Origin: a virus
Lineage: Duplodnaviria > Caudoviricetes
DNA: 64,000 nt
Virus record (IMG/VR): IMGVR_UViG_3300031784_000006
Direction: 5' to 3' (one strand)
Part shown: positions 1 to 64,000 of the stretch, piece after piece
How the letters are laid out: each line of letters opens with the position of its first letter
How positions within the stretch are numbered: the stretch's first letter is position 1
The notes under the pieces: model-generated
What the model was told of the DNA's origin: nothing
The model's input: the letters and a program-made list of their open reading frames with translations, nothing else
Databases searched by the model: none
Made by a program: the position numbers and the translations under genes

Positions 1-207
1 AACGTGTTCGTGATGAGATTCTCCTTTACCAGACTTGTTAATCCACGATTGAGTAATTACAAGTTCATCAGTAGAGTTCATAATCTCTTTGACGAACTTA
101 TAAATCTTGGATTGAATAAATGCTCTGATATTATTCAACTCTGGTTTATCAAGTACAAAAGTATCTTCTGACTGGCGATTGTAGTGAATCACATTACCCA
201 CTATCAC
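1..207 (-). CDS. Partial (runs off window) putative 2OG-Fe(II) oxygenase-like protein
   Basis: Open frame from GTG at 207: VIVGNVIHYNRQSEDTFVLDKPELNNIRAFIQ...ITQSWINKSGKGESHHEHV. The SW-x-N...H-x-H pattern is typical of phage 2OG-Fe(II) oxygenases. Not in the ORF track. Confidence 0.55.
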   Translation of the reverse strand, partial: MIVGNVIHYNRQSEDTFVLDKPELNNIRAFIQSKIYKFVKEIMNSTDELVITQSWINKSGKGESHHEHV

Positions 208-213
208 TTTTAT

Positions 214-242
214 ATAGTAACAGACTCTAAAGAATCTGTCAA
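214..242 (-). promoter_or_regulatory. sigma70-like promoter TTGACA-17-TACTAT, spacer forms an inverted repeat
   Basis: Minus strand TTGACA GATTCTTTAGAGTCTGT TACTAT directly after tRNA-Arg(ACG). Confidence 0.7.
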
Positions 243-243
243 G

Positions 244-317
244 CGTCCTTTGAGAGATTCGAACTCCCGACACATAGGTTCGTAGCCTACTGCTCTGTTC
301 CACTGAGCTAAAAGGAC
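244..317 (-). tRNA. trnR: tRNA-Arg(ACG)
   Basis: Cloverleaf with acceptor GTCCTTT/AAAGGAC, anticodon arm GTAGG CT ACG AA CCTAT, TTCGAAT T-loop. Confidence 0.95.
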
Positions 318-320
318 AAG

Positions 321-392
321 TTCTGAGAGTAGGATTCGAACCCACGAATGGCGGGACCAAAACCCGCTGCCTTACCACTTGGCGACCTCAGA
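321..392 (-). tRNA. trnQ: tRNA-Gln(TTG)
   Basis: Acceptor TCTGAGG/TCTCAGA, anticodon arm GCGGG TT TTG GT CCCGC. Confidence 0.95.
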
Positions 393-464
393 AGCCCTCA
401 GTCGGATTTGAACCAACGACCTACTCATTACTAGTGAGTTGCTCTACCACTGAGCTATAAGGGC
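393..464 (-). tRNA. trnT: tRNA-Thr(AGT), unusual A34 anticodon
   Basis: Acceptor GCCCTTA/TGAGGGC, anticodon arm ACTCA CT AGT AA TGAGT. Confidence 0.92.
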
Positions 465-466
465 GG

Positions 467-537
467 GGTGCCGTGAGGGAATCGAACCCTCATATAGAGA
501 ACCACAATCTCCTGTCTTACCATTAGACTAACGACAC
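467..537 (-). tRNA. trnH: tRNA-His(GTG)
   Basis: Acceptor GTGTCGT/ACGGCAC, C73, anticodon arm GGAGA TT GTG GT TCTCT. Confidence 0.93.
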
Positions 538-538
538 A

Positions 539-612
539 AGGCAGTAGATAGATTTGAACTATCGACCATAGGCATATGAGACCCGTGCTCTGCCAGACTG
601 AGCTATACTGCC
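539..612 (-). tRNA. tRNA with CAT anticodon (elongator Met or lysidine Ile2)
   Basis: Acceptor GGCAGTA/TACTGCC, loop CT CAT AT; anticodon stem imperfect (CGGGT/GCCTA). Confidence 0.85.
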
Positions 613-615
613 AAA

Positions 616-704
616 CGGAAGTGGTTGGATTCGAACCAACGGATGCCTATAAAGACATCGGCGGATTAGCAATCCACTGCATTAGACCTCTCTGCCACAC
701 TTCC
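616..704 (-). tRNA. trnS: tRNA-Ser(GCT)
   Basis: Anticodon arm GTGGA TT GCT AA TCCGC, long variable arm, G73. Confidence 0.95.
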
Positions 705-758
705 TTAATGTTGCCTTCAATTAACCTAAGTGCGATTTAGGTTGCCTCAAGACAACAA

Positions 759-831
759 TGGAAACAACTGGACTCGAACCAGTGGTCTTTCGATTATCAG
801 TCGAATGCTTTACCAACTAAGCTATGTTTCC
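759..831 (-). tRNA. trnI: tRNA-Ile(GAT)
   Basis: Acceptor GGAAACA/TGTTTCC, anticodon arm TTCGA CT GAT AA TCGAA. Confidence 0.95.
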
Positions 832-832
832 T

Positions 833-907
833 TGGTATTCCTAACGGGATTCGAACCCGTGCTGCCACCTTGAAAGGGTGGTGACCTAACCGCTAGTCGA
901 TAGGAAC
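833..907 (-). tRNA. trnE: tRNA-Glu(TTC), CCA encoded
   Basis: Acceptor GTTCCTA/TAGGAAT followed by ACCA, anticodon arm CCACC CT TTC AA GGTGG. Confidence 0.95.
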
Positions 908-955
908 TTAATGCTGACGGCATTCTGGATTATCAGCTCCAGCGCAAATCAGCAA

Positions 956-1029
956 CGACCCATACGGGATTTGAACCCGTGTTCTCCACCGTGACAGGGT
1001 GGCGTGATAGACCGCTACACTAATGGGTC
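956..1029 (-). tRNA. trnD: tRNA-Asp(GTC)
   Basis: Acceptor GACCCAT/ATGGGTC, G73, anticodon arm CCACC CT GTC AC GGTGG. Confidence 0.95.
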
Positions 1030-1033
1030 AAGG

Positions 1034-1105
1034 TGGGACATCTCGGATTCGAACCGAGGACTAATCGGTTAAAAGCCGAATACTCTACCGCTGAGTTAAT
1101 GTCCC
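1034..1105 (-). tRNA. trnK: tRNA-Lys(TTT)
   Basis: Acceptor GGGACAT/ATGTCCC, anticodon arm TTCGG CT TTT AA CCGAT. Confidence 0.95.
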
Positions 1106-1162
1106 AATAATGTGATAGATATTCAGTTGTCGATGTGCTGGTGGTCTCTCAACCACCCTTTA

Positions 1163-1217
1163 AGAATACCACCTTTTGGGCTCTGGGGGGAGATTGGTGG
1201 ACGCTTAGGAAACTGGT
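1163..1217 (-). promoter_or_regulatory. Putative promoter of the tRNA operon: extended -10 (TGG TATTCT) plus upstream 21-nt box
   Basis: Box ACCAGTTTCCTAAGCGTCCAC lies 28 nt upstream of the -10; similar boxes at 29894-29914 and 32827-32847. Confidence 0.55.
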
Positions 1218-1235
1218 CCAAGCAACAAAAAAGGG

Positions 1236-1262
1236 GAGGAAACTTTTGGTTTCTCTCCCCTG
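1236..1262 (-). terminator. Intrinsic terminator
   Basis: GGGGAG AGAAACCAAAAGTTTC CTCCCC followed by TTTTTT. Confidence 0.75.
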
Positions 1263-1292
1263 TCTTTTGCTTTTATGGATTACATCTTACAT

Positions 1293-1388
1293 ATGTCTTT
1301 CCATTTCAGCAAACAGGGGAGTACCCTCAATATGCCATTCGCGGCAATCGAGATTACTAATCTGTTTGATGGTGATTTGGAAAGACAT
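1293..1388 (-). ncRNA. Candidate multi-branched structured RNA (alternatively a 33-aa smORF, 1388..1287)
   Basis: Perfect 11-bp closing stem ATGTCTTTCCA/TGGAAAGACAT, nested CAAACAG/CTGTTTG, CTCGAT/ATTGAG and TGCC/GGCA stems; has its own promoter and terminator. Confidence 0.55.
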
Positions 1389-1409
1389 TGTTTTCGACCT
1401 AAGTGTGTT

Positions 1410-1440
1410 TATTTATAAGACTTTTATTTAAAAAAGTCAA
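1410..1440 (-). promoter_or_regulatory. Overlapping sigma70-like (TTGACT-17-TATAAA) and T4 late (TATAAATA) promoter
   Basis: Minus strand TTGACTTTTTTAAATAAAAGTCTTATAAATA. Confidence 0.7.
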
Positions 1441-1512
1441 CAGGCTCACCTGGAATCGAACCAGGGACGACCGCTTAGAAGGCGGTAGTTATATCCGCTT
1501 AACTATGAGCCC
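1441..1512 (-). tRNA. trnR: tRNA-Arg(TCT)
   Basis: Acceptor GGGCTCA/TGAGCCT, anticodon arm ACCGC CT TCT AA GCGGT. Confidence 0.95.
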
Positions 1513-1531
1513 TTAATTTGTTTACCTGTTT

Positions 1532-1560
1532 ATTCTACTACTCCTTTTTACAGGTGTCAA
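1532..1560 (-). promoter_or_regulatory. sigma70-like promoter TTGACA-17-TAGAAT for tRNA-Arg(TCT)
   Basis: Near-consensus hexamers with 17-nt spacing. Confidence 0.75.
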
Positions 1561-1948
1561 GCCATGGAGCACATATCCTCATTTCTCCTCCAAGTTTCTT
1601 GCACTCTTCAGTATAACACTTAGAAGTATCTAAAGGCCTCTCTATCAACCTCGACAAAGGTACTCTAGGTGGATCAGAGTCTCTTGTCAAGCGTTCATAC
1701 TCTACGATTGCTCTGTCCACATCTCTCCAGACTCTCCTATCCACCACACCAGGGTCCTGAAGCAGCACATCGTTGATTACGGTGCCTGGGAACAGAACCC
1801 TCTGAACCTCGTCTAGGAGGTCCCAGAGGCGCTCCTGGGGCGCTCCTGTGCATTGGGAGAGGGTTGCTACGATACCGCTGAGTATGACGCCTATAAGGAT
1901 TATCTGCTTCTTATCTGGTTTCTTCTTTCCGAAGTTAAAATTAAACAT
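1538..1948 (-). CDS. Hypothetical protein with N-terminal transmembrane segment
   Basis: 136-aa ORF, hydrophobic IILIGVILSGIVATL, Cys-rich C-terminus. Confidence 0.75.
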   Translation of the reverse strand: MFNFNFGKKKPDKKQIILIGVILSGIVATLSQCTGAPQERLWDLLDEVQRVLFPGTVINDVLLQDPGVVDRRVWRDVDRAIVEYERLTRDSDPPRVPLSRLIERPLDTSKCYTEECKKLGGEMRICAPWLDTCKKE

Positions 1949-2009
1949 AAAAAAAGAGGAGTAGCAACCGCTCTCCTCTATTTATTATTCAGTTTTATAT
2001 TCTATTGTA

Positions 2010-2663
2010 TCAAACTTCTACCGTGATCAGTTTGGAAGCATACTCATGAGCATACGAAGTGCGGGCACCATGAATGCCCCAACCAATCCAACTATACGCA
2101 TAGTCCATGTAACGATTGATAGGTTTCCCAGGAGTTTTCATCCTGTTCTCAATACGTTGCCATTGAACTTCAGTCGTCAGATAACGAAGCTGCGTGTGAA
2201 GTTCTGATGGAGAACCACCATACTTCTTAGCAAAATCACCCAATCCATAATATCTGTTGGCAGATGTCCATTGAATCAGTCCGTAACCGCCTCCGCAGTT
2301 ACTCCAACTGGTTCTGCTACCACCTTCGCAGATATTAGGCACGAATGTGGATTCCTGTCTAATATTGCCCATGATGGTAGCAAGGGCGTTTCTGTCTCTA
2401 ATACCACGATCCTGGAAAAATGCCAGGGTGACATTCTCTTGTTCATTACACCCTTTACAAATTAACCTTTTCTCTTTTGGCTTTGGTGGTGCAACCTCTA
2501 GGATTGCTGTCTTCTCAGGTTCAAACTCTTTAATAATAGAATAAGGTTTTGCATCCACTGGTGGAGGCGGACCTTGCAGTTTATAACTAGAGAATGGCAG
2601 TGTTGCCGTATTGGTTGTAACCATCGCTACTAGAGGAACGGCTACAGTAAAGAAGTTAAGCAT
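2010..2663 (-). CDS. Phage tail lysozyme-like peptidoglycan hydrolase (Phage_lysozyme2 family) with N-terminal signal/anchor
   Basis: ALATIMGNIRQES...GGYGLIQWT motif; start placed at MLNFF (2663). Confidence 0.75.
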   Translation of the reverse strand: MLNFFTVAVPLVAMVTTNTATLPFSSYKLQGPPPPVDAKPYSIIKEFEPEKTAILEVAPPKPKEKRLICKGCNEQENVTLAFFQDRGIRDRNALATIMGNIRQESTFVPNICEGGSRTSWSNCGGGYGLIQWTSANRYYGLGDFAKKYGGSPSELHTQLRYLTTEVQWQRIENRMKTPGKPINRYMDYAYSWIGWGIHGARTSYAHEYASKLITVEV

Positions 2664-2816
2664 TAAAATTAATTGAACTCTACATCCGTATAGAAAGGGG
2701 GTACACCCTTTTCTCAAAGGGCACTTTCCACGGCTCTAATTTTCATTCAAAGTCTCATTACGAAGAAACCCACCTTAGGTGGGTTATAAGCATTATAAGT
2801 TTTTATTTAGATTTTG

Positions 2817-2990
2817 TCAATCTTCTGGTTCTAGGGAAACAATTTCCAATTCATCAGTTTCTGGTTCAATCCACTCATAGAACTCAGCAAGAATAGCACG
2901 AGCATCCTCTTTATCTACATCCATATTCGCAGCACGATCAAGGGACCAAGACCTTACATGAGCGACAATATCTTCAGTCGTTGCGTTCAT
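2817..2990 (-). CDS. Small acidic hypothetical protein
   Basis: MNATTEDIVAHVRSWSLDRAA..., C-terminal part of track ORF 2817..3167; start overlaps the end of the upstream gene. Confidence 0.65.
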   Translation of the reverse strand: MNATTEDIVAHVRSWSLDRAANMDVDKEDARAILAEFYEWIEPETDELEIVSLEPED

Positions 2991-3417
2991 AATAGTCCTT
3001 TCGGAAGTACCTGTTGAGGATGTTGCTATTGTAGTACCTTGGGATTCCACTGTCAAGGGATTCTGTAAGGACATTGTTGAAGAAGAGTTGTCTTGTTTCT
3101 TCGAAGTTAGTTTTGCCCTTTGTTTTATGTAATGATAAAATAGTGCGCGTAAAATTCTCCCTACCATATTTGTCTACATCTTCTTTGAGTTCTGGGCATG
3201 ATCCGTAATATTTTTTCCAATCAGACTCTGATTTAACTTTTCTAGATTTTCCCTTCGGTGTGCGGAAACTCCAGAAATATTTTCTACCAATATAGTCCCT
3301 ATTAGTTTTGTTGCAATGAATATGGTATACAAAACCAAAATAATCTTGAATATCACTTGAACCAAACACCTTTCCATTGTAGGTCCAAGGATTTTCATAG
3401 TCAATATCTGTACTCAT
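2974..3417 (-). CDS. denA: GIY-YIG endonuclease, T4 endonuclease II (DenA)-like
   Basis: GFVY-x(10)-YIGRK motif, ESDWKKYYGS, FTRTILSLH; catalytic domain only. Confidence 0.75.
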   Translation of the reverse strand: MSTDIDYENPWTYNGKVFGSSDIQDYFGFVYHIHCNKTNRDYIGRKYFWSFRTPKGKSRKVKSESDWKKYYGSCPELKEDVDKYGRENFTRTILSLHKTKGKTNFEETRQLFFNNVLTESLDSGIPRYYNSNILNRYFRKDYYERND

Positions 3418-3562
3418 CAATAATATCAAGAACTTCGTTCAGATATTTATTGGCAAGACCCTTCATATCCATTTCGGGTCTAATATGATCTTTGTGAAGA
3501 TTATTTTTTAACTTTAAGACTCTAACTTTAATTTCTTCTTTAGTCAGTTGATTTTTGGGCAT
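3401..3562 (-). CDS. Small hypothetical protein (53 aa)
   Basis: Manually translated MPKNQLTKEEIKVRVLKLKNNLHKD...DEYRY*; overlaps the denA start. Confidence 0.65.
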   Translation of the reverse strand: MPKNQLTKEEIKVRVLKLKNNLHKDHIRPEMDMKGLANKYLNEVLDIIDEYRY

Positions 3563-3601
3563 AAAAAAAGAGGAGTGTGATCTCCCCCTATCTATATGAG
3601 A

Positions 3602-3751
3602 TTAGTTATTTGTGCCTAACCATTCTTTACAATAGTCATAGTCACCAAACATAAACTCATCACATTCTGCTGCTTGTTTATATGCGTTCAGGATTTCCTG
3701 TTCGCACCATTCATCATAGTTTGAATCCTGAGAAAGTATTTTTGGTAACAT
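3602..3751 (-). CDS. Small hypothetical protein (49 aa)
   Basis: Manually translated MLPKILSQDSNYDEWCEQEILNAY...WLGTNN*; followed by terminator-like hairpin at about 3563-3590. Confidence 0.6.
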   Translation of the reverse strand: MLPKILSQDSNYDEWCEQEILNAYKQAAECDEFMFGDYDYCKEWLGTNN

Positions 3752-3770
3752 AACAAATCAAAAAAACAAA

Positions 3771-4175
3771 TTAACCGATAATGGAGTCTCTCCACTCTTC
3801 ACTCATATTCACCATAATTGCTTCTGCTGCTTCTGGGGTTTCAGCATATCCTTCATCAAGTAAATGTGAAAGGATGATGTCGTAGTAATCATAATTTTCA
3901 TTTTTTTGTGCTGACTTCAGTGCTCCCATCATTTTTCTTACTTCTCCAGTTTTCTTGGCAGCACTTTGTTTTAATTTATCTCGGATACCTTTTGGCATAA
4001 ATCCTGATCCAGAAGCACTAATCTCCGTTGATATACTATGAGCTCTTTTTCCAATTTGTCTGCCAATTCTAGTTCTTCTTTCTTTATCTAATGGCATTTT
4101 ACCCTCATCAAGTTGCTGATTTTCAACAACTTCCATATATGCTTCTTGAAGACTACGAAAATCTTGTGCGTCCAT
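3771..4175 (-). CDS. Late hypothetical protein, EAY / EGYA-MSEEW cassette family (copy A)
   Basis: MDAQDFRSLQEAY... and C-terminal LLDEGYAETPEAAEAIMVNMSEEW; TATAAATA at 4196-4203. Confidence 0.85.
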   Translation of the reverse strand: MDAQDFRSLQEAYMEVVENQQLDEGKMPLDKERRTRIGRQIGKRAHSISTEISASGSGFMPKGIRDKLKQSAAKKTGEVRKMMGALKSAQKNENYDYYDIILSHLLDEGYAETPEAAEAIMVNMSEEWRDSIIG

Positions 4176-4213
4176 TTTTACGAATACTTTTTAGGTATTT
4201 ATATTGTTTTGAT

Positions 4214-4420
4214 TTAAAAAGGTAAGTCTCTTCTTTTTACTTTATCTCTCATTGCTCTATATCTTTCATCGTGCCTAACTTCTGCTTCAATATCACCACT
4301 TTGAGATGCTTTCTTTGCCGACTTTTTAGCAGCAGTCATTTGTTTTTTAATTCTATTTTCCTTTTCTCTACTCATTCCTTGGTAGGACATTTCAAAAATA
4401 AACTCCCTAAAAGTTTTCAT
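4214..4420 (-). CDS. Small basic protein with capsid-targeting-like N-terminus
   Basis: MKTFREFIFE start; ATAAATA late promoter upstream. Confidence 0.75.
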   Translation of the reverse strand: MKTFREFIFEMSYQGMSREKENRIKKQMTAAKKSAKKASQSGDIEAEVRHDERYRAMRDKVKRRDLPF

Positions 4421-4435
4421 TTGTATTGATTATTT

Positions 4436-4954
4436 TTAGGTATTTATGATAGTCCAACCTTTTGTATTCTTACTTTTCTTTCCCAAAACCGCATCATAAG
4501 TTATTCCTATTTCCTTACAGAACTTCTTAACACCACCTTCTATAATATGTTTTTTACCCTCTGGAGAAATAAAGATATATTTTTTTGCTTTTGGATTATT
4601 TTTACCAGAAACTTTTAATGAGGTTTTCTTTTTACTTTCTTCACTATGTTTTCTACCACTAAATCCCTTCGTTTTTTGTCCTCCTGGTTTTCCTTCTCCA
4701 CCAAGATTTTGATTTAATAAAACTCCTCCATCACATTCTCTTTTCCAGAGTGCTATGTGTTTTATTTCAAGTTCTATTGCTTCTTCTTTAGTTAATCCAG
4801 ATTTTACAATCCACCTTCTTTCTCTTGATGGTAATAAATTTGCTCCATTACTCCTCAAATGTTTTGCGTGTATTCTTCTTGGTTTTCCATAACCAACATA
4901 AAAGGGAGAACTAAAGTCCTCCCTTAAGTAATAGTAAAGAATATAGTTATTCAT
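4436..4954 (-). mobile_element. Free-standing GIY-YIG homing endonuclease (Seg-like) with NUMOD3 motif
   Basis: YILYY...FYVGYG, ELEIKHI, LLN motif, GRKHSEESKKK; inserted immediately downstream of nrdB. Confidence 0.8.
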
Positions 4955-5010
4955 TTTAAGACTGAAGTTGAGTTATATTTATTTATACAACATTCAACTT
5001 CAGTCTTAAA
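4955..5010 (-). promoter_or_regulatory. 17-bp perfect inverted repeat enclosing a TATAAATA late promoter
   Basis: TTTAAGACTGAAGTTGA (4955-4971) pairs with TCAACTTCAGTCTTAAA (4994-5010); TATAAATA at 4980-4987 in the loop. Confidence 0.85.
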
Positions 5011-6198
5011 TCATAGTTTAAATCCACTAAATGTGTCTTTTTTCATATCTTGCTTCAAACCACCTACAATATATGTTTCCTGCTCCGTTTCCTGGGGTGC
5101 CACCTGAAGACCTTTAGAGGAGATCCAGTGCTGAGTCCAAGGTAGTGGATTATTGTTTGCTGAAATATCGTATTGGGGCTTTAACCCAATTGCTTTAAGT
5201 CTTCTATTTGCAATCCATTCTACGTACTGTTGAAGAAGTTTGTCGTTTAGTCCAATCATGCTGCCATCTTTGAACAGATAATCTGCCCATTTCTTTTCTT
5301 CGTTTACAGCACGATCAAACATTTTATACGTCCACTCTTCTTCCTCTTTCATAATCTTTTGCATTTCAGGATCATCACCTTCCCTCCACTTATTCAGAAT
5401 ATTCTGAGTAAGTGCTAGGTGTTGATTTTCGTCTCTTGCAATAAGAGAGATAATCTTAGCGGATCCTTCCATGAGTTTAAGTTCGCCAAAGGCGAAACTG
5501 CAAGCAAAACTAACGTAGAAGCGAATACCTTCAAGAATATTAACGTTTGCGACTGCTCGATAGAGTTTTCGTTTAACGTCATTGAGTGTTTCCTTTGCGT
5601 TTGTGACACCTTCAAGTCTATACATCCAATCATTAGATGTACCATAATTTTGTGCTGATTGAATAAAGTCATCATATGACTCTGTGACGGTTTTAGCACG
5701 TTCCAGAATACGCTCATCTCCAATGATAGTATCAAAGACCTCAGAAGGGTCAGAATAGATATTTTTGATGATGTAAGTATATGAGCGACTATGAATCATC
5801 TCCATAAATCCCCATACTTCCATACATGCCTCAAGTTCAGGAAGTGAGCAATAAGGAATGAATGCCATACCAGGACCACGACCTTGAACAGAGTCAAGCA
5901 TAATCTGATACTTCAAATTAGAAGTATAGATATGCTTCTGTTCGGGACGCAGCGTTTGATAATCTCCACGATCCTTCTGAAGAGAGACCTCTTCGGGTCT
6001 CCAGAAGTATCCAAGTTGTTGAGTGGTAAGTTTATCAAAGATTGGGTATTTGTATGAATCATATCTTTGAACCCCAAGGGGTTTTCCAAAAAACATTGGT
6101 TGTTTTTTAGTATCTACTTTTTCAGTATTAAAAACAGTCATTCCTTTAATATTTGTAGTCTCTTCTGTTGAAGAAATTTTAAACTGCACAGGATTCAC
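5011..6198 (-). CDS. nrdB: Ribonucleotide reductase class Ia beta subunit
   Basis: FWRPEEVSL, EMIHSRSY, EGIRFYVSF, DENQH di-iron/radical motifs. Confidence 0.98.
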   Translation of the reverse strand: MNPVQFKISSTEETTNIKGMTVFNTEKVDTKKQPMFFGKPLGVQRYDSYKYPIFDKLTTQQLGYFWRPEEVSLQKDRGDYQTLRPEQKHIYTSNLKYQIMLDSVQGRGPGMAFIPYCSLPELEACMEVWGFMEMIHSRSYTYIIKNIYSDPSEVFDTIIGDERILERAKTVTESYDDFIQSAQNYGTSNDWMYRLEGVTNAKETLNDVKRKLYRAVANVNILEGIRFYVSFACSFAFGELKLMEGSAKIISLIARDENQHLALTQNILNKWREGDDPEMQKIMKEEEEWTYKMFDRAVNEEKKWADYLFKDGSMIGLNDKLLQQYVEWIANRRLKAIGLKPQYDISANNNPLPWTQHWISSKGLQVAPQETEQETYIVGGLKQDMKKDTFSGFKL

Positions 6199-8476
6199 AC
6201 TCTCCCTCCTCTACTGAACTTAACTCACTTAGCAAATCTTGAAGATTGGGTTTTTCTTCTACTACCTCATCAGTCTTAATATCATAAGTATTTTGATAGT
6301 AAGAAGTTTTCCACCCGTACTTGTATGTAGTCAAAAAGTCATTTGCCATAACTGAAACTGGAACTTCATTATCGTCATAATTTTCTGGATTATAACTCCA
6401 GTTACCAGAAATTGCTTGGTCAAAGAACTTTTGCATTACAGCAACAACATTAATATAACCACGATTAGACTTCATATCCCAAAGAAGCGTGTAATTATTC
6501 TTAAGAGATTGATATTGTGGAACAATTTGCTTAAGTGGTCCCTTTTTACTTTTCTTAATGGACAAGAATCCGCGAGGAGGTTCGATTCCATTTGTTGCAT
6601 TTGACACAACGGAACTGCTCTCCGATGGCATCTGTGCGGACAGTGTTGAGTGCCTGAGGCCATGTTCCAAGATAGATGCTCTAAGAGTTTCCCAATCATG
6701 CTGAAGGTCAATAGATGAAATTTCGTCTACATCTTTTTTATAAGTATCGATTGGAAGAATTCCATCAGCATACTTAGTACGTCCAAAATATTCACAATAT
6801 CCCTTTTCTTTAGCAAGTTGATTAGATGCCTTTAGAAGATAATATTGGAATGATTCAGAAAGTCCATGAACAGCGTCCCATGCTTCCTGAGAATCATAAT
6901 TGAATCCAAGTTTAGCTAAATAATGAGCAAGACCAATAAACCCTACACCAAGAGAACGACGTGCCTTAGTGGCGATTTCTGCCGCCTCTACGGGGTATTT
7001 CTGATAGTCAATCAACTCATCAAGTCCACGGACAGAAAGATCACAAAGTTCCTCAAGTTCTTCATCAGACTTTACCTTTCCAACATTAATAGCAGAAAGA
7101 ATGCAAAGTGCAATCTCTCCCATATTATCATCAATGTGCTGAATAGGATCTGTAGGTAGAGTAATCTCTTGACAGAGATTACTCATGTTTACCTTATCCT
7201 TAAATGATGAGTGAGAATTGCAATGGTCAATGTTCATAATGTAGACACGACCCGTTTCTGCACGTTCCTTAAGAAGACTAAGGATGAGTTCTTGTGCTTT
7301 AATAGTTTTTTTCTTAATGGACGGATCGTTTTCATATTGTAGGTAGAGATTCTCAAACTCAGGGAGTCCAAAGCTATCATAAAGTCCAGGGACATCATGT
7401 GGAGAGAAAAGCGTGATCTCACCGTCTTGAATAAATCTTTCATAGAACAACTTGCTAATTTGGATGGAATAATCAAGTTTACGAACACGATTATCTTCCG
7501 TTCCCTTATTATTCTTGAGGACTAGAATATCTTCTATTTCTTGGTGCCAGATTGGGAAGTGGACTGTCGCGGATCCACCTCGTATGCCATTTTGCGTGCA
7601 ACATCTGACAGTTGCTTCAAACTTCTTGAGAAATGGTACAACACCCGTGTGTTGAACTTCTCCCCCTCGGATTTTGCTGTTGATGCCACGGATCCTACCA
7701 GCGTTGATGCCGATTCCCGCCCTCTGTGCAACGTATCGACCAATAGCCATATCACTGCTAAAGATAGAATCGAGGGTGTCATCAACATCAACAAGAACAC
7801 AACTAGCAAATTGTCTAAGTGGCGTTCTAACTCCTGCCATGATGGGGGTTGGAATGTTGATTTTGTGTTTTGAGATTGCGTCATAATACTTCTTTACATA
7901 GGAAAGACGTGTTTCTTTAGGATACTCTGCAAAGATAGTCAGAGCAATCATCATGTACATAAATTGTGGAGTTTCATATACTCCACCACCGCTTCTATCC
8001 TGCACGAGGTACTTGTCAACGACTTGACGTAGACCTGCATAAGTGAAAAGATAGTCACGGTCATGATCAATAAAACTATTAACTTTTGCAATCTCTTCCT
8101 GAGAATACTTGTTAAAGACATCATTATCATAAACTTCATGATTAACACACTGATAAATGTGTTGTTCTAAGGTGGGAAGTTCTTTCATCTTCCCATATAG
8201 TTGCTTACGAACAGCAAAGAGAAGTAACCTTGCGGCAACATATTGGTAGTTTGGGTGGTCCAGATCAATCAAATCTGAAGCAGAACGAATCAGAATCTCT
8301 TGAATTTCTGCAGTGGTAATTCCGTCATAAAATTGAATACCAGAGGTCATTTCAACTTGACTTGCAGAAACTCCTGCAAGACCATTACATGCCTCTTCAA
8401 CCATCAAATGCATTTTGTCTAGGTCAAGAGATTCAATTCGACCATCGCGCTTTTTAACCTTTGTACCATTGCTCAT
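6179..8476 (-). CDS. nrdA: Ribonucleotide reductase class Ia alpha subunit
   Basis: ATP-cone VKKRDGRIE, SCVL, SNLCQEI, C-terminal CESC. Confidence 0.98.
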   Translation of the reverse strand: MSNGTKVKKRDGRIESLDLDKMHLMVEEACNGLAGVSASQVEMTSGIQFYDGITTAEIQEILIRSASDLIDLDHPNYQYVAARLLLFAVRKQLYGKMKELPTLEQHIYQCVNHEVYDNDVFNKYSQEEIAKVNSFIDHDRDYLFTYAGLRQVVDKYLVQDRSGGGVYETPQFMYMMIALTIFAEYPKETRLSYVKKYYDAISKHKINIPTPIMAGVRTPLRQFASCVLVDVDDTLDSIFSSDMAIGRYVAQRAGIGINAGRIRGINSKIRGGEVQHTGVVPFLKKFEATVRCCTQNGIRGGSATVHFPIWHQEIEDILVLKNNKGTEDNRVRKLDYSIQISKLFYERFIQDGEITLFSPHDVPGLYDSFGLPEFENLYLQYENDPSIKKKTIKAQELILSLLKERAETGRVYIMNIDHCNSHSSFKDKVNMSNLCQEITLPTDPIQHIDDNMGEIALCILSAINVGKVKSDEELEELCDLSVRGLDELIDYQKYPVEAAEIATKARRSLGVGFIGLAHYLAKLGFNYDSQEAWDAVHGLSESFQYYLLKASNQLAKEKGYCEYFGRTKYADGILPIDTYKKDVDEISSIDLQHDWETLRASILEHGLRHSTLSAQMPSESSSVVSNATNGIEPPRGFLSIKKSKKGPLKQIVPQYQSLKNNYTLLWDMKSNRGYINVVAVMQKFFDQAISGNWSYNPENYDDNEVPVSVMANDFLTTYKYGWKTSYYQNTYDIKTDEVVEEKPNLQDLLSELSSVEEGECESCAV

Positions 8477-9441
8477 ATTTTCTTCCAGGTAGTAAATTTA
8501 AGTTTTGCTTCTAAACCAGAGTAAGTATTAGATTCTATCACAGATTGAACATCAAGTCCAGATAATGTCATTTCATTAATGTCCTTTTCTTTTATTGTTG
8601 AAGGCCAGATAACAACTTTTTGTCCGTCTCCGATAACACGGGAAATTCTTGATAGGATTTCTGGATTACGTGGTTCGTTATCGTATATCCAAACACAATC
8701 GCAAATACCCCACTTAGTAACATCACCATCAGCTCCACAAAGAGCAATCGCGTTGCGAATGAAGGAAGAATCAAATGGACCTTCTGTAATGTAGACAGTT
8801 TCACTTTTTTGGACTTCATCGAGACCATAAATTTTTGGTGCATCATCGTTGAGCATTACTGTAATGTATTTTACCTTACTGGGACCAAGTGCTCTACCCT
8901 GAAATCCGACTAAAGTATTTTGATAAAACAAGGGTATTATAATCCTTGGTTCATCTTTATCTGTATTGTCGAATGTTAGTTGAAGAGAATTAGTCCACTC
9001 CTTGAATTTTTCGGCGTAATAATAGTTATCTGGGTTTAATTTTCTACTTTCCAAATAACTTTTTGCATTGGGATTTGTTGACGCTTTAGGCAAATCCAAT
9101 TTTTGTTTGAATTTTGGCGTCTCAAATTGAAATACTGGTTCTTCTACTGAAAAATTTTTTCCAGTATGACCTTCTTTAAATTTTTCAAAAGTATACTGCT
9201 TATGAATTGTAGTATCAATTTGTTTTAAAAAATTATTAAAGGATACATTAACACCACAATTATGGCACTTAAAATTTGTATTATTTTTTACTTGATAAAG
9301 ATATCCCCTTGCCTTATTCTTATTCTTTTGGGAATCTCCACAAATCGGACAACGAAAATTATACAGATTATTTTTTACCTTTTTAAACTTTTGAAATCTG
9401 GAAGAAATCAAATTGATGTATTTAACATCAACAAAATCCAT
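8473..9441 (-). CDS. gp61: DNA primase
   Basis: CPICGDS...CHNC zinc finger, TOPRIM EGPFDS, DNEPRN. Confidence 0.97.
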   Translation of the reverse strand: MDFVDVKYINLISSRFQKFKKVKNNLYNFRCPICGDSQKNKNKARGYLYQVKNNTNFKCHNCGVNVSFNNFLKQIDTTIHKQYTFEKFKEGHTGKNFSVEEPVFQFETPKFKQKLDLPKASTNPNAKSYLESRKLNPDNYYYAEKFKEWTNSLQLTFDNTDKDEPRIIIPLFYQNTLVGFQGRALGPSKVKYITVMLNDDAPKIYGLDEVQKSETVYITEGPFDSSFIRNAIALCGADGDVTKWGICDCVWIYDNEPRNPEILSRISRVIGDGQKVVIWPSTIKEKDINEMTLSGLDVQSVIESNTYSGLEAKLKFTTWKKI

Positions 9442-9465
9442 GACAATACATTGAGGAGTCTACTT

Positions 9466-9493
9466 ATTCTACCAGACTACTGGGTTTTGTCAA
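9466..9493 (-). promoter_or_regulatory. sigma70-like promoter TTGACA-16-TAGAAT upstream of primase
   Basis: Hexamers read directly. Confidence 0.6.
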
Positions 9494-9590
9494 TACACAA
9501 AACCGTCATAATTGCAGTCCACTTTATAACTGAATTTGTAATTTTTTGCAGTGAATAAATCGTTGTCTTATTTTTAGTTTTCACTGGCAT
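9477..9590 (-). CDS. Small hypothetical protein (37 aa)
   Basis: MPVKTKNKTTIYSLQKITNSVIKWTAIMTVLCIDKTQ* fills the intergenic gap. Confidence 0.4.
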   Translation of the reverse strand: MPVKTKNKTTIYSLQKITNSVIKWTAIMTVLCIDKTQ

Positions 9591-9607
9591 CTTGTGCCAA
9601 CACTCAA

Positions 9608-9955
9608 TTATTTATTTCTTACTTGTTCTGATAATGAATTTACAGAAGAAGTTATAAAATCTGTTACAACTGGGACAAATAATAAAGCAATTGCAACTAC
9701 GCCCGCTACCATCCATTTAAATTTTGATATTTCATCAACTTTAACTTCCAACTTACCAATTTTCTCATTAATATCTTCATCACTTCTGGCACAGTTAAAA
9801 ATTCTTTCGTCGTGAACCGCAAGCATCTTACAAATGTTCTGATTAGTCTCACTTAAGGTTTGAATGGCAGCATCTACACGCTCTACCATTTCTTCATGAA
9901 TTTTCACTCTTTCTTCAAGAACAGCAACCTTAATTTTTGAGTCTTGACCGAACAT
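9608..9955 (-). CDS. Coiled-coil protein with C-terminal transmembrane helix (holin/XhlA-like architecture)
   Basis: Heptad-rich N-terminus followed by KWMVAGVVAIALLFVPVV. Confidence 0.7.
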   Translation of the reverse strand: MFGQDSKIKVAVLEERVKIHEEMVERVDAAIQTLSETNQNICKMLAVHDERIFNCARSDEDINEKIGKLEVKVDEISKFKWMVAGVVAIALLFVPVVTDFITSSVNSLSEQVRNK

Positions 9956-9959
9956 TTGT

Positions 9960-10175
9960 TTACTGCGATGGTTTATTTTTCATCCAGCGTTTGCGGGATC
10001 CCGTTCCTAAAGACGCATATTTCTTTCTTCTTGATAATCCCATAACAGGGTCAAATCCAGCGACTGGACCTTTTGAATCTGCAGAACCAGAAAAACCACC
10101 TTGAGCTCCTGGAGCATTGGCAACCATTTGCTCTCTTATTATTGAAATGATTCTATCAATCTTCTTCTTTTCCAT
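9960..10175 (-). CDS. Small hypothetical protein
   Basis: 71-aa ORF in a co-oriented cluster. Confidence 0.7.
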   Translation of the reverse strand: MEKKKIDRIISIIREQMVANAPGAQGGFSGSADSKGPVAGFDPVMGLSRRKKYASLGTGSRKRWMKNKPSQ

Positions 10176-10548
10176 TATAGATTTTATAGAGTTCTCCTAG
10201 ACAGTAAAGATCGACTTGAATGTTATGAATACCGGATTTTGGATATTCCGGTAACCTATTCAAAAATATTATAAAAGATTTTAAACAAGGCCAAAGTTCT
10301 TTTTCTATTTTAAAAAACAGCATTGGTGTTGCTGCCTCAGAAAAAATATTATATAGAATAATAAAATGGTTTAAAATCAGGTGAGTTTTAAGTTCACCTG
10401 ATTTTTTATACCTTTTCAAAAGTCTTTTGATATATTTAAAATGATTTAAATCTTTTTCAAAATCTTCTTTAGTTACAGCTTGAGGGTTTTCATAATTTTT
10501 TATAGCAAATAAAATAAAATTATCCTCATTCAAATCATTAAAAATCAT
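10156..10548 (-). CDS. Hypothetical protein typical of T4-like phages
   Basis: LNEDNFILFAIKNYENP...LILNHFIILYNIF. Confidence 0.8.
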   Translation of the reverse strand: MIFNDLNEDNFILFAIKNYENPQAVTKEDFEKDLNHFKYIKRLLKRYKKSGELKTHLILNHFIILYNIFSEAATPMLFFKIEKELWPCLKSFIIFLNRLPEYPKSGIHNIQVDLYCLGELYKIYNGKEED

Positions 10549-10554
10549 ATTTTA

Positions 10555-11079
10555 TCAAACAGGCGTTGGATAAAGAATTCCGTCAGCGCCAGTTGTGATT
10601 CCAGACATTGCAACTAATACTTCACTCTTAACTCTGAAGTTTCCATCACAATCAATATAAGTTGTTACACCAACCCAACCCTGATGTGTAAATCCACCAT
10701 ACGTTGAAGGAGCACCATCCGTAGAAATACCATAAACTTGCTTATCAATTACGCCGTAAGATGCTTCACTATAAGTACTATCAAGAACGGTATATTTTGG
10801 AAGCTCGCTAATGTAGAAACTTGTTGCTGCAATAGCGGATCCACTTAGACCAGCAGTTGAAGCAATTGAAAGGGAAGTTGTGCTAGCAATACCAACGATT
10901 ACAGCATCTCCAAAGTAAGTACCACCACTACCACGAATACCAAATCTGATAACATCGCCAGTTGCGGCTGCGCCAACCTGACCGAATGTAGTTGCGGTTC
11001 CGATTACTTCAAGCGTAGTATAATTTAATGATACTGTGCCTCCAGAACCTTTGTTGTCATTATTTCCCCAGAGTGCCAT
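10555..11079 (-). CDS. Putative virion structural protein
   Basis: MALWG start, Gly/Thr/Ser-rich, RVKSEVLVAMSGI; TATAAATA late promoter upstream. Confidence 0.7.
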   Translation of the reverse strand: MALWGNNDNKGSGGTVSLNYTTLEVIGTATTFGQVGAAATGDVIRFGIRGSGGTYFGDAVIVGIASTTSLSIASTAGLSGSAIAATSFYISELPKYTVLDSTYSEASYGVIDKQVYGISTDGAPSTYGGFTHQGWVGVTTYIDCDGNFRVKSEVLVAMSGITTGADGILYPTPV

Positions 11080-11118
11080 GTTCTTTTCCGTAAAGTTATT
11101 TGCTAAAAATTATTTATA

Positions 11119-11146
11119 AAAAAAAGAGACCTTACTTTTGGTCTCC
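11119..11146 (-). terminator. Intrinsic terminator fused to a late promoter
   Basis: GAGACC AAAAGTAA GGTCTC TTTTTTTT then TATAAATA. Confidence 0.75.
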
Positions 11147-11296
11147 TTTACGTAAAACAACTCTCAAAAAACTAGTTGTTAAATCAAGTAACCCATTCTC
11201 TTCAAATCTTTTTGTTTTTGCTAACCACTCGGAAGCGGTTAGTAATAGACCAAGAACAATGGTTACTCCCCAGTTAGTTACAAAGCAAGTAATCAT
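11132..11296 (-). CDS. Small membrane protein (54 aa), holin-like
   Basis: MITCFVTNWGVTIVLGLLLTASEWLAKTKRF...; ATGA overlap with the upstream ORF. Confidence 0.6.
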   Translation of the reverse strand: MITCFVTNWGVTIVLGLLLTASEWLAKTKRFEENGLLDLTTSFLRVVLRKGDQK

Positions 11297-11466
11297 GCTT
11301 GTGGTGTAAAGAGTTTATCCTTAACCAAAGCAACAACTACATCATCAATGGTATTATCAGTTGTCTTTACATATTTCTCAAGAAGCTCAACAACAAGTTT
11401 TTTCACTGCTGGATGAGTTGCAATTGAAATTACAAGTGGTTTTACCACTGCGACTACTGCTCCCAT
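11293..11466 (-). CDS. Small hypothetical protein (57 aa)
   Basis: MGAVVAVVKPLVISIATHPAVKKLVVELLEKYVKTTDNTIDD...; GGAGG SD upstream. Confidence 0.7.
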   Translation of the reverse strand: MGAVVAVVKPLVISIATHPAVKKLVVELLEKYVKTTDNTIDDVVVALVKDKLFTPQA

Positions 11467-11506
11467 GATGTCCTCCTATACAGGGTATCCATAGATATTT
11501 AGGATT

Positions 11507-14035
11507 TTACTTTGCAATTTTTTTGGCAAGTTTTGTAGCAGTAGCATACATTACTTCCTTACCACGACCAGGATATCTCTTTTCAAAATCAGATGCTTTA
11601 TCTTTCATAGACTTTACAATTCTTTCTTTTTCTTTAGTCTCTTTAGAAGATAAAGTTTTTTCGTCAATTTGGTTTCCTTCTAGTTCGTAAGAATTTTGAA
11701 GACCCATCATCCTTCTTAATTCAGGTGGTTGATTTCTATAATTACTTCTTTCATCATATTTGTTTGCAATATTTGCTACACCACTTAAAGGAGTTCCCTT
11801 AAATGCTTTAGCCATAGCTGCAGATGCAGTTTGGGGTTTGGGTGCAACTGGTTTTGCTGGAGTTGTAGATGCAACAGTTGGTTTTGATTTTGGAATGCTA
11901 ATATGCCTATTTGCTAATGGACCAGAACCCATTTTTTCCAAAGTACTTGGCGCACTTGCGCTGCGATTATATCTATCTACAGAAGATTGGGAATAAGTCT
12001 TACTTAGTGGAAGTTCCTGTCTTGGACCAACATTCATTCCTAAAAATTTGTTCTGAAAACCAAGGGACATTCCTTTGGGTGCCATCACTCTACCAGTTCC
12101 TGGTAATGAGAGTTCTTCAAGATTTTCACCATCTACCTCATAAGATTGCTTGAGAAGTCCACCAATAGTTCCTTTTGCCTTATCATACATTTGTCCTCCT
12201 TTTTGTCTACCAAGAAGTCCACCAACAGTTCCTCCACCAGGAATACCAGTTTTTTGTCCTTGGTTTCTACCAATAGTACCACCAACAGTCTGTGCTGTGC
12301 CTCTCGCTAATTTGTCAAGTGAAGTAAGAGGATTTTCGCTCAGTTCTTTACCTCTTGGTTCATAAGAATTTGCAAGTGGGAGACTAATTCCAGAACCACC
12401 AAGTCTCTTTACAGCAGAACTTGCAGCACTTGATTCTGCACCTTTAGTTGCCTGTTGCAATTTAGTTGCTTTTTCAATTCTTTGCTGCTGTCTATGCCCT
12501 GCAGGACTAATATCAAAACTTTGTTCGCCAAAATGAATATTCTCACTGCGGACTGATGCAAGAAGGTCATCTAATTTAGACTTTCTTTTTCTCTTTGGAG
12601 TTGCTGCAGGAGTTTTTGCTTTAGGTGCTGCTGCTTTTTTAGTTTTTGCTTTTGGTTTTGCTGGAGTTGTTGCACTTCCTTCCCAAGGATCGGCGGGTTT
12701 TTCTGCTTTCTTTTTAGTTGCACTTGGTGCTTGATAAGAACCGCTACTTACTCTTTCTTTTTGACCTGCTCCAGCACCACGATATGTAGATGCGCTTCTT
12801 GTTTTAGTGTGTGCTGCACTTGGTTTTGCATCTCCACCCTCTGCTTTTCTGGCAACACTCAATGCACCTTTAGCAACCTTTCTTGCACCTCTAGCAACTG
12901 CTGCACCTGCTGCTTTTTTAGCACTACGAACTTTGCTAGAAAGTTTTTGTCTTGCAAGTCTACCGACCGCTGCAACTAAATTACCTCTTTTCTTTTGGCT
13001 GCTGGGAGTATCATGGCCGAAAGTTACTTTTGCTTCAGTAAGTGCAAATTCGATTGCCTCTTCAATCTCATCTTCATCATAACCTTCATCTAAAAGTTCG
13101 TCATATACACTTTCAACAACATAATCAACTTCATCAACTTCTACCATCTCAAGTAGAGTGCCACCAAGATTTTCAACCGCTTCTTTAATATCAGGATTAA
13201 TCTTAATAGTATTGTTTACTTTTTTTTCTGATATTTTATCTTCTTTTTTATCTTTAGCAACTTCACCAATTACTTCAGAAAGGTCTTGTCTCCAATTTGA
13301 ATACTCTTCCTTGGTTACTTTTTTCTTTTTACCACCTAGTTGGTCTTTTCCTAGAGCACCTGCAATAACATCACCTCTAGTTACTTTGTCGTATGGGGGA
13401 TAATTATTTGCCAAGTTTCCATCATTCGCTTCTTCTACTTTATTTTTTGCTTTATCTTTTAAAGCTTTTTTCATAGATTCTTTTTCATTCCCATCTTTAT
13501 CAAAATCCAAATAATCTGGTTTTGCTGCTTCTTTAATCCCCTTTTTTTCTCGCATTGCTTTTGCTTTTGCAAGTAACCTCTCTCTTGCAGCATCTCTCTC
13601 TTTCTTTGGAATGGTAGTTACTGCACCAAGTCTTTCTGCAGGTTTTCCTGGAACTGCAGACTCTCCCATTGCTTTTTGCTTACGGAGTTTCTTAGGATTC
13701 TTTGTCTTGTCTGCAGAGTAGTTATTATCATTATCATCATCGGGGTCTACAGCACTACGATGTCTTGTGCGTCTTTCTTCATCATCCATATTTGCACGAC
13801 TTCTCTTTGCTTCATCTGGAGAATATGTTCTTCCACTGTTATACCATTCTTTACCTTCGTGCCCTCTTGCTCTTGCCTCAGCACTTTTTTCTTTTCCAGC
13901 AAGACTTCTTCTACGCTTTTTGAATGTTGCTTTATCAAGAGGAGTTTCAACATTTCCAGGACGTACACCTTCTTCAACAGTAGCGACCTGCTCCAAATAA
14001 ACCTTGGAAATATCATTCAGAGGATTAGTAGACAT
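11507..14035 (-). CDS. Large modular low-complexity protein, putative internal head polyprotein
   Basis: 842 aa from MSTNPL; Lys/Ala-rich modules separated by [ILV]-x-E sites and SYE..G...E linkers. Confidence 0.85.
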   Translation of the reverse strand: MSTNPLNDISKVYLEQVATVEEGVRPGNVETPLDKATFKKRRRSLAGKEKSAEARARGHEGKEWYNSGRTYSPDEAKRSRANMDDEERRTRHRSAVDPDDDNDNNYSADKTKNPKKLRKQKAMGESAVPGKPAERLGAVTTIPKKERDAARERLLAKAKAMREKKGIKEAAKPDYLDFDKDGNEKESMKKALKDKAKNKVEEANDGNLANNYPPYDKVTRGDVIAGALGKDQLGGKKKKVTKEEYSNWRQDLSEVIGEVAKDKKEDKISEKKVNNTIKINPDIKEAVENLGGTLLEMVEVDEVDYVVESVYDELLDEGYDEDEIEEAIEFALTEAKVTFGHDTPSSQKKRGNLVAAVGRLARQKLSSKVRSAKKAAGAAVARGARKVAKGALSVARKAEGGDAKPSAAHTKTRSASTYRGAGAGQKERVSSGSYQAPSATKKKAEKPADPWEGSATTPAKPKAKTKKAAAPKAKTPAATPKRKRKSKLDDLLASVRSENIHFGEQSFDISPAGHRQQQRIEKATKLQQATKGAESSAASSAVKRLGGSGISLPLANSYEPRGKELSENPLTSLDKLARGTAQTVGGTIGRNQGQKTGIPGGGTVGGLLGRQKGGQMYDKAKGTIGGLLKQSYEVDGENLEELSLPGTGRVMAPKGMSLGFQNKFLGMNVGPRQELPLSKTYSQSSVDRYNRSASAPSTLEKMGSGPLANRHISIPKSKPTVASTTPAKPVAPKPQTASAAMAKAFKGTPLSGVANIANKYDERSNYRNQPPELRRMMGLQNSYELEGNQIDEKTLSSKETKEKERIVKSMKDKASDFEKRYPGRGKEVMYATATKLAKKIAK

Positions 14036-14040
14036 CTTTA

Positions 14041-15330
14041 TCAAGCACGTACTTTTTGTTTCTTATACTTATTTATGAAATTCAAGAATGCTTTACCGCC
14101 TGGTTGGATATTTTCTTTCCCAAATTTAGAACCAGGTGTTTGTTCGAATGCATATTTAAGATATCCAGCAGTTCCAACAAGCGTATTTGGTTTTCCTGGA
14201 GTTCTATACATACGATCCATCTTAACTTCAGTATATTCCATTAAATCTTTGATCCAAGACTTAAACATATAACCTTCTTCGGTTACACAAATTAAATGAT
14301 TAGTTCCTCTACGCATCACTTCACCAATCAAACCAGTATTTAAATTCTGAACTTTATCGCCAAGATTGAATATTTTTCCTCTTATATAATTTTCTCGAAG
14401 ATTTTTCATATCATACTTTGGAGCAATCTGCCATAAAGCAAAACTTTCTTTCTTGACTTTTGATTTCTTTGCTCCCATTCCTTGGCGAACGGCATTAAAA
14501 AGTGATTGAGTTTCTGCATCATCAAGTGTCTTTGGAGTTCCTCTACGAAATGATTTAAAATCATCATCTACTACAGCCTTTCTCATCTTAGATGCAGACA
14601 TTCCTTCAACACCCTCAGCATCTGCATCTCTTACACCAGCGGAAACTACACGAATTAAGTCAAAGTTATAAAGGTCCCCATTATACTTTTGAGCAAGGTT
14701 TTCAAACTCAGCTTGACGGTCAGAACCAACAACAATATTGACATTAGTATATCCATCTTCATTTGCAGTCACTAGAACATTAAAAATGGTTTTCATTTCT
14801 TCATCATTAATAATGTTCTCTTCAAATTCGGGGAACATTTTTTTCATATAAGAAACCTTAGTATTAGGATCTAAAGGATTCTTTTTAGGGTCTTGAGACC
14901 TTGAAGGGTAAATCTTAATATCTCCACCAGTAGCAATTCTCTTTGCCGACTTGAGAAGTTTTTCGTGTCCTACTGTTGGTGGATTGAAGCGACCAAACAC
15001 AACGGTAAGTGGTGGCAGTTCTTCTGCAGGTTGCTCTTCTGGTGCTTGTCCTGGTGCTGCTTGAGGTTGTGGCGCAGGTGCTTGTCCTGCTTGAGTTGGT
15101 TGTGCAGTTGGAGCAGCACCAGCGGGTTGTCTTCCTGCTGCTGGTTGTTCTGCACCTTTTGGTTTTCTTCCATCAGTAAATTTTAACTTTCCCTTTTCAG
15201 TTCTTGCAACAAGTTTACCGGAGCGGTCAATCCATCCACCATGGCCGTCCCCAGAGTATCCAAGTTTCTTCGCTTGCATTGCTGCTTGCGATTCTTTTGC
15301 TTCAGTTAGAAAATTGAGAAAACTTTTCAT
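14041..15330 (-). CDS. HxGH-family nucleotidyltransferase (cytidyltransferase-like)
   Basis: FGRFNPPTVGHEKL, VVGSDR, MSASKMR; begins MKSFLNFLTE. Confidence 0.88.
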   Translation of the reverse strand: MKSFLNFLTEAKESQAAMQAKKLGYSGDGHGGWIDRSGKLVARTEKGKLKFTDGRKPKGAEQPAAGRQPAGAAPTAQPTQAGQAPAPQPQAAPGQAPEEQPAEELPPLTVVFGRFNPPTVGHEKLLKSAKRIATGGDIKIYPSRSQDPKKNPLDPNTKVSYMKKMFPEFEENIINDEEMKTIFNVLVTANEDGYTNVNIVVGSDRQAEFENLAQKYNGDLYNFDLIRVVSAGVRDADAEGVEGMSASKMRKAVVDDDFKSFRRGTPKTLDDAETQSLFNAVRQGMGAKKSKVKKESFALWQIAPKYDMKNLRENYIRGKIFNLGDKVQNLNTGLIGEVMRRGTNHLICVTEEGYMFKSWIKDLMEYTEVKMDRMYRTPGKPNTLVGTAGYLKYAFEQTPGSKFGKENIQPGGKAFLNFINKYKKQKVRA

Positions 15331-15353
15331 ATTTCGTGTTGATATACTTATAT

Positions 15354-16490
15354 TTAGATTAAGAACATTCCTGCCTGTGCTTCCAGATAGTTTCTTGGAT
15401 AAAATCTATAGACTTTACTTCCGCCAGAAGTTCCGCTGGCAACTTCTAATTTATACCTTATCTGCATAACAAAATAATCTTTACCGCTTCTTTTCTTGCC
15501 ATTCTCGTCGGCAAGATATATTTCTATTTTAGGGTCTCCAGTTTTTTTAATTTCAACGGAATATCTATTTGAAACTAAAACATTTCTGAACTGCCTATCA
15601 GCAACTCTGGTTTTTACTTTTCCACTACCAGCAAACTTAACAAGTTCAGTTCTAACTCCCCTAGACAAACCATAGATGATATAATCGGCAAATTTTATTT
15701 TTACAGAATTTTGTCCTTCTGCATTCAAACCTTCCTGCAGAACTTTTGCTGCGTATTCATAAACTACTCTGGCACTTTTCTTTAGATTATCTCCACCACC
15801 AGTAGATTGTGCCTGCTCTCTACTTGAATATTTTTTAGTATAAACTTCAACATCAAAAAAGTCACTTAAACTCTTCTCATATGCACCTGAAACTGGAGAT
15901 ACATTTATTCCCATCTGACCGAATATATCTAAAAACTTGTCAAATCCCAATCCAGAAACTTGGTGGAACTGTTCTCCTCCAGTAACTTTTAGAGAGTAAT
16001 CAACATTTCTAAATTTTTTGTCTGGATTGGTTGGAGAGTTTACTTCAACCTTAACATCCGCCTTTGTTCCCTTCTGGTCTTCTGTTCCAGCAGCAGTTAC
16101 TTTAATAATATCTTGCCTTTCATTTATAGATAGTCCTCTCGCTTGTGCGTTAAGTCTTGAATGAGAGTTTGCAAAGTTTACTGCACCAGTTCTCAAGTCA
16201 GAAACTTTAGCCCAATTAGACCTATCCTGTAAGAAAGACAATGCTTTTTTGGGAATTGATACATTTACACTTACAGTATCAATTACCGCACTACCAACAT
16301 CGTTTACATTTTTAGTATATCCTTTTTTCATCATCTCAGTTAAAACACCATCCACATCATTGGATGATATCTTGGGGAGTACTTTTGCACTTTTTGTTTT
16401 TGCTCTTTTAACAAATCTTGCAGCAACAGCTGCAGCAAAAAATGCTTCAAACAAATCCCCTCTATTGGCGTCTATTTTTTCTGCTGCCAT
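15354..16490 (-). CDS. Hypothetical protein, possible PD-(D/E)xK nuclease fold
   Basis: RGDLFE ... TKADVKV ... DYSLK spacing; TAAATA upstream. Confidence 0.7.
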   Translation of the reverse strand: MAAEKIDANRGDLFEAFFAAAVAARFVKRAKTKSAKVLPKISSNDVDGVLTEMMKKGYTKNVNDVGSAVIDTVSVNVSIPKKALSFLQDRSNWAKVSDLRTGAVNFANSHSRLNAQARGLSINERQDIIKVTAAGTEDQKGTKADVKVEVNSPTNPDKKFRNVDYSLKVTGGEQFHQVSGLGFDKFLDIFGQMGINVSPVSGAYEKSLSDFFDVEVYTKKYSSREQAQSTGGGDNLKKSARVVYEYAAKVLQEGLNAEGQNSVKIKFADYIIYGLSRGVRTELVKFAGSGKVKTRVADRQFRNVLVSNRYSVEIKKTGDPKIEIYLADENGKKRSGKDYFVMQIRYKLEVASGTSGGSKVYRFYPRNYLEAQAGMFLI

Positions 16491-16517
16491 TATAATACTT
16501 TTTACAAGTATTTAGAA

Positions 16518-16590
16518 TGGAGATAAGGAGACTCGAACTCCTGACATCAGCCTTGCAAAGACCGCGCTCTACCAACTGAGCTATATCCCC
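16518..16590 (-). tRNA. trnA: tRNA-Ala(TGC)
   Basis: Acceptor GGGGATA/TATCTCC with G3:U70, anticodon arm CGGTC TT TGC AA GGCTG. Confidence 0.96.
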
Positions 16591-16599
16591 GAATATAAA

Positions 16600-16637
16600 G
16601 ATTATAAAACCCACTCAACTAAAAGTCAAGTGGGTTA
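16600..16637 (-). promoter_or_regulatory. sigma70-like promoter TTGACT-17-TATAAT embedded in a 13-bp hairpin
   Basis: AACCCACTTGACT TTT AGTTGAGTGGGTT TTATAAT. Confidence 0.7.
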
Positions 16638-16660
16638 GAGCAACCTTCCGTGGTTATTTA

Positions 16661-17680
16661 TCAGTCGTGCTCACCCATTGCTTTTTGCTTACGCAGTTTC
16701 TTAGGATTCTTAGTTACAGTACCAGAACCAGGTTTGTGTCCACCAGAAGTATACTCAACAGCACTATCTCTTGCATAATCTCTACTATCTTGGTCAAGTT
16801 TACCCCTACCAGATTTACCTAACATCCCAGAGTATCTTGGTTTAGTAGATTTCTTACCACGATTTCCTACATCAGGACCATTATCAATCCTACGAGTGTG
16901 CTTTTCAATTTCTTTTACTTTCTTAGTCTTTTCACCTTTCTGTGAATACTCACTTGCTGGTTTCTCACGTCTTGCGATAGCAAGTTTACCCATTGCTTGT
17001 CTTGCTTTAGGTGTCTGTCCGTATGAACCTTCTGCTTCAAGGATTGCATCGATGTCTTCAGCATCCAATTCATTTGCCATAATCCACTCTGCTTCTTCCA
17101 GAGTTTCTGCGTATCCTTCTACTTGGAGGAACTCAAGGACAATATCAAAGATATCAAAATCTTCTTCGAGTTGATTTCCTTGTGGTTCGTATGACATAGT
17201 TAATCCGCCCTTTAGAGTTGCTTTAAGGGGAGTTCCAGAACCACCATGAGAAAATTCTCTACTTCTAGGTTGTGGTTTTATTGCAGCAGAACCTGCTGAT
17301 GATTTTGCTGCTGGTTTAGCTCCATGGGTCAATTCAGAACCTCTCATGCCAGCAGCATTTTGCGCTGACCTCTGCGATGCCATTGCCGATTTAATTCTAC
17401 CGAGAGTTGGTTCTTCGTCAATCTTCCCAACCTCTTCATGCGTCATACCAACAACTGAAGGTCTTGTTTTTTTAGTAACCTTATCGTAGAACTTAATATC
17501 TCTTTCCATTTTATCAGCATTTGCTTTTCCTGCTGATGGAGAAAGACGCTTATCTCCACGCTTTCTTTCGCGAGACGCTTCTCTTCTTTCTCCAGTATCT
17601 TGTCCCTTTACTGCTTCATCAACAGATACATGAACCTGCTGATAAGCTTCAAATAAACCTCTAAGTTCTCTGGTATCCAT
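16661..17680 (-). CDS. Late hypothetical protein, EAY / EGYA cassette family (copy B)
   Basis: MDTRELRGLFEAY..., VLEFLQVEGYAETLEEAEWIMAN; TATAAATA at 17702-17709. Confidence 0.85.
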   Translation of the reverse strand: MDTRELRGLFEAYQQVHVSVDEAVKGQDTGERREASRERKRGDKRLSPSAGKANADKMERDIKFYDKVTKKTRPSVVGMTHEEVGKIDEEPTLGRIKSAMASQRSAQNAAGMRGSELTHGAKPAAKSSAGSAAIKPQPRSREFSHGGSGTPLKATLKGGLTMSYEPQGNQLEEDFDIFDIVLEFLQVEGYAETLEEAEWIMANELDAEDIDAILEAEGSYGQTPKARQAMGKLAIARREKPASEYSQKGEKTKKVKEIEKHTRRIDNGPDVGNRGKKSTKPRYSGMLGKSGRGKLDQDSRDYARDSAVEYTSGGHKPGSGTVTKNPKKLRKQKAMGEHD

Positions 17681-17708
17681 CTTTACAAATAGTTTTTTAT
17701 TTATTTAT

Positions 17709-17731
17709 AAAAAAAGACCCCGAAGGGTCAA
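17709..17731 (-). terminator. UUCG-loop terminator fused to a late promoter
   Basis: GACCC TTCG GGGTC TTTTTTT then ATAAATA. Confidence 0.85.
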
Positions 17732-17913
17732 ACACCAAGAACAGCGCCAATATTATCATCAAGGTCTCGAATGACTCCACGAATATCAGAAACCCGAGGA
17801 GGAACACTCATTTCATCATAAGTGTATCCTTTTTGTGCGTCAAACAGAACTTGACGAACTGCTGCTGCTGTACGAGCATCCATTTTAACTGTTACTTGTT
17901 TTTCTTTAGTCAC
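17728..17913 (-). CDS. Small hypothetical protein
   Basis: 61-aa ORF coupled to the mazG stop. Confidence 0.7.
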   Translation of the reverse strand: MTKEKQVTVKMDARTAAAVRQVLFDAQKGYTYDEMSVPPRVSDIRGVIRDLDDNIGAVLGV

Positions 17914-18314
17914 AGGTCTCCCTCCACACGATTTTCAGAACGTTCAATAGTAAAAGCACCTTCAGGATAACGAGCATTCAGTTTCTCAAAGTTCATCTGA
18001 ATAATTTCTTCAAGTGAAACATCAAGTCCAAGACACGCTTGAGCAACATACCACATAATGTCTCCAAGTTCACGCTTCAAATGGAAAAGATTTTCTTGAT
18101 TTACTGGTTTACCTTGAAAGATAATCTTCTTTACAATCTCAGTGAACTCACCAGCTTCAGCAGACATTCCTACAGCAGCAGTAAGAATTCGTTCAGTAGG
18201 AAACTCTTCTTGGCGAAGTTCCATTAGACGATCAATAAATGGTGTATGCTCTTTACTTTGTTTTGAGGTTGTTGTATTAACAAACTCAATATACTTATTA
18301 AGATCAATAGTCAT
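17910..18314 (-). CDS. mazG: MazG-like nucleotide pyrophosphohydrolase
   Basis: AAVGMSAEAGEFTEIVKK...RELGDIMWY...NFEKL; start MTIDL at 18314. Confidence 0.92.
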   Translation of the reverse strand: MTIDLNKYIEFVNTTTSKQSKEHTPFIDRLMELRQEEFPTERILTAAVGMSAEAGEFTEIVKKIIFQGKPVNQENLFHLKRELGDIMWYVAQACLGLDVSLEEIIQMNFEKLNARYPEGAFTIERSENRVEGDL

Positions 18315-18315
18315 A

Positions 18316-19692
18316 TCAGAATTTAAATCCTTCGAATGATTTTTTAGGTTTCTTTTCTTCATAATCATACTCTTCATCCTTTCCATTGTCAAGGATATCT
18401 TGTTGAGCAGATTGTTCGCAATCATAAAGACGCATCTTAGCACGGTCAATACCAACAACAAAACGTTTATGAATGGTAGGATCATTATAACGATTCTTAA
18501 GTTGCTTGACTAGAATCTGACCAAGACCTTCCAAATCTTCTGTAGAAATCAATGCAAACATCAAGTCAGCAGTTGCAGGAAGACCGAAAGACTCTGAAGT
18601 ATCAGTTAGTTCAACATCAGAAGAACCATAACCACTACGAGTAGTTTGAGTAGCACTGACGATTGGAACATTAAACTCCACAGCAAGACCACGAAGTTCT
18701 TCTGCAATTGCTTTTACAAAGGTATAAGAGTTAATGTTACTATTCCCTTTATATCGGGAGGAAGCACAGATATTTAAGTAATCTACAAAAATAATATCGG
18801 GTTTAAATGATTTTTTAAGAGAAAGTTCATTTAATAAAGACTTAAAATGCCCAGAATGAGCAGATGCAGTCGGATACTCCTTAATAATTAAGGTCCCTTG
18901 TGTTTTCTTTGAAAGGTTGGTTACCTTGTTTTCAAACATCTGCTTTGACAAATTAGTGATGTCCTGAATAGGAACATTCAGGAGGTTTGCATCAATTCTT
19001 TCAGCAATGCGTTCTTCTGCCATTTCCAACGTAATGTACAGAACGTTCCGCCCTTGGAGCAAGACGGAGCTAGCCACATGGCACATGAATAGAGATTTGC
19101 CGACGCCCGTACCAGCAAGAGCGATGTTAAGAGTTTTGTTAGGGAGACCACCTTTCGTGATTTTGTTAAAGTATTCAAGATCAAATTCAATTTTATCCTC
19201 CTTTTTGTGATAAGACTCATATCTTTGTTCATAATCTTGCAGGTAATCATGACCTACGTGGTTATCAAAACTTACAGCAAGGGCATCAGAAAGAATAGAA
19301 GGGATACTATCGCGATTTTTGTTTTCATCATTACCATCAGCAATATGAATCGATTCCATCAGAGCAATATAAATTGCCCTATCCCTACACCATTTTTCAG
19401 TGGTATTGACTAACCATTGAAATTCAGTAGGTACACTTTCCAAACAAGAAATTAAATGAACAATCTCCTTAAAAGATTGCTCATTAATGTCTGTTCTTTT
19501 CTCCACCTCAATACAAAGAACTTCTTTGGTTGCTGGTTGATTGTATTCTTGAACGAAAGATAGTATTTCATCAAATACTATTCTTTGATTTTGATCTTCA
19601 AAATATTCAGATTTAATAAAGGGTATTACTTTTCTAATATATTCTTCATTATGTAACAGGTTTCTAAGAATTAGAAACTCAACCTTCTCCAT
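18316..19692 (-). CDS. gp41: Replicative helicase
   Basis: Walker A AGTGVGKS, IFVDYLN, SATQTTR. Confidence 0.97.
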   Translation of the reverse strand: MEKVEFLILRNLLHNEEYIRKVIPFIKSEYFEDQNQRIVFDEILSFVQEYNQPATKEVLCIEVEKRTDINEQSFKEIVHLISCLESVPTEFQWLVNTTEKWCRDRAIYIALMESIHIADGNDENKNRDSIPSILSDALAVSFDNHVGHDYLQDYEQRYESYHKKEDKIEFDLEYFNKITKGGLPNKTLNIALAGTGVGKSLFMCHVASSVLLQGRNVLYITLEMAEERIAERIDANLLNVPIQDITNLSKQMFENKVTNLSKKTQGTLIIKEYPTASAHSGHFKSLLNELSLKKSFKPDIIFVDYLNICASSRYKGNSNINSYTFVKAIAEELRGLAVEFNVPIVSATQTTRSGYGSSDVELTDTSESFGLPATADLMFALISTEDLEGLGQILVKQLKNRYNDPTIHKRFVVGIDRAKMRLYDCEQSAQQDILDNGKDEEYDYEEKKPKKSFEGFKF

Positions 19693-20689
19693 AACTAAAT
19701 TCCTTACGTGCGATTTCGTCCAATTGTTGCATTACTTCTTCTGTGAAATATACCTCAGGTTCTTTTAGAATCTGCTTAGCATAAATCTTTTTACCATCAA
19801 TTTCATAACGACCTGCTACATTCTTCCAAAGTCCACCAATCTCACCGAGTTCAAGAAGACCATAGTAACGATCAAGACCACGTTCATCGTAATAAAGACG
19901 AATTTCAACATCTTTATTCTCTTTACTCAAACGCGATTTAGCAGTCTTAGCCTTGATAATATTTCCAACCACTTCCGTTCCATCCTTTTCTTTCTTTTTG
20001 CTGAGATAAATGATCGTACTTGCTGCGTATTTGAGTCCAGAACCTCCTCCCATTTCTTTAGTTGGTACGTAAGCTCCGATGACATCGTATGTGTGATTTG
20101 TGACAAGAAGTGGAACATTTGCTTGACCTAGTTTGAGTGTGAGCATTCGGAATGCACCTTTGACCAGTTGGGATTTGGTCATATCACGAACTTGTTTGTC
20201 GTTGAGTGCGTCAGTGATTTCTTTCTCAGTGGAAAGCATACCAAGAGAGTCTAGCACAAACATGCAGGGTTTGCGCTCTCCTTCAGGTTTTTTTAAGTAT
20301 AAGTCTACTGCCTTTAGTGCTTTACTACGAAACTCTTCGATAGTAACAACATTAACAACAACCAAACGAGAAGTATCAATTCCACGGGATTCTACAAGCG
20401 ATTTAGTAATAGCAGCCTCAGTATCAAAGTAGAGACAATAACCATCGGGGTTAGAATCAAGAAAATTCTTAACCACAGCGAGAGAAAAGAAAGTTTTTCC
20501 AGTAGAAGACTCTCCAGCAATAGCAGTAATCTTGTTCCCAGATACGCCGCCAAATATGCTACCTGAAACCAGTGCATTAAAAATGTACGAACCTGTGTCA
20601 ACATACTTTTCAGTTTCATCAATATCTGAGGCAAGTTGGGTGTACTCACCACCAATTTCTTTTACAATATCTTTAAGGAAGTCCATCAA
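19679..20689 (-). CDS. uvsX: RecA-like recombinase
   Basis: GESSTGKT, YFDTE, LDSLG, MGGGSGLKY. Confidence 0.96.
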   Translation of the reverse strand: MMDFLKDIVKEIGGEYTQLASDIDETEKYVDTGSYIFNALVSGSIFGGVSGNKITAIAGESSTGKTFFSLAVVKNFLDSNPDGYCLYFDTEAAITKSLVESRGIDTSRLVVVNVVTIEEFRSKALKAVDLYLKKPEGERKPCMFVLDSLGMLSTEKEITDALNDKQVRDMTKSQLVKGAFRMLTLKLGQANVPLLVTNHTYDVIGAYVPTKEMGGGSGLKYAASTIIYLSKKKEKDGTEVVGNIIKAKTAKSRLSKENKDVEIRLYYDERGLDRYYGLLELGEIGGLWKNVAGRYEIDGKKIYAKQILKEPEVYFTEEVMQQLDEIARKEFSYGEG

Positions 20690-23187
20690 GAGAAAAATGA
20701 TTCAAGGTTTACTTTTTTTTCCACACTCCACCCAATAGCATCAAGGATAATTTTGAGTGGTTCTAGAAATGCTTTCTCAAATTGTAGGTCATAGTCTATG
20801 TATCTGTCAAGGTTAAGTTCCTTAGGAAACTCTTGGATGAAAGAGATAATATTCTCATGAATACTATTTGGTTTTTTCAAATAGATAAACTTTATCTTTT
20901 CGCCATTCTGAATGAGGGAGTATTTGTTTGTTAGTTTATTCTGTTTAATATAATGATTGAAGAGAAGTGCTCCACGAATATGAATAGGAGTCCCCTTGAT
21001 ATAGATATTCGAAGATGATTGGTACTTAACTACATCAGAAGCTGACCTTGGGAAAGAGATAGTTTCTGGAGCAAGTGTCTTAAATTCAAGGCGACATTTC
21101 TCAATAAAATCGATTACCTCATCTTCAGTCCCACTCATCATTAATTTAAGAGCATCTTTAATCATCTTGCGACAAGGAGCAGGAGTTGAAGATTTAACTG
21201 CTTCAATGCCCATCATCTTCAGTTTAGGTTCTTTATATCGAACCCCTTCACTATCCCAAACATTAAGAATATATCGTTTCTTGGCAGTCCAGATTCCACG
21301 GTCGGCAATATTCTCCCGTTTCATCTGCATCTTTTGGTCATATGCATTCACATATGTCGCCAGTTCTTGATAAGAACTTTCAATATACTTTTCAAGTTCC
21401 ATCGAAGCGACCTTATCAAGGAACGAAACAACGCTTTCAGTAGTTTTCTCTCTTCCTTTGTATACACTTTCAACCAAAGGGCCCATATTAAGATAAATGG
21501 AATCAGTGTCAGAAGCAATGACATAATCAACATCCTGGGTCTTAAGAATCTTATTGAGGTATGTATTCATTTTACCTTCAATCCATCGGATAGAAACTTG
21601 ACCACTCAAAGTGATTGCTTCAGCATTCTCAAGTTTGTAATAACGAAAATACTGATTACCAATAGCACCATAAGCAGAGTTTAGAGAAATTTTCTTAGCC
21701 ATCTGAATGTTATTACATCGAGCAATCTCTTTCACAAGTTCCTTGTTCTTGGTCTTCTCATATTCTTTTTTTGCTTCAATCATCTTCTTTTTGAAGATGA
21801 CACGATCCTGATACATTTTTTCCATCAGTTCTGGAAGAAATCCACGAACATCTTTGCGGAACATTGCGCCATTAGCACATACAGCATAATCACTATACAT
21901 TTCAAAACTAATGTCTTGATTTAGAATCTTATCTACAGTAACAGTTGGGTGCCTCTCTTCCATAAGAGTTTCTGGTGAAATATTATATTGCATAATCAAA
22001 TGTGGATATAGACTATTCAAGTCAAAGTTTACAACCCAGTCATACTTTCCTGGTTTTGGCTCTTTTACATACGCACCAGCATACTTTTCATTCTTCTGAG
22101 ACTTATTTCTTGGAGGAATAACAATGTTACGTTTCTTGAGATAATTGTAGATGATATTATCCCACATCCGAACTTGGTAAAACACATCAGCATAATTTAC
22201 TTTAGCATCATATGCCATCGTAAGTGCAAGTTCAATCAACTTCATCTTGTCTTCCAGACGGTCAACAAGTTCTACGTCAACGATGTTATACTCAATAAAC
22301 TTCTGCCACCCCTTCGTATAAAAGTCCTTAAATGTATCAAACTCAGAGTGGTCCAGTTTTTTCTGACCGAGTTCTACTTCAGCAATGTAATCGAGACGAT
22401 AAGATTCCTGGGCTTTATAAGTAAACTTTTTATAAAGATCGAGATAATCAAGTTGAGTTAATCCACCAACGTCAAATGTAGTGTGCTTACGTCCATTAAT
22501 AAACACTTCACCTTCAGTCACTAGTCCCCAGTTTGAAAATCTCTTCATGAGTTTCTCGCCAAGAACACGATTTAGTCTCTTACAAATATATGGAATATCA
22601 TACATTTGAATATTCCATCCAGTCACAACATCTGGAACGTCAATCATCCAATAGTTGATGAAATGATTAAGAAGTTCATGCTCACTGGGACAGTAGTGAT
22701 ACGTCACATTACTCTGTTTGTTATTGAATGGTTTAACTCCCCAAGTAACAATTTCTTTAGTCGTATAGTCCTGAATTGTAATTGCAAGGATTTCTTCCGA
22801 ACAAGATTCCACATCAGGGAATCCTTGTTCAGATGCAACCTCAATATCCAAAGTTACAAGTTTGATTTTACTAATATCAAACTTGATTTCATCTTCTGGA
22901 TATTTTTCCGAGATGTATTGATAGATATATCTATCATTTCCGTAAATTTCGAATCCATCAATTTCATCATACTTTTTGTAGAACTCACGACAATCCTTTA
23001 CTGTTCCAGGATTGATTGGTTCTACTGCTTCTCCGCTTAGTGTTCTATACTTAGAATCTTTTTTAGTTTTTACAAAGAGAGTTGGGAAAAACTCATCCCT
23101 AGTTTCAAATCTTTTGCCATTATCTACTCCACGAACCAAAAATTGATTCCCAATCAACTGAATATTAGTATAGAACTTTTGTGTCAT
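20686..23187 (-). CDS. gp43: Family B DNA polymerase
   Basis: ExoI DIEV, DLNSLYP, KISLNSAYG, SDTDS; C-terminal PIP-like LESFF. Confidence 0.98.
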   Translation of the reverse strand: MTQKFYTNIQLIGNQFLVRGVDNGKRFETRDEFFPTLFVKTKKDSKYRTLSGEAVEPINPGTVKDCREFYKKYDEIDGFEIYGNDRYIYQYISEKYPEDEIKFDISKIKLVTLDIEVASEQGFPDVESCSEEILAITIQDYTTKEIVTWGVKPFNNKQSNVTYHYCPSEHELLNHFINYWMIDVPDVVTGWNIQMYDIPYICKRLNRVLGEKLMKRFSNWGLVTEGEVFINGRKHTTFDVGGLTQLDYLDLYKKFTYKAQESYRLDYIAEVELGQKKLDHSEFDTFKDFYTKGWQKFIEYNIVDVELVDRLEDKMKLIELALTMAYDAKVNYADVFYQVRMWDNIIYNYLKKRNIVIPPRNKSQKNEKYAGAYVKEPKPGKYDWVVNFDLNSLYPHLIMQYNISPETLMEERHPTVTVDKILNQDISFEMYSDYAVCANGAMFRKDVRGFLPELMEKMYQDRVIFKKKMIEAKKEYEKTKNKELVKEIARCNNIQMAKKISLNSAYGAIGNQYFRYYKLENAEAITLSGQVSIRWIEGKMNTYLNKILKTQDVDYVIASDTDSIYLNMGPLVESVYKGREKTTESVVSFLDKVASMELEKYIESSYQELATYVNAYDQKMQMKRENIADRGIWTAKKRYILNVWDSEGVRYKEPKLKMMGIEAVKSSTPAPCRKMIKDALKLMMSGTEDEVIDFIEKCRLEFKTLAPETISFPRSASDVVKYQSSSNIYIKGTPIHIRGALLFNHYIKQNKLTNKYSLIQNGEKIKFIYLKKPNSIHENIISFIQEFPKELNLDRYIDYDLQFEKAFLEPLKIILDAIGWSVEKKVNLESFFS

Positions 23188-23447
23188 TCTTTAATCAAAT
23201 CCTCGTATTTTTCAAGTAGAGTTGGAGTTGGGTCAGCAAGTGTAATAATTTTATCCGAACTAATCATAAAATTCTTTTCCTTTGTGTACCCACAAAGAAA
23301 AGGTTCCATAGTATAATCACTCCTAATAACAAATGGACTGACTAATTTACAATCAGGTTCTCCAATATCGGCACCAACTTCTTTAATTTCACTTATTAAA
23401 ATTAAGTTGTTCAATAATGCAATAATTTTTACTAGGGGTTTTTCCAT
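23184..23447 (-). CDS. Hypothetical protein (Sm-like small beta fold suspected)
   Basis: 87-aa ORF, ATGA-coupled to gp43. Confidence 0.75.
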   Translation of the reverse strand: MEKPLVKIIALLNNLILISEIKEVGADIGEPDCKLVSPFVIRSDYTMEPFLCGYTKEKNFMISSDKIITLADPTPTLLEKYEDLIKE

Positions 23448-23473
23448 CTTACATCACAAGTTTCCCTTATTCT

Positions 23474-23520
23474 ACCAACAAAAAAAGGAGGAGTCAACCT
23501 GGATTTTGCCAGGTGCTCCT
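23474..23520 (-). terminator. Terminator overlapping sigma70 promoter TTGACT-17-TAGAAT
   Basis: GAGGAG CA CCTGG CAAAAT CCAGG TTGA CTCCTC CTTTTTTT GTTGG TAGAAT. Confidence 0.75.
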
Positions 23521-23544
23521 CGCGCCGACGATATTCAGTTGTAT

Positions 23545-23985
23545 TTATAGATAATCTTTACGAGTATGGTGTTCTGGAACGATCTTGCCAAGTTTTACTG
23601 TAAGTAGTCCATCCTCAAATAAGACTTCTCGTACTTCCGTATCGTCTGATAGTGTCCATGCTCTCTTGAAACTTCTTTGAGCCAGTCCCTTATGGACGTA
23701 ATTGGTATCAGACTCTTTATCTTCTTTTTGTCCTTCGATAAAAAGTTTTCCATACTCTGTGTATACATGTACTTCCTCATTTTTAAATCCAGCGAGTGCA
23801 AGTTCAAGTCGAGATTCTACATTACTAATATGAATCAAATTATATGGTGGGTAATTAGAAGTAGTTTCATGAATGTTAAAAATTCGGTCAAAGTATTCAT
23901 CCATTCCAATACTATTGCGAGCAATCCTATCCATCAGACCAGGAAGATCCGCAGAGGTAAACCTAGAAGTTGCAAGGTTAGTCAT
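23545..23985 (-). CDS. hsp20: Small heat shock protein
   Basis: YPPYNL, ELALAGF, HKGLAQRSF, DGLLTV alpha-crystallin motifs; AGGAG SD before MTNL. Confidence 0.96.
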   Translation of the reverse strand: MTNLATSRFTSADLPGLMDRIARNSIGMDEYFDRIFNIHETTSNYPPYNLIHISNVESRLELALAGFKNEEVHVYTEYGKLFIEGQKEDKESDTNYVHKGLAQRSFKRAWTLSDDTEVREVLFEDGLLTVKLGKIVPEHHTRKDYL

Positions 23986-24060
23986 TATGGTAGCTCCTTT
24001 AAAAGCGAGTTTGTGTTGTGTGGACCCTTTTGGCATCCATTATTAATTATACAAGATACG

Positions 24061-24093
24061 AAAAAAAGAGGAACGGTAATAACCGAACCTCTT
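24061..24093 (-). terminator. Intrinsic terminator after regA, followed by TATAAT
   Basis: AGAGG-TTCGG TTATTA CCG-TTCCTCT TTTTTT. Confidence 0.65.
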
Positions 24094-24144
24094 TTTAGGG
24101 TGTTCCGACTTTTGTAGAGTGCCGCACGAATGGCACACCACTAT

Positions 24145-24582
24145 TTATTCGGTTTCTACTGCTTTTCCTTTCTTACCAATGTTATACTTTTGCTCCAGAA
24201 TCCAATCTCCTTTGTCCTTATATGCAAGAACTTTAATTTGATTTAGTGGTGCAATATCAAGTACAGAGTCTGGATTAACAACAGTAATTAGACCCCAATC
24301 AGTTAAAAGACGAACAATACGATTGCGTCTCTGAACGTCATTTACTGTAAGATTTGCATGTTTACCATCAAGAGCAAACAATTCTTTAAAGTGAACGATG
24401 AAATATCTACCTTGCTTATGTAGAATATGGCAAGATTGATAGAGTTTTTTCTCCTTACGTGAAGCAACTCCGATACGGGTCAGGGTTTCACGAACTTTAA
24501 GGAAGTCGTCAGGTTCATTAAGAATTACTTCTACCATTTGGTCTTGAGACCATTCAACAGTAGGTTCTACCGTAGTAGTCAT
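24145..24582 (-). CDS. regA: Translational repressor RegA
   Basis: DFLKVRETLTRIGVAS...LYQSCHILHKQGRYFIVHFKELFALDG. Confidence 0.97.
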   Translation of the reverse strand: MTTTVEPTVEWSQDQMVEVILNEPDDFLKVRETLTRIGVASRKEKKLYQSCHILHKQGRYFIVHFKELFALDGKHANLTVNDVQRRNRIVRLLTDWGLITVVNPDSVLDIAPLNQIKVLAYKDKGDWILEQKYNIGKKGKAVETE

Positions 24583-24965
24583 TTTTTTCCTCCAATATCA
24601 AGTCGTTTTTTGATGAAAGTTAGTTGTTCTTTTGTCAGGATTTTCAGTGCTTGGGATGCTTTTTCATTACTATAACCATAGTATTGTTTTATACATTCTA
24701 AGTCTGTAACCTTATCCTTTCGGAGCCAGGGAGAAAATCTCTTCTTTTTCCTCAAACTATTTAGATAAAATGAATATTGCATACGTTTATCGAGATGGTG
24801 ATTCATATTCATTTCATTAGCAAAAAGAATCGTGTCAATCTGACCCGATAAACATTTATTGATAATGTAAGGTGCATATTCTTTTATGCTTGTCTCATCA
24901 TCTTTCATCAAATCTTCTTTTGTGAAGTTGATAGAATTCAACCAATCTTTAAGTTCGTAAGTCAT
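24579..24965 (-). CDS. gp62: Clamp loader small subunit
   Basis: YAPYIINKCLS...ANEMN...QYSFY...YYGYSNEKA. Confidence 0.95.
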   Translation of the reverse strand: MTYELKDWLNSINFTKEDLMKDDETSIKEYAPYIINKCLSGQIDTILFANEMNMNHHLDKRMQYSFYLNSLRKKKRFSPWLRKDKVTDLECIKQYYGYSNEKASQALKILTKEQLTFIKKRLDIGGKK

Positions 24966-26077
24966 CGTATAATCTGAATATCGTCATCATCGGTCCAAAG
25001 TTCAACTTTTGTTCGGAACCTATTTTCTTCTTTTAGTTTTTCATATCTCTTCGACGCTTTTTTCTTCCACCAAGAAATAATGTTTTCTAGATAAAATTTA
25101 TCCCAGTTTGAACCACGAAGAAGTTGGGTATGTTCGCCAAGTATCACTTCACGAACATTTGAATATCCATAATCAGAAATATAAAATCTCTTCTTTTGAG
25201 TGAGATTAAATGCAACATCAATTACACGATTAAACTCATCAAGTTTTTTCTTATCTTGAAGAGAATTTTTTATGATCGAAATCATTTTTGTCTGACGCTT
25301 CATCTTTTTAGATGATGCCTTATTATCAGTCAAAGGTGTATTGTTATTGAGATAGGTAAATCTATCGTGAAGTTTATGAAACACATCATCATGAAGAAGA
25401 GGTAAGAACTTACTCTCAGTCAAACCTTTATATCGCATGAATGGTTTTAGACCATCATACTGAGATGCATCTGTAGTTGAACCATACAGAGAAGTTGTTT
25501 CAAAGAGAGCAATATCTTTTTCAAACACTTTGTTTAGTGTTTCTCTTGCGTAGTGAGAGCAGCAAAGTAGAGCAAGGAGTTTTCCACCAAGGTAATTGTA
25601 TCCAAAAGGTTGAGAAGGAACAATTACAAATCCCATAGCAGCATGACGATTGAAAATAGAAAGGTCTGGAGTTTTTCCCAACCATTCATTTCTTGGTTTA
25701 GAATTAATAGTTGGAGAACCAAAACGAATAAATCCAACTACCTTTCCAGTATTCTTTTCATACACCATCCACCGCAATTCTCTACCAGGAATATTCGATT
25801 CATTATTGTGGGAGGATACAACCTTCAAAAGAGTGTTGTAGTGTTCTTGTGGTAATGATTGCTGAAAACGGTCGCCAATAAACTTAATATCAAACTCCAT
25901 ATCTTCCGGATGAATATCTTCATTCAGAAATTCATCATGAAGTGGCGCAAGTGTATTAGAACTCTTAATAACTTCTTTCTTCACAAAACGCAAATAATCC
26001 TCAATATTTCCCATTTGAGAGAAATAATTGATAAATTCACCAGCAGCCCATTGAGCGTCTTGTTCGGAAATAATCAT
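24962..26077 (-). CDS. DUF4338-like protein
   Basis: GFIRFGSP, PFGYNYLGGKLLALL, ETTSLYG..SQY motifs resemble DUF4338 (DruA-associated domain). Confidence 0.6.
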   Translation of the reverse strand: MIISEQDAQWAAGEFINYFSQMGNIEDYLRFVKKEVIKSSNTLAPLHDEFLNEDIHPEDMEFDIKFIGDRFQQSLPQEHYNTLLKVVSSHNNESNIPGRELRWMVYEKNTGKVVGFIRFGSPTINSKPRNEWLGKTPDLSIFNRHAAMGFVIVPSQPFGYNYLGGKLLALLCCSHYARETLNKVFEKDIALFETTSLYGSTTDASQYDGLKPFMRYKGLTESKFLPLLHDDVFHKLHDRFTYLNNNTPLTDNKASSKKMKRQTKMISIIKNSLQDKKKLDEFNRVIDVAFNLTQKKRFYISDYGYSNVREVILGEHTQLLRGSNWDKFYLENIISWWKKKASKRYEKLKEENRFRTKVELWTDDDDIQIIR

Positions 26078-27018
26078 TTAAATTCACACTCACACATAAT
26101 TTCAGTAAGAGCAGCAAGAAGATTTACTTCCTGGTCAGCCACAAACGCACATTGGTATTGGTACTTAGCAACAACAAGAACGGCAGCAGGGATAGATGAG
26201 GGTGAAAGACAATCAAAAGCGGCGTCATAAACCCTGCGAAGTAGACTAGAAGCATCGTTATCCAAGTTGGAGACCACCCACTTTCGGACTTCAGTAAAGT
26301 TTTTATCTTTGAGGTTTTTGATGAGTTCATTTACAGAAACGTCTGAGAAAGATGCAAGAATGCCCGAGTCGATTTTTCCTCCTGTAGAATACCTCTGGCA
26401 TTCGTTGAGGACCCTACGAAAATCTGGGAAGTGTTTTGATACAAGTTCCGCAACGACTTTTTGATCGTACTCAATCTTTTCCGCATCCAAGATTGATTGA
26501 AGTCGTTGAAAGAAACTACCTGCGAGTTGTACACGCTGTTTCCCTTTGATGGTGAAGTCGATGACAGCACATCGGGAGTGAAGAGGTTCAATAATCTTGT
26601 TCTTGTAGTTGCAGGTGAAGATGAATCGGCAGTTGTTATAAAATGCCTCAATATTCGCCCGTAGTAGGAGTTGAACATCATTTCCCGTGTTGTCAGCTTC
26701 GTCAATAATGATGACCTTGTGTTTAGAAGATCCCGTAAGTGAGACGGTCGAAGCGAAGTTCTTTGCTTGGTTCCGCACAGTATCCAAGAAACGTCCTTCG
26801 TCGGATCCATTGATGACATAATAATCTGCCCCCAACTCATTGCATAATGCTTTTGCGATTGTAGTTTTACCGATACCAGGAGGTCCAGCAAGAAGGAGAT
26901 TAGGAATCTCCCCCTTCGCTACAAACTCCTTAAAGGTTTTTTTAGTATCATCAGGAAGAATACAGTCATCAATTACTTGAGGACGATATCGTTCCACGAA
27001 GAGGAAATCACTGCTCAT
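26074..27018 (-). CDS. gp44: Clamp loader large subunit (AAA+)
   Basis: ERYRP, GPPGIGKT, IIDEAD, PLHSRC, PDFRR. Confidence 0.97.
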   Translation of the reverse strand: MSSDFLFVERYRPQVIDDCILPDDTKKTFKEFVAKGEIPNLLLAGPPGIGKTTIAKALCNELGADYYVINGSDEGRFLDTVRNQAKNFASTVSLTGSSKHKVIIIDEADNTGNDVQLLLRANIEAFYNNCRFIFTCNYKNKIIEPLHSRCAVIDFTIKGKQRVQLAGSFFQRLQSILDAEKIEYDQKVVAELVSKHFPDFRRVLNECQRYSTGGKIDSGILASFSDVSVNELIKNLKDKNFTEVRKWVVSNLDNDASSLLRRVYDAAFDCLSPSSIPAAVLVVAKYQYQCAFVADQEVNLLAALTEIMCECEFK

Positions 27019-27020
27019 AA

Positions 27021-27536
27021 TTAAATCCATTCAGGTTTTCGTTGAGGCATACGAAGATAATTATCAGCAACCCAAGGTTTGGATGCGATGTATTTTTTGT
27101 ATGCTTCAAATGTATCAATAGTGTCGTCAAACTTCCATTCCTCGGGCATAGCACGAGCAAATGGACTTACTTCTGTAATCTTACCCTTGGGGAACAAGTA
27201 GTATGCATCTACAAGGGTTTTATAGCAGGAGTGAGTTTTATTATACCTCAGGCAGTATTCATCAGACAAGTTCAATCCCCACTTAATTAACCAGTAGGCA
27301 TTATGGATACTCTCCATTGCCCACTTGGTGCAGGGATGATTGCGGAATGCTCCTTTCTCGGTCTTGTAGGGGGTCCCATCTGCCTTAGGGAGAGTGCCAT
27401 ATCCATGCCCCCACTTGTCAGAAGCAACGATAGAGAGCATCTGACAGCACTCTAGGGGCATTTTGACAATATGTTTGTCGGGGAGGCAAATGGCACTCTC
27501 AGCAGGCCAAGGAGAAGTAACAAAGATGTTCATCAA
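27021..27536 (-). CDS. Pyrimidine-dimer DNA glycosylase family protein (DenV-related)
   Basis: MNIF...DKHIVKMPLECCQML...NHPCTKW...FARAMP. Confidence 0.8.
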   Translation of the reverse strand: MMNIFVTSPWPAESAICLPDKHIVKMPLECCQMLSIVASDKWGHGYGTLPKADGTPYKTEKGAFRNHPCTKWAMESIHNAYWLIKWGLNLSDEYCLRYNKTHSCYKTLVDAYYLFPKGKITEVSPFARAMPEEWKFDDTIDTFEAYKKYIASKPWVADNYLRMPQRKPEWI

Positions 27537-28201
27537 CCAAATGTAGAATCAGGCTCCAGAGCAATATGATAAGTCACATCAAACCCAGTATTCTTGAATC
27601 GTGACAAAAGTTTACTGGAGATTACGACCTCATAGTTTCCAGGAATAATCTTGATGTTCTCTACCTTGAAGTTAAAAGTGAATACTTCATCGGTTTCACC
27701 GACAACCACAGAGAAATCGTTAGAGGTATCGTTCTTCTTATCACGAACTACCAGTTTCACCACACCTGCTTCACCAACCACAGACAGGTCAGGAAGTTGA
27801 TACACAGCAGCAGCCTTAAGGAGTTTGTCAAGTTCTTTGGTATCAAGAAGGAAACAAACATCTTCACTAGGCAAAACAATATCTTTGTCTGGAGGAGTGA
27901 TGATTACATTGGGATCAGCAAAGAAATACTTAGAGCGAGACTTACCTTCTTTGATTACAACATAACCATCATTCTGAAAATCTAGTTCAGCATTTTGGTG
28001 AAGATTGAGTCCATTAAGAAACTGGTTTAGATCATAGATACCAAAATCCTTAGGCAGTTCTTCTTCAATTGTTGCCTCTGCAAGAATGTTCTTCATTACA
28101 GAAATAGTGCGAAGACTGCTCCCTTCCTTAAACAGAATGGATTGATTAATGGAAGAAAAGTTCTTCAGCAGAGTCAGAGTTTTATCAGAGAGTTTCATCA
28201 C
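27533..28201 (-). CDS. gp45: Sliding clamp
   Basis: LSDKTLTLLKNFSSINQS, FGIYDLNQFL, YFFADP, IALE. Confidence 0.97.
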   Translation of the reverse strand: MMKLSDKTLTLLKNFSSINQSILFKEGSSLRTISVMKNILAEATIEEELPKDFGIYDLNQFLNGLNLHQNAELDFQNDGYVVIKEGKSRSKYFFADPNVIITPPDKDIVLPSEDVCFLLDTKELDKLLKAAAVYQLPDLSVVGEAGVVKLVVRDKKNDTSNDFSVVVGETDEVFTFNFKVENIKIIPGNYEVVISSKLLSRFKNTGFDVTYHIALEPDSTFG

Positions 28202-28686
28202 TTATTTTCAACAAGGTTAAGGTGGTTAATCAAAAGAATAGTATAGTGCAGAACCTTGAATAGATCAGCACGAGGAGTACCTTTAGTATCATAACGATCT
28301 GTGTACTTGGTAATATTACCAGCACAGAAACCTTCACGACGATTGTGCTTAATCTTGTCTAGTGTTTGCTCAGTTCCACCACCAGTCCTATCTACATAAT
28401 GCTGACTATAAGTGCCAGCAATATACTCCTCAAGTTGCTTTAGGATTTTGTCTTCATTGTATTTCCAAAATCCATTTTTGTTTGTATCTTCAGTCATAGG
28501 CGAATTAAAAGTAATCGTATCAGAGGCAGCATAAGGATTTCCAGTTAAACTAATTCCATCCTCATACAAATAATCTTGAGATGGTTGAATAGTACCAAAA
28601 TTAATGATGTCAGTTCCACATCCACCAGAAATCATATTATCTCCAAGAATAAAATCTTTATAAGTGCTCTCAAAGTTTTCAGACAT
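28198..28686 (-). CDS. DUF3310-like hypothetical protein
   Basis: TYSQHY...GFCAGNITKY..RY..KG. Confidence 0.65.
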   Translation of the reverse strand: MSENFESTYKDFILGDNMISGGCGTDIINFGTIQPSQDYLYEDGISLTGNPYAASDTITFNSPMTEDTNKNGFWKYNEDKILKQLEEYIAGTYSQHYVDRTGGGTEQTLDKIKHNRREGFCAGNITKYTDRYDTKGTPRADLFKVLHYTILLINHLNLVENK

Positions 28687-28741
28687 TGTGTTTCATAGTA
28701 AAGGATAAAAAGAGGAGGCACATTGACCTCCAAATATTCTA

Positions 28742-29833
28742 TCAGTTTGCTTGTTGTTCGTCAACAGGCATCTGAAAGTCAGCATCCACTTTATCATACA
28801 GTTCCAGGAAAGCCTGTTTGGTTTCGTCATCAAAGCGATTCACACACACTTGGATTGCCTTTGCCTTATCTTGGAAGATGCTGTAAGCACGGATGATGTG
28901 GACTAGACGACGGGTGCTGATGATTTCCTCAATACCACCGTCATAGAAGGTCTTGCGGATGATATCCGCCCAATCCACCATGCGCTTGCAGAAGTCACGG
29001 TCTTCCACACCAAGGTCCAGAGCGATGCCTTCCAGAATCTTTTGCTCAGTAGCAGGAGCAGGATATGACTGCTCAAAGGTAACGGGGAAACGCTCAAGGA
29101 ATGCCTCGTTGAGAACGTTGGTGCCAATGAAACGGCCGTCATCAGAACCCTTACCCTTGGTATTGGCAGTAGCAATCACATTGAAACCAGTAGCAGGTTT
29201 TACCCAGCGACCAATCTTTTTCAGGAAGACACCTTTTCCTTCAAGAATGGATTGGAGGCACAGAATTTTGTTGCTAGCGAGGTCGATTTCGTCAAGAAGT
29301 AGGATTGCTCCTCGCTCCAGTGCCTCAATGACGGGACCGTTGTGCCAAGCAGTATTCCCATCAACAAGGCGGAAACCACCAATCAAGTCGTCTTCATCAG
29401 TCTCAATCGTAATGTTTACACGAATCAGTTCACGCTTCAGTTGAGCACAAGCTTGCTCCACACTGAACGTTTTACCATTACCCGAAAGACCCGTAATGAA
29501 CGTTGGATAAAAAAGACGGGACTGAATAATTTTTTTAATATCGTTAAAGTTACCAAACTTGACGAAGGTATCATCTTTATCAGGAATGAGGTTTTGTTCG
29601 ATAGGAGGAACCACAGAGGGTGCTTGGAAAGTACGTTCGATTTCTTCTACTTTTTGTTGAGTCACTTCAAGATTCCATTTGCCACGACCAACTTTGAATT
29701 GATCAAGTTTCTTAGTTACGGTTTGATAGTTAGCATCGTTCAGATTACACCAGGCACGAATATCAGCACCAGTTACGGTGTTTCCATAGAGGTTTTGAAG
29801 AGAAGTGCGGATGTAGTCGGAGGAGAGTGCCAT
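28742..29833 (-). CDS. cobS: CobS-like MoxR-family AAA+ ATPase
   Basis: GLSGNGKT, LLDEID, TANTKG, AFLERF, STRRLV; start MALSS. Confidence 0.9.
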   Translation of the reverse strand: MALSSDYIRTSLQNLYGNTVTGADIRAWCNLNDANYQTVTKKLDQFKVGRGKWNLEVTQQKVEEIERTFQAPSVVPPIEQNLIPDKDDTFVKFGNFNDIKKIIQSRLFYPTFITGLSGNGKTFSVEQACAQLKRELIRVNITIETDEDDLIGGFRLVDGNTAWHNGPVIEALERGAILLLDEIDLASNKILCLQSILEGKGVFLKKIGRWVKPATGFNVIATANTKGKGSDDGRFIGTNVLNEAFLERFPVTFEQSYPAPATEQKILEGIALDLGVEDRDFCKRMVDWADIIRKTFYDGGIEEIISTRRLVHIIRAYSIFQDKAKAIQVCVNRFDDETKQAFLELYDKVDADFQMPVDEQQAN

Positions 29834-29858
29834 TCGTTTGCTTTGTTTCAACCTAGTC

Positions 29859-29914
29859 ATTATAAACCAAAAAAGGGTCCGCTTGGGACCCCGGTGGTCA
29901 GTTTGCCAACTGGT
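29859..29914 (-). promoter_or_regulatory. Box + hairpin + TATAAT promoter module
   Basis: ACCAGTTGGCAAACTGACCAC, GGGTCC CAAGC GGACCC TTTTTT, TATAAT. Confidence 0.65.
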
Positions 29915-30083
29915 TCTTGAGTTCTTTTAGGTACTCCTCACTGGCAATATGTCCGGTATAACCTGGGTAATATTTTTTTACAAGTGCAGGAATGCCCATA
30001 GCAGTTGTACTACTATTACACTTAATCCATATTTCTTTAGTGTCGTATTTTACTACGTGTTCAAATGGAAATTTAGTCTTCAT
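29898..30083 (-). CDS. Small hypothetical protein
   Basis: MKTKFPFEHVVKYDTKEIWIKCNSSTTAMGIPALVKKYYPGY... Confidence 0.65.
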   Translation of the reverse strand: MKTKFPFEHVVKYDTKEIWIKCNSSTTAMGIPALVKKYYPGYTGHIASEEYLKELKNQLAN

Positions 30084-30582
30084 AAGTAAATGTTTTGTTT
30101 TTAACTTTTGTATCGAATTCACCAGTTCTACCTGGTTTCATTTTACCAACTTTAACACGCTTACCTTCTCCAGGCCAAGACTTATTAGTTCCAACAAGTT
30201 GAGCACCACCTTTTGGTTTCTTTTGAATTAAAACAGAATCTTGATTATATTTCTTACCAAGTTTAGTGATTGCTTTCTTAAAAGTTCTTTTACCCTTTTT
30301 ACCAGAAGAAATTACGTGTGATTTCTCACCAACTTTCTTCTCTTGAGGAGTTCCTGGGTTTTCGGTATATCTTCCAGAAACTTTAGTAGGTCCCGGAAGA
30401 CCAGCACCTCTAATGTCTTTCTCTAGTTGCTTAGAACGAGACTTATTTTCCGTCTTTGACTTATCACCTCTTTGGGCAGACATAATTGCCATGCCACCTT
30501 TTTGTGATTTTGAGCGAACTCTATTCAAAGAGGTTTCTTGAATAGAGCAGCACTCTACCATAAATTCTTGGAATGTCTTCAT
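30073..30582 (-). CDS. Putative S-adenosylmethionine lyase (T3 SAMase-like) with capsid-targeting N-terminus
   Basis: IMSAQR...ENKSRSKQL...GRYTE...GEKSHVI...LGKKYNQDSVLI matches the T3 SAMase pattern VSAFR...VNMSRHRHM...GCYRE...EEKTVRV...LACNEWEQDCVLV (recalled, not searched). Confidence 0.72.
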   Translation of the reverse strand: MKTFQEFMVECCSIQETSLNRVRSKSQKGGMAIMSAQRGDKSKTENKSRSKQLEKDIRGAGLPGPTKVSGRYTENPGTPQEKKVGEKSHVISSGKKGKRTFKKAITKLGKKYNQDSVLIQKKPKGGAQLVGTNKSWPGEGKRVKVGKMKPGRTGEFDTKVKNKTFTYED

Positions 30583-32768
30583 GCTACCAAAGAAATAAAT
30601 TCTCCTAATACTTTTTTATTTAGTTTTTTAGTCTTCAAAGACTTTACAAAAGCGGACTTGATTTGAGACTTTGTTGCATCTTCAGCAACTTCAAACTCAG
30701 ATTCCTGAGAAAGTGCGGTTGCAGACAACCCAAAATATGCATCATAACCAGACTTAGTAATAGTGAAGCTTTTCACTTTCTTCCAATCATTCTGGATTTT
30801 TTCATACTGATTATCATTATGAGAATGGTAGAGTTGAATAAATCGGTTTGCATTGCGAGGTTCAAGAACACGAATACCAATAAAGTTTGTAGAAGAGAAC
30901 TTGTCCTTCAGATTCCTTAGAAGAGTATCGGTAAAATCATGATACCCATAACCAATCTTATATGTAGTTCCAAGTTTACGATCGCGAATAAAAGTATTAT
31001 GTGGATTAATATATCCAGTTCCAAGAAAGGGGGTTTTTTCCCAATGCCTTTTAACTTCTCGATGATAAACTAATTGACTTGCTTCACCATCAGTCAGAAC
31101 AATACACTGAACTTTTTGCAGTTTGTTCTCTTTCTGAAACCTAGGAAGAATTTGATGAAGGGTAATCAGTGCTTCATTTAGAGGAGTTCCCGAAAGACTA
31201 AGACGATTAGAGTATGTATAAGGAGAACTATAAGTCCTACCAAAACAATAAGCAAGACGCCAAATGTTAAGAATCTGATGTTCTAACTCTTTACCAGAAA
31301 CTTTGCTAGTAAGCATATTCATCATGGAGAAAGTTTCATCCACAACCAAAAGACCATCTTTCTTCTCATAATGAGGAGTACGGTCTGCAGCAAAATAACG
31401 GTCATTCTCATAATCATACTCACCACGACGCCACTCATTGGTGAAAGCATAAACCTCAAAAGGAATGGAAATTTTCTTGCAGAACCAAACAAGATTAAAG
31501 AGTTGCTTGCAAGTATCAAGCATCACTTCAGCCATAGAACCACTCCAGTCCAGAACAAATACCAGACCATGATTCTTACCATCAGGAATCACAGAAACTT
31601 TCTTGAACAGGTCTTCATTGTACTTGTAGGTATGAAGACGAGTAGTATCAAGAACACCAGTTCGAGCAGTTGAAGAACGAGCGTACTGGTCTGCTGCTTT
31701 GCGACATTCAAACTCTTTCACCAGATAGTTGACCTCTTTTTGAGCAGAAGACTTAAACTTCTTAAACTCAATATCAACTTCTTTATAAAGATTTACTGGA
31801 GCATATCCTCTATCTTTTGCATGTTCATTATGAAGTTTCTGTTGATGAGAAAAAGAGTCATCAATATCCTTATGAACATCATAGTTCTTACCAATAATAG
31901 TTTCAAGATTTACTTTAGGAATCTCAATGTACGTATTCTCATAGTCATCGTTTCCAACAAGATCACGAATCTTATCTTCCAGAGATTCTGCAGTGCGAAC
32001 TTCAGGTTCTTCTTCAGTATCAGAAGATTTTACAGGAGTTTCATTTCCTTGAGCCGTTCCACCATAAGAATCAGATTCGCCAGGTTGTTCCTGAGACTTA
32101 TCACTCTCACCTTCTTGTTCAGAAGAGGAATCATTAGTCTCCACAAAATCACTTGCAGGAGATTGTGAATTTCCTTGAGTCTCGTGAGAATCGAAATCAG
32201 AAACCTTCTGTTGTTGCTCTTTTTCTTTCTTACAATACTTATAAAGTTCTTCTGCAGCAATCAGAGTATCTGCAAAACTTTCACAAGCATCAATCAAATT
32301 AATGATTTCTTTCTCTTCGGGTTTAAAATTGAGAGTCCGAAAGTTACCAATCTTAAAATAAAGATTAGCACGGTCAGCAAGATTAAAAGTAGAAATATCT
32401 TCATCTCCAAGTTGGAAGAAATCTTCCTCGTTCAGTTCTTTATAACCGTTGAAGAAAGTCTTGGCAAGTCCAGCATACTTACGCTTCATTAGTTTTTCAA
32501 TACGTGCATCCTCAACAACATTTACAAACTGCTGAGGAACTTTCACAGTTTCCAACCAGTCTTCATCGGGAGTGAAGAGTGCATGACCGACCTCATGACC
32601 CACCAGAAGGTCATACACAAGTCCACTTGCCTTCTCCCACAAAGGCAAAGTTAAGACACGAGTATGAACGTTGAAGCAAGCGGTCTCTACTTTCTTGTGC
32701 TCAACTACAAGGTCTTCAGTAGCAAGGAGTTTTGCAAGTTGAGATTTGATTTCGTGACGGACGGACAT
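30579..32768 (-). CDS. CobT-like vWA-domain protein with N-terminal HExxH metallopeptidase-like region
   Basis: GHEVGH, EDARIE, MIDAS motif LDWSGSM, SGTPL, VLTDGE. Confidence 0.85.
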   Translation of the reverse strand: MSVRHEIKSQLAKLLATEDLVVEHKKVETACFNVHTRVLTLPLWEKASGLVYDLLVGHEVGHALFTPDEDWLETVKVPQQFVNVVEDARIEKLMKRKYAGLAKTFFNGYKELNEEDFFQLGDEDISTFNLADRANLYFKIGNFRTLNFKPEEKEIINLIDACESFADTLIAAEELYKYCKKEKEQQQKVSDFDSHETQGNSQSPASDFVETNDSSSEQEGESDKSQEQPGESDSYGGTAQGNETPVKSSDTEEEPEVRTAESLEDKIRDLVGNDDYENTYIEIPKVNLETIIGKNYDVHKDIDDSFSHQQKLHNEHAKDRGYAPVNLYKEVDIEFKKFKSSAQKEVNYLVKEFECRKAADQYARSSTARTGVLDTTRLHTYKYNEDLFKKVSVIPDGKNHGLVFVLDWSGSMAEVMLDTCKQLFNLVWFCKKISIPFEVYAFTNEWRRGEYDYENDRYFAADRTPHYEKKDGLLVVDETFSMMNMLTSKVSGKELEHQILNIWRLAYCFGRTYSSPYTYSNRLSLSGTPLNEALITLHQILPRFQKENKLQKVQCIVLTDGEASQLVYHREVKRHWEKTPFLGTGYINPHNTFIRDRKLGTTYKIGYGYHDFTDTLLRNLKDKFSSTNFIGIRVLEPRNANRFIQLYHSHNDNQYEKIQNDWKKVKSFTITKSGYDAYFGLSATALSQESEFEVAEDATKSQIKSAFVKSLKTKKLNKKVLGEFISLVA

Positions 32769-32791
32769 TCGACTTGTTTTCGTATGAGACT

Positions 32792-32847
32792 ATTATACAA
32801 AAAAAGAGGGTCGTGAAACCCTCTTGTGTGCCAGTTTTGGAAGTGTC
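32792..32847 (-). promoter_or_regulatory. Box + terminator hairpin + TATAAT promoter module
   Basis: GACACTTCCAAAACTGGCACA, AAGAGGGT TTCACG ACCCTCTT TTTTT, TATAAT. Confidence 0.65.
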
Positions 32848-33300
32848 TTATGCAGGTGGAAGTTTTACTGGATTTGGACCCGTCATTTTGTTATAAATTT
32901 TTTGTGCTCTAGGGTCTTTTAATGTTTGTCCCTTATTCCAAGTTTTGTTATCAGATGGACTATCTGTTGGACCACCAGTCATTTGCTCAACAATACTCTG
33001 TCTCCACTCTTCACTCATATTTGCCATAATAGCAAGAGCTGCCTTGTTGGTATCAGCATATCCTTCGGCAACTAGGTATTCTAACAGATAATCAAAGAGA
33101 TCAACCTCTTCTTCCACAGGAGATGATGGTTTATTAACTCTTAGTCCAGGAACTTGTTTTGCTTTCTTTTCAGTTTCAAAATTTGGAATTCTATCATTTT
33201 GTGTAGTAGTAGCAACTTTAACTTCATCAAGTTTTTCTTTAACTTGTGAGTACATAGAAGCATATGCTTCCATTATCTCTCTAACTTCTTTTGCTTTCAT
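32848..33300 (-). CDS. Late hypothetical protein, EAY / EGYA-MSEEW cassette family (copy C)
   Basis: MKAKEVREIMEAY..., LLEYLVAEGYADTNKAALAIMANMSEEW; TATAAATA at 33321-33328. Confidence 0.85.
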   Translation of the reverse strand: MKAKEVREIMEAYASMYSQVKEKLDEVKVATTTQNDRIPNFETEKKAKQVPGLRVNKPSSPVEEEVDLFDYLLEYLVAEGYADTNKAALAIMANMSEEWRQSIVEQMTGGPTDSPSDNKTWNKGQTLKDPRAQKIYNKMTGPNPVKLPPA

Positions 33301-33323
33301 TTTTACAAAGACTTTTTAGATAT

Positions 33324-33461
33324 TTATAAAAAAGAAGAACCGCCCCGTGAGAGGCGGTTCTTGAGTGCTTGGCGTCGTGCTTTTGCTTGTCGGAGTGCTT
33401 GCGGTTTCAGTTTCCGCTTCTGCTCCTTCTTAGAGTGGTGTTGCCAGTTTGGGACTTGCAT
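33324..33461 (-). CDS. Small basic protein (45 aa); 3' end overlaps a terminator
   Basis: MQVPNWQHHSKKEQKRKLKPQALRQAKARRQALKNRL...; hairpin GAACCGCC TCTCACG GGGCGGTTC at its end. Confidence 0.6.
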   Translation of the reverse strand: MQVPNWQHHSKKEQKRKLKPQALRQAKARRQALKNRLSRGGSSFL

Positions 33462-33475
33462 GATTCTTAAGTGAG

Positions 33476-35188
33476 TTAAACCACCATACGCGAAAAACCT
33501 TTGACCTTTTCGAATCGGATGACACTTTCAAATCTGTCCTCAAGACCTGTCTTATGAGAAATAACAAAGATGTTTGCATCCTTAATCACATAACGAATAA
33601 TCTTAAGGAACTCTTCGGTTCCAAATCCATCAAGTGAACTATCAAACACCTCATCCATAATCAGAAGATTTGTATTGACTGAGTTTTTCATTCTTGCAAC
33701 TTCTCTCCAAGTAAAGAGTAGTGCAAGGTCAATTCTCATTTTTTCTCCTTCACTAAAAGAAGCATAGGAAAAATCTTCATGAATAGGTGACTGGACGGTT
33801 TCGTTAAATTCCTCATCAAGAGTAAAGTTAATATAGAAATCCATCATCTGCAAGTAACGATTAACTTGTTGATTGATGAGCGGCAAATACTTTTTAATGA
33901 TTTTGGATTTTACTCCACCGTCTTTAAGCAAACTATACGAAAAATCGTAATAGTTGATTGTGTCTTTTTTAGAAGCGAGTTCGTCGTATGTAGTTTTTAA
34001 GTTGTCTTTGAAGGATTCTAACTTCTCATGTTCAGAATTTCTGTTTGCAAGGTTCTCGGTAAGAACTTGAATTTCGTGTTCAAGATTTCGGATTTGTCTC
34101 CGTAATCCGTTAATCTTAATATTGTTTTGAGAAATGCCATTTGTTAGTTTTGAGATCTCCTTCGATAGAGAAGTGAATTGACGCTCTCGCTCTTCTTCCT
34201 CTTTAATTGCCTCCTCCAGTTCTTTATAACCAGATTGCAACTCCTTTGCTTTAGATTGAGCGTCGTTAATTCTATTTATTCTGAAGACCTCCTCAATAGA
34301 CTGGGTACAAGTAGGGCATACCGTATTCTCTGTGAAGAATTTATGCTCTTTAGTAATTGTAGATACTTTTTGAGAAATCTTACCTTTTAGGTTTCCAAGT
34401 TTACGTAGTTTATCAGCATATCCAACTAACTTATCTTGCTCTCTGATATACTCATAAAGAGGTTCCTCTAAAGAGCTATTTTCATCCATATGTTGTTGGA
34501 TTTCTTTATCTAAATCGGAAATTTTCCTATTATTATTATCAATACTTTCCTTTCCGCGATTTTCAAGTTCTTCAATAAACTCCTGCTGCATCTTGACTTT
34601 ATCAAGAAGAGATTCTTTCTTCAATTCAAGAACTTTGATTTCTTCTTTTGATTGACGAATCTTTTCTTTTATTACAATATTCATCGAAGAGAAGATTTTA
34701 ATATCAAGCAAATCTTCAATTACTTCTCGACGATGAGCAGCAGAAAGTTGCATGAAGGGAACAAAAGTACTCGAACCCAAAATTACAATTTGAGTAAAAG
34801 ACTTGTAGTTCATCTTAAGAACAGTCTGTTCAAACCACTTTTGTTGGTCCAGAGCAGCTGAAGACTGGTCTAAAGGAGTATCATTTCTCCAAATCTCAAA
34901 CAGTGCTGGTTTAATTCCTCTTACAATTTTCCAATCAGTGTTTCCAATTGAAAACTCAACTTCAACTCTACAATCCTTCTCATTTACAGAGTTGATTAGT
35001 TGTGGTTTATTAATCTTACGAAATGGTTTTCCAAATAAAGAAAATGTAAGTGCATCCAGAACAGTGCTTTTTCCAGCTCCGTTTGTACCGACGATTAGAT
35101 TAGTTTTATTTTCAGTAAAATCAACTTCCGTATATTGATTTCCAGTACTTAAGAAGTTTTTCCATCTAATAGTTTTAAATAAAATCAT
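33476..35188 (-). CDS. gp46: Recombination endonuclease SbcC/Rad50-like subunit
   Basis: GTNGAGKS, CPTC zinc hook, FSEGEK, IMDEVFD. Confidence 0.97.
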   Translation of the reverse strand: MILFKTIRWKNFLSTGNQYTEVDFTENKTNLIVGTNGAGKSTVLDALTFSLFGKPFRKINKPQLINSVNEKDCRVEVEFSIGNTDWKIVRGIKPALFEIWRNDTPLDQSSAALDQQKWFEQTVLKMNYKSFTQIVILGSSTFVPFMQLSAAHRREVIEDLLDIKIFSSMNIVIKEKIRQSKEEIKVLELKKESLLDKVKMQQEFIEELENRGKESIDNNNRKISDLDKEIQQHMDENSSLEEPLYEYIREQDKLVGYADKLRKLGNLKGKISQKVSTITKEHKFFTENTVCPTCTQSIEEVFRINRINDAQSKAKELQSGYKELEEAIKEEEERERQFTSLSKEISKLTNGISQNNIKINGLRRQIRNLEHEIQVLTENLANRNSEHEKLESFKDNLKTTYDELASKKDTINYYDFSYSLLKDGGVKSKIIKKYLPLINQQVNRYLQMMDFYINFTLDEEFNETVQSPIHEDFSYASFSEGEKMRIDLALLFTWREVARMKNSVNTNLLIMDEVFDSSLDGFGTEEFLKIIRYVIKDANIFVISHKTGLEDRFESVIRFEKVKGFSRMVV

Positions 35189-35447
35189 GTTCAGTGTTTG
35201 GAGGAATTACAATATCATCGGGAGTAATAACAGTATACTGGTATCCATGCATTTCGCAAGTTTTTACCATCACTTCATCTTCAATTTCAATTATATGCAT
35301 TTCAGGATATCCATCTTCTTCTAACATCATAGCATATCGAACAGCATCATCTTCCTCCTCAAAGAGATATAAGATATGCTCTCCCTCATCGTCTAATACA
35401 GAATATGCTCCTTCAGTCTCTCTGCCATTAATAGTTAGAATGAACAT
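35175..35447 (-). CDS. DUF3110-like protein
   Basis: EGAYS...LYLFEEEDDAVRYAMML...C..GY......IPP resembles the cyanobacterial DUF3110 family. Confidence 0.6.
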   Translation of the reverse strand: MFILTINGRETEGAYSVLDDEGEHILYLFEEEDDAVRYAMMLEEDGYPEMHIIEIEDEVMVKTCEMHGYQYTVITPDDIVIPPNTEHDFI

Positions 35448-36488
35448 TTAAACTAATTCACATGCCTCTTGATAGATTTCTTGCATCATTTTTTGAATGA
35501 TCGATTTATCAAGACTGATTTCTGCCTCCTCAATATATCTATTCAAGATAGAAATAGTATCTTCGCTTTCAAATGCTTCAAACTCTTGAGGTTCTTGAAT
35601 ATCAAAGTTCTCAATAATCTTGAGTTCTGCAATATTTGAGGCATAAAGTTTATCAATGAACTTTTCAAATTTTTTAGTATCTGACTTTTTGCGTACAACA
35701 ACTTTTACAATTTTGTTCTCATACTCACGAGTATCAAATGTTTGATAATTAGTATCCTCATAGTAAATGTTGTAAAACATCTTATAAGGATTATCGACTG
35801 GAGTATGTTCTAGTGTTTCAGTATCGAAGATAGTAAAACCACGAGTATCATTTACATCAGTCCAGTAAATCTCATATGGATTTCCTAAGTAAAAGACTGT
35901 TCCGTTAGTCGATCGAGTGTGATAGTGTCCCGAGAAGACACGCTTGAACTTCTCAAATAACTTGCTTTCCAAACCATGCTCCATGATGATTTGTCGATTA
36001 ACTCTAAATCCTTGGAGTTCAAGGTGCCCCATCGCACATGGGCAAGTTGTCTTTTGAATAAGTTTGAGAGTACTTTCCTCATTTTCTTGATTAATCCAGG
36101 GTATAAAAAGTGTTAGGAGTTTATCCAACATCACTTCAGTTGGTTCAGAATATACAGTCACGTTATCATACTCACGCAGAAGTAAATCAACTGCGTTTAC
36201 ATTATTAGTATTCTTATAATAAGCAGTATGATTTCCTACAATAGTATGGACTTTTACACCCATTTCTTGAAGACAGTCATAGTAATTATTCTTAGCCCAT
36301 GACAAAGCAGAGAAATCAATTCCTTTACGACTATCAAAAGTATCTCCCATATCTACAACAGTAGTAATCCCTTGCTCTTCGAGTGTAGGGAAAAATACGT
36401 CGTTGTAGAACTTTAAGAAATAATCATGAAAGAGTTTAGAATTCTTTCTTGCTCCAAAGTGCTGGTCAGTAATAATTGCTACTTTCAT
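35448..36488 (-). CDS. gp47: Recombination nuclease SbcD/Mre11-like subunit
   Basis: TDQHFG, GDTFD, GNH, GHYH metallophosphoesterase motifs. Confidence 0.97.
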   Translation of the reverse strand: MKVAIITDQHFGARKNSKLFHDYFLKFYNDVFFPTLEEQGITTVVDMGDTFDSRKGIDFSALSWAKNNYYDCLQEMGVKVHTIVGNHTAYYKNTNNVNAVDLLLREYDNVTVYSEPTEVMLDKLLTLFIPWINQENEESTLKLIQKTTCPCAMGHLELQGFRVNRQIIMEHGLESKLFEKFKRVFSGHYHTRSTNGTVFYLGNPYEIYWTDVNDTRGFTIFDTETLEHTPVDNPYKMFYNIYYEDTNYQTFDTREYENKIVKVVVRKKSDTKKFEKFIDKLYASNIAELKIIENFDIQEPQEFEAFESEDTISILNRYIEEAEISLDKSIIQKMMQEIYQEACELV

Positions 36489-36986
36489 TCAATACCGCAG
36501 TTTGCTGTGAACTCCGTCCTTAATGGAATTATAGTCTGAATAGTTCCCACCGTCAATGGTGTTGTCGTCTGCAAATACTTCAGAAAATCCAGAACGCTCA
36601 AGGATTTTGTTCTTGATTTCTAGTTGACGCTTTTCTCTCTGAATACGGCGAAGAAATGCGTAGTGAATGATTTGAGTAAAATAAGCAAAAGGATTTTGAG
36701 ATTTCTCCGGATTAAAGTTATGAATGTACTGAACACAGTTTTCAATGCCATCAGAAATCATATCTTCCTTAAACATATAGTTCACGAAGTTTGGTTTGAA
36801 GGAAAGGTGATTTGCAATCTTCAGGAAACACTCTCCAATGTAGCGAGGAATGGGAGGTTTTGGCTTTCCTTGGATTTCTGCAATTTCTTTATCCTCACGA
36901 TACTTAATGAGTGCAGCAAGAAACTCTTTATTGTTAACATAATGCTCTGACCTCTTTCTTTTGGTCATAACTGCTGTGGTAATCAT
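36489..36986 (-). CDS. gp55: Late transcription sigma factor
   Basis: HYVNNKEFL, IGECFLKIA, NFVNY, DGIENC, NPFAYFTQI. Confidence 0.97.
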   Translation of the reverse strand: MITTAVMTKRKRSEHYVNNKEFLAALIKYREDKEIAEIQGKPKPPIPRYIGECFLKIANHLSFKPNFVNYMFKEDMISDGIENCVQYIHNFNPEKSQNPFAYFTQIIHYAFLRRIQREKRQLEIKNKILERSGFSEVFADDNTIDGGNYSDYNSIKDGVHSKLRY

Positions 36987-37011
36987 AAGTTTTTATCATT
37001 ATTATGTATAG

Positions 37012-37040
37012 ATTATACCACTTGTGCAAATAGTTGACAA
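37012..37040 (-). promoter_or_regulatory. sigma70 promoter for gp55 (TTGTCA-17-TATAAT)
   Basis: Hexamers read directly. Confidence 0.75.
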
Positions 37041-37062
37041 GGTTCCTTAAAACATGTACAAT
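37034..37062 (+). promoter_or_regulatory. Divergent antisense sigma70 promoter (TTGACA-17-TACAAT)
   Basis: Plus strand TTGACA AGGTTCCTTAAAACATG TACAAT shares a palindromic -35 with the gp55 promoter. Confidence 0.6.
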
Positions 37063-37091
37063 AACCCTTGTCCGGGTTGATAAGATAATAC

Positions 37092-37487
37092 TTAGCTATT
37101 TTTATAAAGCTTTTCTAAGATTTCTTTAGCATCATTAACGTTAGCAATATACCCCATTCTTCGATTAATTTTTGATTGGTTCAAAGATTCTTTATTTGTC
37201 TGGCGAACATAGGATTGGTACATCATAATCATTTCAACATCAGAAGATTCTGAAAGAGTAAGTACATCTTCTAAATTAATTATAAACATATCTTCTTTAG
37301 TGGTTTTTAACCAAGGTTCTAGTTTATAACCAACAATATTTGTTCTGCTTTTTATTTCTGAAATAGTAATTGGATTGGAAATAATTAATAAAGTTCTATC
37401 TTCTTCCTCAGAAGCTGCAACTTTAGCAAATATTTCCTCTCCAGTTTTTAGTTTGATAGTAGCATAAAAATCTTCTTCAATTCCCAT
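37092..37487 (-). CDS. Hypothetical protein (Sm-like fold suspected)
   Basis: FYATIKLKTGEEIFAKV...NPI...EPW. Confidence 0.8.
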   Translation of the reverse strand: MGIEEDFYATIKLKTGEEIFAKVAASEEEDRTLLIISNPITISEIKSRTNIVGYKLEPWLKTTKEDMFIINLEDVLTLSESSDVEMIMMYQSYVRQTNKESLNQSKINRRMGYIANVNDAKEILEKLYKNS

Positions 37488-38949
37488 TTTTCTTAAGTTG
37501 TACGGTGATTATTTCATAGTTAAAATTTTCTTCATTATAAATTTTAATTCTTTCAATGAGATGATTTAAAGTATAATTTTTCTTTGAATTTGAAGTGCAA
37601 TCATCAGCAATGTCATAAAGGGTTGCTTTTACTTTATTTTTTCCCTTTCTAAGAACTCTTCCAATGCTTTGAAGATTTCTGATTCTTGATTTACTGGGTG
37701 AAGCGAAGATAACGTTATGGAGATTTTTAATATTGATGCCAGTAGAAAAAGTTCCATAAGAAGCAACAATAATTGCGTTGTTTTCTCTCTCTGTAATTTC
37801 TCTAACTAATTCTCTTTCTTCAGTATCAACTCCACCGTGAATGAAAAATACTTTTCTATCATCTCGCTTATTGCTATTTATCTTCTCATAAAGAATAGCT
37901 CCATGAGTTTCTACTCTTGAAAATAAAACAAGAGTATTCCCTTTCATATCTAAAGAAAGATTGGTTATGAATTTATTTCTTTGTTCGTGGGAAATCAGAT
38001 ATTGTATCTCATCCTCATAAGTTTCAAACTTTTGTGGAGTGTGCTTAAGAACAATACATTGGATATCAAGTTGAGAAAGATGTCCCTGCTTCATCAATTC
38101 ATCGGTTCTGGTTACTTTGTATGATGGACCAAACAATCCTTCCAAAACCCATTTGTGAGTTTGAGTTCCATCAAGAGTTCCTGTAAAACCAAATCTATAC
38201 TTTGCATGATGAAGTTTAGTCATAATTTCAATGAGCGATTTGCTCTTGAAAAGATGTGCTTCATCCCCTATAATTACTTCATACTCCTCAAAAAATGAAC
38301 GTTCAAGTTTATAAACTGATTGCCATGTAGTAATCGTTACTGAGTATTCATTTGTTTTTTCCCTACCAGAATAGATACGGTGACAATATGACTCAGCATC
38401 CCAACCATAGTCTTGGAAATCCTTGTACATCTGCTCTACAAGGGATGTCGTTGGAACAACTAGAAGAATTTTTTTCCCTTTATCTACATAATACCTTACA
38501 AGGGAATAAATCATTAAGGATTTACCTGAGGCTGTGGGTGATATCAATAATTTTCTATTATGTCGTAGAGCACCGTATACTCCCTCTATCTGATATTCCC
38601 TCGGAGAATGGGAACAAATAGATTTCATATAGTCTTTTACGCCTTCGTATGAGATGCCTTCATTAACTTCAAAAGGCATTCCATAAAACTTATTTTCTTT
38701 AAACTCATATTTGTACTTGTGGAGAGATAGTTTGTCAATAACTTTATCTAACAAACCAGCGTAAATTTCTCCCGTATGAGTACTTAACAGGCGAATCTTA
38801 CCGTCCCAATGCCTACTTCTATATTGGGACATGAATTTTGCAGATTCAACTTCAAAAGTAAAGTACGGTTGCAGTTCATATAAAATATGAGGTTCGCAAT
38901 TGAGTTTGATGCAAACCTCATTCTTCTTTTCAATAATTACGTCACTCAT
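37477..38949 (-). CDS. uvsW: SF2 helicase UvsW
   Basis: SPTASGKS, IGDEAH, TGT, QSIGRVLR. Confidence 0.97.
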   Translation of the reverse strand: MSDVIIEKKNEVCIKLNCEPHILYELQPYFTFEVESAKFMSQYRSRHWDGKIRLLSTHTGEIYAGLLDKVIDKLSLHKYKYEFKENKFYGMPFEVNEGISYEGVKDYMKSICSHSPREYQIEGVYGALRHNRKLLISPTASGKSLMIYSLVRYYVDKGKKILLVVPTTSLVEQMYKDFQDYGWDAESYCHRIYSGREKTNEYSVTITTWQSVYKLERSFFEEYEVIIGDEAHLFKSKSLIEIMTKLHHAKYRFGFTGTLDGTQTHKWVLEGLFGPSYKVTRTDELMKQGHLSQLDIQCIVLKHTPQKFETYEDEIQYLISHEQRNKFITNLSLDMKGNTLVLFSRVETHGAILYEKINSNKRDDRKVFFIHGGVDTEERELVREITERENNAIIVASYGTFSTGINIKNLHNVIFASPSKSRIRNLQSIGRVLRKGKNKVKATLYDIADDCTSNSKKNYTLNHLIERIKIYNEENFNYEIITVQLKKNGN

Positions 38950-38976
38950 AGCATCATAATTGCTATGAGTATTTAT

Positions 38977-39414
38977 TTACCCTAATCCAGACTGAAAACG
39001 CATAAACTCAATTGCATTTTTAATTTGATATGTTCTATTTTGTATCATCTTTAAAATGCTTTCAATATACGTCAACATTGTATCATAATAATCAATTTTT
39101 AAACATACTGTCGAAAGATTCTCATCCGCATCAAGATATTTTTGCATCGTATCTTTATCGCGAATCTTTTTAGGAAATGGATTTTCCGTATAAACTTCTG
39201 GGTCTGCTTTACCAGAATAATATTCGTATCTTTCGTGTCTGATATTTCTTTTTTGCTGCTCTGCTTTTTTCCTTAGGAGAAAAATAGTATTATAAAGTTC
39301 AAAGTATTTTGCGTGAAGACCTGGGATATTTGTTGATTCTGTATGAAGATTATCCATATCAATTTTAGAATCTTGTTCCCACATCTTTTGAATCATATCA
39401 AGATCAAAACTCAT
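38977..39414 (-). CDS. uvsY: Recombination mediator UvsY
   Basis: WEQDSKID...HAKY...YLDAD...RTYQIKNAIEF. Confidence 0.92.
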   Translation of the reverse strand: MSFDLDMIQKMWEQDSKIDMDNLHTESTNIPGLHAKYFELYNTIFLLRKKAEQQKRNIRHERYEYYSGKADPEVYTENPFPKKIRDKDTMQKYLDADENLSTVCLKIDYYDTMLTYIESILKMIQNRTYQIKNAIEFMRFQSGLG

Positions 39415-39959
39415 AATAAGTTTCCTTGCAAATCTGTTATATTGTAAATAGTATACTTGAAACTTACATCAGCCGTAAAGTATTGTATGTCTGTATTTGT
39501 GGCATCAAACATTATCGTTGATAATGAATATGGAAATAAATCCTGGAAAGTTACTTCAAAATTAGGAATCTGACTACTTGTTAATATTTGTAAGGTTCCG
39601 TCAGAATATATGTTTTGTCTATCTTTTACATAATTTCCTTGAATTAATCCAGATTCCTGAAGTTCTGCAAACTGTTCTAATCTTTCTGGAAATCCAAGAC
39701 CACGAATCCAATTTTGTATTTCCATGTAGTTTTTGAGGTCTTCGTCAACTAAAAACCTTATGCTTAAATCTCCAAATTCTATTGTGTCTCCTGGTGTTGG
39801 TAGCGCCTTCAGATAAGATGGTTGGTTCGCAACACCAAGATTTAACTCAGGTATGTTTGCTTGGTTGCAGAAAAATGCAACTTGTGGTGTTCTGGTCAGA
39901 GTGAATTTAAATCCTGTTGGAGATAAAAAATTTCTATTATCAATCTGAGCTCTTGTCAT
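39411..39959 (-). CDS. gp3: Tail completion protein (gp3-like)
   Basis: NFLSPTGFKF, PGDTIEF, FLVDEDLKNY..I..W, FPYSLS. Confidence 0.85.
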   Translation of the reverse strand: MTRAQIDNRNFLSPTGFKFTLTRTPQVAFFCNQANIPELNLGVANQPSYLKALPTPGDTIEFGDLSIRFLVDEDLKNYMEIQNWIRGLGFPERLEQFAELQESGLIQGNYVKDRQNIYSDGTLQILTSSQIPNFEVTFQDLFPYSLSTIMFDATNTDIQYFTADVSFKYTIYNITDLQGNLL

Positions 39960-39978
39960 CTTTTTTTAAATATTTAGA

Positions 39979-40006
39979 TAAAAAAAGAGGGTCCGAAGAC
40001 CCTCTT
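39979..40006 (-). terminator. C(UUCG)G terminator after gp23
   Basis: AAGAGGGTC TTCG GACCCTCTT TTTTT. Confidence 0.9.
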
Positions 40007-40025
40007 GAAATTTATGTGAAGCGGA

Positions 40026-41453
40026 TCACATAAGGTTCTTAACAGCAACTCTTCTGTAGTAGCGGTTGGTGTTAACGTTGAGTCTACCCTCACCTCTGCT
40101 GAGACCCTCAGCGAATGGGTTAGCAACAAGACCATAACGAGTCTTGAAGCCAATCTTGGGCTGGAAGGTGTCTTCGCCAACGGCACGCACCATCTGGAGA
40201 GGAACGTAAGGGCAATAGAACAGACCTGCATCATAAGGTGAAGAACCCTTATAACCAACAACGTAGTACTGGTTACCAGGAGTTGCATTACCTGCAGTCA
40301 GGTTTGCTGAATATGGGTCAATGTATACGCGGAACTTGCCCATCAGAGTACCAGCAAAGGTGTTGCCAGTATCATCAACGTTCAGGTTAGCGTTTAGTGC
40401 AGGGGTGTAATCAAGAACACCAGCCATGGTTAGTGCTGAAGCAACGTCAGCAGAACACATGATGATGTTGCCCTTTCCGCGACGAGTTCTTTGTGCGATT
40501 GCGTTAGCGTCGCGCTCGATTTGGAACAGAAGACCCTTGAACTTCTCAACAGACCAACGACCGTTTGAATCAACGTCGAGGTCGAATACGCCAGCGGTAG
40601 CAACGTTTTGTGCTGCACCCTTTTCAGCGGTCATGTAGATGGTACGAATAACTTCGCGGTTGATTTCAGCAAGAATCTCAGTTGAGAGAATGTTTGCTAA
40701 TTCCGCTTCAGCATTCAGACCGTGGATTGCCTTGAGGTCTTGAGCGAGCTCGAGTGAGTACTCAGCCTTCAGGGCGCGTGACTTTGCAGTAACAGTAACT
40801 TTCTCGATTGAGAAAGCCATCTGGTTGAACTGGTTACCTGCAGCATCGCCAAGTGCTTCTGAATCGCCAGTTGGCATACCTTGACCGACGTTATAATCGG
40901 TAGCAGCAACTGAAGCAGCGTTCAGAAGAGCTGGGTTACTACCAGACTGTGCGGTAGTACCAATACCAGAACCTACTTGCGAATGAGCGCCAGTAAGAGT
41001 GGTATCGAAACCTGAGTCTGTACCAGAGAATGCAGTATCTACTTCATTGAAGAAGGTTTCTGCACCACTCTGATTGGTGTAGCGGGAGCGCATTGCGAAG
41101 ATGAGTCCAGTAGGACCACTCATTGGTTGAACGCCAGCGAGGTCATAAGCGACCAGGTTAGGCATTGAACGACGAATAAGTGAGATCAGAACTGGATCGA
41201 AACCAGCAACGCTTTGGCTACCACCACTACCAAAAGCGCCGCTAGCGCCAGCGGCATTGCCACTGTTGGTTGGTGATTCCATGAGCATACTCATGGAGCC
41301 ATTGTCGAAAGCAGATTGCTCTCTAACAAATCTTTCTTGGTTTTCGAGCAGGACAGCGGTTACGGCTCTACGATGAGAATCTTTGATTGGATCAAGACCC
41401 TGATAGTCTAAGAGGGGTGCCCACTTTTCCTGCAGATGCTCGGATTGGAACAT
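40026..41453 (-). CDS. gp23: Major capsid protein
   Basis: LQEKWAPLL, GVQPMSGPTGLIFAMR, SRALKAEY, FYCPYVPL, FKTRYG. Confidence 0.99.
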   Translation of the reverse strand: MFQSEHLQEKWAPLLDYQGLDPIKDSHRRAVTAVLLENQERFVREQSAFDNGSMSMLMESPTNSGNAAGASGAFGSGGSQSVAGFDPVLISLIRRSMPNLVAYDLAGVQPMSGPTGLIFAMRSRYTNQSGAETFFNEVDTAFSGTDSGFDTTLTGAHSQVGSGIGTTAQSGSNPALLNAASVAATDYNVGQGMPTGDSEALGDAAGNQFNQMAFSIEKVTVTAKSRALKAEYSLELAQDLKAIHGLNAEAELANILSTEILAEINREVIRTIYMTAEKGAAQNVATAGVFDLDVDSNGRWSVEKFKGLLFQIERDANAIAQRTRRGKGNIIMCSADVASALTMAGVLDYTPALNANLNVDDTGNTFAGTLMGKFRVYIDPYSANLTAGNATPGNQYYVVGYKGSSPYDAGLFYCPYVPLQMVRAVGEDTFQPKIGFKTRYGLVANPFAEGLSRGEGRLNVNTNRYYRRVAVKNLM

Positions 41454-41511
41454 TTGCTTTTACCTTTTTACTAAGTGTTTGTTTTTTGGGTTTGAATTAT
41501 ATTAAATTCAA

Positions 41512-42681
41512 TTATTTGCTGAATGCTGAAAGAGTCTTCAGATATGCAGCCATTGAACCTGAAATTAATTCGGGTGCATTGTCTACACCTTCTGACAGAG
41601 ATTCAGTTTTAGCTGAAGGAGAAATTACTCTTGAAGGGAAATATGATTCCTTCAAAGTCTCCAGTTTTTCACGATATTCTTCTTCACTTTCAAACTCAAC
41701 ACTTTCGGCAAGTGAAGCGAGCTTGTCCTTCTGAGTGTCTGCAAGACCTTCAGCGACTTGATCAAAGATTCCATCAGCAACCGACTCTGCGAGACGCTTG
41801 TTAAGGGAAACGTTTTTCTCGATTTGCTCGTTGAGTTTTGTCTCCATTTCATCAAGTTTTTCTACCATGCTCTCAAGCACATCATATTTATCTTCAGGGA
41901 TTGATACATAATGTTCTTCAAAAAGACCTCTCATTCCTTGGAGGAATGATTCGGTCATCTCGGTCTTAAGACCTTGTTCGATAACGAGTGCATTTTCTTC
42001 CATCCACTCGCCAGCAACATACTCAAGGTATGCATCTACACGCTCAGAAAGTGCTTCTTTAATTTCTTCAACTTCTTCTGCAAGTGCAACTGCATACTGC
42101 TCTTCAAGTGCTTCTTGAATAGAAGCAACTTTTGAACGAAGAGCAGCCTCGAAGATGGTGCGTGCTTTCTCTTGGAATTCCTCAGAAAGCTCTTCACCTT
42201 CAAGAAGAGCATTGACATCTTCCTCAATATCAAACTCTTCTTTTACGTCCTCTTCTTCTTCGTCCTCTTCTTCTTCGTTCTCTTCTTCTTTCTTTGCCTT
42301 TTTCTTAGGTGCTTCTTCCTCTTCTTCAGCAGCCTCTTCGATTACATCTTCATCACTCTCTTCTTCAATCATATCCTCATTATCAAGTTCTTCTTCCTCT
42401 TTATGAAGACCCTTCATTGGATCAGCAGAACCTGCGCCTTTATTTACAACATCTCTAACTTGCTTGAGTGTTGCTCCAGGAGTTTTCAGTTTTGCTGAAT
42501 CATCCGTTGAACGATAGTTTGAAGGATCAGGTCCACCAAGATCTTCCCAACCTGCAGTTTGGCCGTCAGGAATACCTGTAGTTAGTTTTGACATCGGATC
42601 CGCCGCTTTAGCATTTGCATTAACAGCGGTTCTGGATGGTTTAGTGCCTACTTCCATTTCTTGTAAATCTCCACGAGACAT
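41512..42681 (-). CDS. gp22: Prohead core scaffolding protein
   Basis: Acidic coiled coil, LSEEFQEKARTIFEAA, LFEEHY; position between gp21 and gp23. Confidence 0.93.
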   Translation of the reverse strand: MSRGDLQEMEVGTKPSRTAVNANAKAADPMSKLTTGIPDGQTAGWEDLGGPDPSNYRSTDDSAKLKTPGATLKQVRDVVNKGAGSADPMKGLHKEEEELDNEDMIEEESDEDVIEEAAEEEEEAPKKKAKKEEENEEEEDEEEEDVKEEFDIEEDVNALLEGEELSEEFQEKARTIFEAALRSKVASIQEALEEQYAVALAEEVEEIKEALSERVDAYLEYVAGEWMEENALVIEQGLKTEMTESFLQGMRGLFEEHYVSIPEDKYDVLESMVEKLDEMETKLNEQIEKNVSLNKRLAESVADGIFDQVAEGLADTQKDKLASLAESVEFESEEEYREKLETLKESYFPSRVISPSAKTESLSEGVDNAPELISGSMAAYLKTLSAFSK

Positions 42682-42719
42682 TTGAACTCTCCGTTTAACC
42701 TTTAGTTATAAACTATATT

Positions 42720-42727
42720 TATTTATA
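42720..42727 (-). promoter_or_regulatory. T4 late promoter TATAAATA (gp22-gp23)
   Basis: Exact consensus. Confidence 0.85.
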
Positions 42728-42737
42728 ATTTAATAAA

Positions 42738-43388
42738 TTACAATGAGTTTAAAAACTCATTGAATAATGATAACTTATATTCTTCAAGAATACCTTGGTC
42801 TACAAGGGTATTAATTTTATTCTTAGTATTTTCTGCCATTTTTTCTCTAAGGATGCCACCATCCCAAATCCACTCCTTTCCTTCCATAATTCCCTGAACA
42901 AATGCGTCGGGAGCTGAGGGATCTGCTACAATATCAGCAGCAGTTGCAAGCATAAAGTCTTCACCAACTTCTTTATATCCCTTATTATTCTCTCTTAAAG
43001 ACCCAATACCACGAGAAGAAACGCCAAGAGTTACTCCATCTTTAAGAAGAGACTCCGCAATCTTACCCATTGGTGTGGATAAAATTTGTGCCTTTCCGAT
43101 AAAGTTATTTCCGCTGCGATAAAGTTCTGTAATTTTATGAGAAACTCTATCTAAATTAACAGTAGGTCCGTCTGGATGTCCTAGTTCGCCAAGAGCACGT
43201 CCCTTTTGAACGTATTGTTCGTTATAACGATTTACTTCACGTTCCATAATCTGCATAGGATACATTCTTCCATTGCGATTCACGCATTCTGCTTGCAAGA
43301 ATGGTCCTTTAATGTAGAGTTTTGCTTGCTTACCAGTTCCTTCGGTAATAACCTCTACTCTTTCGATTTCTTCTCTAATTAGTTTCAT
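42738..43388 (-). CDS. gp21: Prohead protease
   Basis: NRNGRMY, GELGHP, GVSSRGIGS, DIVADPSAPDA. Confidence 0.97.
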   Translation of the reverse strand: MKLIREEIERVEVITEGTGKQAKLYIKGPFLQAECVNRNGRMYPMQIMEREVNRYNEQYVQKGRALGELGHPDGPTVNLDRVSHKITELYRSGNNFIGKAQILSTPMGKIAESLLKDGVTLGVSSRGIGSLRENNKGYKEVGEDFMLATAADIVADPSAPDAFVQGIMEGKEWIWDGGILREKMAENTKNKINTLVDQGILEEYKLSLFNEFLNSL

Positions 43389-43939
43389 TAGGCATCTCCT
43401 GAAATTTGTACTTGTTGGTAATACAGAGTTCCTGCACCTACACCGTATGCAGAAACTTTATTTGAATTAATTACAGTAGCATCTGTTGAAGAGAATGCTG
43501 TGACAATTCCACTTGAATTATAATTAACAGTCATTCGTGTCTGATAGTAACCACCTACCCCAGAAGAAATATCTACAGATAAAACTTGCTGGTGTGTGAA
43601 GTTGTAATATGATTGTCCTGTTGCAGTTAGTGTAACATAATCACCAACACCAAAAGGAACTTGAGTTCCTTCTGGAACTGTAACAATTGTTGTTGTGCCG
43701 GTAGTTATGCCTACAACTTTATTTGAAGCTTTTGTTAAACCTAGAGTGGCAGATTCTCCAGATGAAACATAGTAATCTGCAGAAGTTGCTGATGGATTTC
43801 CGCCTACAGAAATATGCGCTGCACCACCGACTGCAACCACTCTCAAAACACTAGATTGTACCGAAAAGGCAGATGATGTTGTTGCAGCACCTGCAGTAAA
43901 TGTAAATGAGGAACCCGCCCCAACTGGTCTATGAGCCAT
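43388..43939 (-). CDS. Putative virion structural protein
   Basis: Ser/Thr/Gly-rich beta protein within the head module. Confidence 0.7.
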   Translation of the reverse strand: MAHRPVGAGSSFTFTAGAATTSSAFSVQSSVLRVVAVGGAAHISVGGNPSATSADYYVSSGESATLGLTKASNKVVGITTGTTTIVTVPEGTQVPFGVGDYVTLTATGQSYYNFTHQQVLSVDISSGVGGYYQTRMTVNYNSSGIVTAFSSTDATVINSNKVSAYGVGAGTLYYQQVQISGDA

Positions 43940-43993
43940 TATTTTTATAGTACACTTTTAGTTATTTATTATTTAATCAAGTTATGATTTAAA

Positions 43994-45268
43994 TTACCTC
44001 TGTTCAATCCAGTTCAGAACTGCAAGTGCTGCTTTGTTAGTATTAGGACTTGCACAAGCAAGAGTATAAGTATCACTAATTGTTCCAATACCACTTCTAC
44101 CTAACTGAAGTGCCGCTTTATCATCAAGATTAACTAGAGACCCACCACCACCAATCACAAAACCACTCAAAAGATCAGTTCCACCAGATACTGCAGTTTG
44201 AGTAATATTGTACTGCATAAAGGAGTTTGGGTCTGGATGGTCTACCCAAGTTCCTCCAGTTAGTGTTGCATTTTCTAAAAGTTGCCAATAAACATTAGTA
44301 TTATCATCAGTTGCTGCTTGCAATGATCTCAAAAGCATCACCGCACCTAGATTACTAGATTTTAGACGAATGCTTATAATTGGATAAAATGTATTTGCAT
44401 TTGCCATCGTTGTCCCTGCGATGGTATTTGATATACTCTCAAGAGTTCCAAGTTTCTCTGGTTCTCCTTCTTGAATCAGAGAATTAGAACCCTGATACAT
44501 GTAATGAGTTCCTGCAACACCTGTTACATTTTCTATCTCAAGTCTAATTGGTAAGAATGGAGTAGAACACCACACTCCTGGATTTGTATTTGAGTTCTCA
44601 AAAGTATGGGATGCAATGGTCTCATTCTTCATCAACCAATTGAACTGAACCATTCCTGCACCATACCATTCATAATTGATGGAAATCATTTGTTGTTTTG
44701 TTGGGTCTGCAGTCACTCCAGTCCAACCATTTCCATCAAACTTTTCACCATTCCAATCATCTCTGTATACTCTGGTTTCTGTAACAATTCCAGTTACACT
44801 ACTACGGAGTACATAAGAATATGTTCCCCCATTATCCTCAAAATAAACACCGTTGTTTTCATCAAACAATCCAAATCTTCTGCGAATACCTACCTGTGGA
44901 TTATCAAGACGAATCGCAAATGCAAGAGTTGCACCTCTACCGGGAATGTATCTCATCACATTCTTGGTTTGGCGAACAACTTTACTTCCAAGAGTGGACC
45001 CAACTTGCATCACAATATTACTGGCATTTGCATTAAATGTTGCAGTTCCAACTCCAACTACTCTTTCATCCCATACATCAGTCTCTTTACCATACTGGAA
45101 AGTGTTAAAGAATACTGTTTGATATGGAGATATTTTAAATCTGTTGTTGTTGGTAAATTGAGGTCTCCAGTCAGTCTGGTTTCCCCAGTGATCTGCAATA
45201 TTATAAACTTCAAAGAGACTTCTCTCTTGATTTAGAAAGTCTTGTGTAGTCTTATTCCACTGAGCCAT
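43994..45268 (-). CDS. Putative virion structural protein (beta-sandwich/lectin-like)
   Basis: RQTK..RYIPG, RRFGLFDENNGVYFE, WYGAG motifs. Confidence 0.7.
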   Translation of the reverse strand: MAQWNKTTQDFLNQERSLFEVYNIADHWGNQTDWRPQFTNNNRFKISPYQTVFFNTFQYGKETDVWDERVVGVGTATFNANASNIVMQVGSTLGSKVVRQTKNVMRYIPGRGATLAFAIRLDNPQVGIRRRFGLFDENNGVYFEDNGGTYSYVLRSSVTGIVTETRVYRDDWNGEKFDGNGWTGVTADPTKQQMISINYEWYGAGMVQFNWLMKNETIASHTFENSNTNPGVWCSTPFLPIRLEIENVTGVAGTHYMYQGSNSLIQEGEPEKLGTLESISNTIAGTTMANANTFYPIISIRLKSSNLGAVMLLRSLQAATDDNTNVYWQLLENATLTGGTWVDHPDPNSFMQYNITQTAVSGGTDLLSGFVIGGGGSLVNLDDKAALQLGRSGIGTISDTYTLACASPNTNKAALAVLNWIEQR

Positions 45269-45270
45269 TA

Positions 45271-45591
45271 TTAATCAATCCATTCCAACTTTGATGGGTG
45301 GTATCTTTTTGCGTTTCTAATATTGAAATTCTTTTCAGTTACGGGATAAATCTGATGAACGACTGCTCCTGGATAATCTCCCTGAAGTTGTTCTCCTAAA
45401 TCTCTTTTAGATGGAATTCCACTTTTAGTAACCAATTCCATCCTATACAAACTTCCTTGCCACAAAACATCCGCAACATACTCTTCTCCAACCTGTTGTG
45501 GTGTTTCTGGTTGGGAGTTAATGTAAAGATTTCCGTTAAAGTCTCCGGAAATATTTACTGATTCTGAGATGAATTGTTTGAAGGATTTCAT
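45271..45591 (-). CDS. Hypothetical protein with capsid-targeting-like N-terminus
   Basis: MKSFKQFISE start. Confidence 0.8.
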   Translation of the reverse strand: MKSFKQFISESVNISGDFNGNLYINSQPETPQQVGEEYVADVLWQGSLYRMELVTKSGIPSKRDLGEQLQGDYPGAVVHQIYPVTEKNFNIRNAKRYHPSKLEWID

Positions 45592-45749
45592 TCTTCCTCT
45601 TCTGGTTCGCTATTAAACATCGAATTTGCTACTTCAGGTTTAAATTCATCAACTTTTTCTGCAGCTTTAGCAAACAAAAGGTCTTTGATTTTATCGCTAA
45701 TCTGCGAAGGTGATTCTTCAGCAGCAATCATATCCATTAAATCATCCAT
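45588..45749 (-). CDS. Small acidic prohead core protein (gp67-like by position)
   Basis: MDDLMDMIAAEESPSQISDKIKDLLFAKAAEKVDEFKPEVA...; directly after the portal gene. Confidence 0.65.
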   Translation of the reverse strand: MDDLMDMIAAEESPSQISDKIKDLLFAKAAEKVDEFKPEVANSMFNSEPEEEE

Positions 45750-45780
45750 TGTTATAAATGTAATCAGTAATCGTTTTTAT

Positions 45781-47478
45781 TTATATCTCCCCACCCTTAG
45801 GCATTTCTGCTATTTTTCCACTTGCTTCAACTGATTTTCCTTGAGAGTCTATATTTGGTTCCATCACTGGTTGCCCCAAATCCATTTGAGAAGTTTGTTG
45901 CCCTGGTTCTAGTGGCATACCTGTCATAGGATCTACAGGTATACTGGGGTCTGGAATAACTCCATCCTTAATTTCTTTTTTAATAATTTTGTCTTGCTCT
46001 AAAATTTCTTCATCAGTTTGACGAAGAATCTTACGTCTAACGTAATCTTGAGAGAAATATTTTCCAACATATGGTTCAGCAATTTGTACCATACCCAATC
46101 TTTCATTTAGCAACTCTGCATCTTTAAGTTCTGCAAAATGATTATCATACAAGAAGTCATATTGAATGTGTTCGTCCATTCTATTCCAATCTTCTGGGGT
46201 AATGATATTTTTTAGGATCAATTGAGTCCTCAACATATCACTAAACATATAAGAAAATCTCTTCCTCAGACGAGCAACAAATTTGCTGAATTTAACTTCA
46301 TCGCGAAGAATCTCTGATGATCTTCCAAGATTAAACCCACCATCTCCACCAATTCTTGTTGTAGGTACATTTAAAGATCTATAAAGTTTTTCTTGGAAAT
46401 AATTAATGTCAGTAATCTCTCCAAGGTTTTGTCCGCCAGGAAGTGTTGATATTTCAGTACCTCTTCCACCTTCTCTTCTTGGAAGCCAAAAATCCTCAAG
46501 CATTGCCATGAATTTTTTATCATCACGAATCTCACCAGTGCTTGCATCATATACCAACTTGTTACGATAACGCATCATAACATCGCGGAGATATTGTTCT
46601 GCTTTTACTTTAGGTAGATTGCCTACATCAATGTAGAAAATTCTTCTTTCTGGTGCGCGTGATAGTCTGTAGATAACAAGTGAATCTTCAATCATACGAA
46701 GTTGATTGAGAGATTTGATTGCCTTATGGAGATATGAAAGCGTTGAACCCTTATTTCTATCAACGAGTCCTGAAGTACAATATGCCACAGAATCTTTTGT
46801 CATTTTGATTCCTGCATTAGAACCTCCAAGAGCTCCAGGTGCTGGAGTTCCTGTTGGATATGTCATTTTTGGTTGATAGATAAAATATTCTTCAATTTCG
46901 GGAAAATCGAAATCCATTGGATTATCGACATTTCTATTTGAAATTTTTAATCTATCATTTTCTTTCTTTTTTGCTTGGCGTACATAACGCATTTTCATTG
47001 CGTCAATATATCTCAATTCTTGTATACCAGCCTCTGGATTTTTAAAATCTATTACTTTGTGGTAGTATAATCTACCATCAATATACCAATTTCTGTAGAT
47101 TTCGTGTGCTTTTTTATCAAAATCTAGAAGTTCTAAAATATATTTAAATTCTTCTCTAATTTTTTTCTTAATGCCATCACTAGCATTTAAATTGTCCAAA
47201 TCAATTTGAACAGGACTATCATTACTATCCGATACGATAGCTTCATTTACAATATCTTCAATGGCACTATCACACTCTGGGTGAAGCGCCATTTCACGAT
47301 ATCTTTTAATTAAATCGAATTCTGTTCTATAAACACCTTCAATATCTACATACGAACCAAAAAATCCACTAGTTAAATAATGGTCTACCCCGTCCTCCTT
47401 ATTGGGAGGAACGGGGGACATTACACTTTGCGATAATGGTTCATTATCTTCAATAGAAAAACCAAAAAGTTTTGCCAT
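45781..47478 (-). CDS. gp20: Portal protein
   Basis: WYIDGRLYY, IYRLSRAPERRIFYIDVGNLP, EDFWLPRR. Confidence 0.98.
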   Translation of the reverse strand: MAKLFGFSIEDNEPLSQSVMSPVPPNKEDGVDHYLTSGFFGSYVDIEGVYRTEFDLIKRYREMALHPECDSAIEDIVNEAIVSDSNDSPVQIDLDNLNASDGIKKKIREEFKYILELLDFDKKAHEIYRNWYIDGRLYYHKVIDFKNPEAGIQELRYIDAMKMRYVRQAKKKENDRLKISNRNVDNPMDFDFPEIEEYFIYQPKMTYPTGTPAPGALGGSNAGIKMTKDSVAYCTSGLVDRNKGSTLSYLHKAIKSLNQLRMIEDSLVIYRLSRAPERRIFYIDVGNLPKVKAEQYLRDVMMRYRNKLVYDASTGEIRDDKKFMAMLEDFWLPRREGGRGTEISTLPGGQNLGEITDINYFQEKLYRSLNVPTTRIGGDGGFNLGRSSEILRDEVKFSKFVARLRKRFSYMFSDMLRTQLILKNIITPEDWNRMDEHIQYDFLYDNHFAELKDAELLNERLGMVQIAEPYVGKYFSQDYVRRKILRQTDEEILEQDKIIKKEIKDGVIPDPSIPVDPMTGMPLEPGQQTSQMDLGQPVMEPNIDSQGKSVEASGKIAEMPKGGEI

Positions 47479-47529
47479 AATTTATTTGATTACTTTTAAT
47501 CTTTAGACTATTTATTATTCCTCATTTTA

Positions 47530-48144
47530 TTACTTTTGTTTTTTTGAATCTTCCTTATCTTTATTTTTGTCTTCTGCACTGTCCTGTGCGGAAACAGGAG
47601 CCCAGTACTGAACTTGGAAGTCAACAGTAAACTCTTCAATTGTATCAGAACTATCATAAGAAAGATCAATTGCAGAAACACTTGTTGGAAAAATATCAAA
47701 GAATTTGTAAGTTGCAGCATGAGAAAGGCCGCCGCCAGTAGGGCTGTTTTTACCGGCGGTGCTCTTAGATCTCTTAAACTGTTGTACGTATGCATCACAC
47801 ATGTAGTTTGCTGGGTTTGAAAAACCACTAGCATCACCATACTGTGCTATAGTTTGCATCCACTTTTCCATAGCCTCACGAATTAGAAAATCTTCATCAT
47901 TTATAATTGTGACAGTCCAAACATCGAATGTTCTGTCACCTGCAACCTTAAAGATTCTTCCTCTAAAAGGTACGTCAATGGAACCAACATTTGATGCCGG
48001 AAGTGCAGCAGCCTTACAGAGTAATTTGAAATTATCACCTAAAGTTATATTGGATGGTGGAGTTGGAATAGTTACCTCGAATAGATTGGGCCTAGCGCCA
48101 CCGCCTTTGAGTGCTGATTTGAAGTCCTGAATAGTGTTTGCCAT
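47530..48144 (-). CDS. gp19: Tail tube protein
   Basis: GGGARPNLFEV, FRGRIFKVAGDRTF, FPTSVSAIDLSYD; start MANTI. Confidence 0.96.
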   Translation of the reverse strand: MANTIQDFKSALKGGGARPNLFEVTIPTPPSNITLGDNFKLLCKAAALPASNVGSIDVPFRGRIFKVAGDRTFDVWTVTIINDEDFLIREAMEKWMQTIAQYGDASGFSNPANYMCDAYVQQFKRSKSTAGKNSPTGGGLSHAATYKFFDIFPTSVSAIDLSYDSSDTIEEFTVDFQVQYWAPVSAQDSAEDKNKDKEDSKKQK

Positions 48145-48178
48145 TTTTAGTTCCCCCCTAATTTTTGTTTTATTTAAA

Positions 48179-50380
48179 TCAAATAGTACCAGCAACTTCT
48201 TCAAAACTTACTCCAGTTCTTGTGGCAACGAAAGTAAGTGTTACATAGTTAATTGATTTTGCAGGTTTCAAGTAAATGTCTGCTCGGAATTCATTGTTAT
48301 CAATAACATCAGGAGTATTGTTGGAAGTATCACAGACAACCAAGAATCCATAAAGACCTCTCTTTGCCTGAACATCGCGAAGATAAGGATCGACAATGTT
48401 TCTAAAATTGGCTCTAGTAATTTCGTCGTTTAGTTCAAATAGTTGAGCCTCTGCACTTCTTTGGAGTGATTGTTCGATTGTCAGGAACAGACGACGAACA
48501 TTGATCCTATCAAAAGCAGATGCATATCCTAAAGCAGTCCTATCTCCAAAAAGCAGAATACCAAGCCCAGGTTGATTAATAATGGAGTTAATTCTTTGTG
48601 GGTATAGTTGGTCTCTCTGCGCTTTATTTGGATTATATGCCAACTTAATTGCATTATTGAGGATTCCACGTTGTTGACCTGCAGGTGAGAACCAAGGATA
48701 GGCAACAATACTAGTTCTAACCATCAATCCAGCAACGTCTGCATTGCAGGGAATATATCTGAACTTATTGTTGAATCTATCAAAGGTGTACTTATATCCA
48801 GAATCAAATACTGCATAAGATGAAGAGGAAAGTGGTGAGAAGAACTCAAGAATATTATCTGTCTGAGTGTCTGTATTTGTAATGTCAACAACATCAGCAC
48901 GATGTGGTGAAATTACTGTAACACAATCCTTTCTGGAGTTTGCAATTGAGATGAGGTGGTTTGCTTTTGCTTGAGATTCAAACTTATTAGGCATTCCAGG
49001 ACCCATAATCAAGTAATCAACTTGAATTTCGTCTCTATTTGAGAACAAATTGTAAGTAGTAAATAAATCACCTAGGGTTGCTTGCATTCCTGTTCCATTG
49101 TCACCATAATCAGAACCACCGGTTAAGTTATAAGTAACATTTCCCAATGCACTAAAAGTTATGCCTTGTGAGGGTTTATTCCAGAGACCCTCAGCATTTG
49201 TGAATTCGGTAAATGCTGTAGAGAATCCTGTTGCTACAACAGTCTCATTTACATTTAACTCATCAGATGGGTTGTCTCCAACATAAACATAATTCGAGAA
49301 TGTTGCAAGATACTCTTTCCACCAAATTTTCTGTGGAGCACTGACTGCAGATACTGCATCAGATGCTTTTGAAAGACCGACATGCTTTTCTACCAAGTTT
49401 CCTTGGATTCCAGTAACAGTTCCAGTATCATCAACAATTACGATGTGAATTTCATCACTCTTACCATTTCTATTTGTGGCATATTGTGATGTGCCTGGTT
49501 TTGGTGCAATTGAACTCCAATAAATCGCAGTATTTGACAATGATAAGGTTTGCTCGTTGTACCAATCTTTTATTGGTGCAGTTCCAGTGTTAATAGTTGT
49601 AGAAGTTGTAGCAACTCCAGCACTAGTAATCAGATTTACTGTTAGGTTTCCTCCACCAGTTGATGGTCTAAAAGATCTCAGGCGGGAATTTGGAGCGTAA
49701 GTTATTTGGGTATTTGTGCCATTTGTAGAAACCAGAGAAGTGATTTTTACGTCAACAGTATCAGTTCCTACTCCAGTAATAATACCCTTCAAATATCCAT
49801 TGAAAAGGGATGTCGTTCCAACACCAGCTGATGGTACATCAGTAAGAGTTGTGGTAACACCCATACCAACAGAAACTTGTCCAGCAAAATCAGAACCTAC
49901 TTTAATAATTTGGTCTGCTTTGTCGTCAATAACACAAACTTTTAAATTATTTGCCCAACGTCCTGGATTTTTTGCAGCAAAGATGTAGTTTGCAATATCA
50001 TCTGCATAGTTTGCCTCATAATCATCAAAGTTTTTGATTTTTAGTGTTGGCTCACCTGCAGTAGAAACTCCAGCAACGTTGCGGATTGCATTCGCATTTA
50101 CTAGGTTTGCACCATCCACTCTTGCTACCTTAAGAACACCACCATATGAAAGGAATGATGATGCACTCATCCAATATTCATATTGGGCATCGGTTGAAAT
50201 TGGTTTTCCAAAGGTTTGAATTAATTCATTCTCTGTTGTAATATCAATTGCTTCTTCAACTGGACCAATTGCAAAAGGACCAGCAATTGCTCCGATATTA
50301 TCTAATACATTATCAGCTCTTCCTACAGTTAGATCAACCTCCCTTACAAGTACGCCGGGAGATAATTGAGGAGTCGCCAT
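48179..50380 (-). CDS. gp18: Tail sheath protein
   Basis: SPGVLVREVD, WFSPAG, FDRINVRRLF, KPAKSINYV. Confidence 0.98.
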   Translation of the reverse strand: MATPQLSPGVLVREVDLTVGRADNVLDNIGAIAGPFAIGPVEEAIDITTENELIQTFGKPISTDAQYEYWMSASSFLSYGGVLKVARVDGANLVNANAIRNVAGVSTAGEPTLKIKNFDDYEANYADDIANYIFAAKNPGRWANNLKVCVIDDKADQIIKVGSDFAGQVSVGMGVTTTLTDVPSAGVGTTSLFNGYLKGIITGVGTDTVDVKITSLVSTNGTNTQITYAPNSRLRSFRPSTGGGNLTVNLITSAGVATTSTTINTGTAPIKDWYNEQTLSLSNTAIYWSSIAPKPGTSQYATNRNGKSDEIHIVIVDDTGTVTGIQGNLVEKHVGLSKASDAVSAVSAPQKIWWKEYLATFSNYVYVGDNPSDELNVNETVVATGFSTAFTEFTNAEGLWNKPSQGITFSALGNVTYNLTGGSDYGDNGTGMQATLGDLFTTYNLFSNRDEIQVDYLIMGPGMPNKFESQAKANHLISIANSRKDCVTVISPHRADVVDITNTDTQTDNILEFFSPLSSSSYAVFDSGYKYTFDRFNNKFRYIPCNADVAGLMVRTSIVAYPWFSPAGQQRGILNNAIKLAYNPNKAQRDQLYPQRINSIINQPGLGILLFGDRTALGYASAFDRINVRRLFLTIEQSLQRSAEAQLFELNDEITRANFRNIVDPYLRDVQAKRGLYGFLVVCDTSNNTPDVIDNNEFRADIYLKPAKSINYVTLTFVATRTGVSFEEVAGTI

Positions 50381-50463
50381 GTTTTTCTCCGTAATCTCAG
50401 TTAACTAAAAATTATTTATTAAAAACTTACTTTACGTGGGAGGAAACACGACGTGAATAGCAA

Positions 50464-50694
50464 TCACCAGTCAGGATAATCAAACTCAGATGAATTCTTT
50501 ATCGATTTTCTACCTTCAGATATTCTTTTTATGGTACATTCTTTGCATTCATACGAATATGAGGATGCAACTGGGCCCCTATCTTTACGAGTTCTATAAA
50601 ATTCTCCAATTAAATTTTTAATTTCGCCACAAACTCTACATTTTCTATCTGTTAGTAAAAGATGACCTAATCTTATCTGCTTATCTAGTTCCAT
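50464..50694 (-). CDS. Small zinc-finger protein
   Basis: CRVC...CKEC; start MELDK. Confidence 0.65.
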   Translation of the reverse strand: MELDKQIRLGHLLLTDRKCRVCGEIKNLIGEFYRTRKDRGPVASSYSYECKECTIKRISEGRKSIKNSSEFDYPDW

Positions 50695-52340
50695 TATGAT
50701 AGATATTCCCACATATACGCACGATCGCCATATTCATCCACATACCATCTATCACCATCACTGTCTGTAAAACTTGTTTCATCTAGTCCGTCATTAATAA
50801 AACCAAATGGTGACATATCCTGCTCTATCTGATTTTTTTGCTCCTCATATAGTCTCTTTCTTACATCTTGGTCTGTAAGTTCTTTAAAATAATCTTGAGC
50901 TACTAACCAAGCATAAATTACTAAGCACATTGCCAAGTCATCGTTACATCCTTCTTCAGCCTCGAAAGAGTTGTGCTTCTGGATAAATGTTGTCAACTCC
51001 GAAATTATTTCATAGTCGTTAAGAAAAAGTTTACTCTCCTCAATCATTGTCTTTAGGTTTAGACATCCAACTTTTTTTACAGTTTTGGACATTTTAACTC
51101 CAAGTTGAGTTTTCTTTCCAGAAAATCCTTGACCAACAATTTGACCTGCTCTACCTCTCATAGAACACATGAGAAGATTATTGTATTCTAAGTCATATTG
51201 AAGAATGCTTGCTACCTGATCTCCAACGTCATTTACCTCACATAAAATATATGCATTATTATATGCTGTCGCCGCTTCGTGAATTATACTGGGGAAAAGC
51301 ATAGGTTTAATTTCATTATTTCTATATTTTGCAACTACTTTGTGGGGGAATTGTGTAATATCAATAATGGTAAACGCAGAGTAATCATTTCCAACACCTC
51401 TAGCAACGTCTACAGTAATGAGATAATCATGATTCTCCTCTGGGTCTACATAAACATCTAGACCAGCACTACGGGTCTTGGGGGCATCGTAAACAAGGGT
51501 TCTAAGTTTAGATGGTGCAATTAGAGTATCGACAGAACCTAAGAATTCGCATTCAAACTCAACCTTAAACTGTTGTTCTGATGTGTTTGCAATTGTTTGC
51601 TTTTTCCATTCCTCATCTCTTCCGGGAACTTCACTCCAATGAACGTCTGTAAAGACATATTCGTTCTTACCCTTTTCCGCATCATGCCACATTCGGTAAA
51701 AATGATTCATACCATGTGGAGTAGAAACAATTATAACTTTAGTTTGTTTACCTGAAGTAATTGTTGGATAAACTGACGCAAAGAATGAGTCTGCGATATG
51801 ATTTGGAACGAAAGCAAATTCGTCCAAAAATAGGATATTGAATGACATACCACGAACTGCAGAAGCAGAAGTAGAAGCAGCCAAGATTTTACTTCCATTT
51901 TCCAATTCCAAAGAACCTTTGTTCCAAGATATAATTCCTTGCTGCATCCATTTTGGTAGATTTTCATAAGCGGTTTGTAATCTATCTAATAGTTCCCGTG
52001 CCGTTGCTGCTTTGTTTGCAAGAATACCAATATTAACATTATCATTAAATACTGCATAATGTAGTAAAAATGATACTACAGTTGTAGATTTGCCCGTCTG
52101 GCGAGGCATCTTGCATATATTGAATCTATGATTGTGAAAGTTATTGATTAACTTTTCTTGGAAATGATATGGTTTAAATGTTTGAAGACCATGATCCAGA
52201 GTTACAATCTTTACATAATTATTTGCAAAGTAAACGGGATCATCCTTACATCTCATAAACTCAAGAATTTGTTCTTGAGTAAACTCAATTGGGGTATTTG
52301 CTTTTTTTAAAAGTGGATTGCCAAGATAAACATCAGACAT
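50694..52340 (-). CDS. gp17: Terminase large subunit
   Basis: PRQTGKS, FLDEFAF, STPHG, DVARG, DDLAM. Confidence 0.98.
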   Translation of the reverse strand: MSDVYLGNPLLKKANTPIEFTQEQILEFMRCKDDPVYFANNYVKIVTLDHGLQTFKPYHFQEKLINNFHNHRFNICKMPRQTGKSTTVVSFLLHYAVFNDNVNIGILANKAATARELLDRLQTAYENLPKWMQQGIISWNKGSLELENGSKILAASTSASAVRGMSFNILFLDEFAFVPNHIADSFFASVYPTITSGKQTKVIIVSTPHGMNHFYRMWHDAEKGKNEYVFTDVHWSEVPGRDEEWKKQTIANTSEQQFKVEFECEFLGSVDTLIAPSKLRTLVYDAPKTRSAGLDVYVDPEENHDYLITVDVARGVGNDYSAFTIIDITQFPHKVVAKYRNNEIKPMLFPSIIHEAATAYNNAYILCEVNDVGDQVASILQYDLEYNNLLMCSMRGRAGQIVGQGFSGKKTQLGVKMSKTVKKVGCLNLKTMIEESKLFLNDYEIISELTTFIQKHNSFEAEEGCNDDLAMCLVIYAWLVAQDYFKELTDQDVRKRLYEEQKNQIEQDMSPFGFINDGLDETSFTDSDGDRWYVDEYGDRAYMWEYLS

Positions 52341-52356
52341 AATAAAAACCTACTTA

Positions 52357-54204
52357 TTAGTTACAATTCCAACGGCGAAGTGCTTTATTAATATTGCTAT
52401 CTGGATCTCTTGCAGTTTCTGCAGAAGTTAGTTTTGATTTCATTCCTTTCATTCGACGACAAAATGAAGCACGACGTTTCGCTCTTTTTCCTTCTGGATT
52501 TTTTTCAGTTACTGCAGTTTGAAGTTTTGAACCGGGGTTCTCTCTACGATATGCTTTAACTGCCGCTGAACTTAATCCATCAGTTTTATCTTTACGGTTG
52601 ACTGATTGCCAATCTTCACCAATTTCAACTTCTTCTCCCATTGTCTTTACATAATTCTTATTTGAACCTAACTTTGCGGAACTGCCGCCCTGGGAACTAA
52701 AAGTTTGAATAAGTGGTTGTCCTGGTTGAATTTCAGAAACCGAATGGTATACGACTATTGAACCTGGATAAACTTTTTGAATCTCATCGTTGATTTCTTT
52801 TCTGGAAGGTGTCTTTACTTGTGGGAAGAACATCTTGAGAGAATAATATTTTCCTCTCCATGAAAGAGTTACCGCGATGACATTTCCAGTCTGTGCTTGC
52901 AGTCTTGTTGCTTCGCTCATTTGAGATTTAAAACCTTTGATTGGTTCTGGTTTGATTACGTCAACTACTTCCGCAAAAGTATTTCCGTTTAAGTCTTCTA
53001 TTGTTTGTTCTGGCACACAATTTGGAACTGTTTTTTTGCCCTTTTTCTTCATTCCAACTTGCTTATATCCGGACCAACACGCCTCATCAACTTCACTTTC
53101 TCCGCCATCAAGATAGTCTGCTGCAGTATCAATATAGTCTGCTGCTTTAGTGATTTTTGACTGAACCCATGCCTCTAAATTACCTTCACCTTTTCCAACT
53201 TTTGCTCGCAATCTTTTTACGGCATTTTCGATAGTTTGAAGTTCGCCGCGAACCATTGAATATTCTTCATCTTTTGATTCGGGTATAGTAGGCATAGTTA
53301 TATTATAGTCTTTTTTTCCAGAAACCACTTCTGAAGGTAATGAAAACATATCCCAGTATTTTTGTCCGTATTTACACTCATCTCTAGACTCAACTTTTTC
53401 GCATTTAGGACAATATCTTCCTGGATTTTCTCTAATTGGTCCATCCCACTCATAATTTAAAGCATCCGTACTTTCTGATTTAGTTCCCCAGTTGTCAGCA
53501 CCAACCTTACGGCATTTAACCAAAGCACCTGATGCATACGCACTTGGCCAAACACTATATCTAGACTTTACTTTATGGTAGCAAGCATCTTTAGTTCCGC
53601 TACCTTTACCTTTTTTATCTTTTGCTTCTTGTATATCCATTTCTTCTTTGATTTTCTTTCTAGGTGAATCTGTAGAAACATAAGTTGGTTTTGCAGCACC
53701 TGATTTCTCTTGTTGACCAGAATCTGCTACCTTTTTTCTTCTTGATGCGGAACGTCTTTCTGCAGGAGTCATGCTTGCTCTTTTAGAAGAAGACACACAT
53801 TTTGGAACTCCTTCTCCCTGTTCATCACTTGCACATGTTCCACCTGTAACTACATTTACCCAACCAGATTTACCATCCTTTGATTTTGATTTACCAAACC
53901 AATCGCGAAGACCCTCTTCTTTTACAGTATCTTCATATGCAATTCTTTTTTTGCTATGTTCAATTTCTCCTTTTTGCTTAGCAATCAATTTCCTTGACCA
54001 AGCGCCAACATTAATATCTTTTGGATTTTCATCTGGCATTCTCTTTTTGGGATTGTCGAAAACATCGACATCACCATCAGCATCACGATCAACATATTGA
54101 ACAGCAGCGTGATGCACTAACTGTTTAAGATCAAGATTAGGATCTAACTGATGTTGTTTTGCCTTTAAATGTGGCGTTTTGTGGGAAAATTTTGGATATT
54201 TCAT
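52357..54204 (-). CDS. Modular basic protein with Cys-containing mini-domains, inserted between gp16 and gp17
   Basis: 615 aa; modules such as GLRDWF, SAYASGALVKCR, EACWSGY, FCRRMKG..RRWNC. Confidence 0.85.
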   Translation of the reverse strand: MKYPKFSHKTPHLKAKQHQLDPNLDLKQLVHHAAVQYVDRDADGDVDVFDNPKKRMPDENPKDINVGAWSRKLIAKQKGEIEHSKKRIAYEDTVKEEGLRDWFGKSKSKDGKSGWVNVVTGGTCASDEQGEGVPKCVSSSKRASMTPAERRSASRRKKVADSGQQEKSGAAKPTYVSTDSPRKKIKEEMDIQEAKDKKGKGSGTKDACYHKVKSRYSVWPSAYASGALVKCRKVGADNWGTKSESTDALNYEWDGPIRENPGRYCPKCEKVESRDECKYGQKYWDMFSLPSEVVSGKKDYNITMPTIPESKDEEYSMVRGELQTIENAVKRLRAKVGKGEGNLEAWVQSKITKAADYIDTAADYLDGGESEVDEACWSGYKQVGMKKKGKKTVPNCVPEQTIEDLNGNTFAEVVDVIKPEPIKGFKSQMSEATRLQAQTGNVIAVTLSWRGKYYSLKMFFPQVKTPSRKEINDEIQKVYPGSIVVYHSVSEIQPGQPLIQTFSSQGGSSAKLGSNKNYVKTMGEEVEIGEDWQSVNRKDKTDGLSSAAVKAYRRENPGSKLQTAVTEKNPEGKRAKRRASFCRRMKGMKSKLTSAETARDPDSNINKALRRWNCN

Positions 54205-54356
54205 TCAACTGGTTTTGATTTAGTCTCCTCACCTTTTGCTCTTTTCTTTCTCGCCGCACAGTGAGCACGTTGAGAAAATCCTTTTGGACTAGAGCAATCA
54301 ATACTCTTTTTATATTTATCGCTCCAGTCTTCTTGAAACTGTTTAAATGTCTTCAT
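54201..54356 (-). CDS. Small basic protein (51 aa) with capsid-targeting-like N-terminus
   Basis: Manually translated MKTFKQFQEDWSDKYKKSIDCSSPKGFSQRAHCAARKKR...*; not in the ORF track. Confidence 0.75.
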   Translation of the reverse strand: MKTFKQFQEDWSDKYKKSIDCSSPKGFSQRAHCAARKKRAKGEETKSKPVE

Positions 54357-54777
54357 TTTGAGTTTGCTGCTTTAAAAGTTTTGCTAACTCGGCAGTAGAT
54401 CCAACAAAAAGAGCGTTGTTAACTGTAGTGGGTCCTTTACCAACCTTTTCTTCTTCAATATCTTTGAGTTTCTTTTGAAGATCCATTAACTTATCCGTAG
54501 CATCCGCGACATTCTTAATCAGTTGTCCGGCAACCTCATAAGCTCTTGGCATTTCACTTTCTTGAGCCAATTCTAAAATTCCGTTAATTGCCTCTTGACC
54601 TTTTTCTATAATAGAATAAAGATTTCCTCTTGTATATTCATAATCTTTTTTAACATCATCCATTGCTGAGGATATCTTCTCAAATTTTTCAATTTCGGAT
54701 TTATTGTCGATAGGAACTATTTCCCCATCTACATTAAAAGCATCATTTAACTTATCGAATTTTTTTGTCATTTTCAT
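54343..54777 (-). CDS. gp16: Terminase small subunit
   Basis: DYEYTRGNLY, PRAYEVAGQL, NNALFVGSTAEL. Confidence 0.95.
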   Translation of the reverse strand: MKMTKKFDKLNDAFNVDGEIVPIDNKSEIEKFEKISSAMDDVKKDYEYTRGNLYSIIEKGQEAINGILELAQESEMPRAYEVAGQLIKNVADATDKLMDLQKKLKDIEEEKVGKGPTTVNNALFVGSTAELAKLLKQQTQNEDI

Positions 54778-55775
54778 GCTATACTACCACTAAATCCAAA
54801 ATCATCACCTTGCTCTATTAGATCATCATCTGCGGCAGTAATTGATTTTACTGGAGCACCTGCCAAGTGAGAAGTTATGGTTGTATTATCCTTACCCCTT
54901 TCAACAGTTATTGTGTTACCGGACTTAGACTTAATGTATAACTCCTCACCCTCAAGATCGATATAAGTATCGACGGTAATTGTAGATGCATTATTTACTT
55001 CAATAACAAGGTCCTCAACTCCAATATCGTTGGTTATGTTTGTTAGAACAATTCCAGTATAATTTTTGATCGCTCTAGGTTCGGCAGAATACACCACATC
55101 TCTAGATGGAGTTGTTGTATATCCTCCAGCAACATATCCAACCGAAGATTTTTTGATAATATCCCTGGTTGCAGAAGAAAGTGGTCCGAAGAGATAAGTT
55201 TTTGCGGTGAATCTTAGAGTATAAATTAAAACTCTTCTTGTATTAAAATCTCCCTCATAATCATCTTGCATTGTGATATTCTCAAGAACTACTGGAATAT
55301 CCCTCTTTTCATTAATAGTATCAACCAAATTAACTGTCATAGTATATGCTGGTTGAAAGTATGGTAGAATTTGTTCTACAATTTGAAGAGCATCATCATT
55401 AAGTTTTGACATAATACTCAATTCAAATTGCATATTATATGGAACTGGTAAATATCCCTTTTTAATTTCACTACCATCCTGTGTAGACTTCTCTGTAAAA
55501 TATTGAGTTGTTGTTGATTTTCTACTTGAATCGTATGTCAGGCCAGTAAATTCAAAAGACATTCTGGGTAATGTAATTTGAACCGGTTTATTTAAATTTG
55601 GCGATTGATTTAATCTTGCTAGAAACTTTTGGGTTGGGCCATATGCCAGAGGAACTTTAATTATACTGACTACTTGATCCGAATTATTTGTATGCCTGAT
55701 TTCTATATTATTAAATAAAGAACCAAAAGAAACAACAGTTCTTCTTAATATTTCGTGGTAAAAGTATTCAAACAT
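54774..55775 (-). CDS. gp15: Tail sheath stabilizer/completion protein
   Basis: FGSLFNNI, KVPLAYGP, LPRMSFE, EQILPYFQP. Confidence 0.95.
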   Translation of the reverse strand: MFEYFYHEILRRTVVSFGSLFNNIEIRHTNNSDQVVSIIKVPLAYGPTQKFLARLNQSPNLNKPVQITLPRMSFEFTGLTYDSSRKSTTTQYFTEKSTQDGSEIKKGYLPVPYNMQFELSIMSKLNDDALQIVEQILPYFQPAYTMTVNLVDTINEKRDIPVVLENITMQDDYEGDFNTRRVLIYTLRFTAKTYLFGPLSSATRDIIKKSSVGYVAGGYTTTPSRDVVYSAEPRAIKNYTGIVLTNITNDIGVEDLVIEVNNASTITVDTYIDLEGEELYIKSKSGNTITVERGKDNTTITSHLAGAPVKSITAADDDLIEQGDDFGFSGSIA

Positions 55776-55822
55776 GACACTAATTTATTGTATTACTATT
55801 TAACAATTCTATTGAAGACTAT

Positions 55823-57238
55823 TTATGGCATACCAAATGGATTTACTTCGCTAAAATCTATTATTTGATCTGCTTCATCTTCAATTTCATTATTTGCAGC
55901 GTAACCATCATCTGCAATTCTGACATAATCATCAACGGTTTTTAAGTAGTATGATGCGCTGGATGCGGCCCCAACTATATTTTCTCCAACTACAAATTTA
56001 CCAGTAATCTGAGATACTTGAAGAACTCTAGTAATTGAGTTCCACGATTTCACTCTTGCAGTTGTGCTGCTTGATGAACCAACAACAACTTCGTTTAAAA
56101 CAAAGTTTCCGGAAGATGTTAAAATTGGATTACCTATCGTGATTGTGGGTGCAACAGTATATCCAGCTCCCGCATTAGTAATACGAATTGAAGTAATTGA
56201 ACCACCTGCCGAAACAACGGCTGTTGCTGCTGCAGATACTGTAGAAACCCCCGTAAAAGTAATAGTCGGTGGGGTTACATATCCAGAACCACTATTAGTT
56301 ACAGTAATTACTCCAACTACACCATTTCCTATGGATGCAATACCAGTAGATCCTTTACCTCCCCCACCAATAAATCTAACTCCGGGTGCAACTGTATACC
56401 CAAATCCTGGGTTTGTAATTTCAACACTTTGAACTGATGATGTATTTGGGGAAACATTCTGATTGCACACAACAATATTATCAATCATTATTGCAATTGC
56501 CGATGCAGTTCTTCCTGATGGTGATGATGATATTCCAACAGTTGGGGTACTAGTATATCCCCCCCCTCTGTTAGTAACTTGAATATATCTAACTCCACCA
56601 TTAACTACTGATGCCAATGCGGTTGCAGTGGCTCCTGCACCAACCATTGTTAAATTAAACACATTTCCAATAGGATTTTTATCACCATCAACTGAATCAG
56701 TGCCACTAACAAGATCGTCTATTTCATCAATATCAGTGTCAATAAGTTCATCCTCATATCTAAACAGTTCGCACTTAAGTTGATATGTATAAAGACCTTG
56801 AAGTTGATAAAATGGTTTTTCGTGCTCTACAAATTTAATTTCAAATAATCTATTACCAAGAGGAAAATAAATTAAATCACCCTCTTTTGGTCTTGATGAT
56901 AATTTGATATTTGTTTGGTTTTGAATAAGTGGCGAAATATAGTTTTTAAATCTTTCTCTAGATATAATTAAATTAATCTCGTTTAGAGATTGAATTCCAA
57001 ACTTTGAAAGAATAGTCGTATTATCACCATATCCTTCATAGTTGTCTATGTAAGCCTCTATTGGATATGCATTATTAAATTCTGATTCTATAACTTCTCT
57101 AATGACAGTTTTTTCTGTGATAAAACTTCTTGGAATATAGTGAACGTCAATTCCATACATTCTAAGTTGTTCGTTAATCAAATCTTGAATAAGTCCTTGC
57201 TCCGATTTTGAGCCTTGTTGAAAAAATGGGTTTAACAT
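55823..57238 (-). CDS. gp14: Neck protein
   Basis: NEQLRMYG..V.YIP, PKEGDLIYFP, FEIKFVEHE, FSEVNPFG. Confidence 0.95.
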   Translation of the reverse strand: MLNPFFQQGSKSEQGLIQDLINEQLRMYGIDVHYIPRSFITEKTVIREVIESEFNNAYPIEAYIDNYEGYGDNTTILSKFGIQSLNEINLIISRERFKNYISPLIQNQTNIKLSSRPKEGDLIYFPLGNRLFEIKFVEHEKPFYQLQGLYTYQLKCELFRYEDELIDTDIDEIDDLVSGTDSVDGDKNPIGNVFNLTMVGAGATATALASVVNGGVRYIQVTNRGGGYTSTPTVGISSSPSGRTASAIAIMIDNIVVCNQNVSPNTSSVQSVEITNPGFGYTVAPGVRFIGGGGKGSTGIASIGNGVVGVITVTNSGSGYVTPPTITFTGVSTVSAAATAVVSAGGSITSIRITNAGAGYTVAPTITIGNPILTSSGNFVLNEVVVGSSSSTTARVKSWNSITRVLQVSQITGKFVVGENIVGAASSASYYLKTVDDYVRIADDGYAANNEIEDEADQIIDFSEVNPFGMP

Positions 57239-57241
57239 ATC

Positions 57242-58096
57242 TTATCCAATCATATCAAATGGGGGAAGTTCGTATGTATTCGACATTTTTTCCATCAAAA
57301 TATCAATTTCTCTTTGGGCATCTTCATACATCTGTCTTCCATTCAATTCGACTCCACCTGGGAGCTTAACGCCAGTAAATTTCATCATATTTTGACCCCA
57401 CTGTTTTTTAATTAATGAGGTTAGGTATGGTTTTAAGAAAGAATCATTCCAAACTCTTGAATAATCATTTGGATCTAAAGTTGAGTAACAATCAATAATG
57501 ATAAACTCACCTTCTCTAACCGATGACCAATCAATATCTAAATATAATCTATCTTGCCTTTTGTTGAATCTTATTTGCTTCTGAGTGTTTAGTAAAAAAT
57601 CCAAGTCTTCCAAGTAAGTTTTAACCATTGCATAACTTAATAACTCAACTGCACCCCAATAATAAACATCGTTTAAAAATAATTGATATTTCACACTAAA
57701 CATATTGTTAGTTATAGTGTTTGCACCATCAAAAGTAAAAATTTTATTAATACCAATTACATTGGGTGGAACTTGAAGATAATTGCTATTTTCATAATAA
57801 TTGAAAGTTGCTGAAGTTCCCGAAATATTTGTTGTTACACTAGTGCTTGCTATACCAACACCATTTTCTATTCCACCAGAGTGACCTGCCCTTCCTCTAT
57901 CTATGTCATTTTGAGTTAATTTGTATTTGTAAAAAGTTGGATATACTCCATCAAAATGTCTTTCTTGAAAAAACTGAATTGCATCATCAACTAAATCTTC
58001 AATTTGCTCATCAGCAACATTAATCTCTAAAACTGGCGCTCCCAGTTTTCTTTTACAATAATCTATCAATTCTTGTCTGGTAGATGGTTGCGCCAT
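57242..58096 (-). CDS. gp13: Neck protein
   Basis: RKLGAPVLEINV, KKQWGQNMMKF.GVKLPGGVELNG. Confidence 0.96.
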   Translation of the reverse strand: MAQPSTRQELIDYCKRKLGAPVLEINVADEQIEDLVDDAIQFFQERHFDGVYPTFYKYKLTQNDIDRGRAGHSGGIENGVGIASTSVTTNISGTSATFNYYENSNYLQVPPNVIGINKIFTFDGANTITNNMFSVKYQLFLNDVYYWGAVELLSYAMVKTYLEDLDFLLNTQKQIRFNKRQDRLYLDIDWSSVREGEFIIIDCYSTLDPNDYSRVWNDSFLKPYLTSLIKKQWGQNMMKFTGVKLPGGVELNGRQMYEDAQREIDILMEKMSNTYELPPFDMIG

Positions 58097-58128
58097 TATT
58101 CAATCTTTTTTAAATATTTATGAATGTC

Positions 58129-58296
58129 TTAACCCCACTTAGATACAACTTCTTGTTGTTTCAAATATAATTTTATGTACGCTTTTGAGTATTGTCTTAG
58201 GGTTTCTAAATCTTGAATAGTATCAATATCCCTTGCCAACTTTTCATATTCAAACATCTTGTTAATATCGTCTAAAACTATTTTATTTGGATCCAT
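58129..58296 (-). CDS. Small helical protein (55 aa), possible NblA-like phycobilisome degradation adaptor
   Basis: MDPNKIVLDDINKMFEYEKLARDIDTIQDLETLRQYSKAYIKLYLKQQEVVSKWG*; not in the ORF track. Confidence 0.45.
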   Translation of the reverse strand: MDPNKIVLDDINKMFEYEKLARDIDTIQDLETLRQYSKAYIKLYLKQQEVVSKWG

Positions 58297-58510
58297 CAAT
58301 CAAACTCCTAAGTAAATTTTTGATATCATCTAAATCATTTTTTATATCTCCAACATCATTTTCTAATTTTTTTACTCTATTTGATTCATTTTCTTTTATC
58401 TTTTTTAATTTCATGTAGTTATTATATTCATTCATATCTAAATTTAAAATAGCTTGGCTGTTTGGATCCCTTATTAAATTGTTATGATCCTTTACTTTTA
58501 TGTAATCCAT
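58283..58510 (-). CDS. Small hypothetical protein with C-terminal coiled coil
   Basis: IKVKDHNNLIRDPNSQAILN...DIKNLL. Confidence 0.8.
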   Translation of the reverse strand: MDYIKVKDHNNLIRDPNSQAILNLDMNEYNNYMKLKKIKENESNRVKKLENDVGDIKNDLDDIKNLLRSLIDGSK

Positions 58511-58511
58511 A

Positions 58512-61019
58512 TCATGCTAAACAAATAACTCTTAAGTCTTTTAATCTTGGTGGATACGCCTGATTTGTTCCCGCACCAATTAATTTAATACTAAGATATT
58601 TAAATGCTGGAAGATTTGAAATAGTAAATTCATGATCTGTAAAAGACAGTTCATTACTTTTGAATGCTAAAGATTTACTTTTTTCTATCTTATTATCGGA
58701 AGTTCCATCACTTAATGCTCTATACAAATCTGGGTCATCTGCACTGGATTCATTCGAATAACCAGGGAAAGGATAGTAAATCAATTCTTGATTTGGATCA
58801 TTTTTTATTGCATATAAGCATCTTAAATCACTATATTCATTAATATATGCAGCTACAATTACCTTTATAGAGGTTGCTGGAATTTCTAATTGTATTGGGT
58901 TTGTTGCATAAACAAAGGATGATGGGTCATCTTTTAAAGTGGAAACTCTATCATCTGCGGCATAATTTTGGATGGGATTATTAATTCTGTTGGTAACAAA
59001 AATCATCGATGCCCTATCTAAGTCAACTACCGGCGAAATAAACCTATTAGTAGTTTCCAAAAACATGTTCACTGTTAATGATTTATTGCCAAAGAATTCA
59101 TTATTGGATGATAAAAATTGCTGCTCATTTTCTTTTGAGCATATCAATCTTGGAGATTCAAAATAGTTAGTTTTATTTAAGTTTATTTCGTCAAATCCCT
59201 GATCATAAAAAGAAAATTCCAAACCATCTACACTTGTTCCAGATACAGTTCTTACTCTTGCAGAAATATCAGTTCCGTTGAGTGTTAATGTCTGAATAAC
59301 TGGTTTTGCTGATTCAAATTGTATATTTTGAGTCGCTGTAATTTTATCTCCACCGGTTATTTTTGTTTCATTAATGTATAACTTTGGAAAGGATGTACCA
59401 ACACTTCTATCTACTTGTCCTTGAGGTAATGGACTCGTATTTCCTCCCGATGAAGTGTCAACTTTAATATGATAATAATCAAAGTCTATGGAATCTGTAA
59501 TTGTAGAATCCTGTAGAGTATGTGTTTTATTGATTCTTCTTAAAGAAATTCCATTGAGTTCATACTTATAAACGGGAGCTCCTGCAGAATATGTGAAATT
59601 TCTAGTTTGATCTATTTGTCTTGTTATTCCTGTAAGAGTGTTTCCTGAAATCCCCTGATATGCAATAATTTCTCTACCAATTCGTATATAACCCGGATTA
59701 GTGCTACTAATTCCTACGTTTTCAAATGTATCAAATTTTGCTACAGAATCAACAACAATATTTCCCGTTGATGATGCACTATAATTTTGAGTTAACTTAA
59801 CTGGTTTGATATCCGGCAATACATCTCTTATTACGACATTATTTTCTTCGGCGTGCATTGCATGGTTCCTGTGGTTTACCTTTATATGCAATCCATCAGT
59901 TTCAGTATCAATTTCTCCATCTACAATCAAAACACCTCCGCCATTTATATCTGTTCGGATACCTGAACTATTGATATACTGTAGAGTATTTCCAATTCCA
60001 GTTACAAAGTCTCCCTGAACATTATCTAAAATTAATTCATTTATTCCAAAAAGATTTTGTACAGACATTAGTAAATTAATACCAATATCATCATTACCTA
60101 ACTGCGATATTGTGACAATATCTCCATCACTATAACCAGTTCCGCCACTGTTTATTGTTGCTGCTACTGCAACCCCATCAGTAATTGTTACATCAACTGT
60201 CCCATTCTTACCCTCACCGGTGATACTGGTTAATGCTATTCCCGTATATGTTAGACTACCCGATGATGGTGTGTATCCTATTCCGGGATTTACGATTGTT
60301 AAACTACCTGTAGCAATACCCGCAGAATCAACATAATTGCCAGAAGCATTACTTCCCTGCTGTACTATTGTATTTCCTAATTTTAAAATATTGTCTTGAA
60401 TTGTTGTACCTAAACCAACACGAATTCTCTTAGAATTAAATTCTAAGGGATTGGGTACTAATTCTGCAATCTGATTATTCGCTACGGTTAAATCTGGATT
60501 ATAAAAATTAAAATCACCAAAAGAAGATGTAAAGTTTGCTCTGTAAAGTGTAAACTTTAAATCTTCAAATCCACTTTCTGTCCAAGTTTCTCCATTTTGA
60601 GATTTAAATAATCCACCAGATAGTGGTTGCTTTGTTACCAATAATTGCTTTGATTCTAACCCAGCAAGTGTGGTAACATCTACTTCATTTAATCTAGAAA
60701 CCCAAAGACTATATGTTGGTAAGTTTGCCATAACAACTATGGCATGAAATTTTTTACCACTTAAGTATACTGGAGATGGAAAAACAACCCTCGTCGGTAA
60801 AGATGCATCATCCGATACTTGTATTTGTTTTGGATTTAATACAACCTCACTGAATGGATATACTTTTGGGGTAGGAACTCCCAATTCCATTGGTCTCAGT
60901 TGAACTGCTACTGGCAAAGACTTATCTTTTGCTGAAAAATATAAATCTACCGAAGTTATAAAAACTCCAGAGTCGTTATCAATATAAAAGGATTGAGCTA
61001 ATGGATTTACAACTTTCAT
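58512..61019 (-). CDS. DUF4815/VrlC-like virion protein, C-terminal segment
   Basis: Starts at NPLAQSF...FITSVDLYF, includes LFKSQNG.TW, EDLKFTLYRANF, SPVVD. Confidence 0.8.
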   Translation of the reverse strand: MKVVNPLAQSFYIDNDSGVFITSVDLYFSAKDKSLPVAVQLRPMELGVPTPKVYPFSEVVLNPKQIQVSDDASLPTRVVFPSPVYLSGKKFHAIVVMANLPTYSLWVSRLNEVDVTTLAGLESKQLLVTKQPLSGGLFKSQNGETWTESGFEDLKFTLYRANFTSSFGDFNFYNPDLTVANNQIAELVPNPLEFNSKRIRVGLGTTIQDNILKLGNTIVQQGSNASGNYVDSAGIATGSLTIVNPGIGYTPSSGSLTYTGIALTSITGEGKNGTVDVTITDGVAVAATINSGGTGYSDGDIVTISQLGNDDIGINLLMSVQNLFGINELILDNVQGDFVTGIGNTLQYINSSGIRTDINGGGVLIVDGEIDTETDGLHIKVNHRNHAMHAEENNVVIRDVLPDIKPVKLTQNYSASSTGNIVVDSVAKFDTFENVGISSTNPGYIRIGREIIAYQGISGNTLTGITRQIDQTRNFTYSAGAPVYKYELNGISLRRINKTHTLQDSTITDSIDFDYYHIKVDTSSGGNTSPLPQGQVDRSVGTSFPKLYINETKITGGDKITATQNIQFESAKPVIQTLTLNGTDISARVRTVSGTSVDGLEFSFYDQGFDEINLNKTNYFESPRLICSKENEQQFLSSNNEFFGNKSLTVNMFLETTNRFISPVVDLDRASMIFVTNRINNPIQNYAADDRVSTLKDDPSSFVYATNPIQLEIPATSIKVIVAAYINEYSDLRCLYAIKNDPNQELIYYPFPGYSNESSADDPDLYRALSDGTSDNKIEKSKSLAFKSNELSFTDHEFTISNLPAFKYLSIKLIGAGTNQAYPPRLKDLRVICLA

Positions 61020-61036
61020 TTTATTGAGACTTTTTA

Positions 61037-61291
61037 CTATTTATTTTCCTTTAATAGATCTATTTCTAATTTTAACTCTTTAACAGCTTCTATTAAAACC
61101 GGGATTAACTGTATATAGTCCACGGAAAAATATCCAGAGTCATCCACCATTACCATCTCAGGAAATTCTCTTTGAATTTCCTGAGCTATTACTCCATAGT
61201 CAAATCCACTTTTTCCACTCAAATCTTTCATTTTATCGTTCCACTCATAATATTTTCCATTTATATTTGATAATCTATCAAGATATTTCAT
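61037..61291 (-). CDS. Peptidase S74 intramolecular chaperone domain, C-terminal part, free-standing
   Basis: YEW...GVIAQEI...PEMV...VDYIQLIPVLIEAVKEL; lacks SDxRLK. Confidence 0.8.
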   Translation of the reverse strand: MKYLDRLSNINGKYYEWNDKMKDLSGKSGFDYGVIAQEIQREFPEMVMVDDSGYFSVDYIQLIPVLIEAVKELKLEIDLLKENK

Positions 61292-61294
61292 TTT

Positions 61295-62998
61295 TTAAAA
61301 GTTTATATTCATTAATCTTTGTAATGCATTATTTATAGAAATAATATTCTTCTTAAGGCGTATATCGCTCATTTTTCCGCCGCCGCCACCGCCACCACCG
61401 CCGCCACCACCGCCGCCGCCCATTCCACCACCACCACCACCGCCGCCGCCACCGCCACCACCGCCGCCACCACCGCCGCCGCCCATTCCACCACCACCAC
61501 CACCGCCGCCACCACCGCCGCCACCGCCACCGCCACCACCGCCGCCACCACCGCCGCCACCACCGCCGCCGCCGCCACCACCGCCGCCACCCATTCCACC
61601 GCCGCCACCACCGCCGCCAGAGGGAGCGCCACCGCCACCACCGCCCATTGGGGCACTACCGCCACCACCGCCGCCACCACCGCCGCCGCCGCCACCACCG
61701 CCGCCGCCCATTTGGCCTGCAGTTCCTCCACCAACTCTACTTCCTTCAACTGCCACTTTTGCCAAATTATTTCCTGGATTTGTTACTGTTTTTTGTCCAT
61801 GCTTAATATTGCCAGTTCCAACTTGTATATTTGCCGCCGATGCAAAATCACTGTTGTTTATCTTGTTAACAATTCTATTTTGAGCCTTTGCGCTCATATC
61901 TTTATCAATATTTTTAATTTCCTTCTTAGAAAGTCCTGCATCCTTAGCTAATTCTTTCAATCTACCAGCACCACCATCATAAAGTTGCTTTGTGCCATAG
62001 TTGTAGTAAATTGTTGTTGGTGCTGGTTTGGGTGTTGGTGTTGGTGTTGGTGTTGGTGTTGGTGTTGGTGTTGGTGTTGGTCCTGGTGTTGGTCCTGGTG
62101 TTGGTCCTGGTGTTGGTCCTGGTCCCGGTGTTGGAACTGGTGTTGGGTAATCTATTGGGAAATCAATAAATACATCTTCGTTTCCAGGTCCACCTATGAC
62201 ATTGATTACTTGAGTAATATTGGTTTCTACTCGAACTGGTCTAGTGACTATGACATTTTCTTGTACGGTATTTATTTTACCTTCGGCATGATAATTTTCT
62301 TCTGCTGCCGTTGTAAAAGTTCCAACAACTAGAGAATTGACTCTACTACTTGTAAGTCTGAAAGCTCTAACACCCGCTTCAAATGTGGGATTTGCATCTA
62401 CATTTGGGTTTGGAATAAAAAATGATCCAATAACAACCCCATCATCATTTGTCACTAGTCTTAAATCGGTGACTGTTGCCTCCGCTTTGGTTGTTGACCC
62501 CCTAAGTTTCATTCCAACAGCAATATAACCTAAAAAATCCGACGCCTTATCGGATAAACTATATGTGTCAACATTCAAAATGGTTGAAGTTGCTGAATAG
62601 TTAACAGGAATTGTTTGATTTTGATTGTATGGATTAATATCAAAAATATCTTCTGGATTTGTATAATCGCCATACTTATGATTTTGTACAGCAACTCTAA
62701 ATCTGCAACTTGGTAATTGTGGATTATCAAAAGAACCAACAACAGTTTCTCCGACCTGGAAAACTCCAGATGTCATTCTAATCTCAATTAGTTTTGGAAC
62801 AACAAATTTGCTAACATCAACTCCACCAAAAAAAGGATAAACTCTAGTAAGAGGTTTCATCCTTTTTGCAGTAAATTCAATGTTTCTAGACCTCATATAA
62901 GGTAATACTTTAGATGCTAGAACTCTATCGCCAAAAGATACCGTTTTTGACTGCGGTTCTTTTGGTGCGGTCATTGATGGTGGAGCTAAAGTAGTCAT
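61295..62998 (-). CDS. DUF4815/VrlC-like virion protein, middle segment with Pro-Thr and poly-Gly tail and S74 N-terminus
   Basis: [21 protein letters not shown]; ends [14 protein letters not shown]... Confidence 0.8.
61376..61711 (-). repeat. About 110-codon GGN (poly-Gly with interspersed Met) trinucleotide tract
   Basis: (CCA/CCG)n on the plus strand; very GC-rich in an AT-rich genome. Confidence 0.95.
62031..62147 (-). repeat. Pro-Thr / Pro-Gly-Pro-Thr tandem repeats
   Basis: (GGTGTT)n and (GGTCCTGGTGTT)n on the plus strand. Confidence 0.95.
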
Positions 62999-63079
62999 TT
63001 TTTTCCTTATTTTATATTGTTGATATTTTTATTGAATTGTCCTATCTAAGTTATTATTTAGGACAAAACTGCATCAATG

Positions 63080-64000
63080 TTAAGAACGTTTTCCCATCCT
63101 TAAATTAGTTCCTGGTATTTTTGGAGCCCTATTTTGACCCATACCTGCCCCCATAATAGAGCCTGTATTATTTGTGGGTTTACTTAAGATATTTGGATCT
63201 TTAATTCTTGGTTTACCCTTGTCATCTCGTTTTACCTGACCTGTCCTAATATCTAAGAGTTTATCAACAGTTCCCATTTTACCTTTAAGGACCTGCTTAA
63301 CATATTTGTTATTGTCTTTTATTAGTTGACCTTCTTTTTTAGTTCTATCTTCTGGTCTGGTTGCTGGCAATGTTTTCATCGGTGGCATTACAAAAGAACT
63401 ATTTGCCCCATCTTTTGGTATTCTTGGAGCAACGGAGTGTGAACCCATGCCCATTCCACCACCGCCCATTCCACCACCGCCGCCACCGCCCATTCCACCA
63501 CCGCCGCCACCGCCACCCATGTTGGCGTTGATACCACCTTTAAGTTTTGAAGGAAGAGCGCAAGCTGAAACACCTGGACTTGATACTTTAGGTTTATTAA
63601 CTTTTGGAACAGTTTTTGGTGGAGCAGAACTAGCGGCAGTTTGAGCTGCATTAGGTGTTGAAGTGGTTGTTGCAGTGGGTTTAGTTTCTGCTTTTGGTGC
63701 ATTTGTTGTAGGTGGAGACCAAGTTTCATGAGAATTCCATGTCACTGGCGCTAAACCTGTCTGTTGATCATTTTGAGTAGTTCTTGTTTGTAAACTTGTC
63801 TCAGTAAATGCATCTCCAATTTCTACAGTGTTTGGTTTTACTCTTACCTGATCGACCCAAACATCAGATGATGGATATAGTTCTATAGTTCCTGTATAGA
63901 ACTCTTCTGCAAATGGATTGACATTAACAGATCTAGTTGCATATGGTTGATTAATTAATCTTACTTCATTGTAGTCTAAAGTAATAAGTTGGCCAGTTCT
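63080..64000 (-). CDS. DUF4815/VrlC-like virion protein, N-terminal segment (partial, continues beyond the window)
   Basis: Frame open from 64000: RTGQLITLDY...QPYATRSVNVNPF...GTIELYPSSDVWVD, then low-complexity Met-Gly tail; the track ORF starts at an internal GTG. Confidence 0.8.
   Translation of the reverse strand, partial: RTGQLITLDYNEVRLINQPYATRSVNVNPFAEEFYTGTIELYPSSDVWVDQVRVKPNTVEIGDAFTETSLQTRTTQNDQQTGLAPVTWNSHETWSPPTTNAPKAETKPTATTTSTPNAAQTAASSAPPKTVPKVNKPKVSSPGVSACALPSKLKGGINANMGGGGGGGGMGGGGGGGMGGGGMGMGSHSVAPRIPKDGANSSFVMPPMKTLPATRPEDRTKKEGQLIKDNNKYVKQVLKGKMGTVDKLLDIRTGQVKRDDKGKPRIKDPNILSKPTNNTGSIMGAGMGQNRAPKIPGTNLRMGKRS
63444..63520 (-). repeat. Met-poly-Gly tract
   Basis: [26 protein letters not shown]. 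Confidence 0.9.

Follow-up and report, generated by a model that had tools for sequence, protein, structure and literature searches.

A probable ribosome-mediated, tRNA-sensing attenuator at the head of the main tRNA block of a T4-like cyanomyovirus

What is the function of a short structured element that lies among phage tRNA genes and encodes no tRNA? The window analyzed here is a stretch of 64,000 nucleotides of viral DNA. Its nrdA and nrdB genes are ~78% identical to their counterparts in Synechococcus phage S-SM2, and the window is part of a T4-like cyanomyovirus. The element is on the minus strand, between tRNA-Arg(UCU) (1512-1441) and a ten-tRNA block headed by tRNA-Lys (1105-243). The initial annotation presented it as a stand-alone transcription unit encoding a 96-nt multibranched RNA or a sequestered 33-aa peptide. 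We propose instead, with a probability of roughly 0.8, that it is a ribosome-mediated, tRNA-sensing transcription attenuator of the phage's main tRNA block. This reading builds on the parts of the unit, their conservation and covariation, the match between its codons and the tRNA genes, and a folding model of the switch.

We collected homologues with blastn and with pattern scans, for which the core, the leader or the terminator served as anchor. The result was at least ~270 complete loci, with at least 166 distinct in-frame units. By blastn, the whole unit is found in S-PM2 (73% identity, E=2e-21, with the same neighbours) and also in S-CREM1. Homologues are nearly always 5' of a tRNA block, usually headed by tRNA-Lys. 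Of the 118 untruncated loci in the first homologue set, 114 have a tRNA in the 700 nt downstream, and 111 have tRNA-Lys there. The customary upstream neighbour is tRNA-Arg(UCU), adjacent in 76 of 124 loci. A tblastn search with the leader peptide fails to recover even S-PM2, and searching with a 14-nt loop pattern gave chance matches only. An exact-pattern scan of 185,579 prokaryote genomes returned three chance matches and one true copy. This copy (L442), from an Acidibacter metagenome bin, lies on a contig of 1 kb and is probably misbinned phage DNA.

Homologues keep both the reading frame and the pairings: the ORF stays open and the helices covary. The leader ORF has 33 codons (1388-1287, minus strand) and its ATG lies inside an 11-bp closing stem, as first described. 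Its length varies from 31 to 37 codons, and it is open in each complete copy, apart from one frameshifted copy. Since 88 loci do not fit the core nucleotide pattern and their ORF is open too, the open frame is not only an effect of the search. The stop codon is 23-34 nt ahead of the terminator G-run in 165 of 167 units. In S-CREM1, the leader ORF is annotated as hypothetical SCREM1_59.

Other reading frames cross the same region. At the end of the ORF (1280-1292, minus strand), two Met-stop hexamers follow in tandem, each in its own frame. In 108 of 167 units, no stop interrupts the +1 frame along the ORF, and the frameshifted copy (L217) terminates at the second stop. In S-PM2, the sense leader is unannotated; the annotated frame is S-PM2p162 (L001 2862-3218), antisense over the leader and tRNA-Arg. 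This antisense frame has 118 aa in S-PM2 and 47 aa in the present copy. We consider it a probable shadow ORF and not a gene, because it runs through tRNA-Arg and its ends are not conserved.

Between clades, almost nothing of the peptide sequence is conserved; what is kept is its length and its amino-acid variety. No family for it is present in Pfam, PHROGs or the ESM Atlas. The PDB holds no significant relative, and a match to mitochondrial NDUFB3 (E=0.18) was treated as chance. A profile search of 1.84 billion proteins found family members, three long repeat proteins and nothing else. These results bear on the possibility of a functional micropeptide controlled in the manner of a type I toxin, where the mRNA restricts its own translation by folding back and the terminator is constitutive. 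Such a peptide would agree with the conservation of the ORF, of its Shine-Dalgarno (SD) sequence and of a core motif around codons 14-20 in most copies. It would also agree with the finished RNA, where a fold-back hides the SD and the start codon, as in hok- or aapA-like toxin mRNAs. However, several clades have lost the core motif and retained the architecture, and residues at both ends of the peptide change together as the RNA pairing dictates. A type I toxin peptide is hydrophobic and conserved, whereas this one is polar, varies across clades and is without family or significant structural relative. The micropeptide also leaves unexplained the 2:3 helix and the codon-tRNA match described below. 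We therefore regard it as very unlikely.

Transcription would start close to the ORF. The dual promoter reported initially is present at 1410-1440. It consists of a sigma70-like -35 hexamer (1440-1435) with a 17-nt spacer, and an overlapping T4-type late motif, TATAAATA (1417-1410). The late motif is nearly invariant across homologues, although it was partly a criterion for selecting them. Among 131 distinct upstream regions, 83 have the overlapping -35 and 13 a tandem sigma70 site. In S-PM2, the late motif is known and overlapping early and late promoters have been described (PMC2984593). An early idea was that the -35 is merely one arm of a post-tRNA hairpin; it is weakened, because the spacing is correct in most copies. 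A putative sigma70-type promoter (11/12 consensus match) at 1532-1560, minus strand, 5' of tRNA-Arg(UCU), may likewise direct transcription into the leader. On the plus strand, a consensus scan gave no match near the unit for a promoter of an antisense antitoxin RNA.

The SD-like AGGT is at 1397-1400, 8 nt 5' of the ATG. It lies 7-8 nt ahead of the ATG in 154 of 167 units, some of which were collected using AGGT as a search pattern. According to the fold model, the SD and the ATG are unpaired at 0.5-0.86 in nascent RNA versus 0.31 in finished RNA. The nascent RNA would therefore admit a test ribosome, and the released leader would later be silenced.

The ORF folds into a 96-nt unbranched rod (1293-1388), which in the finished RNA extends to bury the SD and the ATG. 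Its 11-bp closing stem pairs 1388-1378 with 1303-1293. The folding energy of the 98-nt stretch is -40.3 kcal/mol (z=-7.1), and none of 200 shuffles was as stable. The 11-bp, 3+7-bp and 6+4-bp stems of the initial annotation are present. Its multibranched topology does not hold. The small 3-bp hairpin has a pairing probability of ~0.0002 and no covariation, and its bases pair within the unbranched rod. Along the rod, 88.7% of cells are paired and 14 of 45 pairs are altered on both sides (0/500 shuffles). The covariation shuffles ignore relatedness, so they are supportive and not probabilities. RNAalifold on the raw alignment recovers the apical hairpin, which is invariant among homologues, and the terminator, but no longer helices. 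The longer helices thus rest on single-sequence folds plus pair counts.

The intrinsic terminator is at 1227-1260, with its stem at 1260-1233 and its U tract at 1232-1227. This confirms, with adjusted limits, the one previously located at 1236-1262. In two copies (L167, L439), the inner terminator hairpin is inverted relative to the others, and the G-run and C-run are retained.

No tRNA overlaps the unit, in agreement with the first description. A cmscan-type check found no Rfam family overlapping it, neither at gathering score nor as a credible match to E<=10. The best Rfam 15 match (E=0.22) is driven by the terminator and scores 26.6 bits against a cut-off of 60. The T-box model (Stem I specifier loop, antiterminator bulge) gave no match at gathering score or E<=10. 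By these Rfam and peptide tests, the unit is neither a T-box nor a known Rfam RNA nor a type I toxin.

The phage T4 provides another candidate. Its species 1 and 2 RNAs (rnaC, rnaD) are stable RNAs that arise by processing and are not known to have a leader ORF or a switchable terminator. They share with the unit that they are small structured non-tRNA elements in a T4-like tRNA cluster, a likeness by description. The unit could be a trans-acting structured sRNA of this kind, with an incidental reading frame. The very stable rod, the invariant apical hairpin, the unit's own promoter and terminator, and the location in a tRNA cluster would fit such an RNA. Nevertheless, length changes within the ORF preserve the frame, and the SD and the stop position are kept. 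Amino-acid variety and a codon-tRNA match cannot come from RNA function alone, and Rfam holds no match. We give this sRNA even less weight than the micropeptide.

The second half of the ORF has two exclusive partners. It can pair with the first half and the leader (1:2), or with the post-stop spacer and the 5' arm of the terminator (2:3). In the second case, codons 23-33 pair with the spacer and the terminator G-run (1255-1321, minus strand; -29.5 kcal/mol, z=-6.2), forming an antiterminator. The 1:2, 2:3 and 3:4 helices are mutually exclusive, and covariation is present in both 1:2 and 2:3. For 2:3, 17 cells are doubly changed versus 5.4 expected. A more diverse alignment gives 48 versus 20.7, where the pair count alone is not significant. 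The duplex is found in 16 of 16 clade representatives, in the same place relative to the stop, with -25 to -36 kcal/mol. Compared with codon shuffles, its z values there are -1.9 to -5.2, and the ORF's own tail is usually among the best partners. The rod is thus the 1:2 hairpin, or anti-antiterminator, of an attenuator whose 2:3 antiterminator the initial annotation missed. The unit does have its own promoter and terminator. Its independence is doubtful, because the 5' arm of the terminator has a conserved alternative partner inside the ORF.

We modelled the switch by masking the ribosome footprint and allowing only the downstream RNA to fold. In the present copy, the terminator has a probability of 1.0 without a ribosome and with the ribosome from codon 21 onward. 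With the ribosome at codons 5-19, the antiterminator reaches 0.7-0.99. At equilibrium, 103 of 166 units switch in this model; termination occurs in 161 without a ribosome and in every unit once a ribosome sits at the stop. The model shows no switch at equilibrium in 63 units, S-PM2 included, once region 4 is made, and this counts against the attenuator. These copies would need a kinetic head start, with 2:3 forming before region 4. In a looser model, pairing is allowed both 5' and 3' of the ribosome, and the stall window of the present copy narrows to codons 5-8. Shuffling the codons of the ORF costs the terminator in 1 of 150 cases. As long as region 4 is still missing, 166 of 166 units capture the G-run when the ribosome is at codon 8 or L-16, and no unit does so when it is at L-8. 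At equilibrium, 63% of the nascent RNAs also capture it without a ribosome, as do 66 of 150 codon-shuffled ORFs, so this test is weak.

The stretch where stalling would flip the switch, region 1, comprises codons 5-20 (1329-1376, minus strand). Amino acids are encoded there nearly once each, by codons that match the downstream tRNAs. The peptides have a mean of 18.4 different amino acids, versus 14.4 in 33-residue windows of the present phage's proteins. All 20 amino acids are present in 13 of 127 peptides, which are related copies and not independent. The present copy alone has 18 (P=0.03 only). Likewise, the 15 codons ending 13 before the stop encode a mean of 13.1 different residues versus 9.8. 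The block's tRNAs read 80% of the sensing codons, 52% of the last 12 codons and 46% of the nrdA codons.

In the present copy, the sensing stretch has no Tyr or Phe codons, and the downstream block has no tRNA-Tyr or tRNA-Phe. This prompted a test over 90 distinct leader-block pairs. The odds ratios between a sensing codon and its cognate downstream tRNA gene are 98 for Pro, 24 for Ser(AGY), 11 for Phe, 7 for Tyr, and 6 for both Thr(ACY) and Leu(CTC). In these pairs, no raw association with the cognate tRNA is seen for Cys or Met codons. We then considered relatedness, at the amino-acid level, with all variable amino acids and no codon picking. The tree was built on ~1 kb of linked sequence from which both traits are absent, and tRNAs were counted in the downstream block and not elsewhere in the genomes. 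Tree-independent cognate pairs are 28.3 with and 4.6 against; non-cognate pairs are 78.5 with and 64.6 against. The cognate assignment ranks 2nd of 40320 permutations (P=2/40320). The same test gave no signal in the last 12 codons (P=0.10) or in codons 2-3 (P=0.96). The codon-tRNA signal is therefore located where the folding model has stalling flip the switch.

We prefer the attenuator over an sRNA or a micropeptide because the peptide diverges, has no family, and its codons track the downstream tRNA set. A structure-controlled short ORF, as initially suggested, is well founded in the selection on the ORF and its covarying structure. The proposed sRNA or micropeptide product is probably wrong. 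Most likely the peptide is a by-product.

An attenuator could also act as a general sensor, similar to pyrL. It would read ribosome speed or ribosome-polymerase distance (energy, light, ppGpp) and not single tRNAs, and the codon match would merely ease leader translation. One copy per codon is a weak specific signal, which suits this idea. The conserved Cys, Trp and His codons sit in the invariant apical hairpin and could be structural, and the Cys codon is retained in 50 units whose block has no tRNA-Cys. Against it, codons are gained and lost with the cognate tRNA and with no other, and this holds solely for the stretch in which a stall would flip the switch. We judge the general sensor unlikely, though less so than the micropeptide or the sRNA. 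With less confidence than for the attenuator itself, we lean towards a multi-tRNA sensor. It would sample each supplied tRNA once, co-evolve codon by codon with the tRNA set, and activate transcription of the tRNA genes in response to depletion or cleavage of host tRNA.

The block downstream (243-1105, minus strand) encodes tRNAs for Lys, Asp, Glu, Ile, Ser(GCU), Met, His, Thr(AGU), Gln and Arg(ACG). The late motif is absent inside it and is found in 4 of 102 blocks among homologues. Upstream of the block, a putative promoter at 1163-1219 combines a conserved motif (1219-1197) with an extended -10 (1171-1163), by consensus match. The extended -10 pattern is present in 151 of 160 distinct spacers. 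The -35 is poor. The conserved motif is a near-palindrome, possibly a binding site or a phage early-promoter element. In short-spacer lineages (S-CREM1 = L303; L277, L165, L171, L276 and others), a sigma70 promoter is built into the terminator, with the -35 in the hairpin loop and the -10 at the U tract. We had supposed that homologues with short spacers do without a downstream promoter, but 11 of 12 have one, which overlaps the terminator. Because the block has its own putative sigma70 promoter, overlapping the terminator in some lineages, the terminator would not be the sole gate.

Just 5' of tRNA-Lys, a hairpin is followed by a conserved unpaired motif (1122-1157, minus strand), present in 144 of 160 homologous spacers. 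It resembles the boxB-boxA antitermination signal of rRNA operons and includes a candidate boxA. If so, it would suggest that host Nus factors are used on the tRNA block.

The arrays show further particularities. The tRNA-Thr at 393-464 has the anticodon AGU (A34), rare in bacteria, and A34 Leu and Ser tRNAs are also present in homologous arrays. The spacers 705-758 and 908-955 are longer and hairpin-like, at slots that hold Pro/Phe or other tRNAs in relatives. In L260 (1504-1596) and similar loci, ARAGORN mislabels as tRNA-Arg(GCG) a phage tRNA-Tyr variant whose D arm is unusual. We consider the Arg-GCG calls in homologous arrays as miscalled Tyr genes.

From these elements, we propose the following sequence of events. 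RNA polymerase would start at the dual early/late promoter. A ribosome would load at the SD and ATG while their pairing partners, ~100 nt downstream, are not yet transcribed. With rapid decoding of codons 5-20, region 2 would be covered or the 1:2 rod would form, and the 3:4 terminator would halt transcription. The absence, lack of charging or cleavage of any of ~15 different tRNAs would make the ribosome linger in region 1. The 2:3 helix could then capture the terminator G-run, and the polymerase would enter the tRNA genes. The phage tRNAs would relieve the stall, closing a negative feedback loop. Translation of the leader, its coupling to transcription, the direction of control and the trigger are the parts of this scheme that we infer. 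For Synechococcus, our literature search did not find transcription-translation coupling established (PMC7858274), a point against the attenuator.

The block has its own putative sigma70 promoter and, in most cases, no late one. What the attenuator controls is therefore most likely an additional tRNA supply, above all at late stages of infection. The leader is probably a second, conditional route into the tRNA block, and the principal one late on. Single codons are expected to sense severe tRNA loss and not mild starvation, because classical sensitivity needs many regulatory codons (PMC1183508). A response to severe loss would fit the tRNA depletion that occurs during infection (PMC10264068, PMC11726456), which may be the trigger.

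The unit has the structural elements that define a leader-peptide attenuator: a short ORF with an SD, a 3:4 hairpin with a U tract, conserved and exclusive 2:3 and 1:2 helices, and cognate codons. Classical attenuators also cluster two or more codons for one amino acid. Here nearly all residues of the sensing stretch are different, so we consider the unit a variant attenuator and not a classical member. In E. coli, pheM-pheST is a case of leader-peptide attenuation of synthetase genes that senses charged tRNA. It would share with the unit the control of translation machinery through charged tRNA. However, it senses one amino acid and targets a synthetase, whereas here the targets would be tRNA genes.

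The trpL, hisL, pheL, thrL, leuL and ilvL attenuators of E. coli and Salmonella (PMC1183508) share with the unit a short leader ORF, regions 1-4 and exclusive 1:2, 2:3 and 3:4 hairpins. They also share the intrinsic terminator, codons tied to what the downstream genes supply and, as far as the folding model of the phage unit goes, a stall window in region 1. Unlike them, the phage unit sits in a lytic phage and would govern tRNA genes rather than biosynthetic enzymes. It has ~15 different codons once each, not runs of one to three kinds. Its operon has a second putative promoter 3' of the terminator, and its 1:2 hairpin also buries the start codon. Classical attenuators need runs of one codon for sensitivity (PMC1183508); the phage leader has none, and we count this against the attenuator. 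T-boxes bind uncharged tRNA directly, without translation and one tRNA each, and mostly precede synthetase, transport and biosynthesis genes (PMC2494555, PMC7583486). The choice between terminator and antiterminator set by tRNA status would be common to both, but the phage unit has a leader ORF that would be translated and would respond to several tRNAs. Our literature search, mostly outside subscription journals, found no published leader attenuator that controls tRNA genes or that occurs in phages.

Why phages carry tRNAs is a long-open question, with codon compensation on one side and replacement of depleted or cleaved host tRNA on the other (PMC10264068). In Synechococcus, tRNA shortage alone can block a cyanophage (PMC11726456). 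If true, a sensor that turns on the tRNA block at a decoding stall would be direct evidence for the replacement view, and the leader codons would list the tRNAs that the phage expects to run short. Leader-peptide attenuation would be extended to a lytic phage, to tRNA-gene targets and to a design with one codon each. The unit would also be a compact reporter of tRNA status, and two cultured pairs carry it, S-PM2/WH7803 and S-CREM1/CB0101. As a multi-tRNA sensor, it would mean that the rate of decoding feeds back on tRNA genes and that the phage has an inducible answer to defences directed at tRNA.

Follow-up and report, generated by a model that had tools for sequence, protein, structure and literature searches.

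A six-frame translation of the whole 64-kb stretch of DNA analysed here (the window) contains the motif MK[TS]F exactly five times, and every copy opens a minus-strand ORF that has just 3–25 open codons 5′ of its start. These tagged ORFs start at positions 4420 (MKTFREFIFE, 68 aa), 15330 (MKSFLNFLTE, 429 aa), 30582 (MKTFQEFMVE, 169 aa), 45591 (MKSFKQFISE, 106 aa) and 54356 (MKTFKQFQED, 51 aa). The first-pass annotation had described five scattered ORFs with this start and bodies unrelated to one another. Both parts of that description hold, as BLASTP of the five proteins minus their first 10 residues gave a best pair of only E = 0.07. With the amino-acid composition of the window, 2e-4 tagged genes would be expected by chance among the 78 called genes as against the five observed, and 20,000 residue shuffles yielded a mean of 1e-4 tagged genes and a maximum of 1. 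The codons of the tag vary between copies (Ser as AGT or TCC, Phe as TTT or TTC, Lys as AAA or AAG, Glu as GAA or GAG). Because synonymous codons differ at the kept residues, the tag is conserved as protein and not as DNA; the same differences rule out a DNA repeat or recombination site.

The 68-, 429-, 169- and 106-aa proteins all carry, at the very N-terminus, an aromatic residue at position 4, Phe7, an aliphatic residue at position 8 and Glu10, the pattern of the capsid targeting sequence (CTS) of T4. In contrast to these four, the 51-aa ORF has Q8, E9 and D10. Its inclusion in the original set of five therefore stands as regards the MK[TS]F start and not as regards the remainder of the tag, which is noncanonical.

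Enzymes and small proteins behind the tag

The 169-aa ORF (30073..30582, minus strand) is assigned by profile homology, at the level of the family, to the SAM lyases of the T3 SAMase/Svi3-3 type. It matches Pfam PF23780, the family that it has in common with the T3 SAM lyase (gp0.3; PDB 7OCK and 8BB1) and Svi3-3 (6ZM9), over residues 33–168 with 62 bits (cut-off 28), and the enzyme domain begins at about residue 14. A phmmer search with the protein itself found no match among PDB sequences and the SAM lyases were reached by the family profile only, at E = 5.6e-4 for the T3 enzyme and 0.17 for Svi3-3, with no other entry at E ≤ 1. Among 50 relatives R38, E86 and Q114 are invariant and Y72, E74, D115 and S116 near-invariant, whilst the blocks G-x-Y-x-E, E-x-S and Q-D/E-S-V align to both T3 SAMase and Svi3-3. 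ORF6 of cyanophage S-CREM2 is 55% identical over 169 residues and has the N-terminus MKDFDSFLEE. Within the family the tag is found at the extreme N-terminus even where 100–200 other residues precede the enzyme domain, and many relatives have no tag. The T3 SAMase belongs to the early gene products and appears once the DNA has entered the cell. The 169-aa protein differs in that it bears a tag for head targeting and its gene has a late-promoter-like element, a combination under which it would be pre-made and delivered.

The 429-aa ORF (14041..15330, minus strand) is, again at family level and on homology, an NMNAT-like cytidylyltransferase. The tag (residues 1–10) is followed by a shared module of roughly 50 aa, a P/Q-rich linker, an HxGH nucleotidyltransferase domain at about residues 107–300, with the motif GRFNPPTVGH, and a C-terminal domain. 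The protein matches the cytidyltransferase family PHROG 395 at E = 4.6e-105; its score against Pfam PF01467 (17.5 bits) is under the cut-off of 21, and phmmer against PDB sequences returned nothing at E ≤ 0.1. At 43–60% identity it aligns along almost its whole length with orthologues in P-SSM2, P-SSM4 and Syn9, which are annotated as cytidyltransferases, and with that of S-SM2. Moreover, the tag is retained in the orthologues of S-SM2, P-SSM2, P-SSM4, Syn9, S-SCSM1 and S-SM1. No temporal class is given for this family (Ortholog_68) in the available part of the PMC7238727 supplements. Two enzymes had been proposed among the tagged proteins, and at family level both are confirmed.

The remaining proteins are short. 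The 68-aa basic protein (4214..4420, minus strand) bears a canonical tag and is predicted to be a small internal (IP-like) protein; 16/16 homologues begin MK[TS][FY]xxF[IV]xE and continue with MSYQ. The 106-aa protein (45271..45591, minus strand; phrog_1742) is encoded in the head module by the second gene after the portal gene. It has 1277 homologues, and the tag is kept in all 120 of them that were listed; in public assemblies the protein is encoded on contigs of up to 210 kb. Across these 120 and the 16 homologues of the 68-aa protein, M1, K2, [ST]3, [FY]4, F7, [ILVM]8 and E10 are kept, whilst positions 5, 6 and 9 are variable. By tblastn (E ≤ 1e-3) neither the 68-aa nor the 106-aa protein has a homologue in T4, S-SM2, S-PM2, Syn9, P-SSM2, P-SSM4, GD1 or S-CREM2. 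The orthologue of the 106-aa protein in S-SCSM1, gp030, is 79% identical and starts MKTFKQFMSE; the S-SCSM1 record annotates it as hypothetical, without the virion flag borne by its neighbours, which counts against packaging. For the 106-aa protein, a Foldseek search of the PDB with an AF2 model (pLDDT 73.6) gave no match at E ≤ 0.001. Its top entries, T7 Gp2 and YkzG at E about 0.3, are too weak for use, and a search of the Atlas returned solely unnamed viral clusters.

The 51-aa ORF (54201..54356, minus strand) is basic and contains Cys. The small terminase gene lies on one side of it and genes running up to the large terminase gene on the other. It matches the C-terminal 40 aa of SSM2_108 of S-SM2 at 80% identity. 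In that protein the counterpart of its tag is an internal stretch, RKTFEEFRES, and the N-terminus has a tag of its own, MKTLKQFLKE. Membership of the 51-aa ORF in the tagged set is therefore doubtful on sequence grounds. Several of the tagged proteins are small, basic and of low complexity.

Prohead genes and the capsid targeting sequence of T4

From its gene content the window is assigned to a T4-like cyanomyovirus with gp20, a gp21 protease, a gp22 scaffold and gp23. The gp21-type prohead maturation protease (42738..43388, minus strand) matches phrog_207 at E = 4.6e-81, is 45% identical to T4 gp21 and is the presumed enzyme of tag removal. By analogy with T4, the tag presumably docks on the gp22-type prohead scaffolding core protein (41512..42681, minus strand), which matches phrog_237 at E = 1.1e-108 and T4 gene 22 by tblastn. 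A complex prediction for gp22 residues 150–389 and the 106-aa protein, run without controls, scored 0.00 and neither supports nor opposes binding. The major capsid protein gp23 (40026..41453, minus strand; phrog_138) is 36% identical to its T4 counterpart. A candidate protease site lies in its N-terminal propeptide between ...SMLME and SPTNS; by eye it coincides with the place at which T4 gp23 is cleaved, between ...GSFLTE and AEIGG. A 53-aa acidic protein (45588..45749, minus strand; phrog_14164/2088) is encoded between the portal gene, which it follows directly, and the 106-aa gene, whose start overlaps its stop. The T4 gene order is 20-67-68-21, and by position and composition the 53-aa protein appears to resemble the prohead core protein gp67.

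Late-promoter-like elements, assigned as such by a short consensus alone, lie on the minus strand upstream of three of the tagged genes: ATAAATA (4441–4447) and CTAAATA (15351–15357), each 27 nt before the start codons of the 68-aa and cytidylyltransferase genes respectively, and CTAAATA (30617–30623), 41 nt before that of the SAM lyase. Another ATAAATA (45778–45784, minus strand) precedes the 53-aa gene, in the operon of the 106-aa gene. The window holds 58 copies of xTAAATA on the coding strand vs 13 on the opposite strand, and the element also precedes the scaffold, portal and sheath genes. This agrees with the first-pass annotation, which had placed TAAATA just upstream of the 68-, 429- and 169-aa genes and the 106- and 51-aa genes within late operons; the gene neighbours of these last two show that they lie in structural operons.

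The N-terminus of both ipII and ipIII, read from the T4 genome, is MKTYQEFIAE. In the T4 CTS residues 4 and 7 serve targeting and residues 8 and 10 processing, which is stopped by Asp at position 10; the CTS is experimentally necessary and sufficient for packaging, and foreign proteins fused to it reach the host interior (Mullaney and Black 1996, via PMC9026906). IPI, IPII and IPIII of T4 have the same decapeptide pattern as the proteins described here, M-K-T/S-F/Y-x-x-F-aliphatic-x-E, ahead of unrelated bodies. The gp21 protease and the gp22 core are present in both phages, the constrained positions 4, 7, 8 and 10 match, positions 5, 6 and 9 vary here as in T4 mutagenesis, and small basic bodies are also among the putative cargos here. 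However, homology to IPI, IPII or IPIII is absent from all five bodies, the tagged genes are spread across 50 kb rather than clustered, and two of the putative cargos are metabolic enzymes. For an enzyme as cargo the parallel is Alt of T4, an ADP-ribosyltransferase that is injected and acts at once on the host. The N-terminal propeptide of this head-loaded enzyme, MELITELFDE, likewise ends in aliphatic-x-Glu, and the Alt termini are processed by gp21 (PMC9026906), although its leader sequence and chemistry differ from those of the tagged proteins.

Tagged proteins in the virions and genomes of relatives

Two of the five proteins, the SAM hydrolase and the NMNAT-like cytidylyltransferase, have homologues that bear the same tag and were detected by mass spectrometry in purified virions of S-CREM2, S-SCSM1 and S-SM1. 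In S-CREM2, where 52 of about 221 ORFs were detected in virions (PMC10665884, Table 3), a pattern set before the genome was seen had three matches genome-wide, all of them in virions (3/3; P about 0.012). A relaxed pattern gave 5/5 (a SAM hydrolase, a kinase, a cytidylyltransferase and two hypotheticals), a figure that is partly circular since this pattern was composed after seeing the S-CREM2 N-termini. The SAM hydrolase (ORF6) was represented by 19 unique peptides and the kinase by 21 (PMC10665884). The cytidylyltransferase of S-SM1 (MKKFSAFLNE) is the sole pattern match in that genome and was seen in virions with 25 counts (PMC3037559); the NMNAT of S-SCSM1 (ORF91, MKSFLQFLKE) was likewise found in virions (PMC9602691). 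Syn9 gp184 has the tag MKKFSAFLSE, yet it gave zero peptides in an older Syn9 virion study; the older Syn9 and S-PM2 virion studies also overlooked several true structural proteins.

Enzymes recur in cyanophage virion proteomes (NMNAT-like cytidylyltransferase, SAM hydrolase, kinases), and the authors are undecided whether these are packaged or contaminants, the co-purification of abundant non-structural proteins with virions being raised in two of the papers (PMC10665884, PMC9602691). Neither a CTS nor a packaging mechanism is mentioned in PMC10665884, PMC9602691 or PMC3037559, and our literature search found cyanophage virion enzymes nowhere tied to a CTS. Where those papers leave contamination possible, the reading of the tag as a CTS at the N-termini of these enzymes supplies a packaging mechanism, together with a simple sequence rule that would predict which proteins a T4-like phage brings into the cell. 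The first-pass annotation had proposed a portable tag that recruits diverse cargo into the prohead, a reading open to refutation had tagged proteins not been enriched in virions. The S-CREM2, S-SM1 and S-SCSM1 proteomes point the other way and, with the identity to the T4 CTS and the prohead genes of the window, lend this proposal support.

The genome-wide scan for the tag was carried out on ten complete relatives and IMG/VR, in place of the whole genome from which the window derives. The strict pattern of the first-pass annotation had zero matches in S-PM2 and S-CREM2, and in each of Syn9, P-SSM4 and S-SM1 the cytidylyltransferase was the sole match. Therefore, the number of tagged genes varies widely among cyanomyoviruses. 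In a sample of tag matches from IMG/VR, 78/84 were ORF starts, and 73/80 tagged loci have further genes in common with T4-like genomes. The tagged cargo families there include cytidylyltransferase, DUF6267, P-loop kinases, 2H phosphoesterase/Acb1-like proteins, GNAT, 2OG oxygenase and HiPIP.

Probable packaging and delivery, and a possible wider set of cargos

Taken together, these data make it likely that the canonical tags at least, those of the 68-, 429-, 169- and 106-aa proteins, are T4-type CTSs that take their proteins along a route from loading to delivery. The CTS mechanism is known from T4; its extension to cyanophages is new. On the T4 model the tagged proteins would be made late, alongside the head proteins, and residues 1–10, by way of the aromatic residue 4 and Phe7, would dock each precursor on the gp22-based core during prohead assembly. 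The gp21 protease would then cleave behind Glu10 of the aliphatic-x-Glu motif, leaving the mature cargo free in the head to exit with the DNA upon infection. The tagged proteins are thus probably carried in the particle and delivered to the cell with the DNA.

An alternative that we consider unlikely is that the tag does load the prohead but that its bearers are assembly or core components, degraded or inert, rather than an active payload. The 106-aa gene does occupy the head-module spot of T4 core genes 67 and 68, the composition of the small tagged proteins would suit such a role, and the S-SCSM1 orthologue of the 106-aa protein is without a mature-virion flag. However, an assembly role is inconceivable for the two enzymes, and the unique peptides of the SAM hydrolase and kinase in mature S-CREM2 virions (19 and 21) show that these proteins are not degraded to small fragments. 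Moreover, T4 does deliver CTS-fused foreign proteins into its host (PMC9026906).

Less probable still is that the N-terminus serves translation start, stability or the binding of a host factor, and that detection in virions is carry-over of abundant late proteins. Besides the co-purification raised in both proteome papers, T4 gene 61.1 would fit this explanation, as it encodes the tag MKTFKEFIKE in the early/middle region, adjoining the primase gene, and has no known virion role. Against it, the motif is the T4 signal that is necessary and sufficient for packaging (PMC9026906), and the kept positions are those for targeting and cleavage. The codon differences between copies disfavour an mRNA-level signal, the tag is almost restricted to T4-like phages with the gp21/gp22 system, and in three independent proteomes it marks the few non-structural proteins detected. 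Lastly, coincidence, or a recombination scar in the DNA without protein function, is suggested as the source of the repeat by nothing beyond the shortness of the motif, and can be dismissed given five tagged genes where 2e-4 are expected, the differing synonymous codons at conserved residues and the conservation of the tag through hundreds of homologues.

Returning to the tag as a CTS, we tentatively hypothesise that it may be a general zip code of marine and lake T4-like phages, such that sequence alone would list an injected arsenal consisting largely of pre-made enzymes of counter-defence and take-over. If so, these enzymes would act ahead of any phage gene expression. Speculatively, early destruction of SAM by the SAM lyase would counter SAM-dependent restriction or BREX-type systems, and NAD-related chemistry by the NMNAT-like enzyme would counter NAD-depleting defences. 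Acb1-like 2H phosphoesterases would counter cyclic-nucleotide signalling, kinases would also belong to the arsenal, and the 106-aa protein, whose close relatives in ocean metagenomes number over a thousand, would act as an abundant injected effector. Tests could then reach into the first minutes of infection by globally abundant cyanophages, for example to ask which defences or SAM and NAD pools are hit before transcription. Moreover, natural variants of the tag are gained for the loading of foreign proteins into T4-like heads.

N-terminal tags and the T4 capsid targeting sequence

Six-frame translation of the window yields exactly five occurrences of MK[TS]F, all of which open a minus-strand ORF: MKTFREFIFE at 4420 (68 aa), MKSFLNFLTE at 15330 (429 aa), MKTFQEFMVE at 30582 (169 aa), MKSFKQFISE at 45591 (106 aa) and MKTFKQFQED at 54356 (51 aa). 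Given the window's own residue composition, only 2e-4 tagged genes would be expected among 78. The first-pass annotation had described five dispersed ORFs with unrelated bodies and both points are confirmed, as no two of the proteins are alike without their first ten residues (best E 0.07). Identical tag residues often carry different codons (Ser AGT vs TCC); therefore the repeat is a protein-level feature and a DNA repeat is ruled out. The 51-aa ORF is a weak member of the set, its tag departing from the others at Q8, E9 and D10. The last 40 residues of S-SM2 SSM2_108 are 80% identical to this ORF; there the matching tag-like stretch lies within the protein, whose N-terminus bears a tag of its own.

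The window (37% G+C, nearly all genes on the minus strand) finds its best DNA matches in the T4-like cyanomyoviruses S-SM2, Bellamy and S-SCSM1, with ~77% identity across the head and replication modules. It encodes homologues of the T4 gp20 portal (45781-47478), gp21 prohead protease (42738-43388, 45% identical to T4 gp21), gp22 scaffold (41512-42681) and gp23 major capsid protein (40026-41453), and both terminase subunits, again clear T4 homologues. Eleven tRNA genes (Arg, Gln, Thr, His, Met, Ser, Ile, Glu, Asp, Lys, Arg) form a minus-strand cluster at 243-1512, and a single tRNA-Ala gene lies on the same strand at 16518-16590; several of the ORFs listed there are tRNA genes read as protein.

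Applied to the T4 genome as a control, this pattern matched ipII and ipIII, both starting MKTYQEFIAE, and by sequence the window motif appears to be their capsid targeting sequence (CTS). Foreign proteins are loaded into the T4 head when they carry just the ten N-terminal residues of IPIII, with CTS residues 4 and 7 serving targeting and 8 and 10 processing by the gp21 protease (PMC9026906). In the families of the 106-aa protein (120 homologues) and the 68-aa protein (16 homologues), M1, K2, S/T3, F/Y4, F7, I/L/V/M8 and E10 are kept and positions 5, 6 and 9 vary freely; the constrained positions coincide with those of the T4 CTS. By analogy with T4, tagged precursors would dock on the scaffolding core and be cleaved after Glu10, and the cargo would be set free within the head and leave together with the DNA. 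What an individual cargo does once delivered is speculative.

Tagged proteins in virions of relatives

The CTS and its use for diverse cargo by T4 relatives are established for T-even phages (PMC9026906). In the literature searched, "capsid targeting sequence" and cyanophage occur together only in that T4 review, "capsid targeting" and "virion proteome" together in no paper, and the virion proteome papers leave the packaging of the tagged enzymes unexplained. The earlier proposal that the tag recruits diverse cargo into the prohead would be contradicted by tagged proteins not enriched in virions. We examined this on relatives with published virion proteomes, and tag-bearing homologues were detected in virions of S-CREM2, S-SM1 and S-SCSM1.

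For S-CREM2 (175 kb, 221 annotated features in GenBank), 52 proteins were detected in virions (PMC10665884, Table 3). A pattern fixed before this genome was seen matches three ORFs in the whole genome (a SAM hydrolase, an APH/ChoK-like kinase and a cytidylyltransferase), and 3/3 were detected (P ~0.012). A relaxed pattern gives 5/5, a result that is partly circular because the pattern was written after the N-termini were seen. In S-SM1 the sole match is a cytidylyltransferase (MKKFSAFLNE), found in virions with 25 counts (Sullivan et al., PMC3037559 Table S8), and the tagged, NMNAT-like ORF91 of S-SCSM1 was likewise detected (PMC9602691). In S-SCSM1, however, the 106-aa protein has an orthologue that carries no virion-protein flag, and the tagged Syn9 gp184 was not detected in virions in an older, less sensitive study.

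Two further tag-like stretches were observed. S-CREM2 (OR473000.1) ORF12 (10313-7704, minus), a virion-detected Cas9-like nuclease, has a tag-like LRFASFMAE 17 residues past its annotated start; either the start was mis-called or the tag works when not strictly N-terminal. In T4 (NC_000866), the 54-aa gene 61.1 (18966-19130) starts MKTFKEFIKE and adjoins the primase gene. This near-perfect CTS lies in an early/middle region, which cautions against predicting virion proteins from the tag by itself.

Cargo, gene setting and portability

The 169-aa protein is a predicted SAM lyase, scoring 62 bits against Pfam PF23780 (cut-off 28). Searched against all PDB sequences, a profile of 50 relatives found T3 SAM lyase (7OCK/8BB1, E 5.6e-4) and Svi3-3 (6ZM9, E 0.17), and nothing beyond these. 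The 429-aa protein is a member of the cyanophage cytidyltransferases (PHROG 395, E 4.6e-105) and contains the HxGH motif GRFNPPTVGH; its Pfam match falls below threshold. The 68-aa protein resembles T4 internal proteins in being small and basic, and the 106-aa protein has >1200 relatives in metagenomes and no recognisable fold.

TAAATA lies upstream of three tagged genes where the first-pass annotation placed it (4441-4447, 15351-15357 and 30617-30623), and the 106-aa and 51-aa genes are inside structural operons. Window-wide, the coding (minus) strand has 58 copies of TAAATA vs 13 on the other, and the element lies 18-63 nt upstream of 26/71 minus-strand genes, a distribution that fits the core of a T4-like late promoter. 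The 106-aa gene (45271-45591) comes after the genes for the portal and a gp67-like protein, whereas its S-SCSM1 orthologue (44215-44535, 79% identical) is flanked on both sides by genes for virion proteins and lies a short way upstream of the large terminase gene. The orthologues occupy different late operons, and the gene moves as a cassette.

Among 966 representatives of the SAM lyase family (E <= 1e-3), homology to the 169-aa protein starts at its residue 13-14. Many of these relatives are without the tag; longer ones carry it at the extreme N-terminus, followed by 100-200 other residues and then the enzyme domain. Six tagged ORFs (6388, 20162, 25612, 26111, 26618 and 53022) are present in Paraglaciecola Antarctic GD virus 1 (MW805361.1), a T4-like phage whose host is a heterotroph; among them are a SAM lyase homologue (MKTFSEFLGE) and a protein whose H-x-T motifs are like those of 2H phosphoesterases (MKTYNQFILE...HATIVYS). 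The tag was found in at least 119 IMG/VR stretches. At the 80 loci among the matches listed, 78/84 tag matches are ORF starts and 73 loci have other genes in common with T4-like genomes; their cargo includes cytidylyltransferases, DUF6267, P-loop kinases, a 2H phosphoesterase/Acb1-like protein, a GNAT, a 2OG oxygenase and a HiPIP.

Related modules and a second leader

Directly behind the tag of the 429-aa protein lies a ~50-residue stretch (residues 11-60, window 15150-15300, ...AKKLGYSGDGHGGWIDRSGKLVARTEKGKLKF) that is a second portable module. It is found again in S-CREM2 ORF12 and ORF14, where it follows the tag in the virion kinase and lies near the N-terminus of the virion Cas9-like nuclease, and it occurs in some, not all, tagged IMG/VR cytidylyltransferases. 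In SSM2_108 (91376-91804) and IMG/VR locus L094 (3265-3621) the tag is followed by TPTNSVGNGGYTS...VAGYD, which resembles the window's gp23 behind its presumed cleavage site (SPTNSGNAAG...VAGFD); these are free-standing proteins that mimic the N-terminus of the capsid protein.

Lastly, three further late-looking minus-strand genes (3771-4175, 16661-17680 and 32848-33300) have another N-terminal leader in common (MDAQDFRSLQE|AY, MDTRELRGLFE|AY and MKAKEVREIME|AY), terminating in aliphatic-x-Glu, the pattern of a prohead protease site. They are preceded by near-identical sequence (TATAAATA.CTAAAAAGT.TT.GTAAAA), their products share an internal acidic module (D.FD..L..L..EGYAET.E.A..IM.N), and they may be a second class of proteins that belong to the head core or are carried as cargo.

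Follow-up and report, generated by a model that had tools for sequence, protein, structure and literature searches.

A 169-residue reading frame on the minus strand of IMGVR_UViG_3300031784_000006 begins like the internal head proteins of T4 and continues like the SAM lyase of T3. This raises the question of whether such an enzyme is carried in the phage head and delivered together with the genome, or simply made in the cell during infection. The window that we analyzed is a 64,000-nt stretch of this viral DNA, and our counts of its leader-bearing genes cover that stretch. The frame is a genuine gene, the phage being a T4-like cyanomyovirus, and both the ORF list and the sequence place it exactly where the initial annotation had put it (30073-30582, minus strand), with the same N-terminus, MKTFQEFMVE. 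That a T4-like cyanophage might deliver a SAM lyase from its virion has already been proposed for S-CREM2 (PMC10665884); what is new here is the targeting signal. The features discussed below are collected in Table 1.

Table 1. Positions of the lyase gene, its parts and the related features in the 64,000-nt window.
Feature	Position	Strand	Remarks
Leader-tagged SAM lyase CDS, 169 aa	30073..30582	-	Stop codon 30073-30075; PF23780, phrog_12788
CTS-like leader MKTFQEFMVE, codons 1-10	30553..30582	-	7/10 identical to T4 IPII/IPIII
Spacer CCSIQE, codons 11-16, directly before the lyase core	30535..30552	-	Ends in a second [LIV]-x-Glu (I-Q-E16)
Predicted SAM lyase core, codons 20-169; Gly70, Tyr72, Glu86, Gln114-Asp115-Ser116	30076..30525	-	Fold, alignments
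CTAAATA, possible T4-type late promoter -10 element	30617..30623	-	41 nt upstream of the ATG
68-aa basic ORF, MKTFREFIFE, pI 10.1	4214..4420	-	CATAAATA ~26 nt upstream
429-aa cytidylyltransferase, MKSFLNFLTE, long Pro/Ala/Gln-rich linker	14041..15330	-	phrog_395, sequence
106-aa ORF, MKSFKQFISE, between portal and protease genes	45271..45591	-	phrog_1742
51-aa basic ORF, MKTFKQFQED (Asp at position 10)	54201..54356	-	Sequence
gp22-type head scaffolding protein, expected leader docking partner	41512..42681	-	phrog_237, E 1.1e-108
gp21-type prohead maturation protease, expected leader remover	42738..43388	-	phrog_207, E 4.6e-81
gp55-type late sigma factor	36489..36986	-	phrog_234, E 5e-68

The SAM lyase core

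Profile searches, structure prediction and alignments together support the view that residues 20-169 are a T3/Svi3-3-type SAM lyase, predicted to convert SAM into methylthioadenosine and homoserine lactone. Residues 33-168 align with positions 2-124 of the 133 in Pfam profile PF23780, scoring 62 bits against a gathering cutoff of 28 (E 7.1e-17), and the ORF matches phrog_12788 with an E-value of 2.5e-30. When a profile made from 79 relatives is compared with the whole PDB, only the T3 SAM lyase (E 8e-4) and Svi3-3 are matched. Searching the PDB by phmmer with the single protein gives no match, and NCBIfam returns no model for it. Aligned directly with T3 SAMase by hhalign, the protein gives an E-value of 6.9e-6, and its Glu86 and Gln114 pair with T3 Glu68, the critical Glu of that enzyme, and Gln94, respectively. 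The motifs IMSAQR, ENKSR, GRYTE, GEKS and LGKKYNQDSVLI, which the initial annotation had quoted as following the T3 SAMase pattern, are all present, and in the hhalign alignment they fall column for column on VSAFR..N.SR, GCYRE, EEKT and EQDCVL. The order of the motifs is therefore the same in both enzymes (SAxR..N..R, GxYxE, EK[ST], QD[SC]VL).

The AF2 model of the protein (pLDDT 85) leads to the same family. The best seven Foldseek matches to this model are all T3 SAM lyase or Svi3-3, with E-values down to 1.9e-6, and the structural comparison with these two enzymes that had been proposed along with the annotation thus returns the SAM lyase fold. VIA-align superimposes 133 residues of the model (range 20-169) on T3 8BB1_E with an rmsd of 2.9 A and a Z of 15.1, against about 6.5 for unrelated folds, and the likeness to T3 gp0.3 (7OCK, 8BB1) extends over the whole enzyme. 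Svi3-3 (6ZM9, 6ZMG, 6ZNB) is a weaker structural match, with Z between 7.8 and 8.4, but its key substrate-binding residues have counterparts in the cyanophage protein. In active SAMases, strict conservation is limited to three residues, which in Svi3-3 are Gly56, Glu69, and Gln104 (Guo et al., 2021, PMC7877911). By HMMER and hhalign alignments they correspond to Gly70, Glu86, and Gln114, and Svi3-3 Tyr58 and Glu105 correspond to Tyr72 and Asp115. Across an alignment of 79 diverse relatives, Glu86 and Gln114 are invariant, while Gly70 is found in 77 sequences and Tyr72 in 70. The identification as a SAM lyase made in the initial annotation is thus one on which the Pfam family, the PDB profile search, the fold, and the conserved residues all agree.

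The leader and the genes that share it

Ahead of this core, the cyanophage protein has 19 residues that T3 gp0.3 lacks. Residues 1-19 lie outside the fold shared with the T3 enzyme, and the first ten have low pLDDT. MKTFQEFMVE is identical at seven of ten positions to MKTYQEFIAE, the start of T4 IPII and IPIII, and it shares Phe4 with IPI, which starts with MKTFKEF; translation from NC_000866 confirms these T4 N-termini, of which the first description of the leader had drawn on MKTYQEFIAE. In the T4 capsid targeting sequence (CTS), positions 4 and 7 act in targeting, and positions 8 and 10 in processing (PMC9026906). The leader fits all four, with an aromatic residue at position 4, Phe7, a hydrophobic residue at position 8, and Glu10. 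The comparison supports residues 1-10, and possibly 1-16, as a putative T4-type CTS. Two candidate gp21 cleavage sites are seen, the first after Glu10 (M-V-E) and the second at I-Q-E16, at the end of the spacer. Among the 79 relatives, 76 have L, I, V or M at position 14 and 77 have Glu at position 16, and S, T or A predominates at position 17 (64 sequences). The [LIV]-x-E16 motif fits the L/I-x-E rule of T4 gp21, but it could equally be structural, since it is kept in leaderless relatives as well.

Most of 120 close homologues start with MKTF-type leaders. In representative metagenomic relatives, inserted linkers of 60 to about 200 residues precede the lyase domain, and the leader stays at the very start of the protein. 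In many distant members of the family, the leader abuts the domain (MKTFxEFLxE-SSLSR), so that the motif may in part be an ancient property of the lyase subfamily itself and not a portable signal.

The lyase is not the only bearer of such a leader. Among the ~66 genes of the window, five ORFs (the lyase and four unrelated ones) show the pattern K-[TS]-[FY]-x-x-F-x-x-[ED] behind their start codon, where chance would give ~0.0003. Upstream of and within these five leaders, conservation of the DNA goes no further than the codons, which points to selection acting on the peptide. A DNA recombination cassette was also considered as a source of the leader, and this same absence of conserved DNA around the five copies rules it out. 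The genes for the gp22-type scaffold and the gp21-type protease are both present in the window. Prediction of a complex between the gp22 scaffold and lyase residues 1-32, run without controls, scored 0.00 and gave no answer.

Virion proteomes, gene context and expression

In the cyanophage S-CREM2, 52 of the 219 proteins were detected by mass spectrometry in CsCl-purified virions. Among them is ORF6, a “SAM hydrolase (virion protein)” represented by 19 unique peptides, which the authors proposed to enter the cell and protect against restriction-modification; their 2023 paper makes no mention of a targeting sequence, a propeptide or internal proteins (PMC10665884). ORF6 is 55% identical to the lyase over all 169 residues and starts with an equivalent leader, MKDFDSFLEE, but at 414 residues it has a long C-terminal extension, and it adjoins a Dam methylase. 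In several such phages the lyase gene has a phage-encoded, SAM-dependent Dam methylase beside it, an arrangement that is hard to square with SAM depletion.

Five annotated S-CREM2 coding sequences match a leader regex, and the published virion proteome contains the product of each: the SAM lyase homologue, a kinase, two hypothetical proteins, and an orthologue of the leader-bearing cytidylyltransferase in the window. The corresponding hypergeometric P of 6e-4 is optimistic, because the regex was loosened once the S-CREM2 N-termini had been seen, accepting MKDF, MKNF, VKRF, and MQTF instead of MKTF. For S-SM1 the regex was fixed beforehand, and its sole match among the annotated coding sequences is again an orthologue of this cytidylyltransferase (n = 1, P 0.18), which was detected in virions (Sullivan et al., 2010, PMC3037559). 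In the tables of that study, the cluster of the P-SSM2 homologue (T4-GC 110) bears no virion-protein mark, but it is also listed without an S-SM1 coordinate, and a tblastn search found no lyase homologue in Syn9 or S-PM2, so these tables have no bearing on packaging. The S-SCSM2R virion proteome (PMC12801897) held nothing relevant. A search for literature linking capsid targeting with cyanophages or Synechococcus gave only a T4 review and a paper on SPN3US, neither of which deals with a cyanophage CTS. The suggestion that the leader is a CTS, made at first from the lyase gene, thus finds indirect support in its identity to the T4 sequence, in the four unrelated tagged ORFs, in its locking to the N-terminus across variable linkers, in the gp21 and gp22 genes, and also in the S-CREM2 virion proteome, where the homologue is accompanied by all the other annotated proteins with a leader.

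The protein could instead be a plain SAM lyase of the cytoplasm, produced in the infected cell like T3 gp0.3 and left unpackaged, its N-terminal motif being an inherited helix or a translation-initiation feature of the subfamily that plays no part in targeting. Such an origin would agree with the surroundings of the gene, whose neighbours are replication genes (a vWA peptidase, a MoxR/CobS ATPase, and gp45), and whose ATG overlaps the stop codon of the upstream 729-residue vWA/peptidase gene (ATGA), to which it is translationally coupled. It would also agree with the fusion of MKTFxEFLxE directly to the SSLSR domain start in distant relatives, and with what can be said of the promoter. The initial annotation had pointed to CTAAATA as a late-promoter variant. 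The heptamer is indeed found at 30617-30623, in the 3'-terminal part of the upstream gene, but it is not above chance in the window, where 10 copies are present against 14.8 expected (strand bias 8:2). The canonical TATAAATA is enriched there, with 10 copies against 5.3 expected, all of them on the coding strand. As the sole late-promoter-like element of the lyase gene is a heptamer at chance level, the argument for late expression is weak. CTAAATA also lies 27 nt upstream of the cytidylyltransferase gene, and a literature search on it gave unrelated papers only. What makes the purely cytoplasmic enzyme unlikely is the leader itself: it is carried by four unrelated proteins of the window, it stays N-terminal however long and variable the linker, and the DNA conservation does not reach past its codons, again a sign that the peptide is what is selected. 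The 19 unique virion peptides of the S-CREM2 homologue, and the detection there of the other annotated leader-bearing proteins, point the same way.

Proposed delivery and its meaning

We consider it rather probable that this is a two-part protein, a CTS leader followed by a SAM lyase, which is packaged, processed, and ejected, and which lowers SAM before transcription. By this model, the leader would dock the newly made enzyme on the gp22 scaffolding core, and the enzyme would be enclosed in the prohead. The gp21 protease would then cut after Glu10 and/or Glu16, setting the basic enzyme free in the head beside the DNA. At the next infection, the enzyme would be ejected with the genome, and the SAM pool would be lowered at time zero. 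The drop in SAM would blunt SAM-dependent defences, such as type I/III restriction and BREX, before transcription of the phage genes begins. For the lyase, we infer that it is docked, cleaved, and ejected, that it is active as an enzyme, and which defences it acts on.

Comparable behavior is known from T4. Like IPI, IPII, and IPIII, the lyase is basic, has a near-identical 10-residue leader followed by a candidate hydrophobic-x-Glu gp21 site, and is encoded by a gene lying outside the head module, as the dispersed genes of the T4 internal proteins do. IPI is itself an injected anti-restriction protein. However, the T4 internal proteins are small and non-enzymatic, whereas the cyanophage cargo would be a metabolic enzyme from a known counter-defence family, and loading, cleavage, and ejection have been demonstrated for the T4 proteins, while we only infer them for the lyase. 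T4 Alt is alike in being a head-loaded enzyme (an ADP-ribosyltransferase) that is processed by gp21, injected, and active before transcription; it differs in its enzyme activity, in its target, RNA polymerase, and in its propeptide. In contrast, T3 gp0.3 is the product of the first early gene after DNA entry and has neither a leader nor a virion association, and Svi3-3 has no targeting leader.

Once packaged, the protein might have a main job other than bulk SAM depletion, such as cleaving a SAM-derived signal like SAM-AMP, blocking SAM synthetase, or serving as a basic DNA-associated internal protein. SAM-AMP lyases (9GAB, 9GAD), whose substrate is a type III CRISPR signal, share the fold with a Z of about 6.5. 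The T3 SAM lyase structures 7OCK and 8BB1 are complexes with MetK, and the T3 enzyme blocks SAM synthetase by binding to it. With Lys and Arg making up 24% of its residues and a pI of 10.2, compared to 8.2 for T3 SAMase, the cyanophage protein resembles the T4 internal proteins, and the few tens to hundreds of enzyme molecules that would be injected may not suffice for a quick drain of SAM. Even so, bona fide SAM lyases are structurally much closer than anything else (Z 15 versus 6.5), and the SAM-contacting residues are all conserved, although sequence alone cannot tell the substrates apart; we regard another main job as improbable. That the protein is a catalytically inactive structural relative is very unlikely, for although its sequence identity to the T3 SAM lyase is only 16-18%, Gly70, Glu86, and Gln114 are kept with Tyr72, Asp115, and Ser116 across the 79 relatives, as is typical where purifying selection acts on an enzyme.

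If the virion-delivered, two-part lyase is real, it would change when such an enzyme can act. To our knowledge, all SAM lyases described so far are counter-defence enzymes that are expressed early, with pre-transcription timing known for none of them, and we know of no CTS with a metabolite-depleting counter-defence cargo. With a SAM lyase that is expressed only early, the entering DNA is for a time exposed to restriction or BREX, and a pre-packaged enzyme would close this gap. More tentatively, and with slightly more doubt than confidence, we propose that the CTS has been retained as a general address label for a changing set of head enzymes, in T4-like cyanophages and probably in further T4-like phages of marine waters. 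The proposed cargo comprises the SAM lyase, the cytidylyltransferase, a protein kinase, and nuclease-like proteins, and the SAM lyase would be its ready-made, injected counter-defence, acting before transcription. The CTS leader would thereby offer a mechanism for the non-structural enzymes that have been published, without explanation, in cyanophage virion proteomes. The rule M-K-x-F-x-x-F-hydrophobic-x-E may then predict, from genomes alone, the injected cargo of the highly abundant marine T4-like phages.

The SAM lyase domain

The ORF stands exactly where the initial annotation had placed it, with the same strand, length and MKTFQEFMVE start (see the table). The assignment of its product to the T3-like SAM lyases is upheld by Pfam, profile, hhalign, fold and binding-residue comparisons, all of which agree. 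Residues 33-168 match the Pfam family PF23780 (S-AdoMet_lyase), with an E-value of 7.1e-17 and 62 bits (gathering threshold 28). A PDB search with the single protein sequence gave no match; a profile from an alignment of 79 diverse relatives, compared with the whole PDB, matches only T3 SAM lyase (7OCK/8BB1, E 8e-4) and Svi3-3 (6ZM9, E 0.5). With hhalign, the same alignment pairs query residues 32-133 with residues 13-113 of T3 gp0.3 (sequence from NC_003298; E 6.9e-6). The AlphaFold2 model made from this alignment has a mean pLDDT of 85, and T3 SAM lyase and Svi3-3 structures make up its best seven PDB matches in Foldseek (E 1.9e-6 to 2.4e-3). VIA-align superposes the model on 8BB1_E with a Z of 15.1 and an rmsd of 2.9 Å over 133 aligned residues; next after the SAM lyases come unrelated ferredoxin-like and PII-like folds, at a Z of about 6.5.

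According to Guo et al. (2021; PMC7877911), strict conservation among active SAMases is limited to Gly56, Glu69 and Gln104 (Svi3-3 numbering). The same paper describes Tyr58 and Glu105 as conservatively retained, and mutation of Glu69 (T3 Glu68) as abolishing function. The counterparts in the window protein are Gly70 (77 of the 79 relatives), Glu86 and Gln114 (both invariant in the 79), Tyr72 (70/79) and Asp115 (75/79). We predict an active SAM lyase, and this enzyme class is very probably correct.

A T4-type leader at the N-terminus

In the VIA-align superposition, the entire T3 enzyme falls on model residues 20-169. Residues 1-19 are thus an addition, modelled as a low-confidence helix (pLDDT 59-67). 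The N-terminus had been read as a T4-type capsid targeting sequence (CTS), a reading that gains from its identity with T4, its sharing by unrelated genes, its locking to the protein start and the protein's basic character. Translation of NC_000866 gives MKTYQEFIAE for ipII and ipIII, as the initial annotation had quoted for T4, and MKTFKEF... for ipI. The window-protein leader is identical to those of the internal head proteins IPII and IPIII at 7 of 10 positions, and has Phe4 in common with IPI. In the T4 CTS, positions 4 and 7 serve targeting while 8 and 10 serve processing, and Asp at position 10 blocks processing with targeting kept (review of Black's work, PMC9026906). The window protein has Phe4, Phe7, Met8 and Glu10 at these places. 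It is also basic (pI 10.2, 40 Lys+Arg in 169 residues), as are the T4 internal proteins (PMC9026906), whereas T3 SAMase has a pI of 8.2.

Most of 120 close metagenomic homologues begin with MKTF- or MKTY-type leaders. In linker-bearing cluster representatives such as P0123, P0124, P0127, P0129, P0153, P0188 and P0196, the lyase domain lies 60-215 residues in, with the leader still at the protein start. Judged from these sequences, the leader follows the N-terminus, not the lyase domain. Many distant relatives carry MKTFxEFLxE-SSLSR without a spacer, so the motif could in part be an old trait of the lyase subfamily itself.

A six-frame scan of the window found the leader on four other unrelated ORFs, all on the - strand; the chance expectation of the pattern is about 0.0003 at about 66 gene starts. 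The DNA around the five leader starts shows no conservation beyond the codons, which argues that selection acts on the peptide. The cytidylyltransferase gene has CTAAATA 27 nt upstream, and its product has a long Pro/Ala/Gln-rich linker (about 95 residues) between leader and enzyme domain. In the 51-residue protein, position 10 is Asp, not Glu; since Asp10 in T4 prevents leader removal and permits targeting, this protein may by analogy be packaged uncleaved. In T4 the interval between the portal and protease genes holds genes 67 and 68 for the prohead core; the 106-residue protein found there in the window does not obviously resemble T4 gp67 or gp68 in sequence.

By analogy with T4, M-V-E10 of the window protein is a candidate gp21 cleavage site and I-Q-E16 a second one. 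At alignment positions 14-17, preceding the lyase core, about 76 of the 79 relatives have [LIVM]-x-Glu, usually then Ser/Thr/Ala, a segment that T3 SAMase and Svi3-3 are without. The same conservation is seen in leaderless relatives whose N-termini are very short, so it may be structural (helix 17-28) and not a protease site; the segment could serve either as a conserved protease target or as a structural N-cap.

Genomic setting and possible late expression

The window comes from a T4-like, Kyanoviridae-like cyanomyovirus, and its nearest record is Synechococcus phage S-T4 (about 79% identity across parts of the region). The upstream neighbour of the lyase ORF (phrog_459) encodes a 729-aa vWA/"peptidase" protein; its stop codon overlaps the lyase ATG (ATGA), and the two genes are translationally coupled. 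A MoxR/CobS-type ATPase (phrog_249) lies on the other flank. Between the same two genes, S-SM1 has only a 47-aa ORF, and P-TIM68 has purM, a lyase homologue and three more small genes. These contents differ, and the lyase gene therefore sits in a variable slot. A 61-aa ORF, matching neither Pfam nor PHROG, overlaps the lyase gene end and is thus coupled to it as well.

Features of the lyase region and other leader-bearing ORFs in the window
Feature	Position	Strand	Remarks
Leader ORF MKTFREFIFE	4214-4420	-	68 aa, pI 10.1
Leader ORF MKSFLNFLTE	14041-15330	-	429 aa, cytidylyltransferase (phrog_395)
61-aa ORF (MKTKFPFEH...)	29898-30083	-	begins 11 nt ahead of lyase gene end
Lyase ORF MKTFQEFMVE	30073-30582	-	169 aa
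[LIVM]-x-Glu segment	30535-30543	-	alignment positions 14-17
CTAAATA	30617-30623		41 nt upstream of lyase ATG
gp55 late sigma factor	36489-36986	-	
gp23	40026-41453	-	
gp22 scaffold	41512-42681	-	
gp21 prohead protease	42738-43388	-	
Leader ORF MKSFKQFISE	45271-45591	-	106 aa, acidic (phrog_1742), between portal and protease genes
Portal	45781-47478	-	
Leader ORF MKTFKQFQED	54201-54356	-	51 aa, basic, pI 9.75
gp46, gp47, UvsW, gp45, gp44	in window	-	

The CTAAATA proposed as a late-promoter variant is indeed present, but the heptamer is not enriched (10 copies in the window versus 14.8 expected, 8:2 towards the coding strand). Canonical TATAAATA has 10 copies versus 5.3 expected, on the coding (-) strand only, and NATAAATA has 32 copies on the - strand versus one on the +. 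Many copies are placed 25-46 nt ahead of gene starts. The enrichment and strand restriction of TATAAATA argue that T4-type late promoters are in use in this phage, and the distribution of the two motifs is consistent with such promoters being served by the gp55 gene. The CTAAATA ahead of the lyase gene is a weak candidate for its late promoter.

Virion proteomes and proposed delivery

In CsCl-purified S-CREM2 virions, mass spectrometry found 52 of 219 proteins, among them the ORF6 "SAM hydrolase" (19 unique peptides), which the authors suggest enters the cell and guards against restriction-modification (PMC10665884). ORF6 and the window protein share 55% identity across the full 169 residues. 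We scanned the S-CREM2 genome in six frames, at potential starts, for M-x-x-[FYL]-x-x-F-[hydrophobic/T/Q]-x-[ED], a pattern widened after the S-CREM2 N-termini were seen. Five annotated genes match: ORF6 (SAM lyase homologue, MKDFDSFLEE), ORF13 (hypothetical, MKDLHSFLTE), ORF14 (kinase, VKRFDAFLTE), ORF136 (hypothetical, MQTFSMFFSE) and ORF154 (cytidylyltransferase, MKNFSSFLTE); beyond these, the pattern hits a single antisense ORF with a TTG start. Each of the five products was detected in the virions (hypergeometric P 6e-4, with the pattern widened post hoc). Unaltered, the pattern finds one annotated gene in S-SM1, the cytidylyltransferase SSM1_190 (MKKFSAFLNE), whose product is an unexpected virion component (Sullivan et al., 2010; PMC3037559). 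This match is consistent with the packaging pattern (n=1, P 0.18). Because its orthologues are in S-SM1 and S-CREM2 virions, the window cytidylyltransferase is probably a second packaged enzyme.

Three further observations concern these relatives. In the virion-detected "Cas9-like" 869-aa protein of S-CREM2 (ORF12, 7704-10313), a leader-like LRFASFMAE spans residues 17-25 and does not coincide with the annotated start, which points to either a mis-called start or a longer propeptide. The lyase homologues of S-CREM2 and S-H34 are extended at the C-terminus by a long Lys-rich stretch, which brings the whole proteins to 414 and 315 aa. Both phages have a gene for the SAM-dependent DNA adenine methylase Dam upstream of the homologue, separated from it by one small gene (46-48 aa), and a SAM-destroying enzyme beside a SAM-using one is an oddity.

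With a leader of T4 type and a virion-borne homologue, the window protein is likely to be packaged. A cytoplasmic, non-packaged lyase, with which a leader motif partly ancestral to the subfamily would agree, is improbable. In the mechanism that we propose, the leader would bind the scaffolding core, enclosing the enzyme in the prohead; gp21 would trim the leader, and the basic enzyme would travel with the DNA, destroying SAM or blocking its production as soon as infection begins. A role against restriction or BREX is an evenly balanced proposition. A packaged protein with another main role (SAM-AMP cleavage, MetK inhibition, or a DNA-associated internal protein, which the high pI would suit) is unlikely, and an inactive relative of SAM lyases, with Glu86 and Gln114 invariant, is hardly to be expected. 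As a whole, a head-targeted, injected SAM lyase weakening SAM-dependent defences is a somewhat probable reading.

Neither the enzyme family nor the CTS system is new, and a 2023 publication already reported a cyanophage homologue in virions and proposed its injection. The S-CREM2 paper is silent on targeting, on propeptides and N-termini, and on internal proteins (PMC10665884), and none of the literature searched describes a cyanophage CTS. Relative to that literature, the connection of cyanophage virion enzymes with a T4-type CTS is new. A conserved T4-type address label explains the SAM lyase, cytidylyltransferase and kinase in cyanophage virions, and provides a genome-only rule to predict injected cargo.

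Follow-up and report, generated by a model that had tools for sequence, protein, structure and literature searches.

VrlC/DUF4815 proteins are virion proteins whose homologues in phages PhiM12 and A511 are reported in the virion baseplate (PMC4621102), a location also given by the annotation of cyanophage S-SCSM1. In all cultured relatives, the protein is one chain of ~2,500 residues. SSM2_099 of S-SM2 (2519 aa) and gp19 of S-SCSM1 (2603 aa) are single genes that lie between gp8, which encodes the baseplate wedge, and the neck genes gp13/gp14, consistent with an earlier, sequence-only reading of the DNA described here, which had taken the blocks to be usually one polypeptide in T4-like cyanophages. 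A single, much shorter chain of 1152 residues is seen in Staphylococcus phage 812 (PDB 9euf and related entries). This chain contains all three conserved blocks of the family, in the order DUF4815 end (residues 573–609), a weak PYMRSRN-like block (671–711), and the PLAQSF domain (787–954). From gene order and the A511 literature, it is probably the tripod protein gp119, the homologue of A511 gp106. The gp119/A511 gp106 tripod belongs to the double-layered baseplate of the Herelleviridae (PMC13433997; PMC4621102).

The Peptidase_S74 domains of K1F endoNF, GA-1 gp12, T5 pb1, and MyRF start with an SDxxLK motif, continue into a GVIAQE-containing body and a C-terminal coiled-coil helix, and form the C-terminal end of the virion protein, downstream of a triple β-helix or fibre. 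In these proteins, the domain is unsplit and fused to the substrate chain. The same holds for nearly all of the 150 best relatives among the 60,560 of a profile search. In T4, the tail fibre is an appendage of several gene products, the split fibre genes gp34–37, and is helped by proteins supplied in trans, the separately encoded chaperones gp57A and gp38. These chaperones adopt folds unrelated to S74 and have no homology to it, and the T4 fibre pieces join end to end.

The window analysed here is 64,000 nt of IMG/VR record IMGVR_UViG_3300031784_000006, from an uncultured freshwater T4-like phage. Its VrlC/DUF4815 locus comprises four minus-strand ORFs: segA, which runs past the window end, segB, an 84-aa ORF (ORF84), and segC (Table 1). 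The sequence-only reading had counted three genes; because the 84-aa ORF sits between segB and segC, there are four, and it was the S74 body that had been left out. The three conserved blocks lie in separate ORFs, as had been read. Residues 1247–1339, 1417–1662, and 1699–2519 of S-SM2 VrlC map in order to segA, segB, and segC (tblastn), with 46–48% identity over the collinear parts (segB 48%, segC 46%), and in T4-like cyanophages and pelagimyophages overall the same blocks are found in the same order at 42–50% identity over the aligned parts. The window holds only the end of DUF4815 (PF16075), with segA matching profile positions 517–569 of 570 (E = 3.2e-9, 36.1 bits, cut-off 30); the domain is present in the complete segA of a metagenomic relative, L011. 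Residues 3–166 of segC match residues 790–946 of the 9euf chain (E = 6e-20), and no sequence similarity to this chain is found past the first 165 residues of segC. Genes for a gp13-like protein and for gp14 (T4_neck-protein, E = 2e-28) are located immediately downstream of segC. The window stops short of gp8, which is upstream of the locus in L003, L011, and S-SM2, and the phage 812 gene likewise comes after a gp8-like arm-segment gene. The single VrlC gene of cyanophages is replaced in the window by three structural ORFs, parted by stops, spacers, and new starts, and a small chaperone ORF. SegA, segB, and segC are fragments of a VrlC family member rather than a one-piece member.

Table 1. Features of the VrlC/DUF4815 locus in window coordinates.
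Feature	Position	Strand	Description
segA, C-terminal 306 residues	63080..64000, 5'-open	-	DUF4815 end and block QPYATRSVNVNPF..VWVD, then 210-residue tail
Conserved block QPYATRSVNVNPF...VWVD	63851-63949	-	within segA
segA tail	63083..63721	-	P/T-rich stretch, Met/Gly tract, basic Lys-rich end
segA P/T-rich stretch	63545-63721	-
segA Met/Gly tract	63443-63523	-
segA basic Lys-rich end	63083-63442	-
Junction 1	62999..63079	-	81-nt spacer from segA stop to segB ATG; segA frame; AAGGA ribosome-binding site
segB	61295-62998	-	carries PYMRSRNI block
segB body (~residues 1-262)	62213..62998	-	S-SM2 VrlC 1417-1662 at 48% identity; dN/dS 0.12
segB Pro-Thr repeat linker (residues 285-329)	62012..62146	-	dN/dS 0.56, fast-evolving
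segB conserved tail module (residues 330-405)	61784..62011	-	dN/dS 0.125
segB poly-Gly tract	61373..61717	-	115 residues: 102 Gly, 5 Met
S74N, last 24 segB residues	61298..61369	-	Ser544 and Lys549
Perfect TATAAATA in segB 3' coding sequence	61330..61337	-	38 nt upstream of ORF84 ATG
ORF84 (S74C)	61037-61291	-	Peptidase_S74 body and C-terminal coiled-coil helix, without Ser-Lys start
Junction 3	61020..61044	-	ATAAATA 61038-61044 overlapping ORF84 stop codon, then leader GTAAAAAGTCTCAATAAAATG before segC
segC, 835 aa	58512..61019	-	begins MKVVNPLAQSF; NPLAQSF...TSVDLYF at ORF start

Next to the breaks are long low-complexity repeats, which are difficult to assemble, and short-k contigs are interrupted in them (61372–61712, 62011–62134, and 63461–63517). 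This would suit an explanation by misassembly, sequencing error, or a young pseudogene, in which a single true ORF is broken up by erroneous stops or newly arisen inactivating mutations. For the poly-Gly and PT tracts, length is taken from the window assembly alone. Logan contigs from four runs of four studies, however, cover 60684–61371 and 62135–63488 with 0 differences and 0 gaps and span all three junctions, including the three intervals that the sequence-only reading had proposed to check (61020–61036, 61292–61297, and 62999–63079). Variant contigs of the segA tail show differences of 6 nt or of 1+2 nt, which preserve the frame. Identical breaks recur in relatives at 46–83% identity, and the architecture is kept down to 46% identity together with new start codons, ribosome-binding sites, and promoters. 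Junction 1 holds three in-frame stops in addition to its spacer. The dN/dS values of the pieces are all ~0.1 (0.09–0.18 for the segB body, tail module, S74N, ORF84, and segC, the last at 0.10; window versus L003), figures that are rough because dS for this pair is saturated (>1), and they indicate purifying selection on all pieces and tail modules. An artefact is hardly conceivable on this evidence. The VrlC split is real, old, and common to a whole clade of metagenomic phages, in agreement with the genuine fission argued for by the sequence-only reading. Programmed recoding, by stop-codon readthrough or frameshifting, could rejoin the pieces, segB and ORF84 above all: in the window, these two ORFs share a frame, with TAA AAA between them, and their stop and ATG, respectively, fall in an A-rich, slippery-looking run, TTTTAAAAAATG. 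Yet the segB end and the S74 ORF are out of frame in five of six loci (L003, L013, L021, L023, and the P0011 contig), where their spacing ranges from a 17-nt overlap to 11 nt. The ORF84 ATG and the duplicated helix at the ORF84 start are conserved, a fused product would hold S74 profile positions 16–24 twice, junction 3 is out of frame, and junction 1 is closed by its three stops. Since junction frames and spacings vary among lineages, separate polypeptides are made, and recoding is highly improbable.

The segB|segC break is found in 30 distinct metagenomic relatives out of 78 distinct relatives, the remaining 48 being unsplit. In an IQ-TREE analysis of these 78 rows, a 97/88 branch separates all 30 split rows from the 48 unsplit ones, a distribution that needs 1 change, compared with a shuffled mean of 24. 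Splits between segA and segB are confined to a 100/99 subclade of 9 rows. On this tree, the segB|segC break apparently had a single origin and is a common trait of a diverse uncultured phage clade, and the segA|segB break arose later, inside the subclade. Because the break is clade-wide, homologues are normally two- or three-part within the clade of the window. The sequence-only reading had held that normally tripartite homologues would count against a fission; outside this clade, in cultured phages, the single gene is the rule.

Gene content differs among the relatives. L003 (81% identity to the window) has the same four ORFs, with a complete segA of 1533 aa. L013 (55%) and the P0011 contig (46%) have segB, a separate S74 ORF (84 and 88 aa, respectively), and segC. 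L011 and L012 have segA, segB, and segC without S74, and L005 and L006 have a fused A+B followed by a separate C. Unsplit forms show gaps of 12–237 aa at the junction 2 position; among them, S-SCSM1 has (RP)n there, and L061, which is sister to the split clade, has an insert resembling DUF4214. Alignment against unsplit homologues thus places the breaks, as the sequence-only reading had proposed, at linkers of variable length, hypervariable ones in which unsplit relatives hold low-complexity or domain insertions.

The tails of the window proteins are ~210 and ~300 residues long, where cultured phages have linkers of 77 and 36 residues; such tails were not found in cultured phages (GenBank phages), and the phage 812 chain is without S74, poly-Gly, or PT tails. 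The Pro/Thr- and Met-Gly-rich character that had been read before the breaks is present in both, as the segA stretches and the (PT)n and 102/115 Gly tracts of segB. The segA tail is missing from unsplit and AB-fused relatives, with a linker of ~0–1 residues in the nearest fused forms, and its last 70 residues are conserved with L003 (dN/dS 0.18). Stand-alone segB homologues (343–572 aa) share an MTSxxPP..SFGD N terminus. Because the AlphaFold2 model of the segB body is unusable (mean pLDDT 44), the break positions in the three-dimensional fold are known solely by sequence mapping to the 812 chain. The segB tail module is the sole confidently modelled part of segB (pLDDT 63–87, helical; AlphaFold2). 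It is kept in at least 15 homologues, with Y332, N333, L339, L347, N381, and S383 invariant, and gave no match in Pfam, the Atlas, or a fold search. In both the window and L003, the poly-Gly tract that follows is read in the frame of the S74 start, and relatives have Pro/Ala/Ser/Met/Gly repeats at this place. The earlier description of the tails as low-complexity therefore holds for the PT, Met/Gly, and poly-Gly tracts and falls short elsewhere: besides low-complexity leftovers, the tails contain a folded module that is conserved and an S74 chaperone in two parts.

This S74 domain has the SDxxLK start, body, coiled-coil helix, and C-terminal location of the known domains, and is cut into two genes instead of being one piece fused to its substrate. 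The Ser-Lys dyad of the SDxxxK motif is present and is borne by segB, not ORF84, with a spacing equal to that of S911–K916 in endoNF and S587–K592 in MyRF (PMC8326128). Counterparts of S74N in L021 and L023 match Pfam Peptidase_S74 positions 1–24/25 (E = 7e-4 and 1.4e-3), residues S, D, L, K, N, and I are invariant across five lineages, and the segB end is always 22–25 residues past the Ser. In the window, the stop comes 24 residues past the Ser, and the body is encoded by another ORF, which has an ATG of its own and matches Peptidase_S74 (PF13884) at positions 16–57 (E = 6.7e-8, 33.2 bits, cut-off 22). The cut thus follows position ~24, and positions 16–24 are duplicated on the segB end and ORF84. 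ORF84 homologues form 32 clusters (64–93 aa, 65–100% identity; dN/dS 0.09). The Ser, Asp, and Lys residues and the GVIAQE and EFPE motifs are invariant across S74 lineages, and S74N and S74C occur jointly in 6 loci, with neither alone in ~85 others. Upstream of S74N is poly-Gly, in place of the triple β-helix or fibre of known S74 proteins. A complex model of three ORF84 chains with three copies of the last 36 segB residues scored 0.84, compared with 0.27 for the best of three controls; its runs share at least 74% of contacts, and the partner pLDDT is at least 72. Of 80 solved complexes, 58 attain this mark, as do 2 of 110 mismatched pairs. The model supports binding of S74N and ORF84 to each other, and, because intact S74 domains have solved structures, its pass may reflect likeness rather than independent evidence.

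We consider it probable that the locus arose by two successive inherited fissions at the inter-domain linkers of VrlC, that its products assemble together and display the tails, and that an S74 chaperone acts in two pieces. By analogy with the single chain of 812 and A511, segA, segB, and segC would continue to build a single trimeric complex, tripod-like and peripheral in the baseplate, and fission would have freed the C termini of segA and segB to display new tails. In segB, this tail would consist of an extended PT-repeat spacer, the small helical module, and 115 residues of poly-Gly (PPII/PGII-type), and three such ends would be drawn together by the two-piece S74 chaperone. In this arrangement, the last 24 segB residues may supply the Ser544-Lys549 dyad, the first strand, and the first helix, and the separately translated ORF84 may supply the S74 body and the trimerising coiled coil; the tails would be trimerised by the resulting 3+3 chain assembly, probably with cleavage ahead of Ser544. 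As in the T4 fibres, an appendage of several gene products would be helped by a protein supplied in trans, but the window pieces are fragments of one globular multi-domain protein rather than segments joined end to end. More tentatively, and at somewhat less than an even chance, an "intramolecular" S74 chaperone-protease has become a two-component system, in which a free 84-aa protein docks on three 24-residue substrate tags that carry the dyad, trimerises the poly-Gly/PPII tethers projecting from a fragmented tripod baseplate protein, and cuts itself off, fission having enabled the appendages. If true, S74 chemistry can act in trans, and a polyglycine stretch of ~100 residues is a structural element of a virion.

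The fission could also be real and the tails neutral spacers, with S74 the decaying trace of a tail-fibre 3' end that had been captured, ORF84 dispensable, and no assembly or cleavage in trans. About 24 of the 30 split relatives are without S74 and have quite different tails, the PT linker evolves fast, and the tail module matches no known fold or family, all of which fit such a history; because many split relatives lack S74, the chaperone is indeed dispensable for the split protein to work. This reading is nevertheless improbable given that S74N and S74C are retained jointly, with an identical split point, in lineages ~57–60% identical in the body, that the Ser, Asp, and Lys residues and both motifs stay invariant at dN/dS 0.09–0.18, that the tail module is likewise conserved, and that the exact ORF84 protein is found on 16 contigs. 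The S74 module could also have had a different history, with S74 not ancestral to the split clade and a cassette (S74N end, stop, and S74C gene) moving horizontally between co-infecting relatives by recombination between the low-complexity tails and the conserved segC start. The presence of S74 at three separate places on the tree (L023, L021, and the window group), behind three different classes of tail module, speaks for such transfer. The identities of S74C to the window (83, 74, 67, and 62% in L003, L013, L021, and L023) are ordered as the body identities, which fits vertical descent with losses, on five sequences only, and we regard transfer as unlikely though well within reach. Cassette transfer bears on the history of the locus and not on its function.

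The sequence-only reading had also given two of the three genes late promoters of their own, a claim that is well supported for segC and less so for segB. At junction 1, TAAATA (63055–63060) does lie in the GTCCTA/TAGGAC inverted repeat that had been described (63059–63064 and 63039–63044), as part of a CTAAATA within an 8-bp hairpin (z-score −1.37). This hairpin is without a T-run, and no terminator was called at junction 1; contigs of four runs show 0 differences there. The CTAAATA departs from ATAAATA and is 56 nt from the segB ATG, compared with 17–44 nt at other sites. The homologous place has CATAAATA in L003 and TATAAATA in L015, and in L011 and L016 segA and segB overlap or are 4 nt apart, with no spacer and no promoter motif. 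The putative segB promoter is, on these motifs, weaker than that of segC. The perfect TATAAATA upstream of ORF84 is kept at the nucleotide level in L003 and L013, and, because it overlaps conserved Ile-Asn codons, promoter and protein constraint are inseparable there. Every split relative has a segC start of the form MK[VL][VI][DN]PLAQ. The ATAAATA and leader GTAAAAAGTCTCAATAAAATG read before the third segment were found, and contigs of four runs bridge this junction. ATAAATA lies 18 nt upstream of the segC ATG in the window and 18–35 nt upstream across the window, L003, L013, L006, and L011, whether the DNA is coding there or not. A conserved T4-type late promoter of its own is well supported for segC by these motif positions. 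Across the window, the coding strand has 32 copies of ATAAATA and the opposite strand 1, 23 of the 32 being at most 60 nt upstream of a start, and GTAAAAAGTCTCAATAAAATG resembles other late leaders, such as those at 33327 and 4202.

Few large proteins of double-layered myovirus baseplates are as conserved, or as poorly understood, as VrlC, a DUF4815 protein whose gene is a core marker for cyano- and pelagimyophages. The window comes from a T4-like myovirus and has every gene on the minus strand. It carries gp23, scaffold, portal, sheath, and terminase genes, with the gp13/gp14 neck genes directly downstream of the split locus. The sequence-only reading had divided VrlC into three ORFs (segA, segB, and segC). 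Its named motifs were found where it had placed them, which confirms that the conserved blocks are split, and the locus in fact comprises four consecutive ORFs, the addition being a small ORF, ORF84. The window ends within segA, the N-terminal part of which is visible in relatives only. Elsewhere in the window (52357-54204), a 615-aa ORF lies between terminase and gp15-like genes, with a C-terminal DUF6321 (E 3.7e-13) as its sole match.

Coordinates of the split VrlC locus (ORF list, window positions) and of the features of the segB tail (segB residues)
Feature	Position	Strand	Length and remarks
segA	63080-64000	minus	leaves window end
segB	61295-62998	minus	567 aa
ORF84	61037-61291	minus	84 aa
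segC	58512-61019	minus	835 aa
segB PT repeat	residues 285-329		
segB tail module	residues 330-405		76 residues
segB poly-Gly tract	residues 428-542		115 residues: 102 Gly, 5 Met; length as in window assembly
segB ending (S74 start)	residues 544-567		24 residues

The breaks are not an artifact. The locus sequence is present in runs of 14 studies, mostly of lake/freshwater metagenomes. The earlier claim that no assembly error is involved held when checked against other assemblies: contigs from four runs of four studies cover 60684-61371 and 62135-63488 with 0 differences and 0 gaps, crossing all three junctions, of which junction 1 is that of segA with segB and junction 3 lies directly before segC. 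The poly-Gly and PT repeats interrupt the short-k contigs, which leave the tract lengths unverified. Variant contigs from other runs have in-frame deletions of 6 nt or of 1+2 nt in the Met/Gly tract of segA (window 63479-63493), possibly a population polymorphism of this tract. Insertion of an intein, homing endonuclease, or mobile element was considered as the cause of the breaks and rejected, there being no such domains and no extra ORFs except ORF84. The segments are separate polypeptides: the frame at junction 1 is the same as that of segA, yet holds three stops, and junction 3 is out of frame. Recoding that rejoins segB and ORF84 was likewise rejected; the two are in different frames in five of six loci, and their spacing varies between an overlap of 17 nt and a gap of 11 nt; neither readthrough nor frameshifting is thus conserved.

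Comparison with single-gene forms places both breaks in linkers. The VrlC of Synechococcus phage S-SM2 (2519 aa, a single gene between gp8 and gp13) is collinear with the three segments, its residues 1247-1339, 1417-1662, and 1699-2519 corresponding in order to segA, segB, and segC at 46-48% identity; that of S-SCSM1 is also one gene (2603 aa). In place of the 77- and 36-residue linkers of S-SM2, the window has a segA tail of ~210 residues plus an 81-nt spacer at the first break and a segB tail of ~300 residues plus the 84-aa ORF at the second. A megablast of the locus against 50,697 GenBank phage records gave zero matches; relatives among these phages exist at the protein level only. The segment tails are absent from all of these records, matches ending at the body.

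All three conserved blocks are also held by a single 1152-aa DUF4815 chain in the baseplate set of Staphylococcus phage 812 (PDB 9euf), at residues 573-609, 671-711 (a weak match), and 787-954. From these positions, the fissions map to regions ~610-670 and ~780-787 of that chain. Judging from gene order, in which DUF4815 follows a gp8-like arm-segment gene, and from writings on phage A511 (PMC4621102, PMC13433997), the chain is most likely the trimeric tripod protein.

The splits are inherited. An IMG/VR contig, L003 (81% identity), has the same four ORFs as the window, and segB, an S74 ORF of 84 or 88 aa, and segC are found on a JGI contig, L013 (55%), and on the Logan contig of protein P0011 (46%). 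In the ENA contigs L011 and L012, S74 is missing and segA, segB, and segC have 1407, 366, and 834 aa, and in L005 and L006 segA and segB are fused (1842 aa) and segC is separate. The protein search returned many stand-alone segB homologues of 343-572 aa with a common N terminus, MTSxxPP...SFGD. An IMG/VR scan with an alignment of segB bodies added 80 loci, classed for architecture by script, and a maximum-likelihood tree was built from the segB body and the segC N terminus (78 distinct rows). A branch with 97/88 support has all 30 forms split between segB and segC on one side and all 48 unsplit forms on the other, such that one change suffices for this split, against a shuffled mean of 24. A single origin is favored by the MTSxxPP start common to split members. 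The split between segA and segB is restricted to a 100/99 subclade of nine rows, which also contains three forms with segA and segB fused, the three-way fork being unresolved.

L061, the unsplit sister of the split clade, has a 237-residue insertion at junction 2, the segB/segC linker (L061:6859-7638; also in L063), in which two DUF4214-like repeats fall just short of the Pfam cut-off (E 1.2e-4). This unsplit VrlC looks like a plausible pre-fission stage. At junction 2, further unsplit forms carry inserts of (RP)n or poly-Pro, and the S-SCSM1 gene (L002), from a cultured cyanophage, carries ~100 residues of (RP)n/(PQ)n inserted in this linker, its product being annotated as a virion protein; the breaks thus sit in insertion-tolerant linkers. 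The order of events is loop expansion or insertion, the first fission, and then the second, a stepwise series documented by the split clade. On a 177-kb ENA contig, the last residues of the called protein P0025 (374 aa), ...NGMILLLKHLVF, resemble DPLAQSF read in another frame; this contig may have a frameshift instead of a clean split at the segB/segC junction.

Every piece is under selection, the conserved module of the segB tail included. The 76-residue module of the segB tail is conserved in at least 15 homologues, with a dN/dS of 0.125 between the window and L003. The tail of segA runs from a P/T stretch through a short Met/Gly tract to a basic end, and L003 conserves its last 70 residues (dN/dS 0.18). 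An AlphaFold2 prediction of segB from a 15-row alignment has a mean pLDDT of 43.8 and gives no model of the body; the module, predicted to be helical, is the sole confidently modeled part (pLDDT 63-87). A VIA-align comparison of the segB model with 48,161 chains found nothing above Z 5.1 and only generic helical matches to the module (Z <5), which is no evidence of a new fold. An ESM Atlas feature search with the module gave no usable match, and Pfam at E ≤1 found in the tails of the window and six relatives the S74 start, the sub-threshold DUF4214 of L061, and noise, and nothing else. Elsewhere in the split clade, at least three other module classes occupy the same place, followed by low-complexity, often basic, ends. 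Relatives of segB have Pro/Ala/Ser/Met/Gly repeats in place of the Gly tract; both presumably favor extended PPII/PGII-type conformations. A 102-Gly tract under apparent constraint is unusual for a virion sequence and is worth a look.

Beyond the Gly tract, the last 24 residues of segB (S74N) are the beginning of a Peptidase_S74 domain, the equivalents in L021 and L023 matching Pfam profile positions 1-24/25, and Ser544 and Lys549 have the spacing of the catalytic dyad in endoNF and MyRF. ORF84 (S74C) matches positions 16-57 (E 6.7e-8) and ends in the coiled-coil helix that drives trimerization in this family (PMC8326128). Positions 16-24 are duplicated on both pieces (ALQRLMNIN and YLDRLSNIN). 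The cut lies 22-25 residues past the Ser in the window, L003, L004, L013, L021, and L023 and also on the P0011 contig; the two pieces always occur together in six loci, and neither occurs alone in ~85 others. Both are constrained, with dN/dS of 0.09 for ORF84 and 0.18 for S74N. A profile search of 1.84 billion representatives yielded 60,560 S74 relatives; nearly all of the best 150 have the domain at the C-terminal end of a long protein, and only a handful of these 150 are stand-alone forms (64-118 aa). Two close relatives of the ORF84 profile, P0156 (789 aa) and P0154 (1028 aa), have S74 in midprotein, besides or instead of at the C terminus; such internal domains would cut the chain post-translationally. 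In L023, ~440 nt (L023:8133-8572) separate the S74 body ORF from the segC start, leaving room for one more small gene, absent from the window.

When three ORF84 chains were modeled as a complex with three copies of the 36 C-terminal residues of segB, the score was 0.84, against 0.27 for the best control; 58 of 80 solved complexes attain that mark, as do 2 of 110 mismatched pairs. Between runs, at least 74% of contacts agree, with a partner pLDDT no lower than 72. In the model, the Ser-Asp start is predicted to lie against GVIAQE, the stretch that follows to pair with KYYEW, and the S74N helix to pack on the C-terminal helix of another copy. This pass may stem from likeness, since intact S74 domains have solved structures.

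We propose that the three pieces would still form one trimeric tripod-like complex on the outer rim of the baseplate, the free C termini made by fission displaying the tails. Three S74N tags and three ORF84 chains would form the S74 fold, joining the ends of the segB tails, and cleavage before Ser544 would probably follow S74 assembly. A literature search of incomplete coverage on DUF4815, cyanophage VrlC, and split or trans-acting S74 turned up neither split, which is weak evidence of novelty. Each feature is a variation on something known: a baseplate protein already described has undergone fission, and an established chaperone fold comes as two pieces. The two defined cuts offer natural domain boundaries for expression and structure work, and marker-gene and gene-calling pipelines will mis-score split-clade phages as carrying truncated or partial genes. 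If it works as proposed, the split S74 would be a natural autoproteolytic chaperone acting between chains, useful for studying how the fold nucleates trimers and possibly as a two-part trimerization and cleavage tag.

The late-promoter motif ATAAATA occurs 32 times on the coding strand of the window and once on the other; 23 of the 32 lie within 60 nt upstream of a start, and ATAAATA followed by 10-30 nt and ATG is found 22 times (9.0 ± 3.1 expected). Two segments had been assigned their own late promoters. The assignment stands for segC, where ATAAATA is 18 nt from the ATG in the window and is kept in the window, L003, L013, L006, and L011, both when overlapping the ORF84 stop and when in a spacer. 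For segB, the putative promoter in the window is just CTAAATA, 56 nt upstream, with better matches in L003 and L015; in L011 and L016, segA and segB overlap or abut, with a Shine-Dalgarno sequence. Sigma-70 and terminator signals were scanned for and are in no excess relative to shuffles; none of the terminators lies at junction 1, and the GTCCTA/TAGGAC hairpin there lacks significant stability (z -1.37). ORF84 has a perfect TATAAATA 38 nt upstream, within segB codons; it is kept in L003 and L013, a conservation that could equally be due to protein constraint. The leader of segC resembles late leaders found elsewhere in the window (33327 and 4202). Several late genes share a ~20-nt leader, ATAAATA-N-CTAAAAAGTNTTNGTAAAAATG (4173-4202, 4418-4447, 33298-33327, 43937-43969, 58094-58121, and 61017-61044), which points to conservation of a late 5′ UTR element in addition to the promoter.
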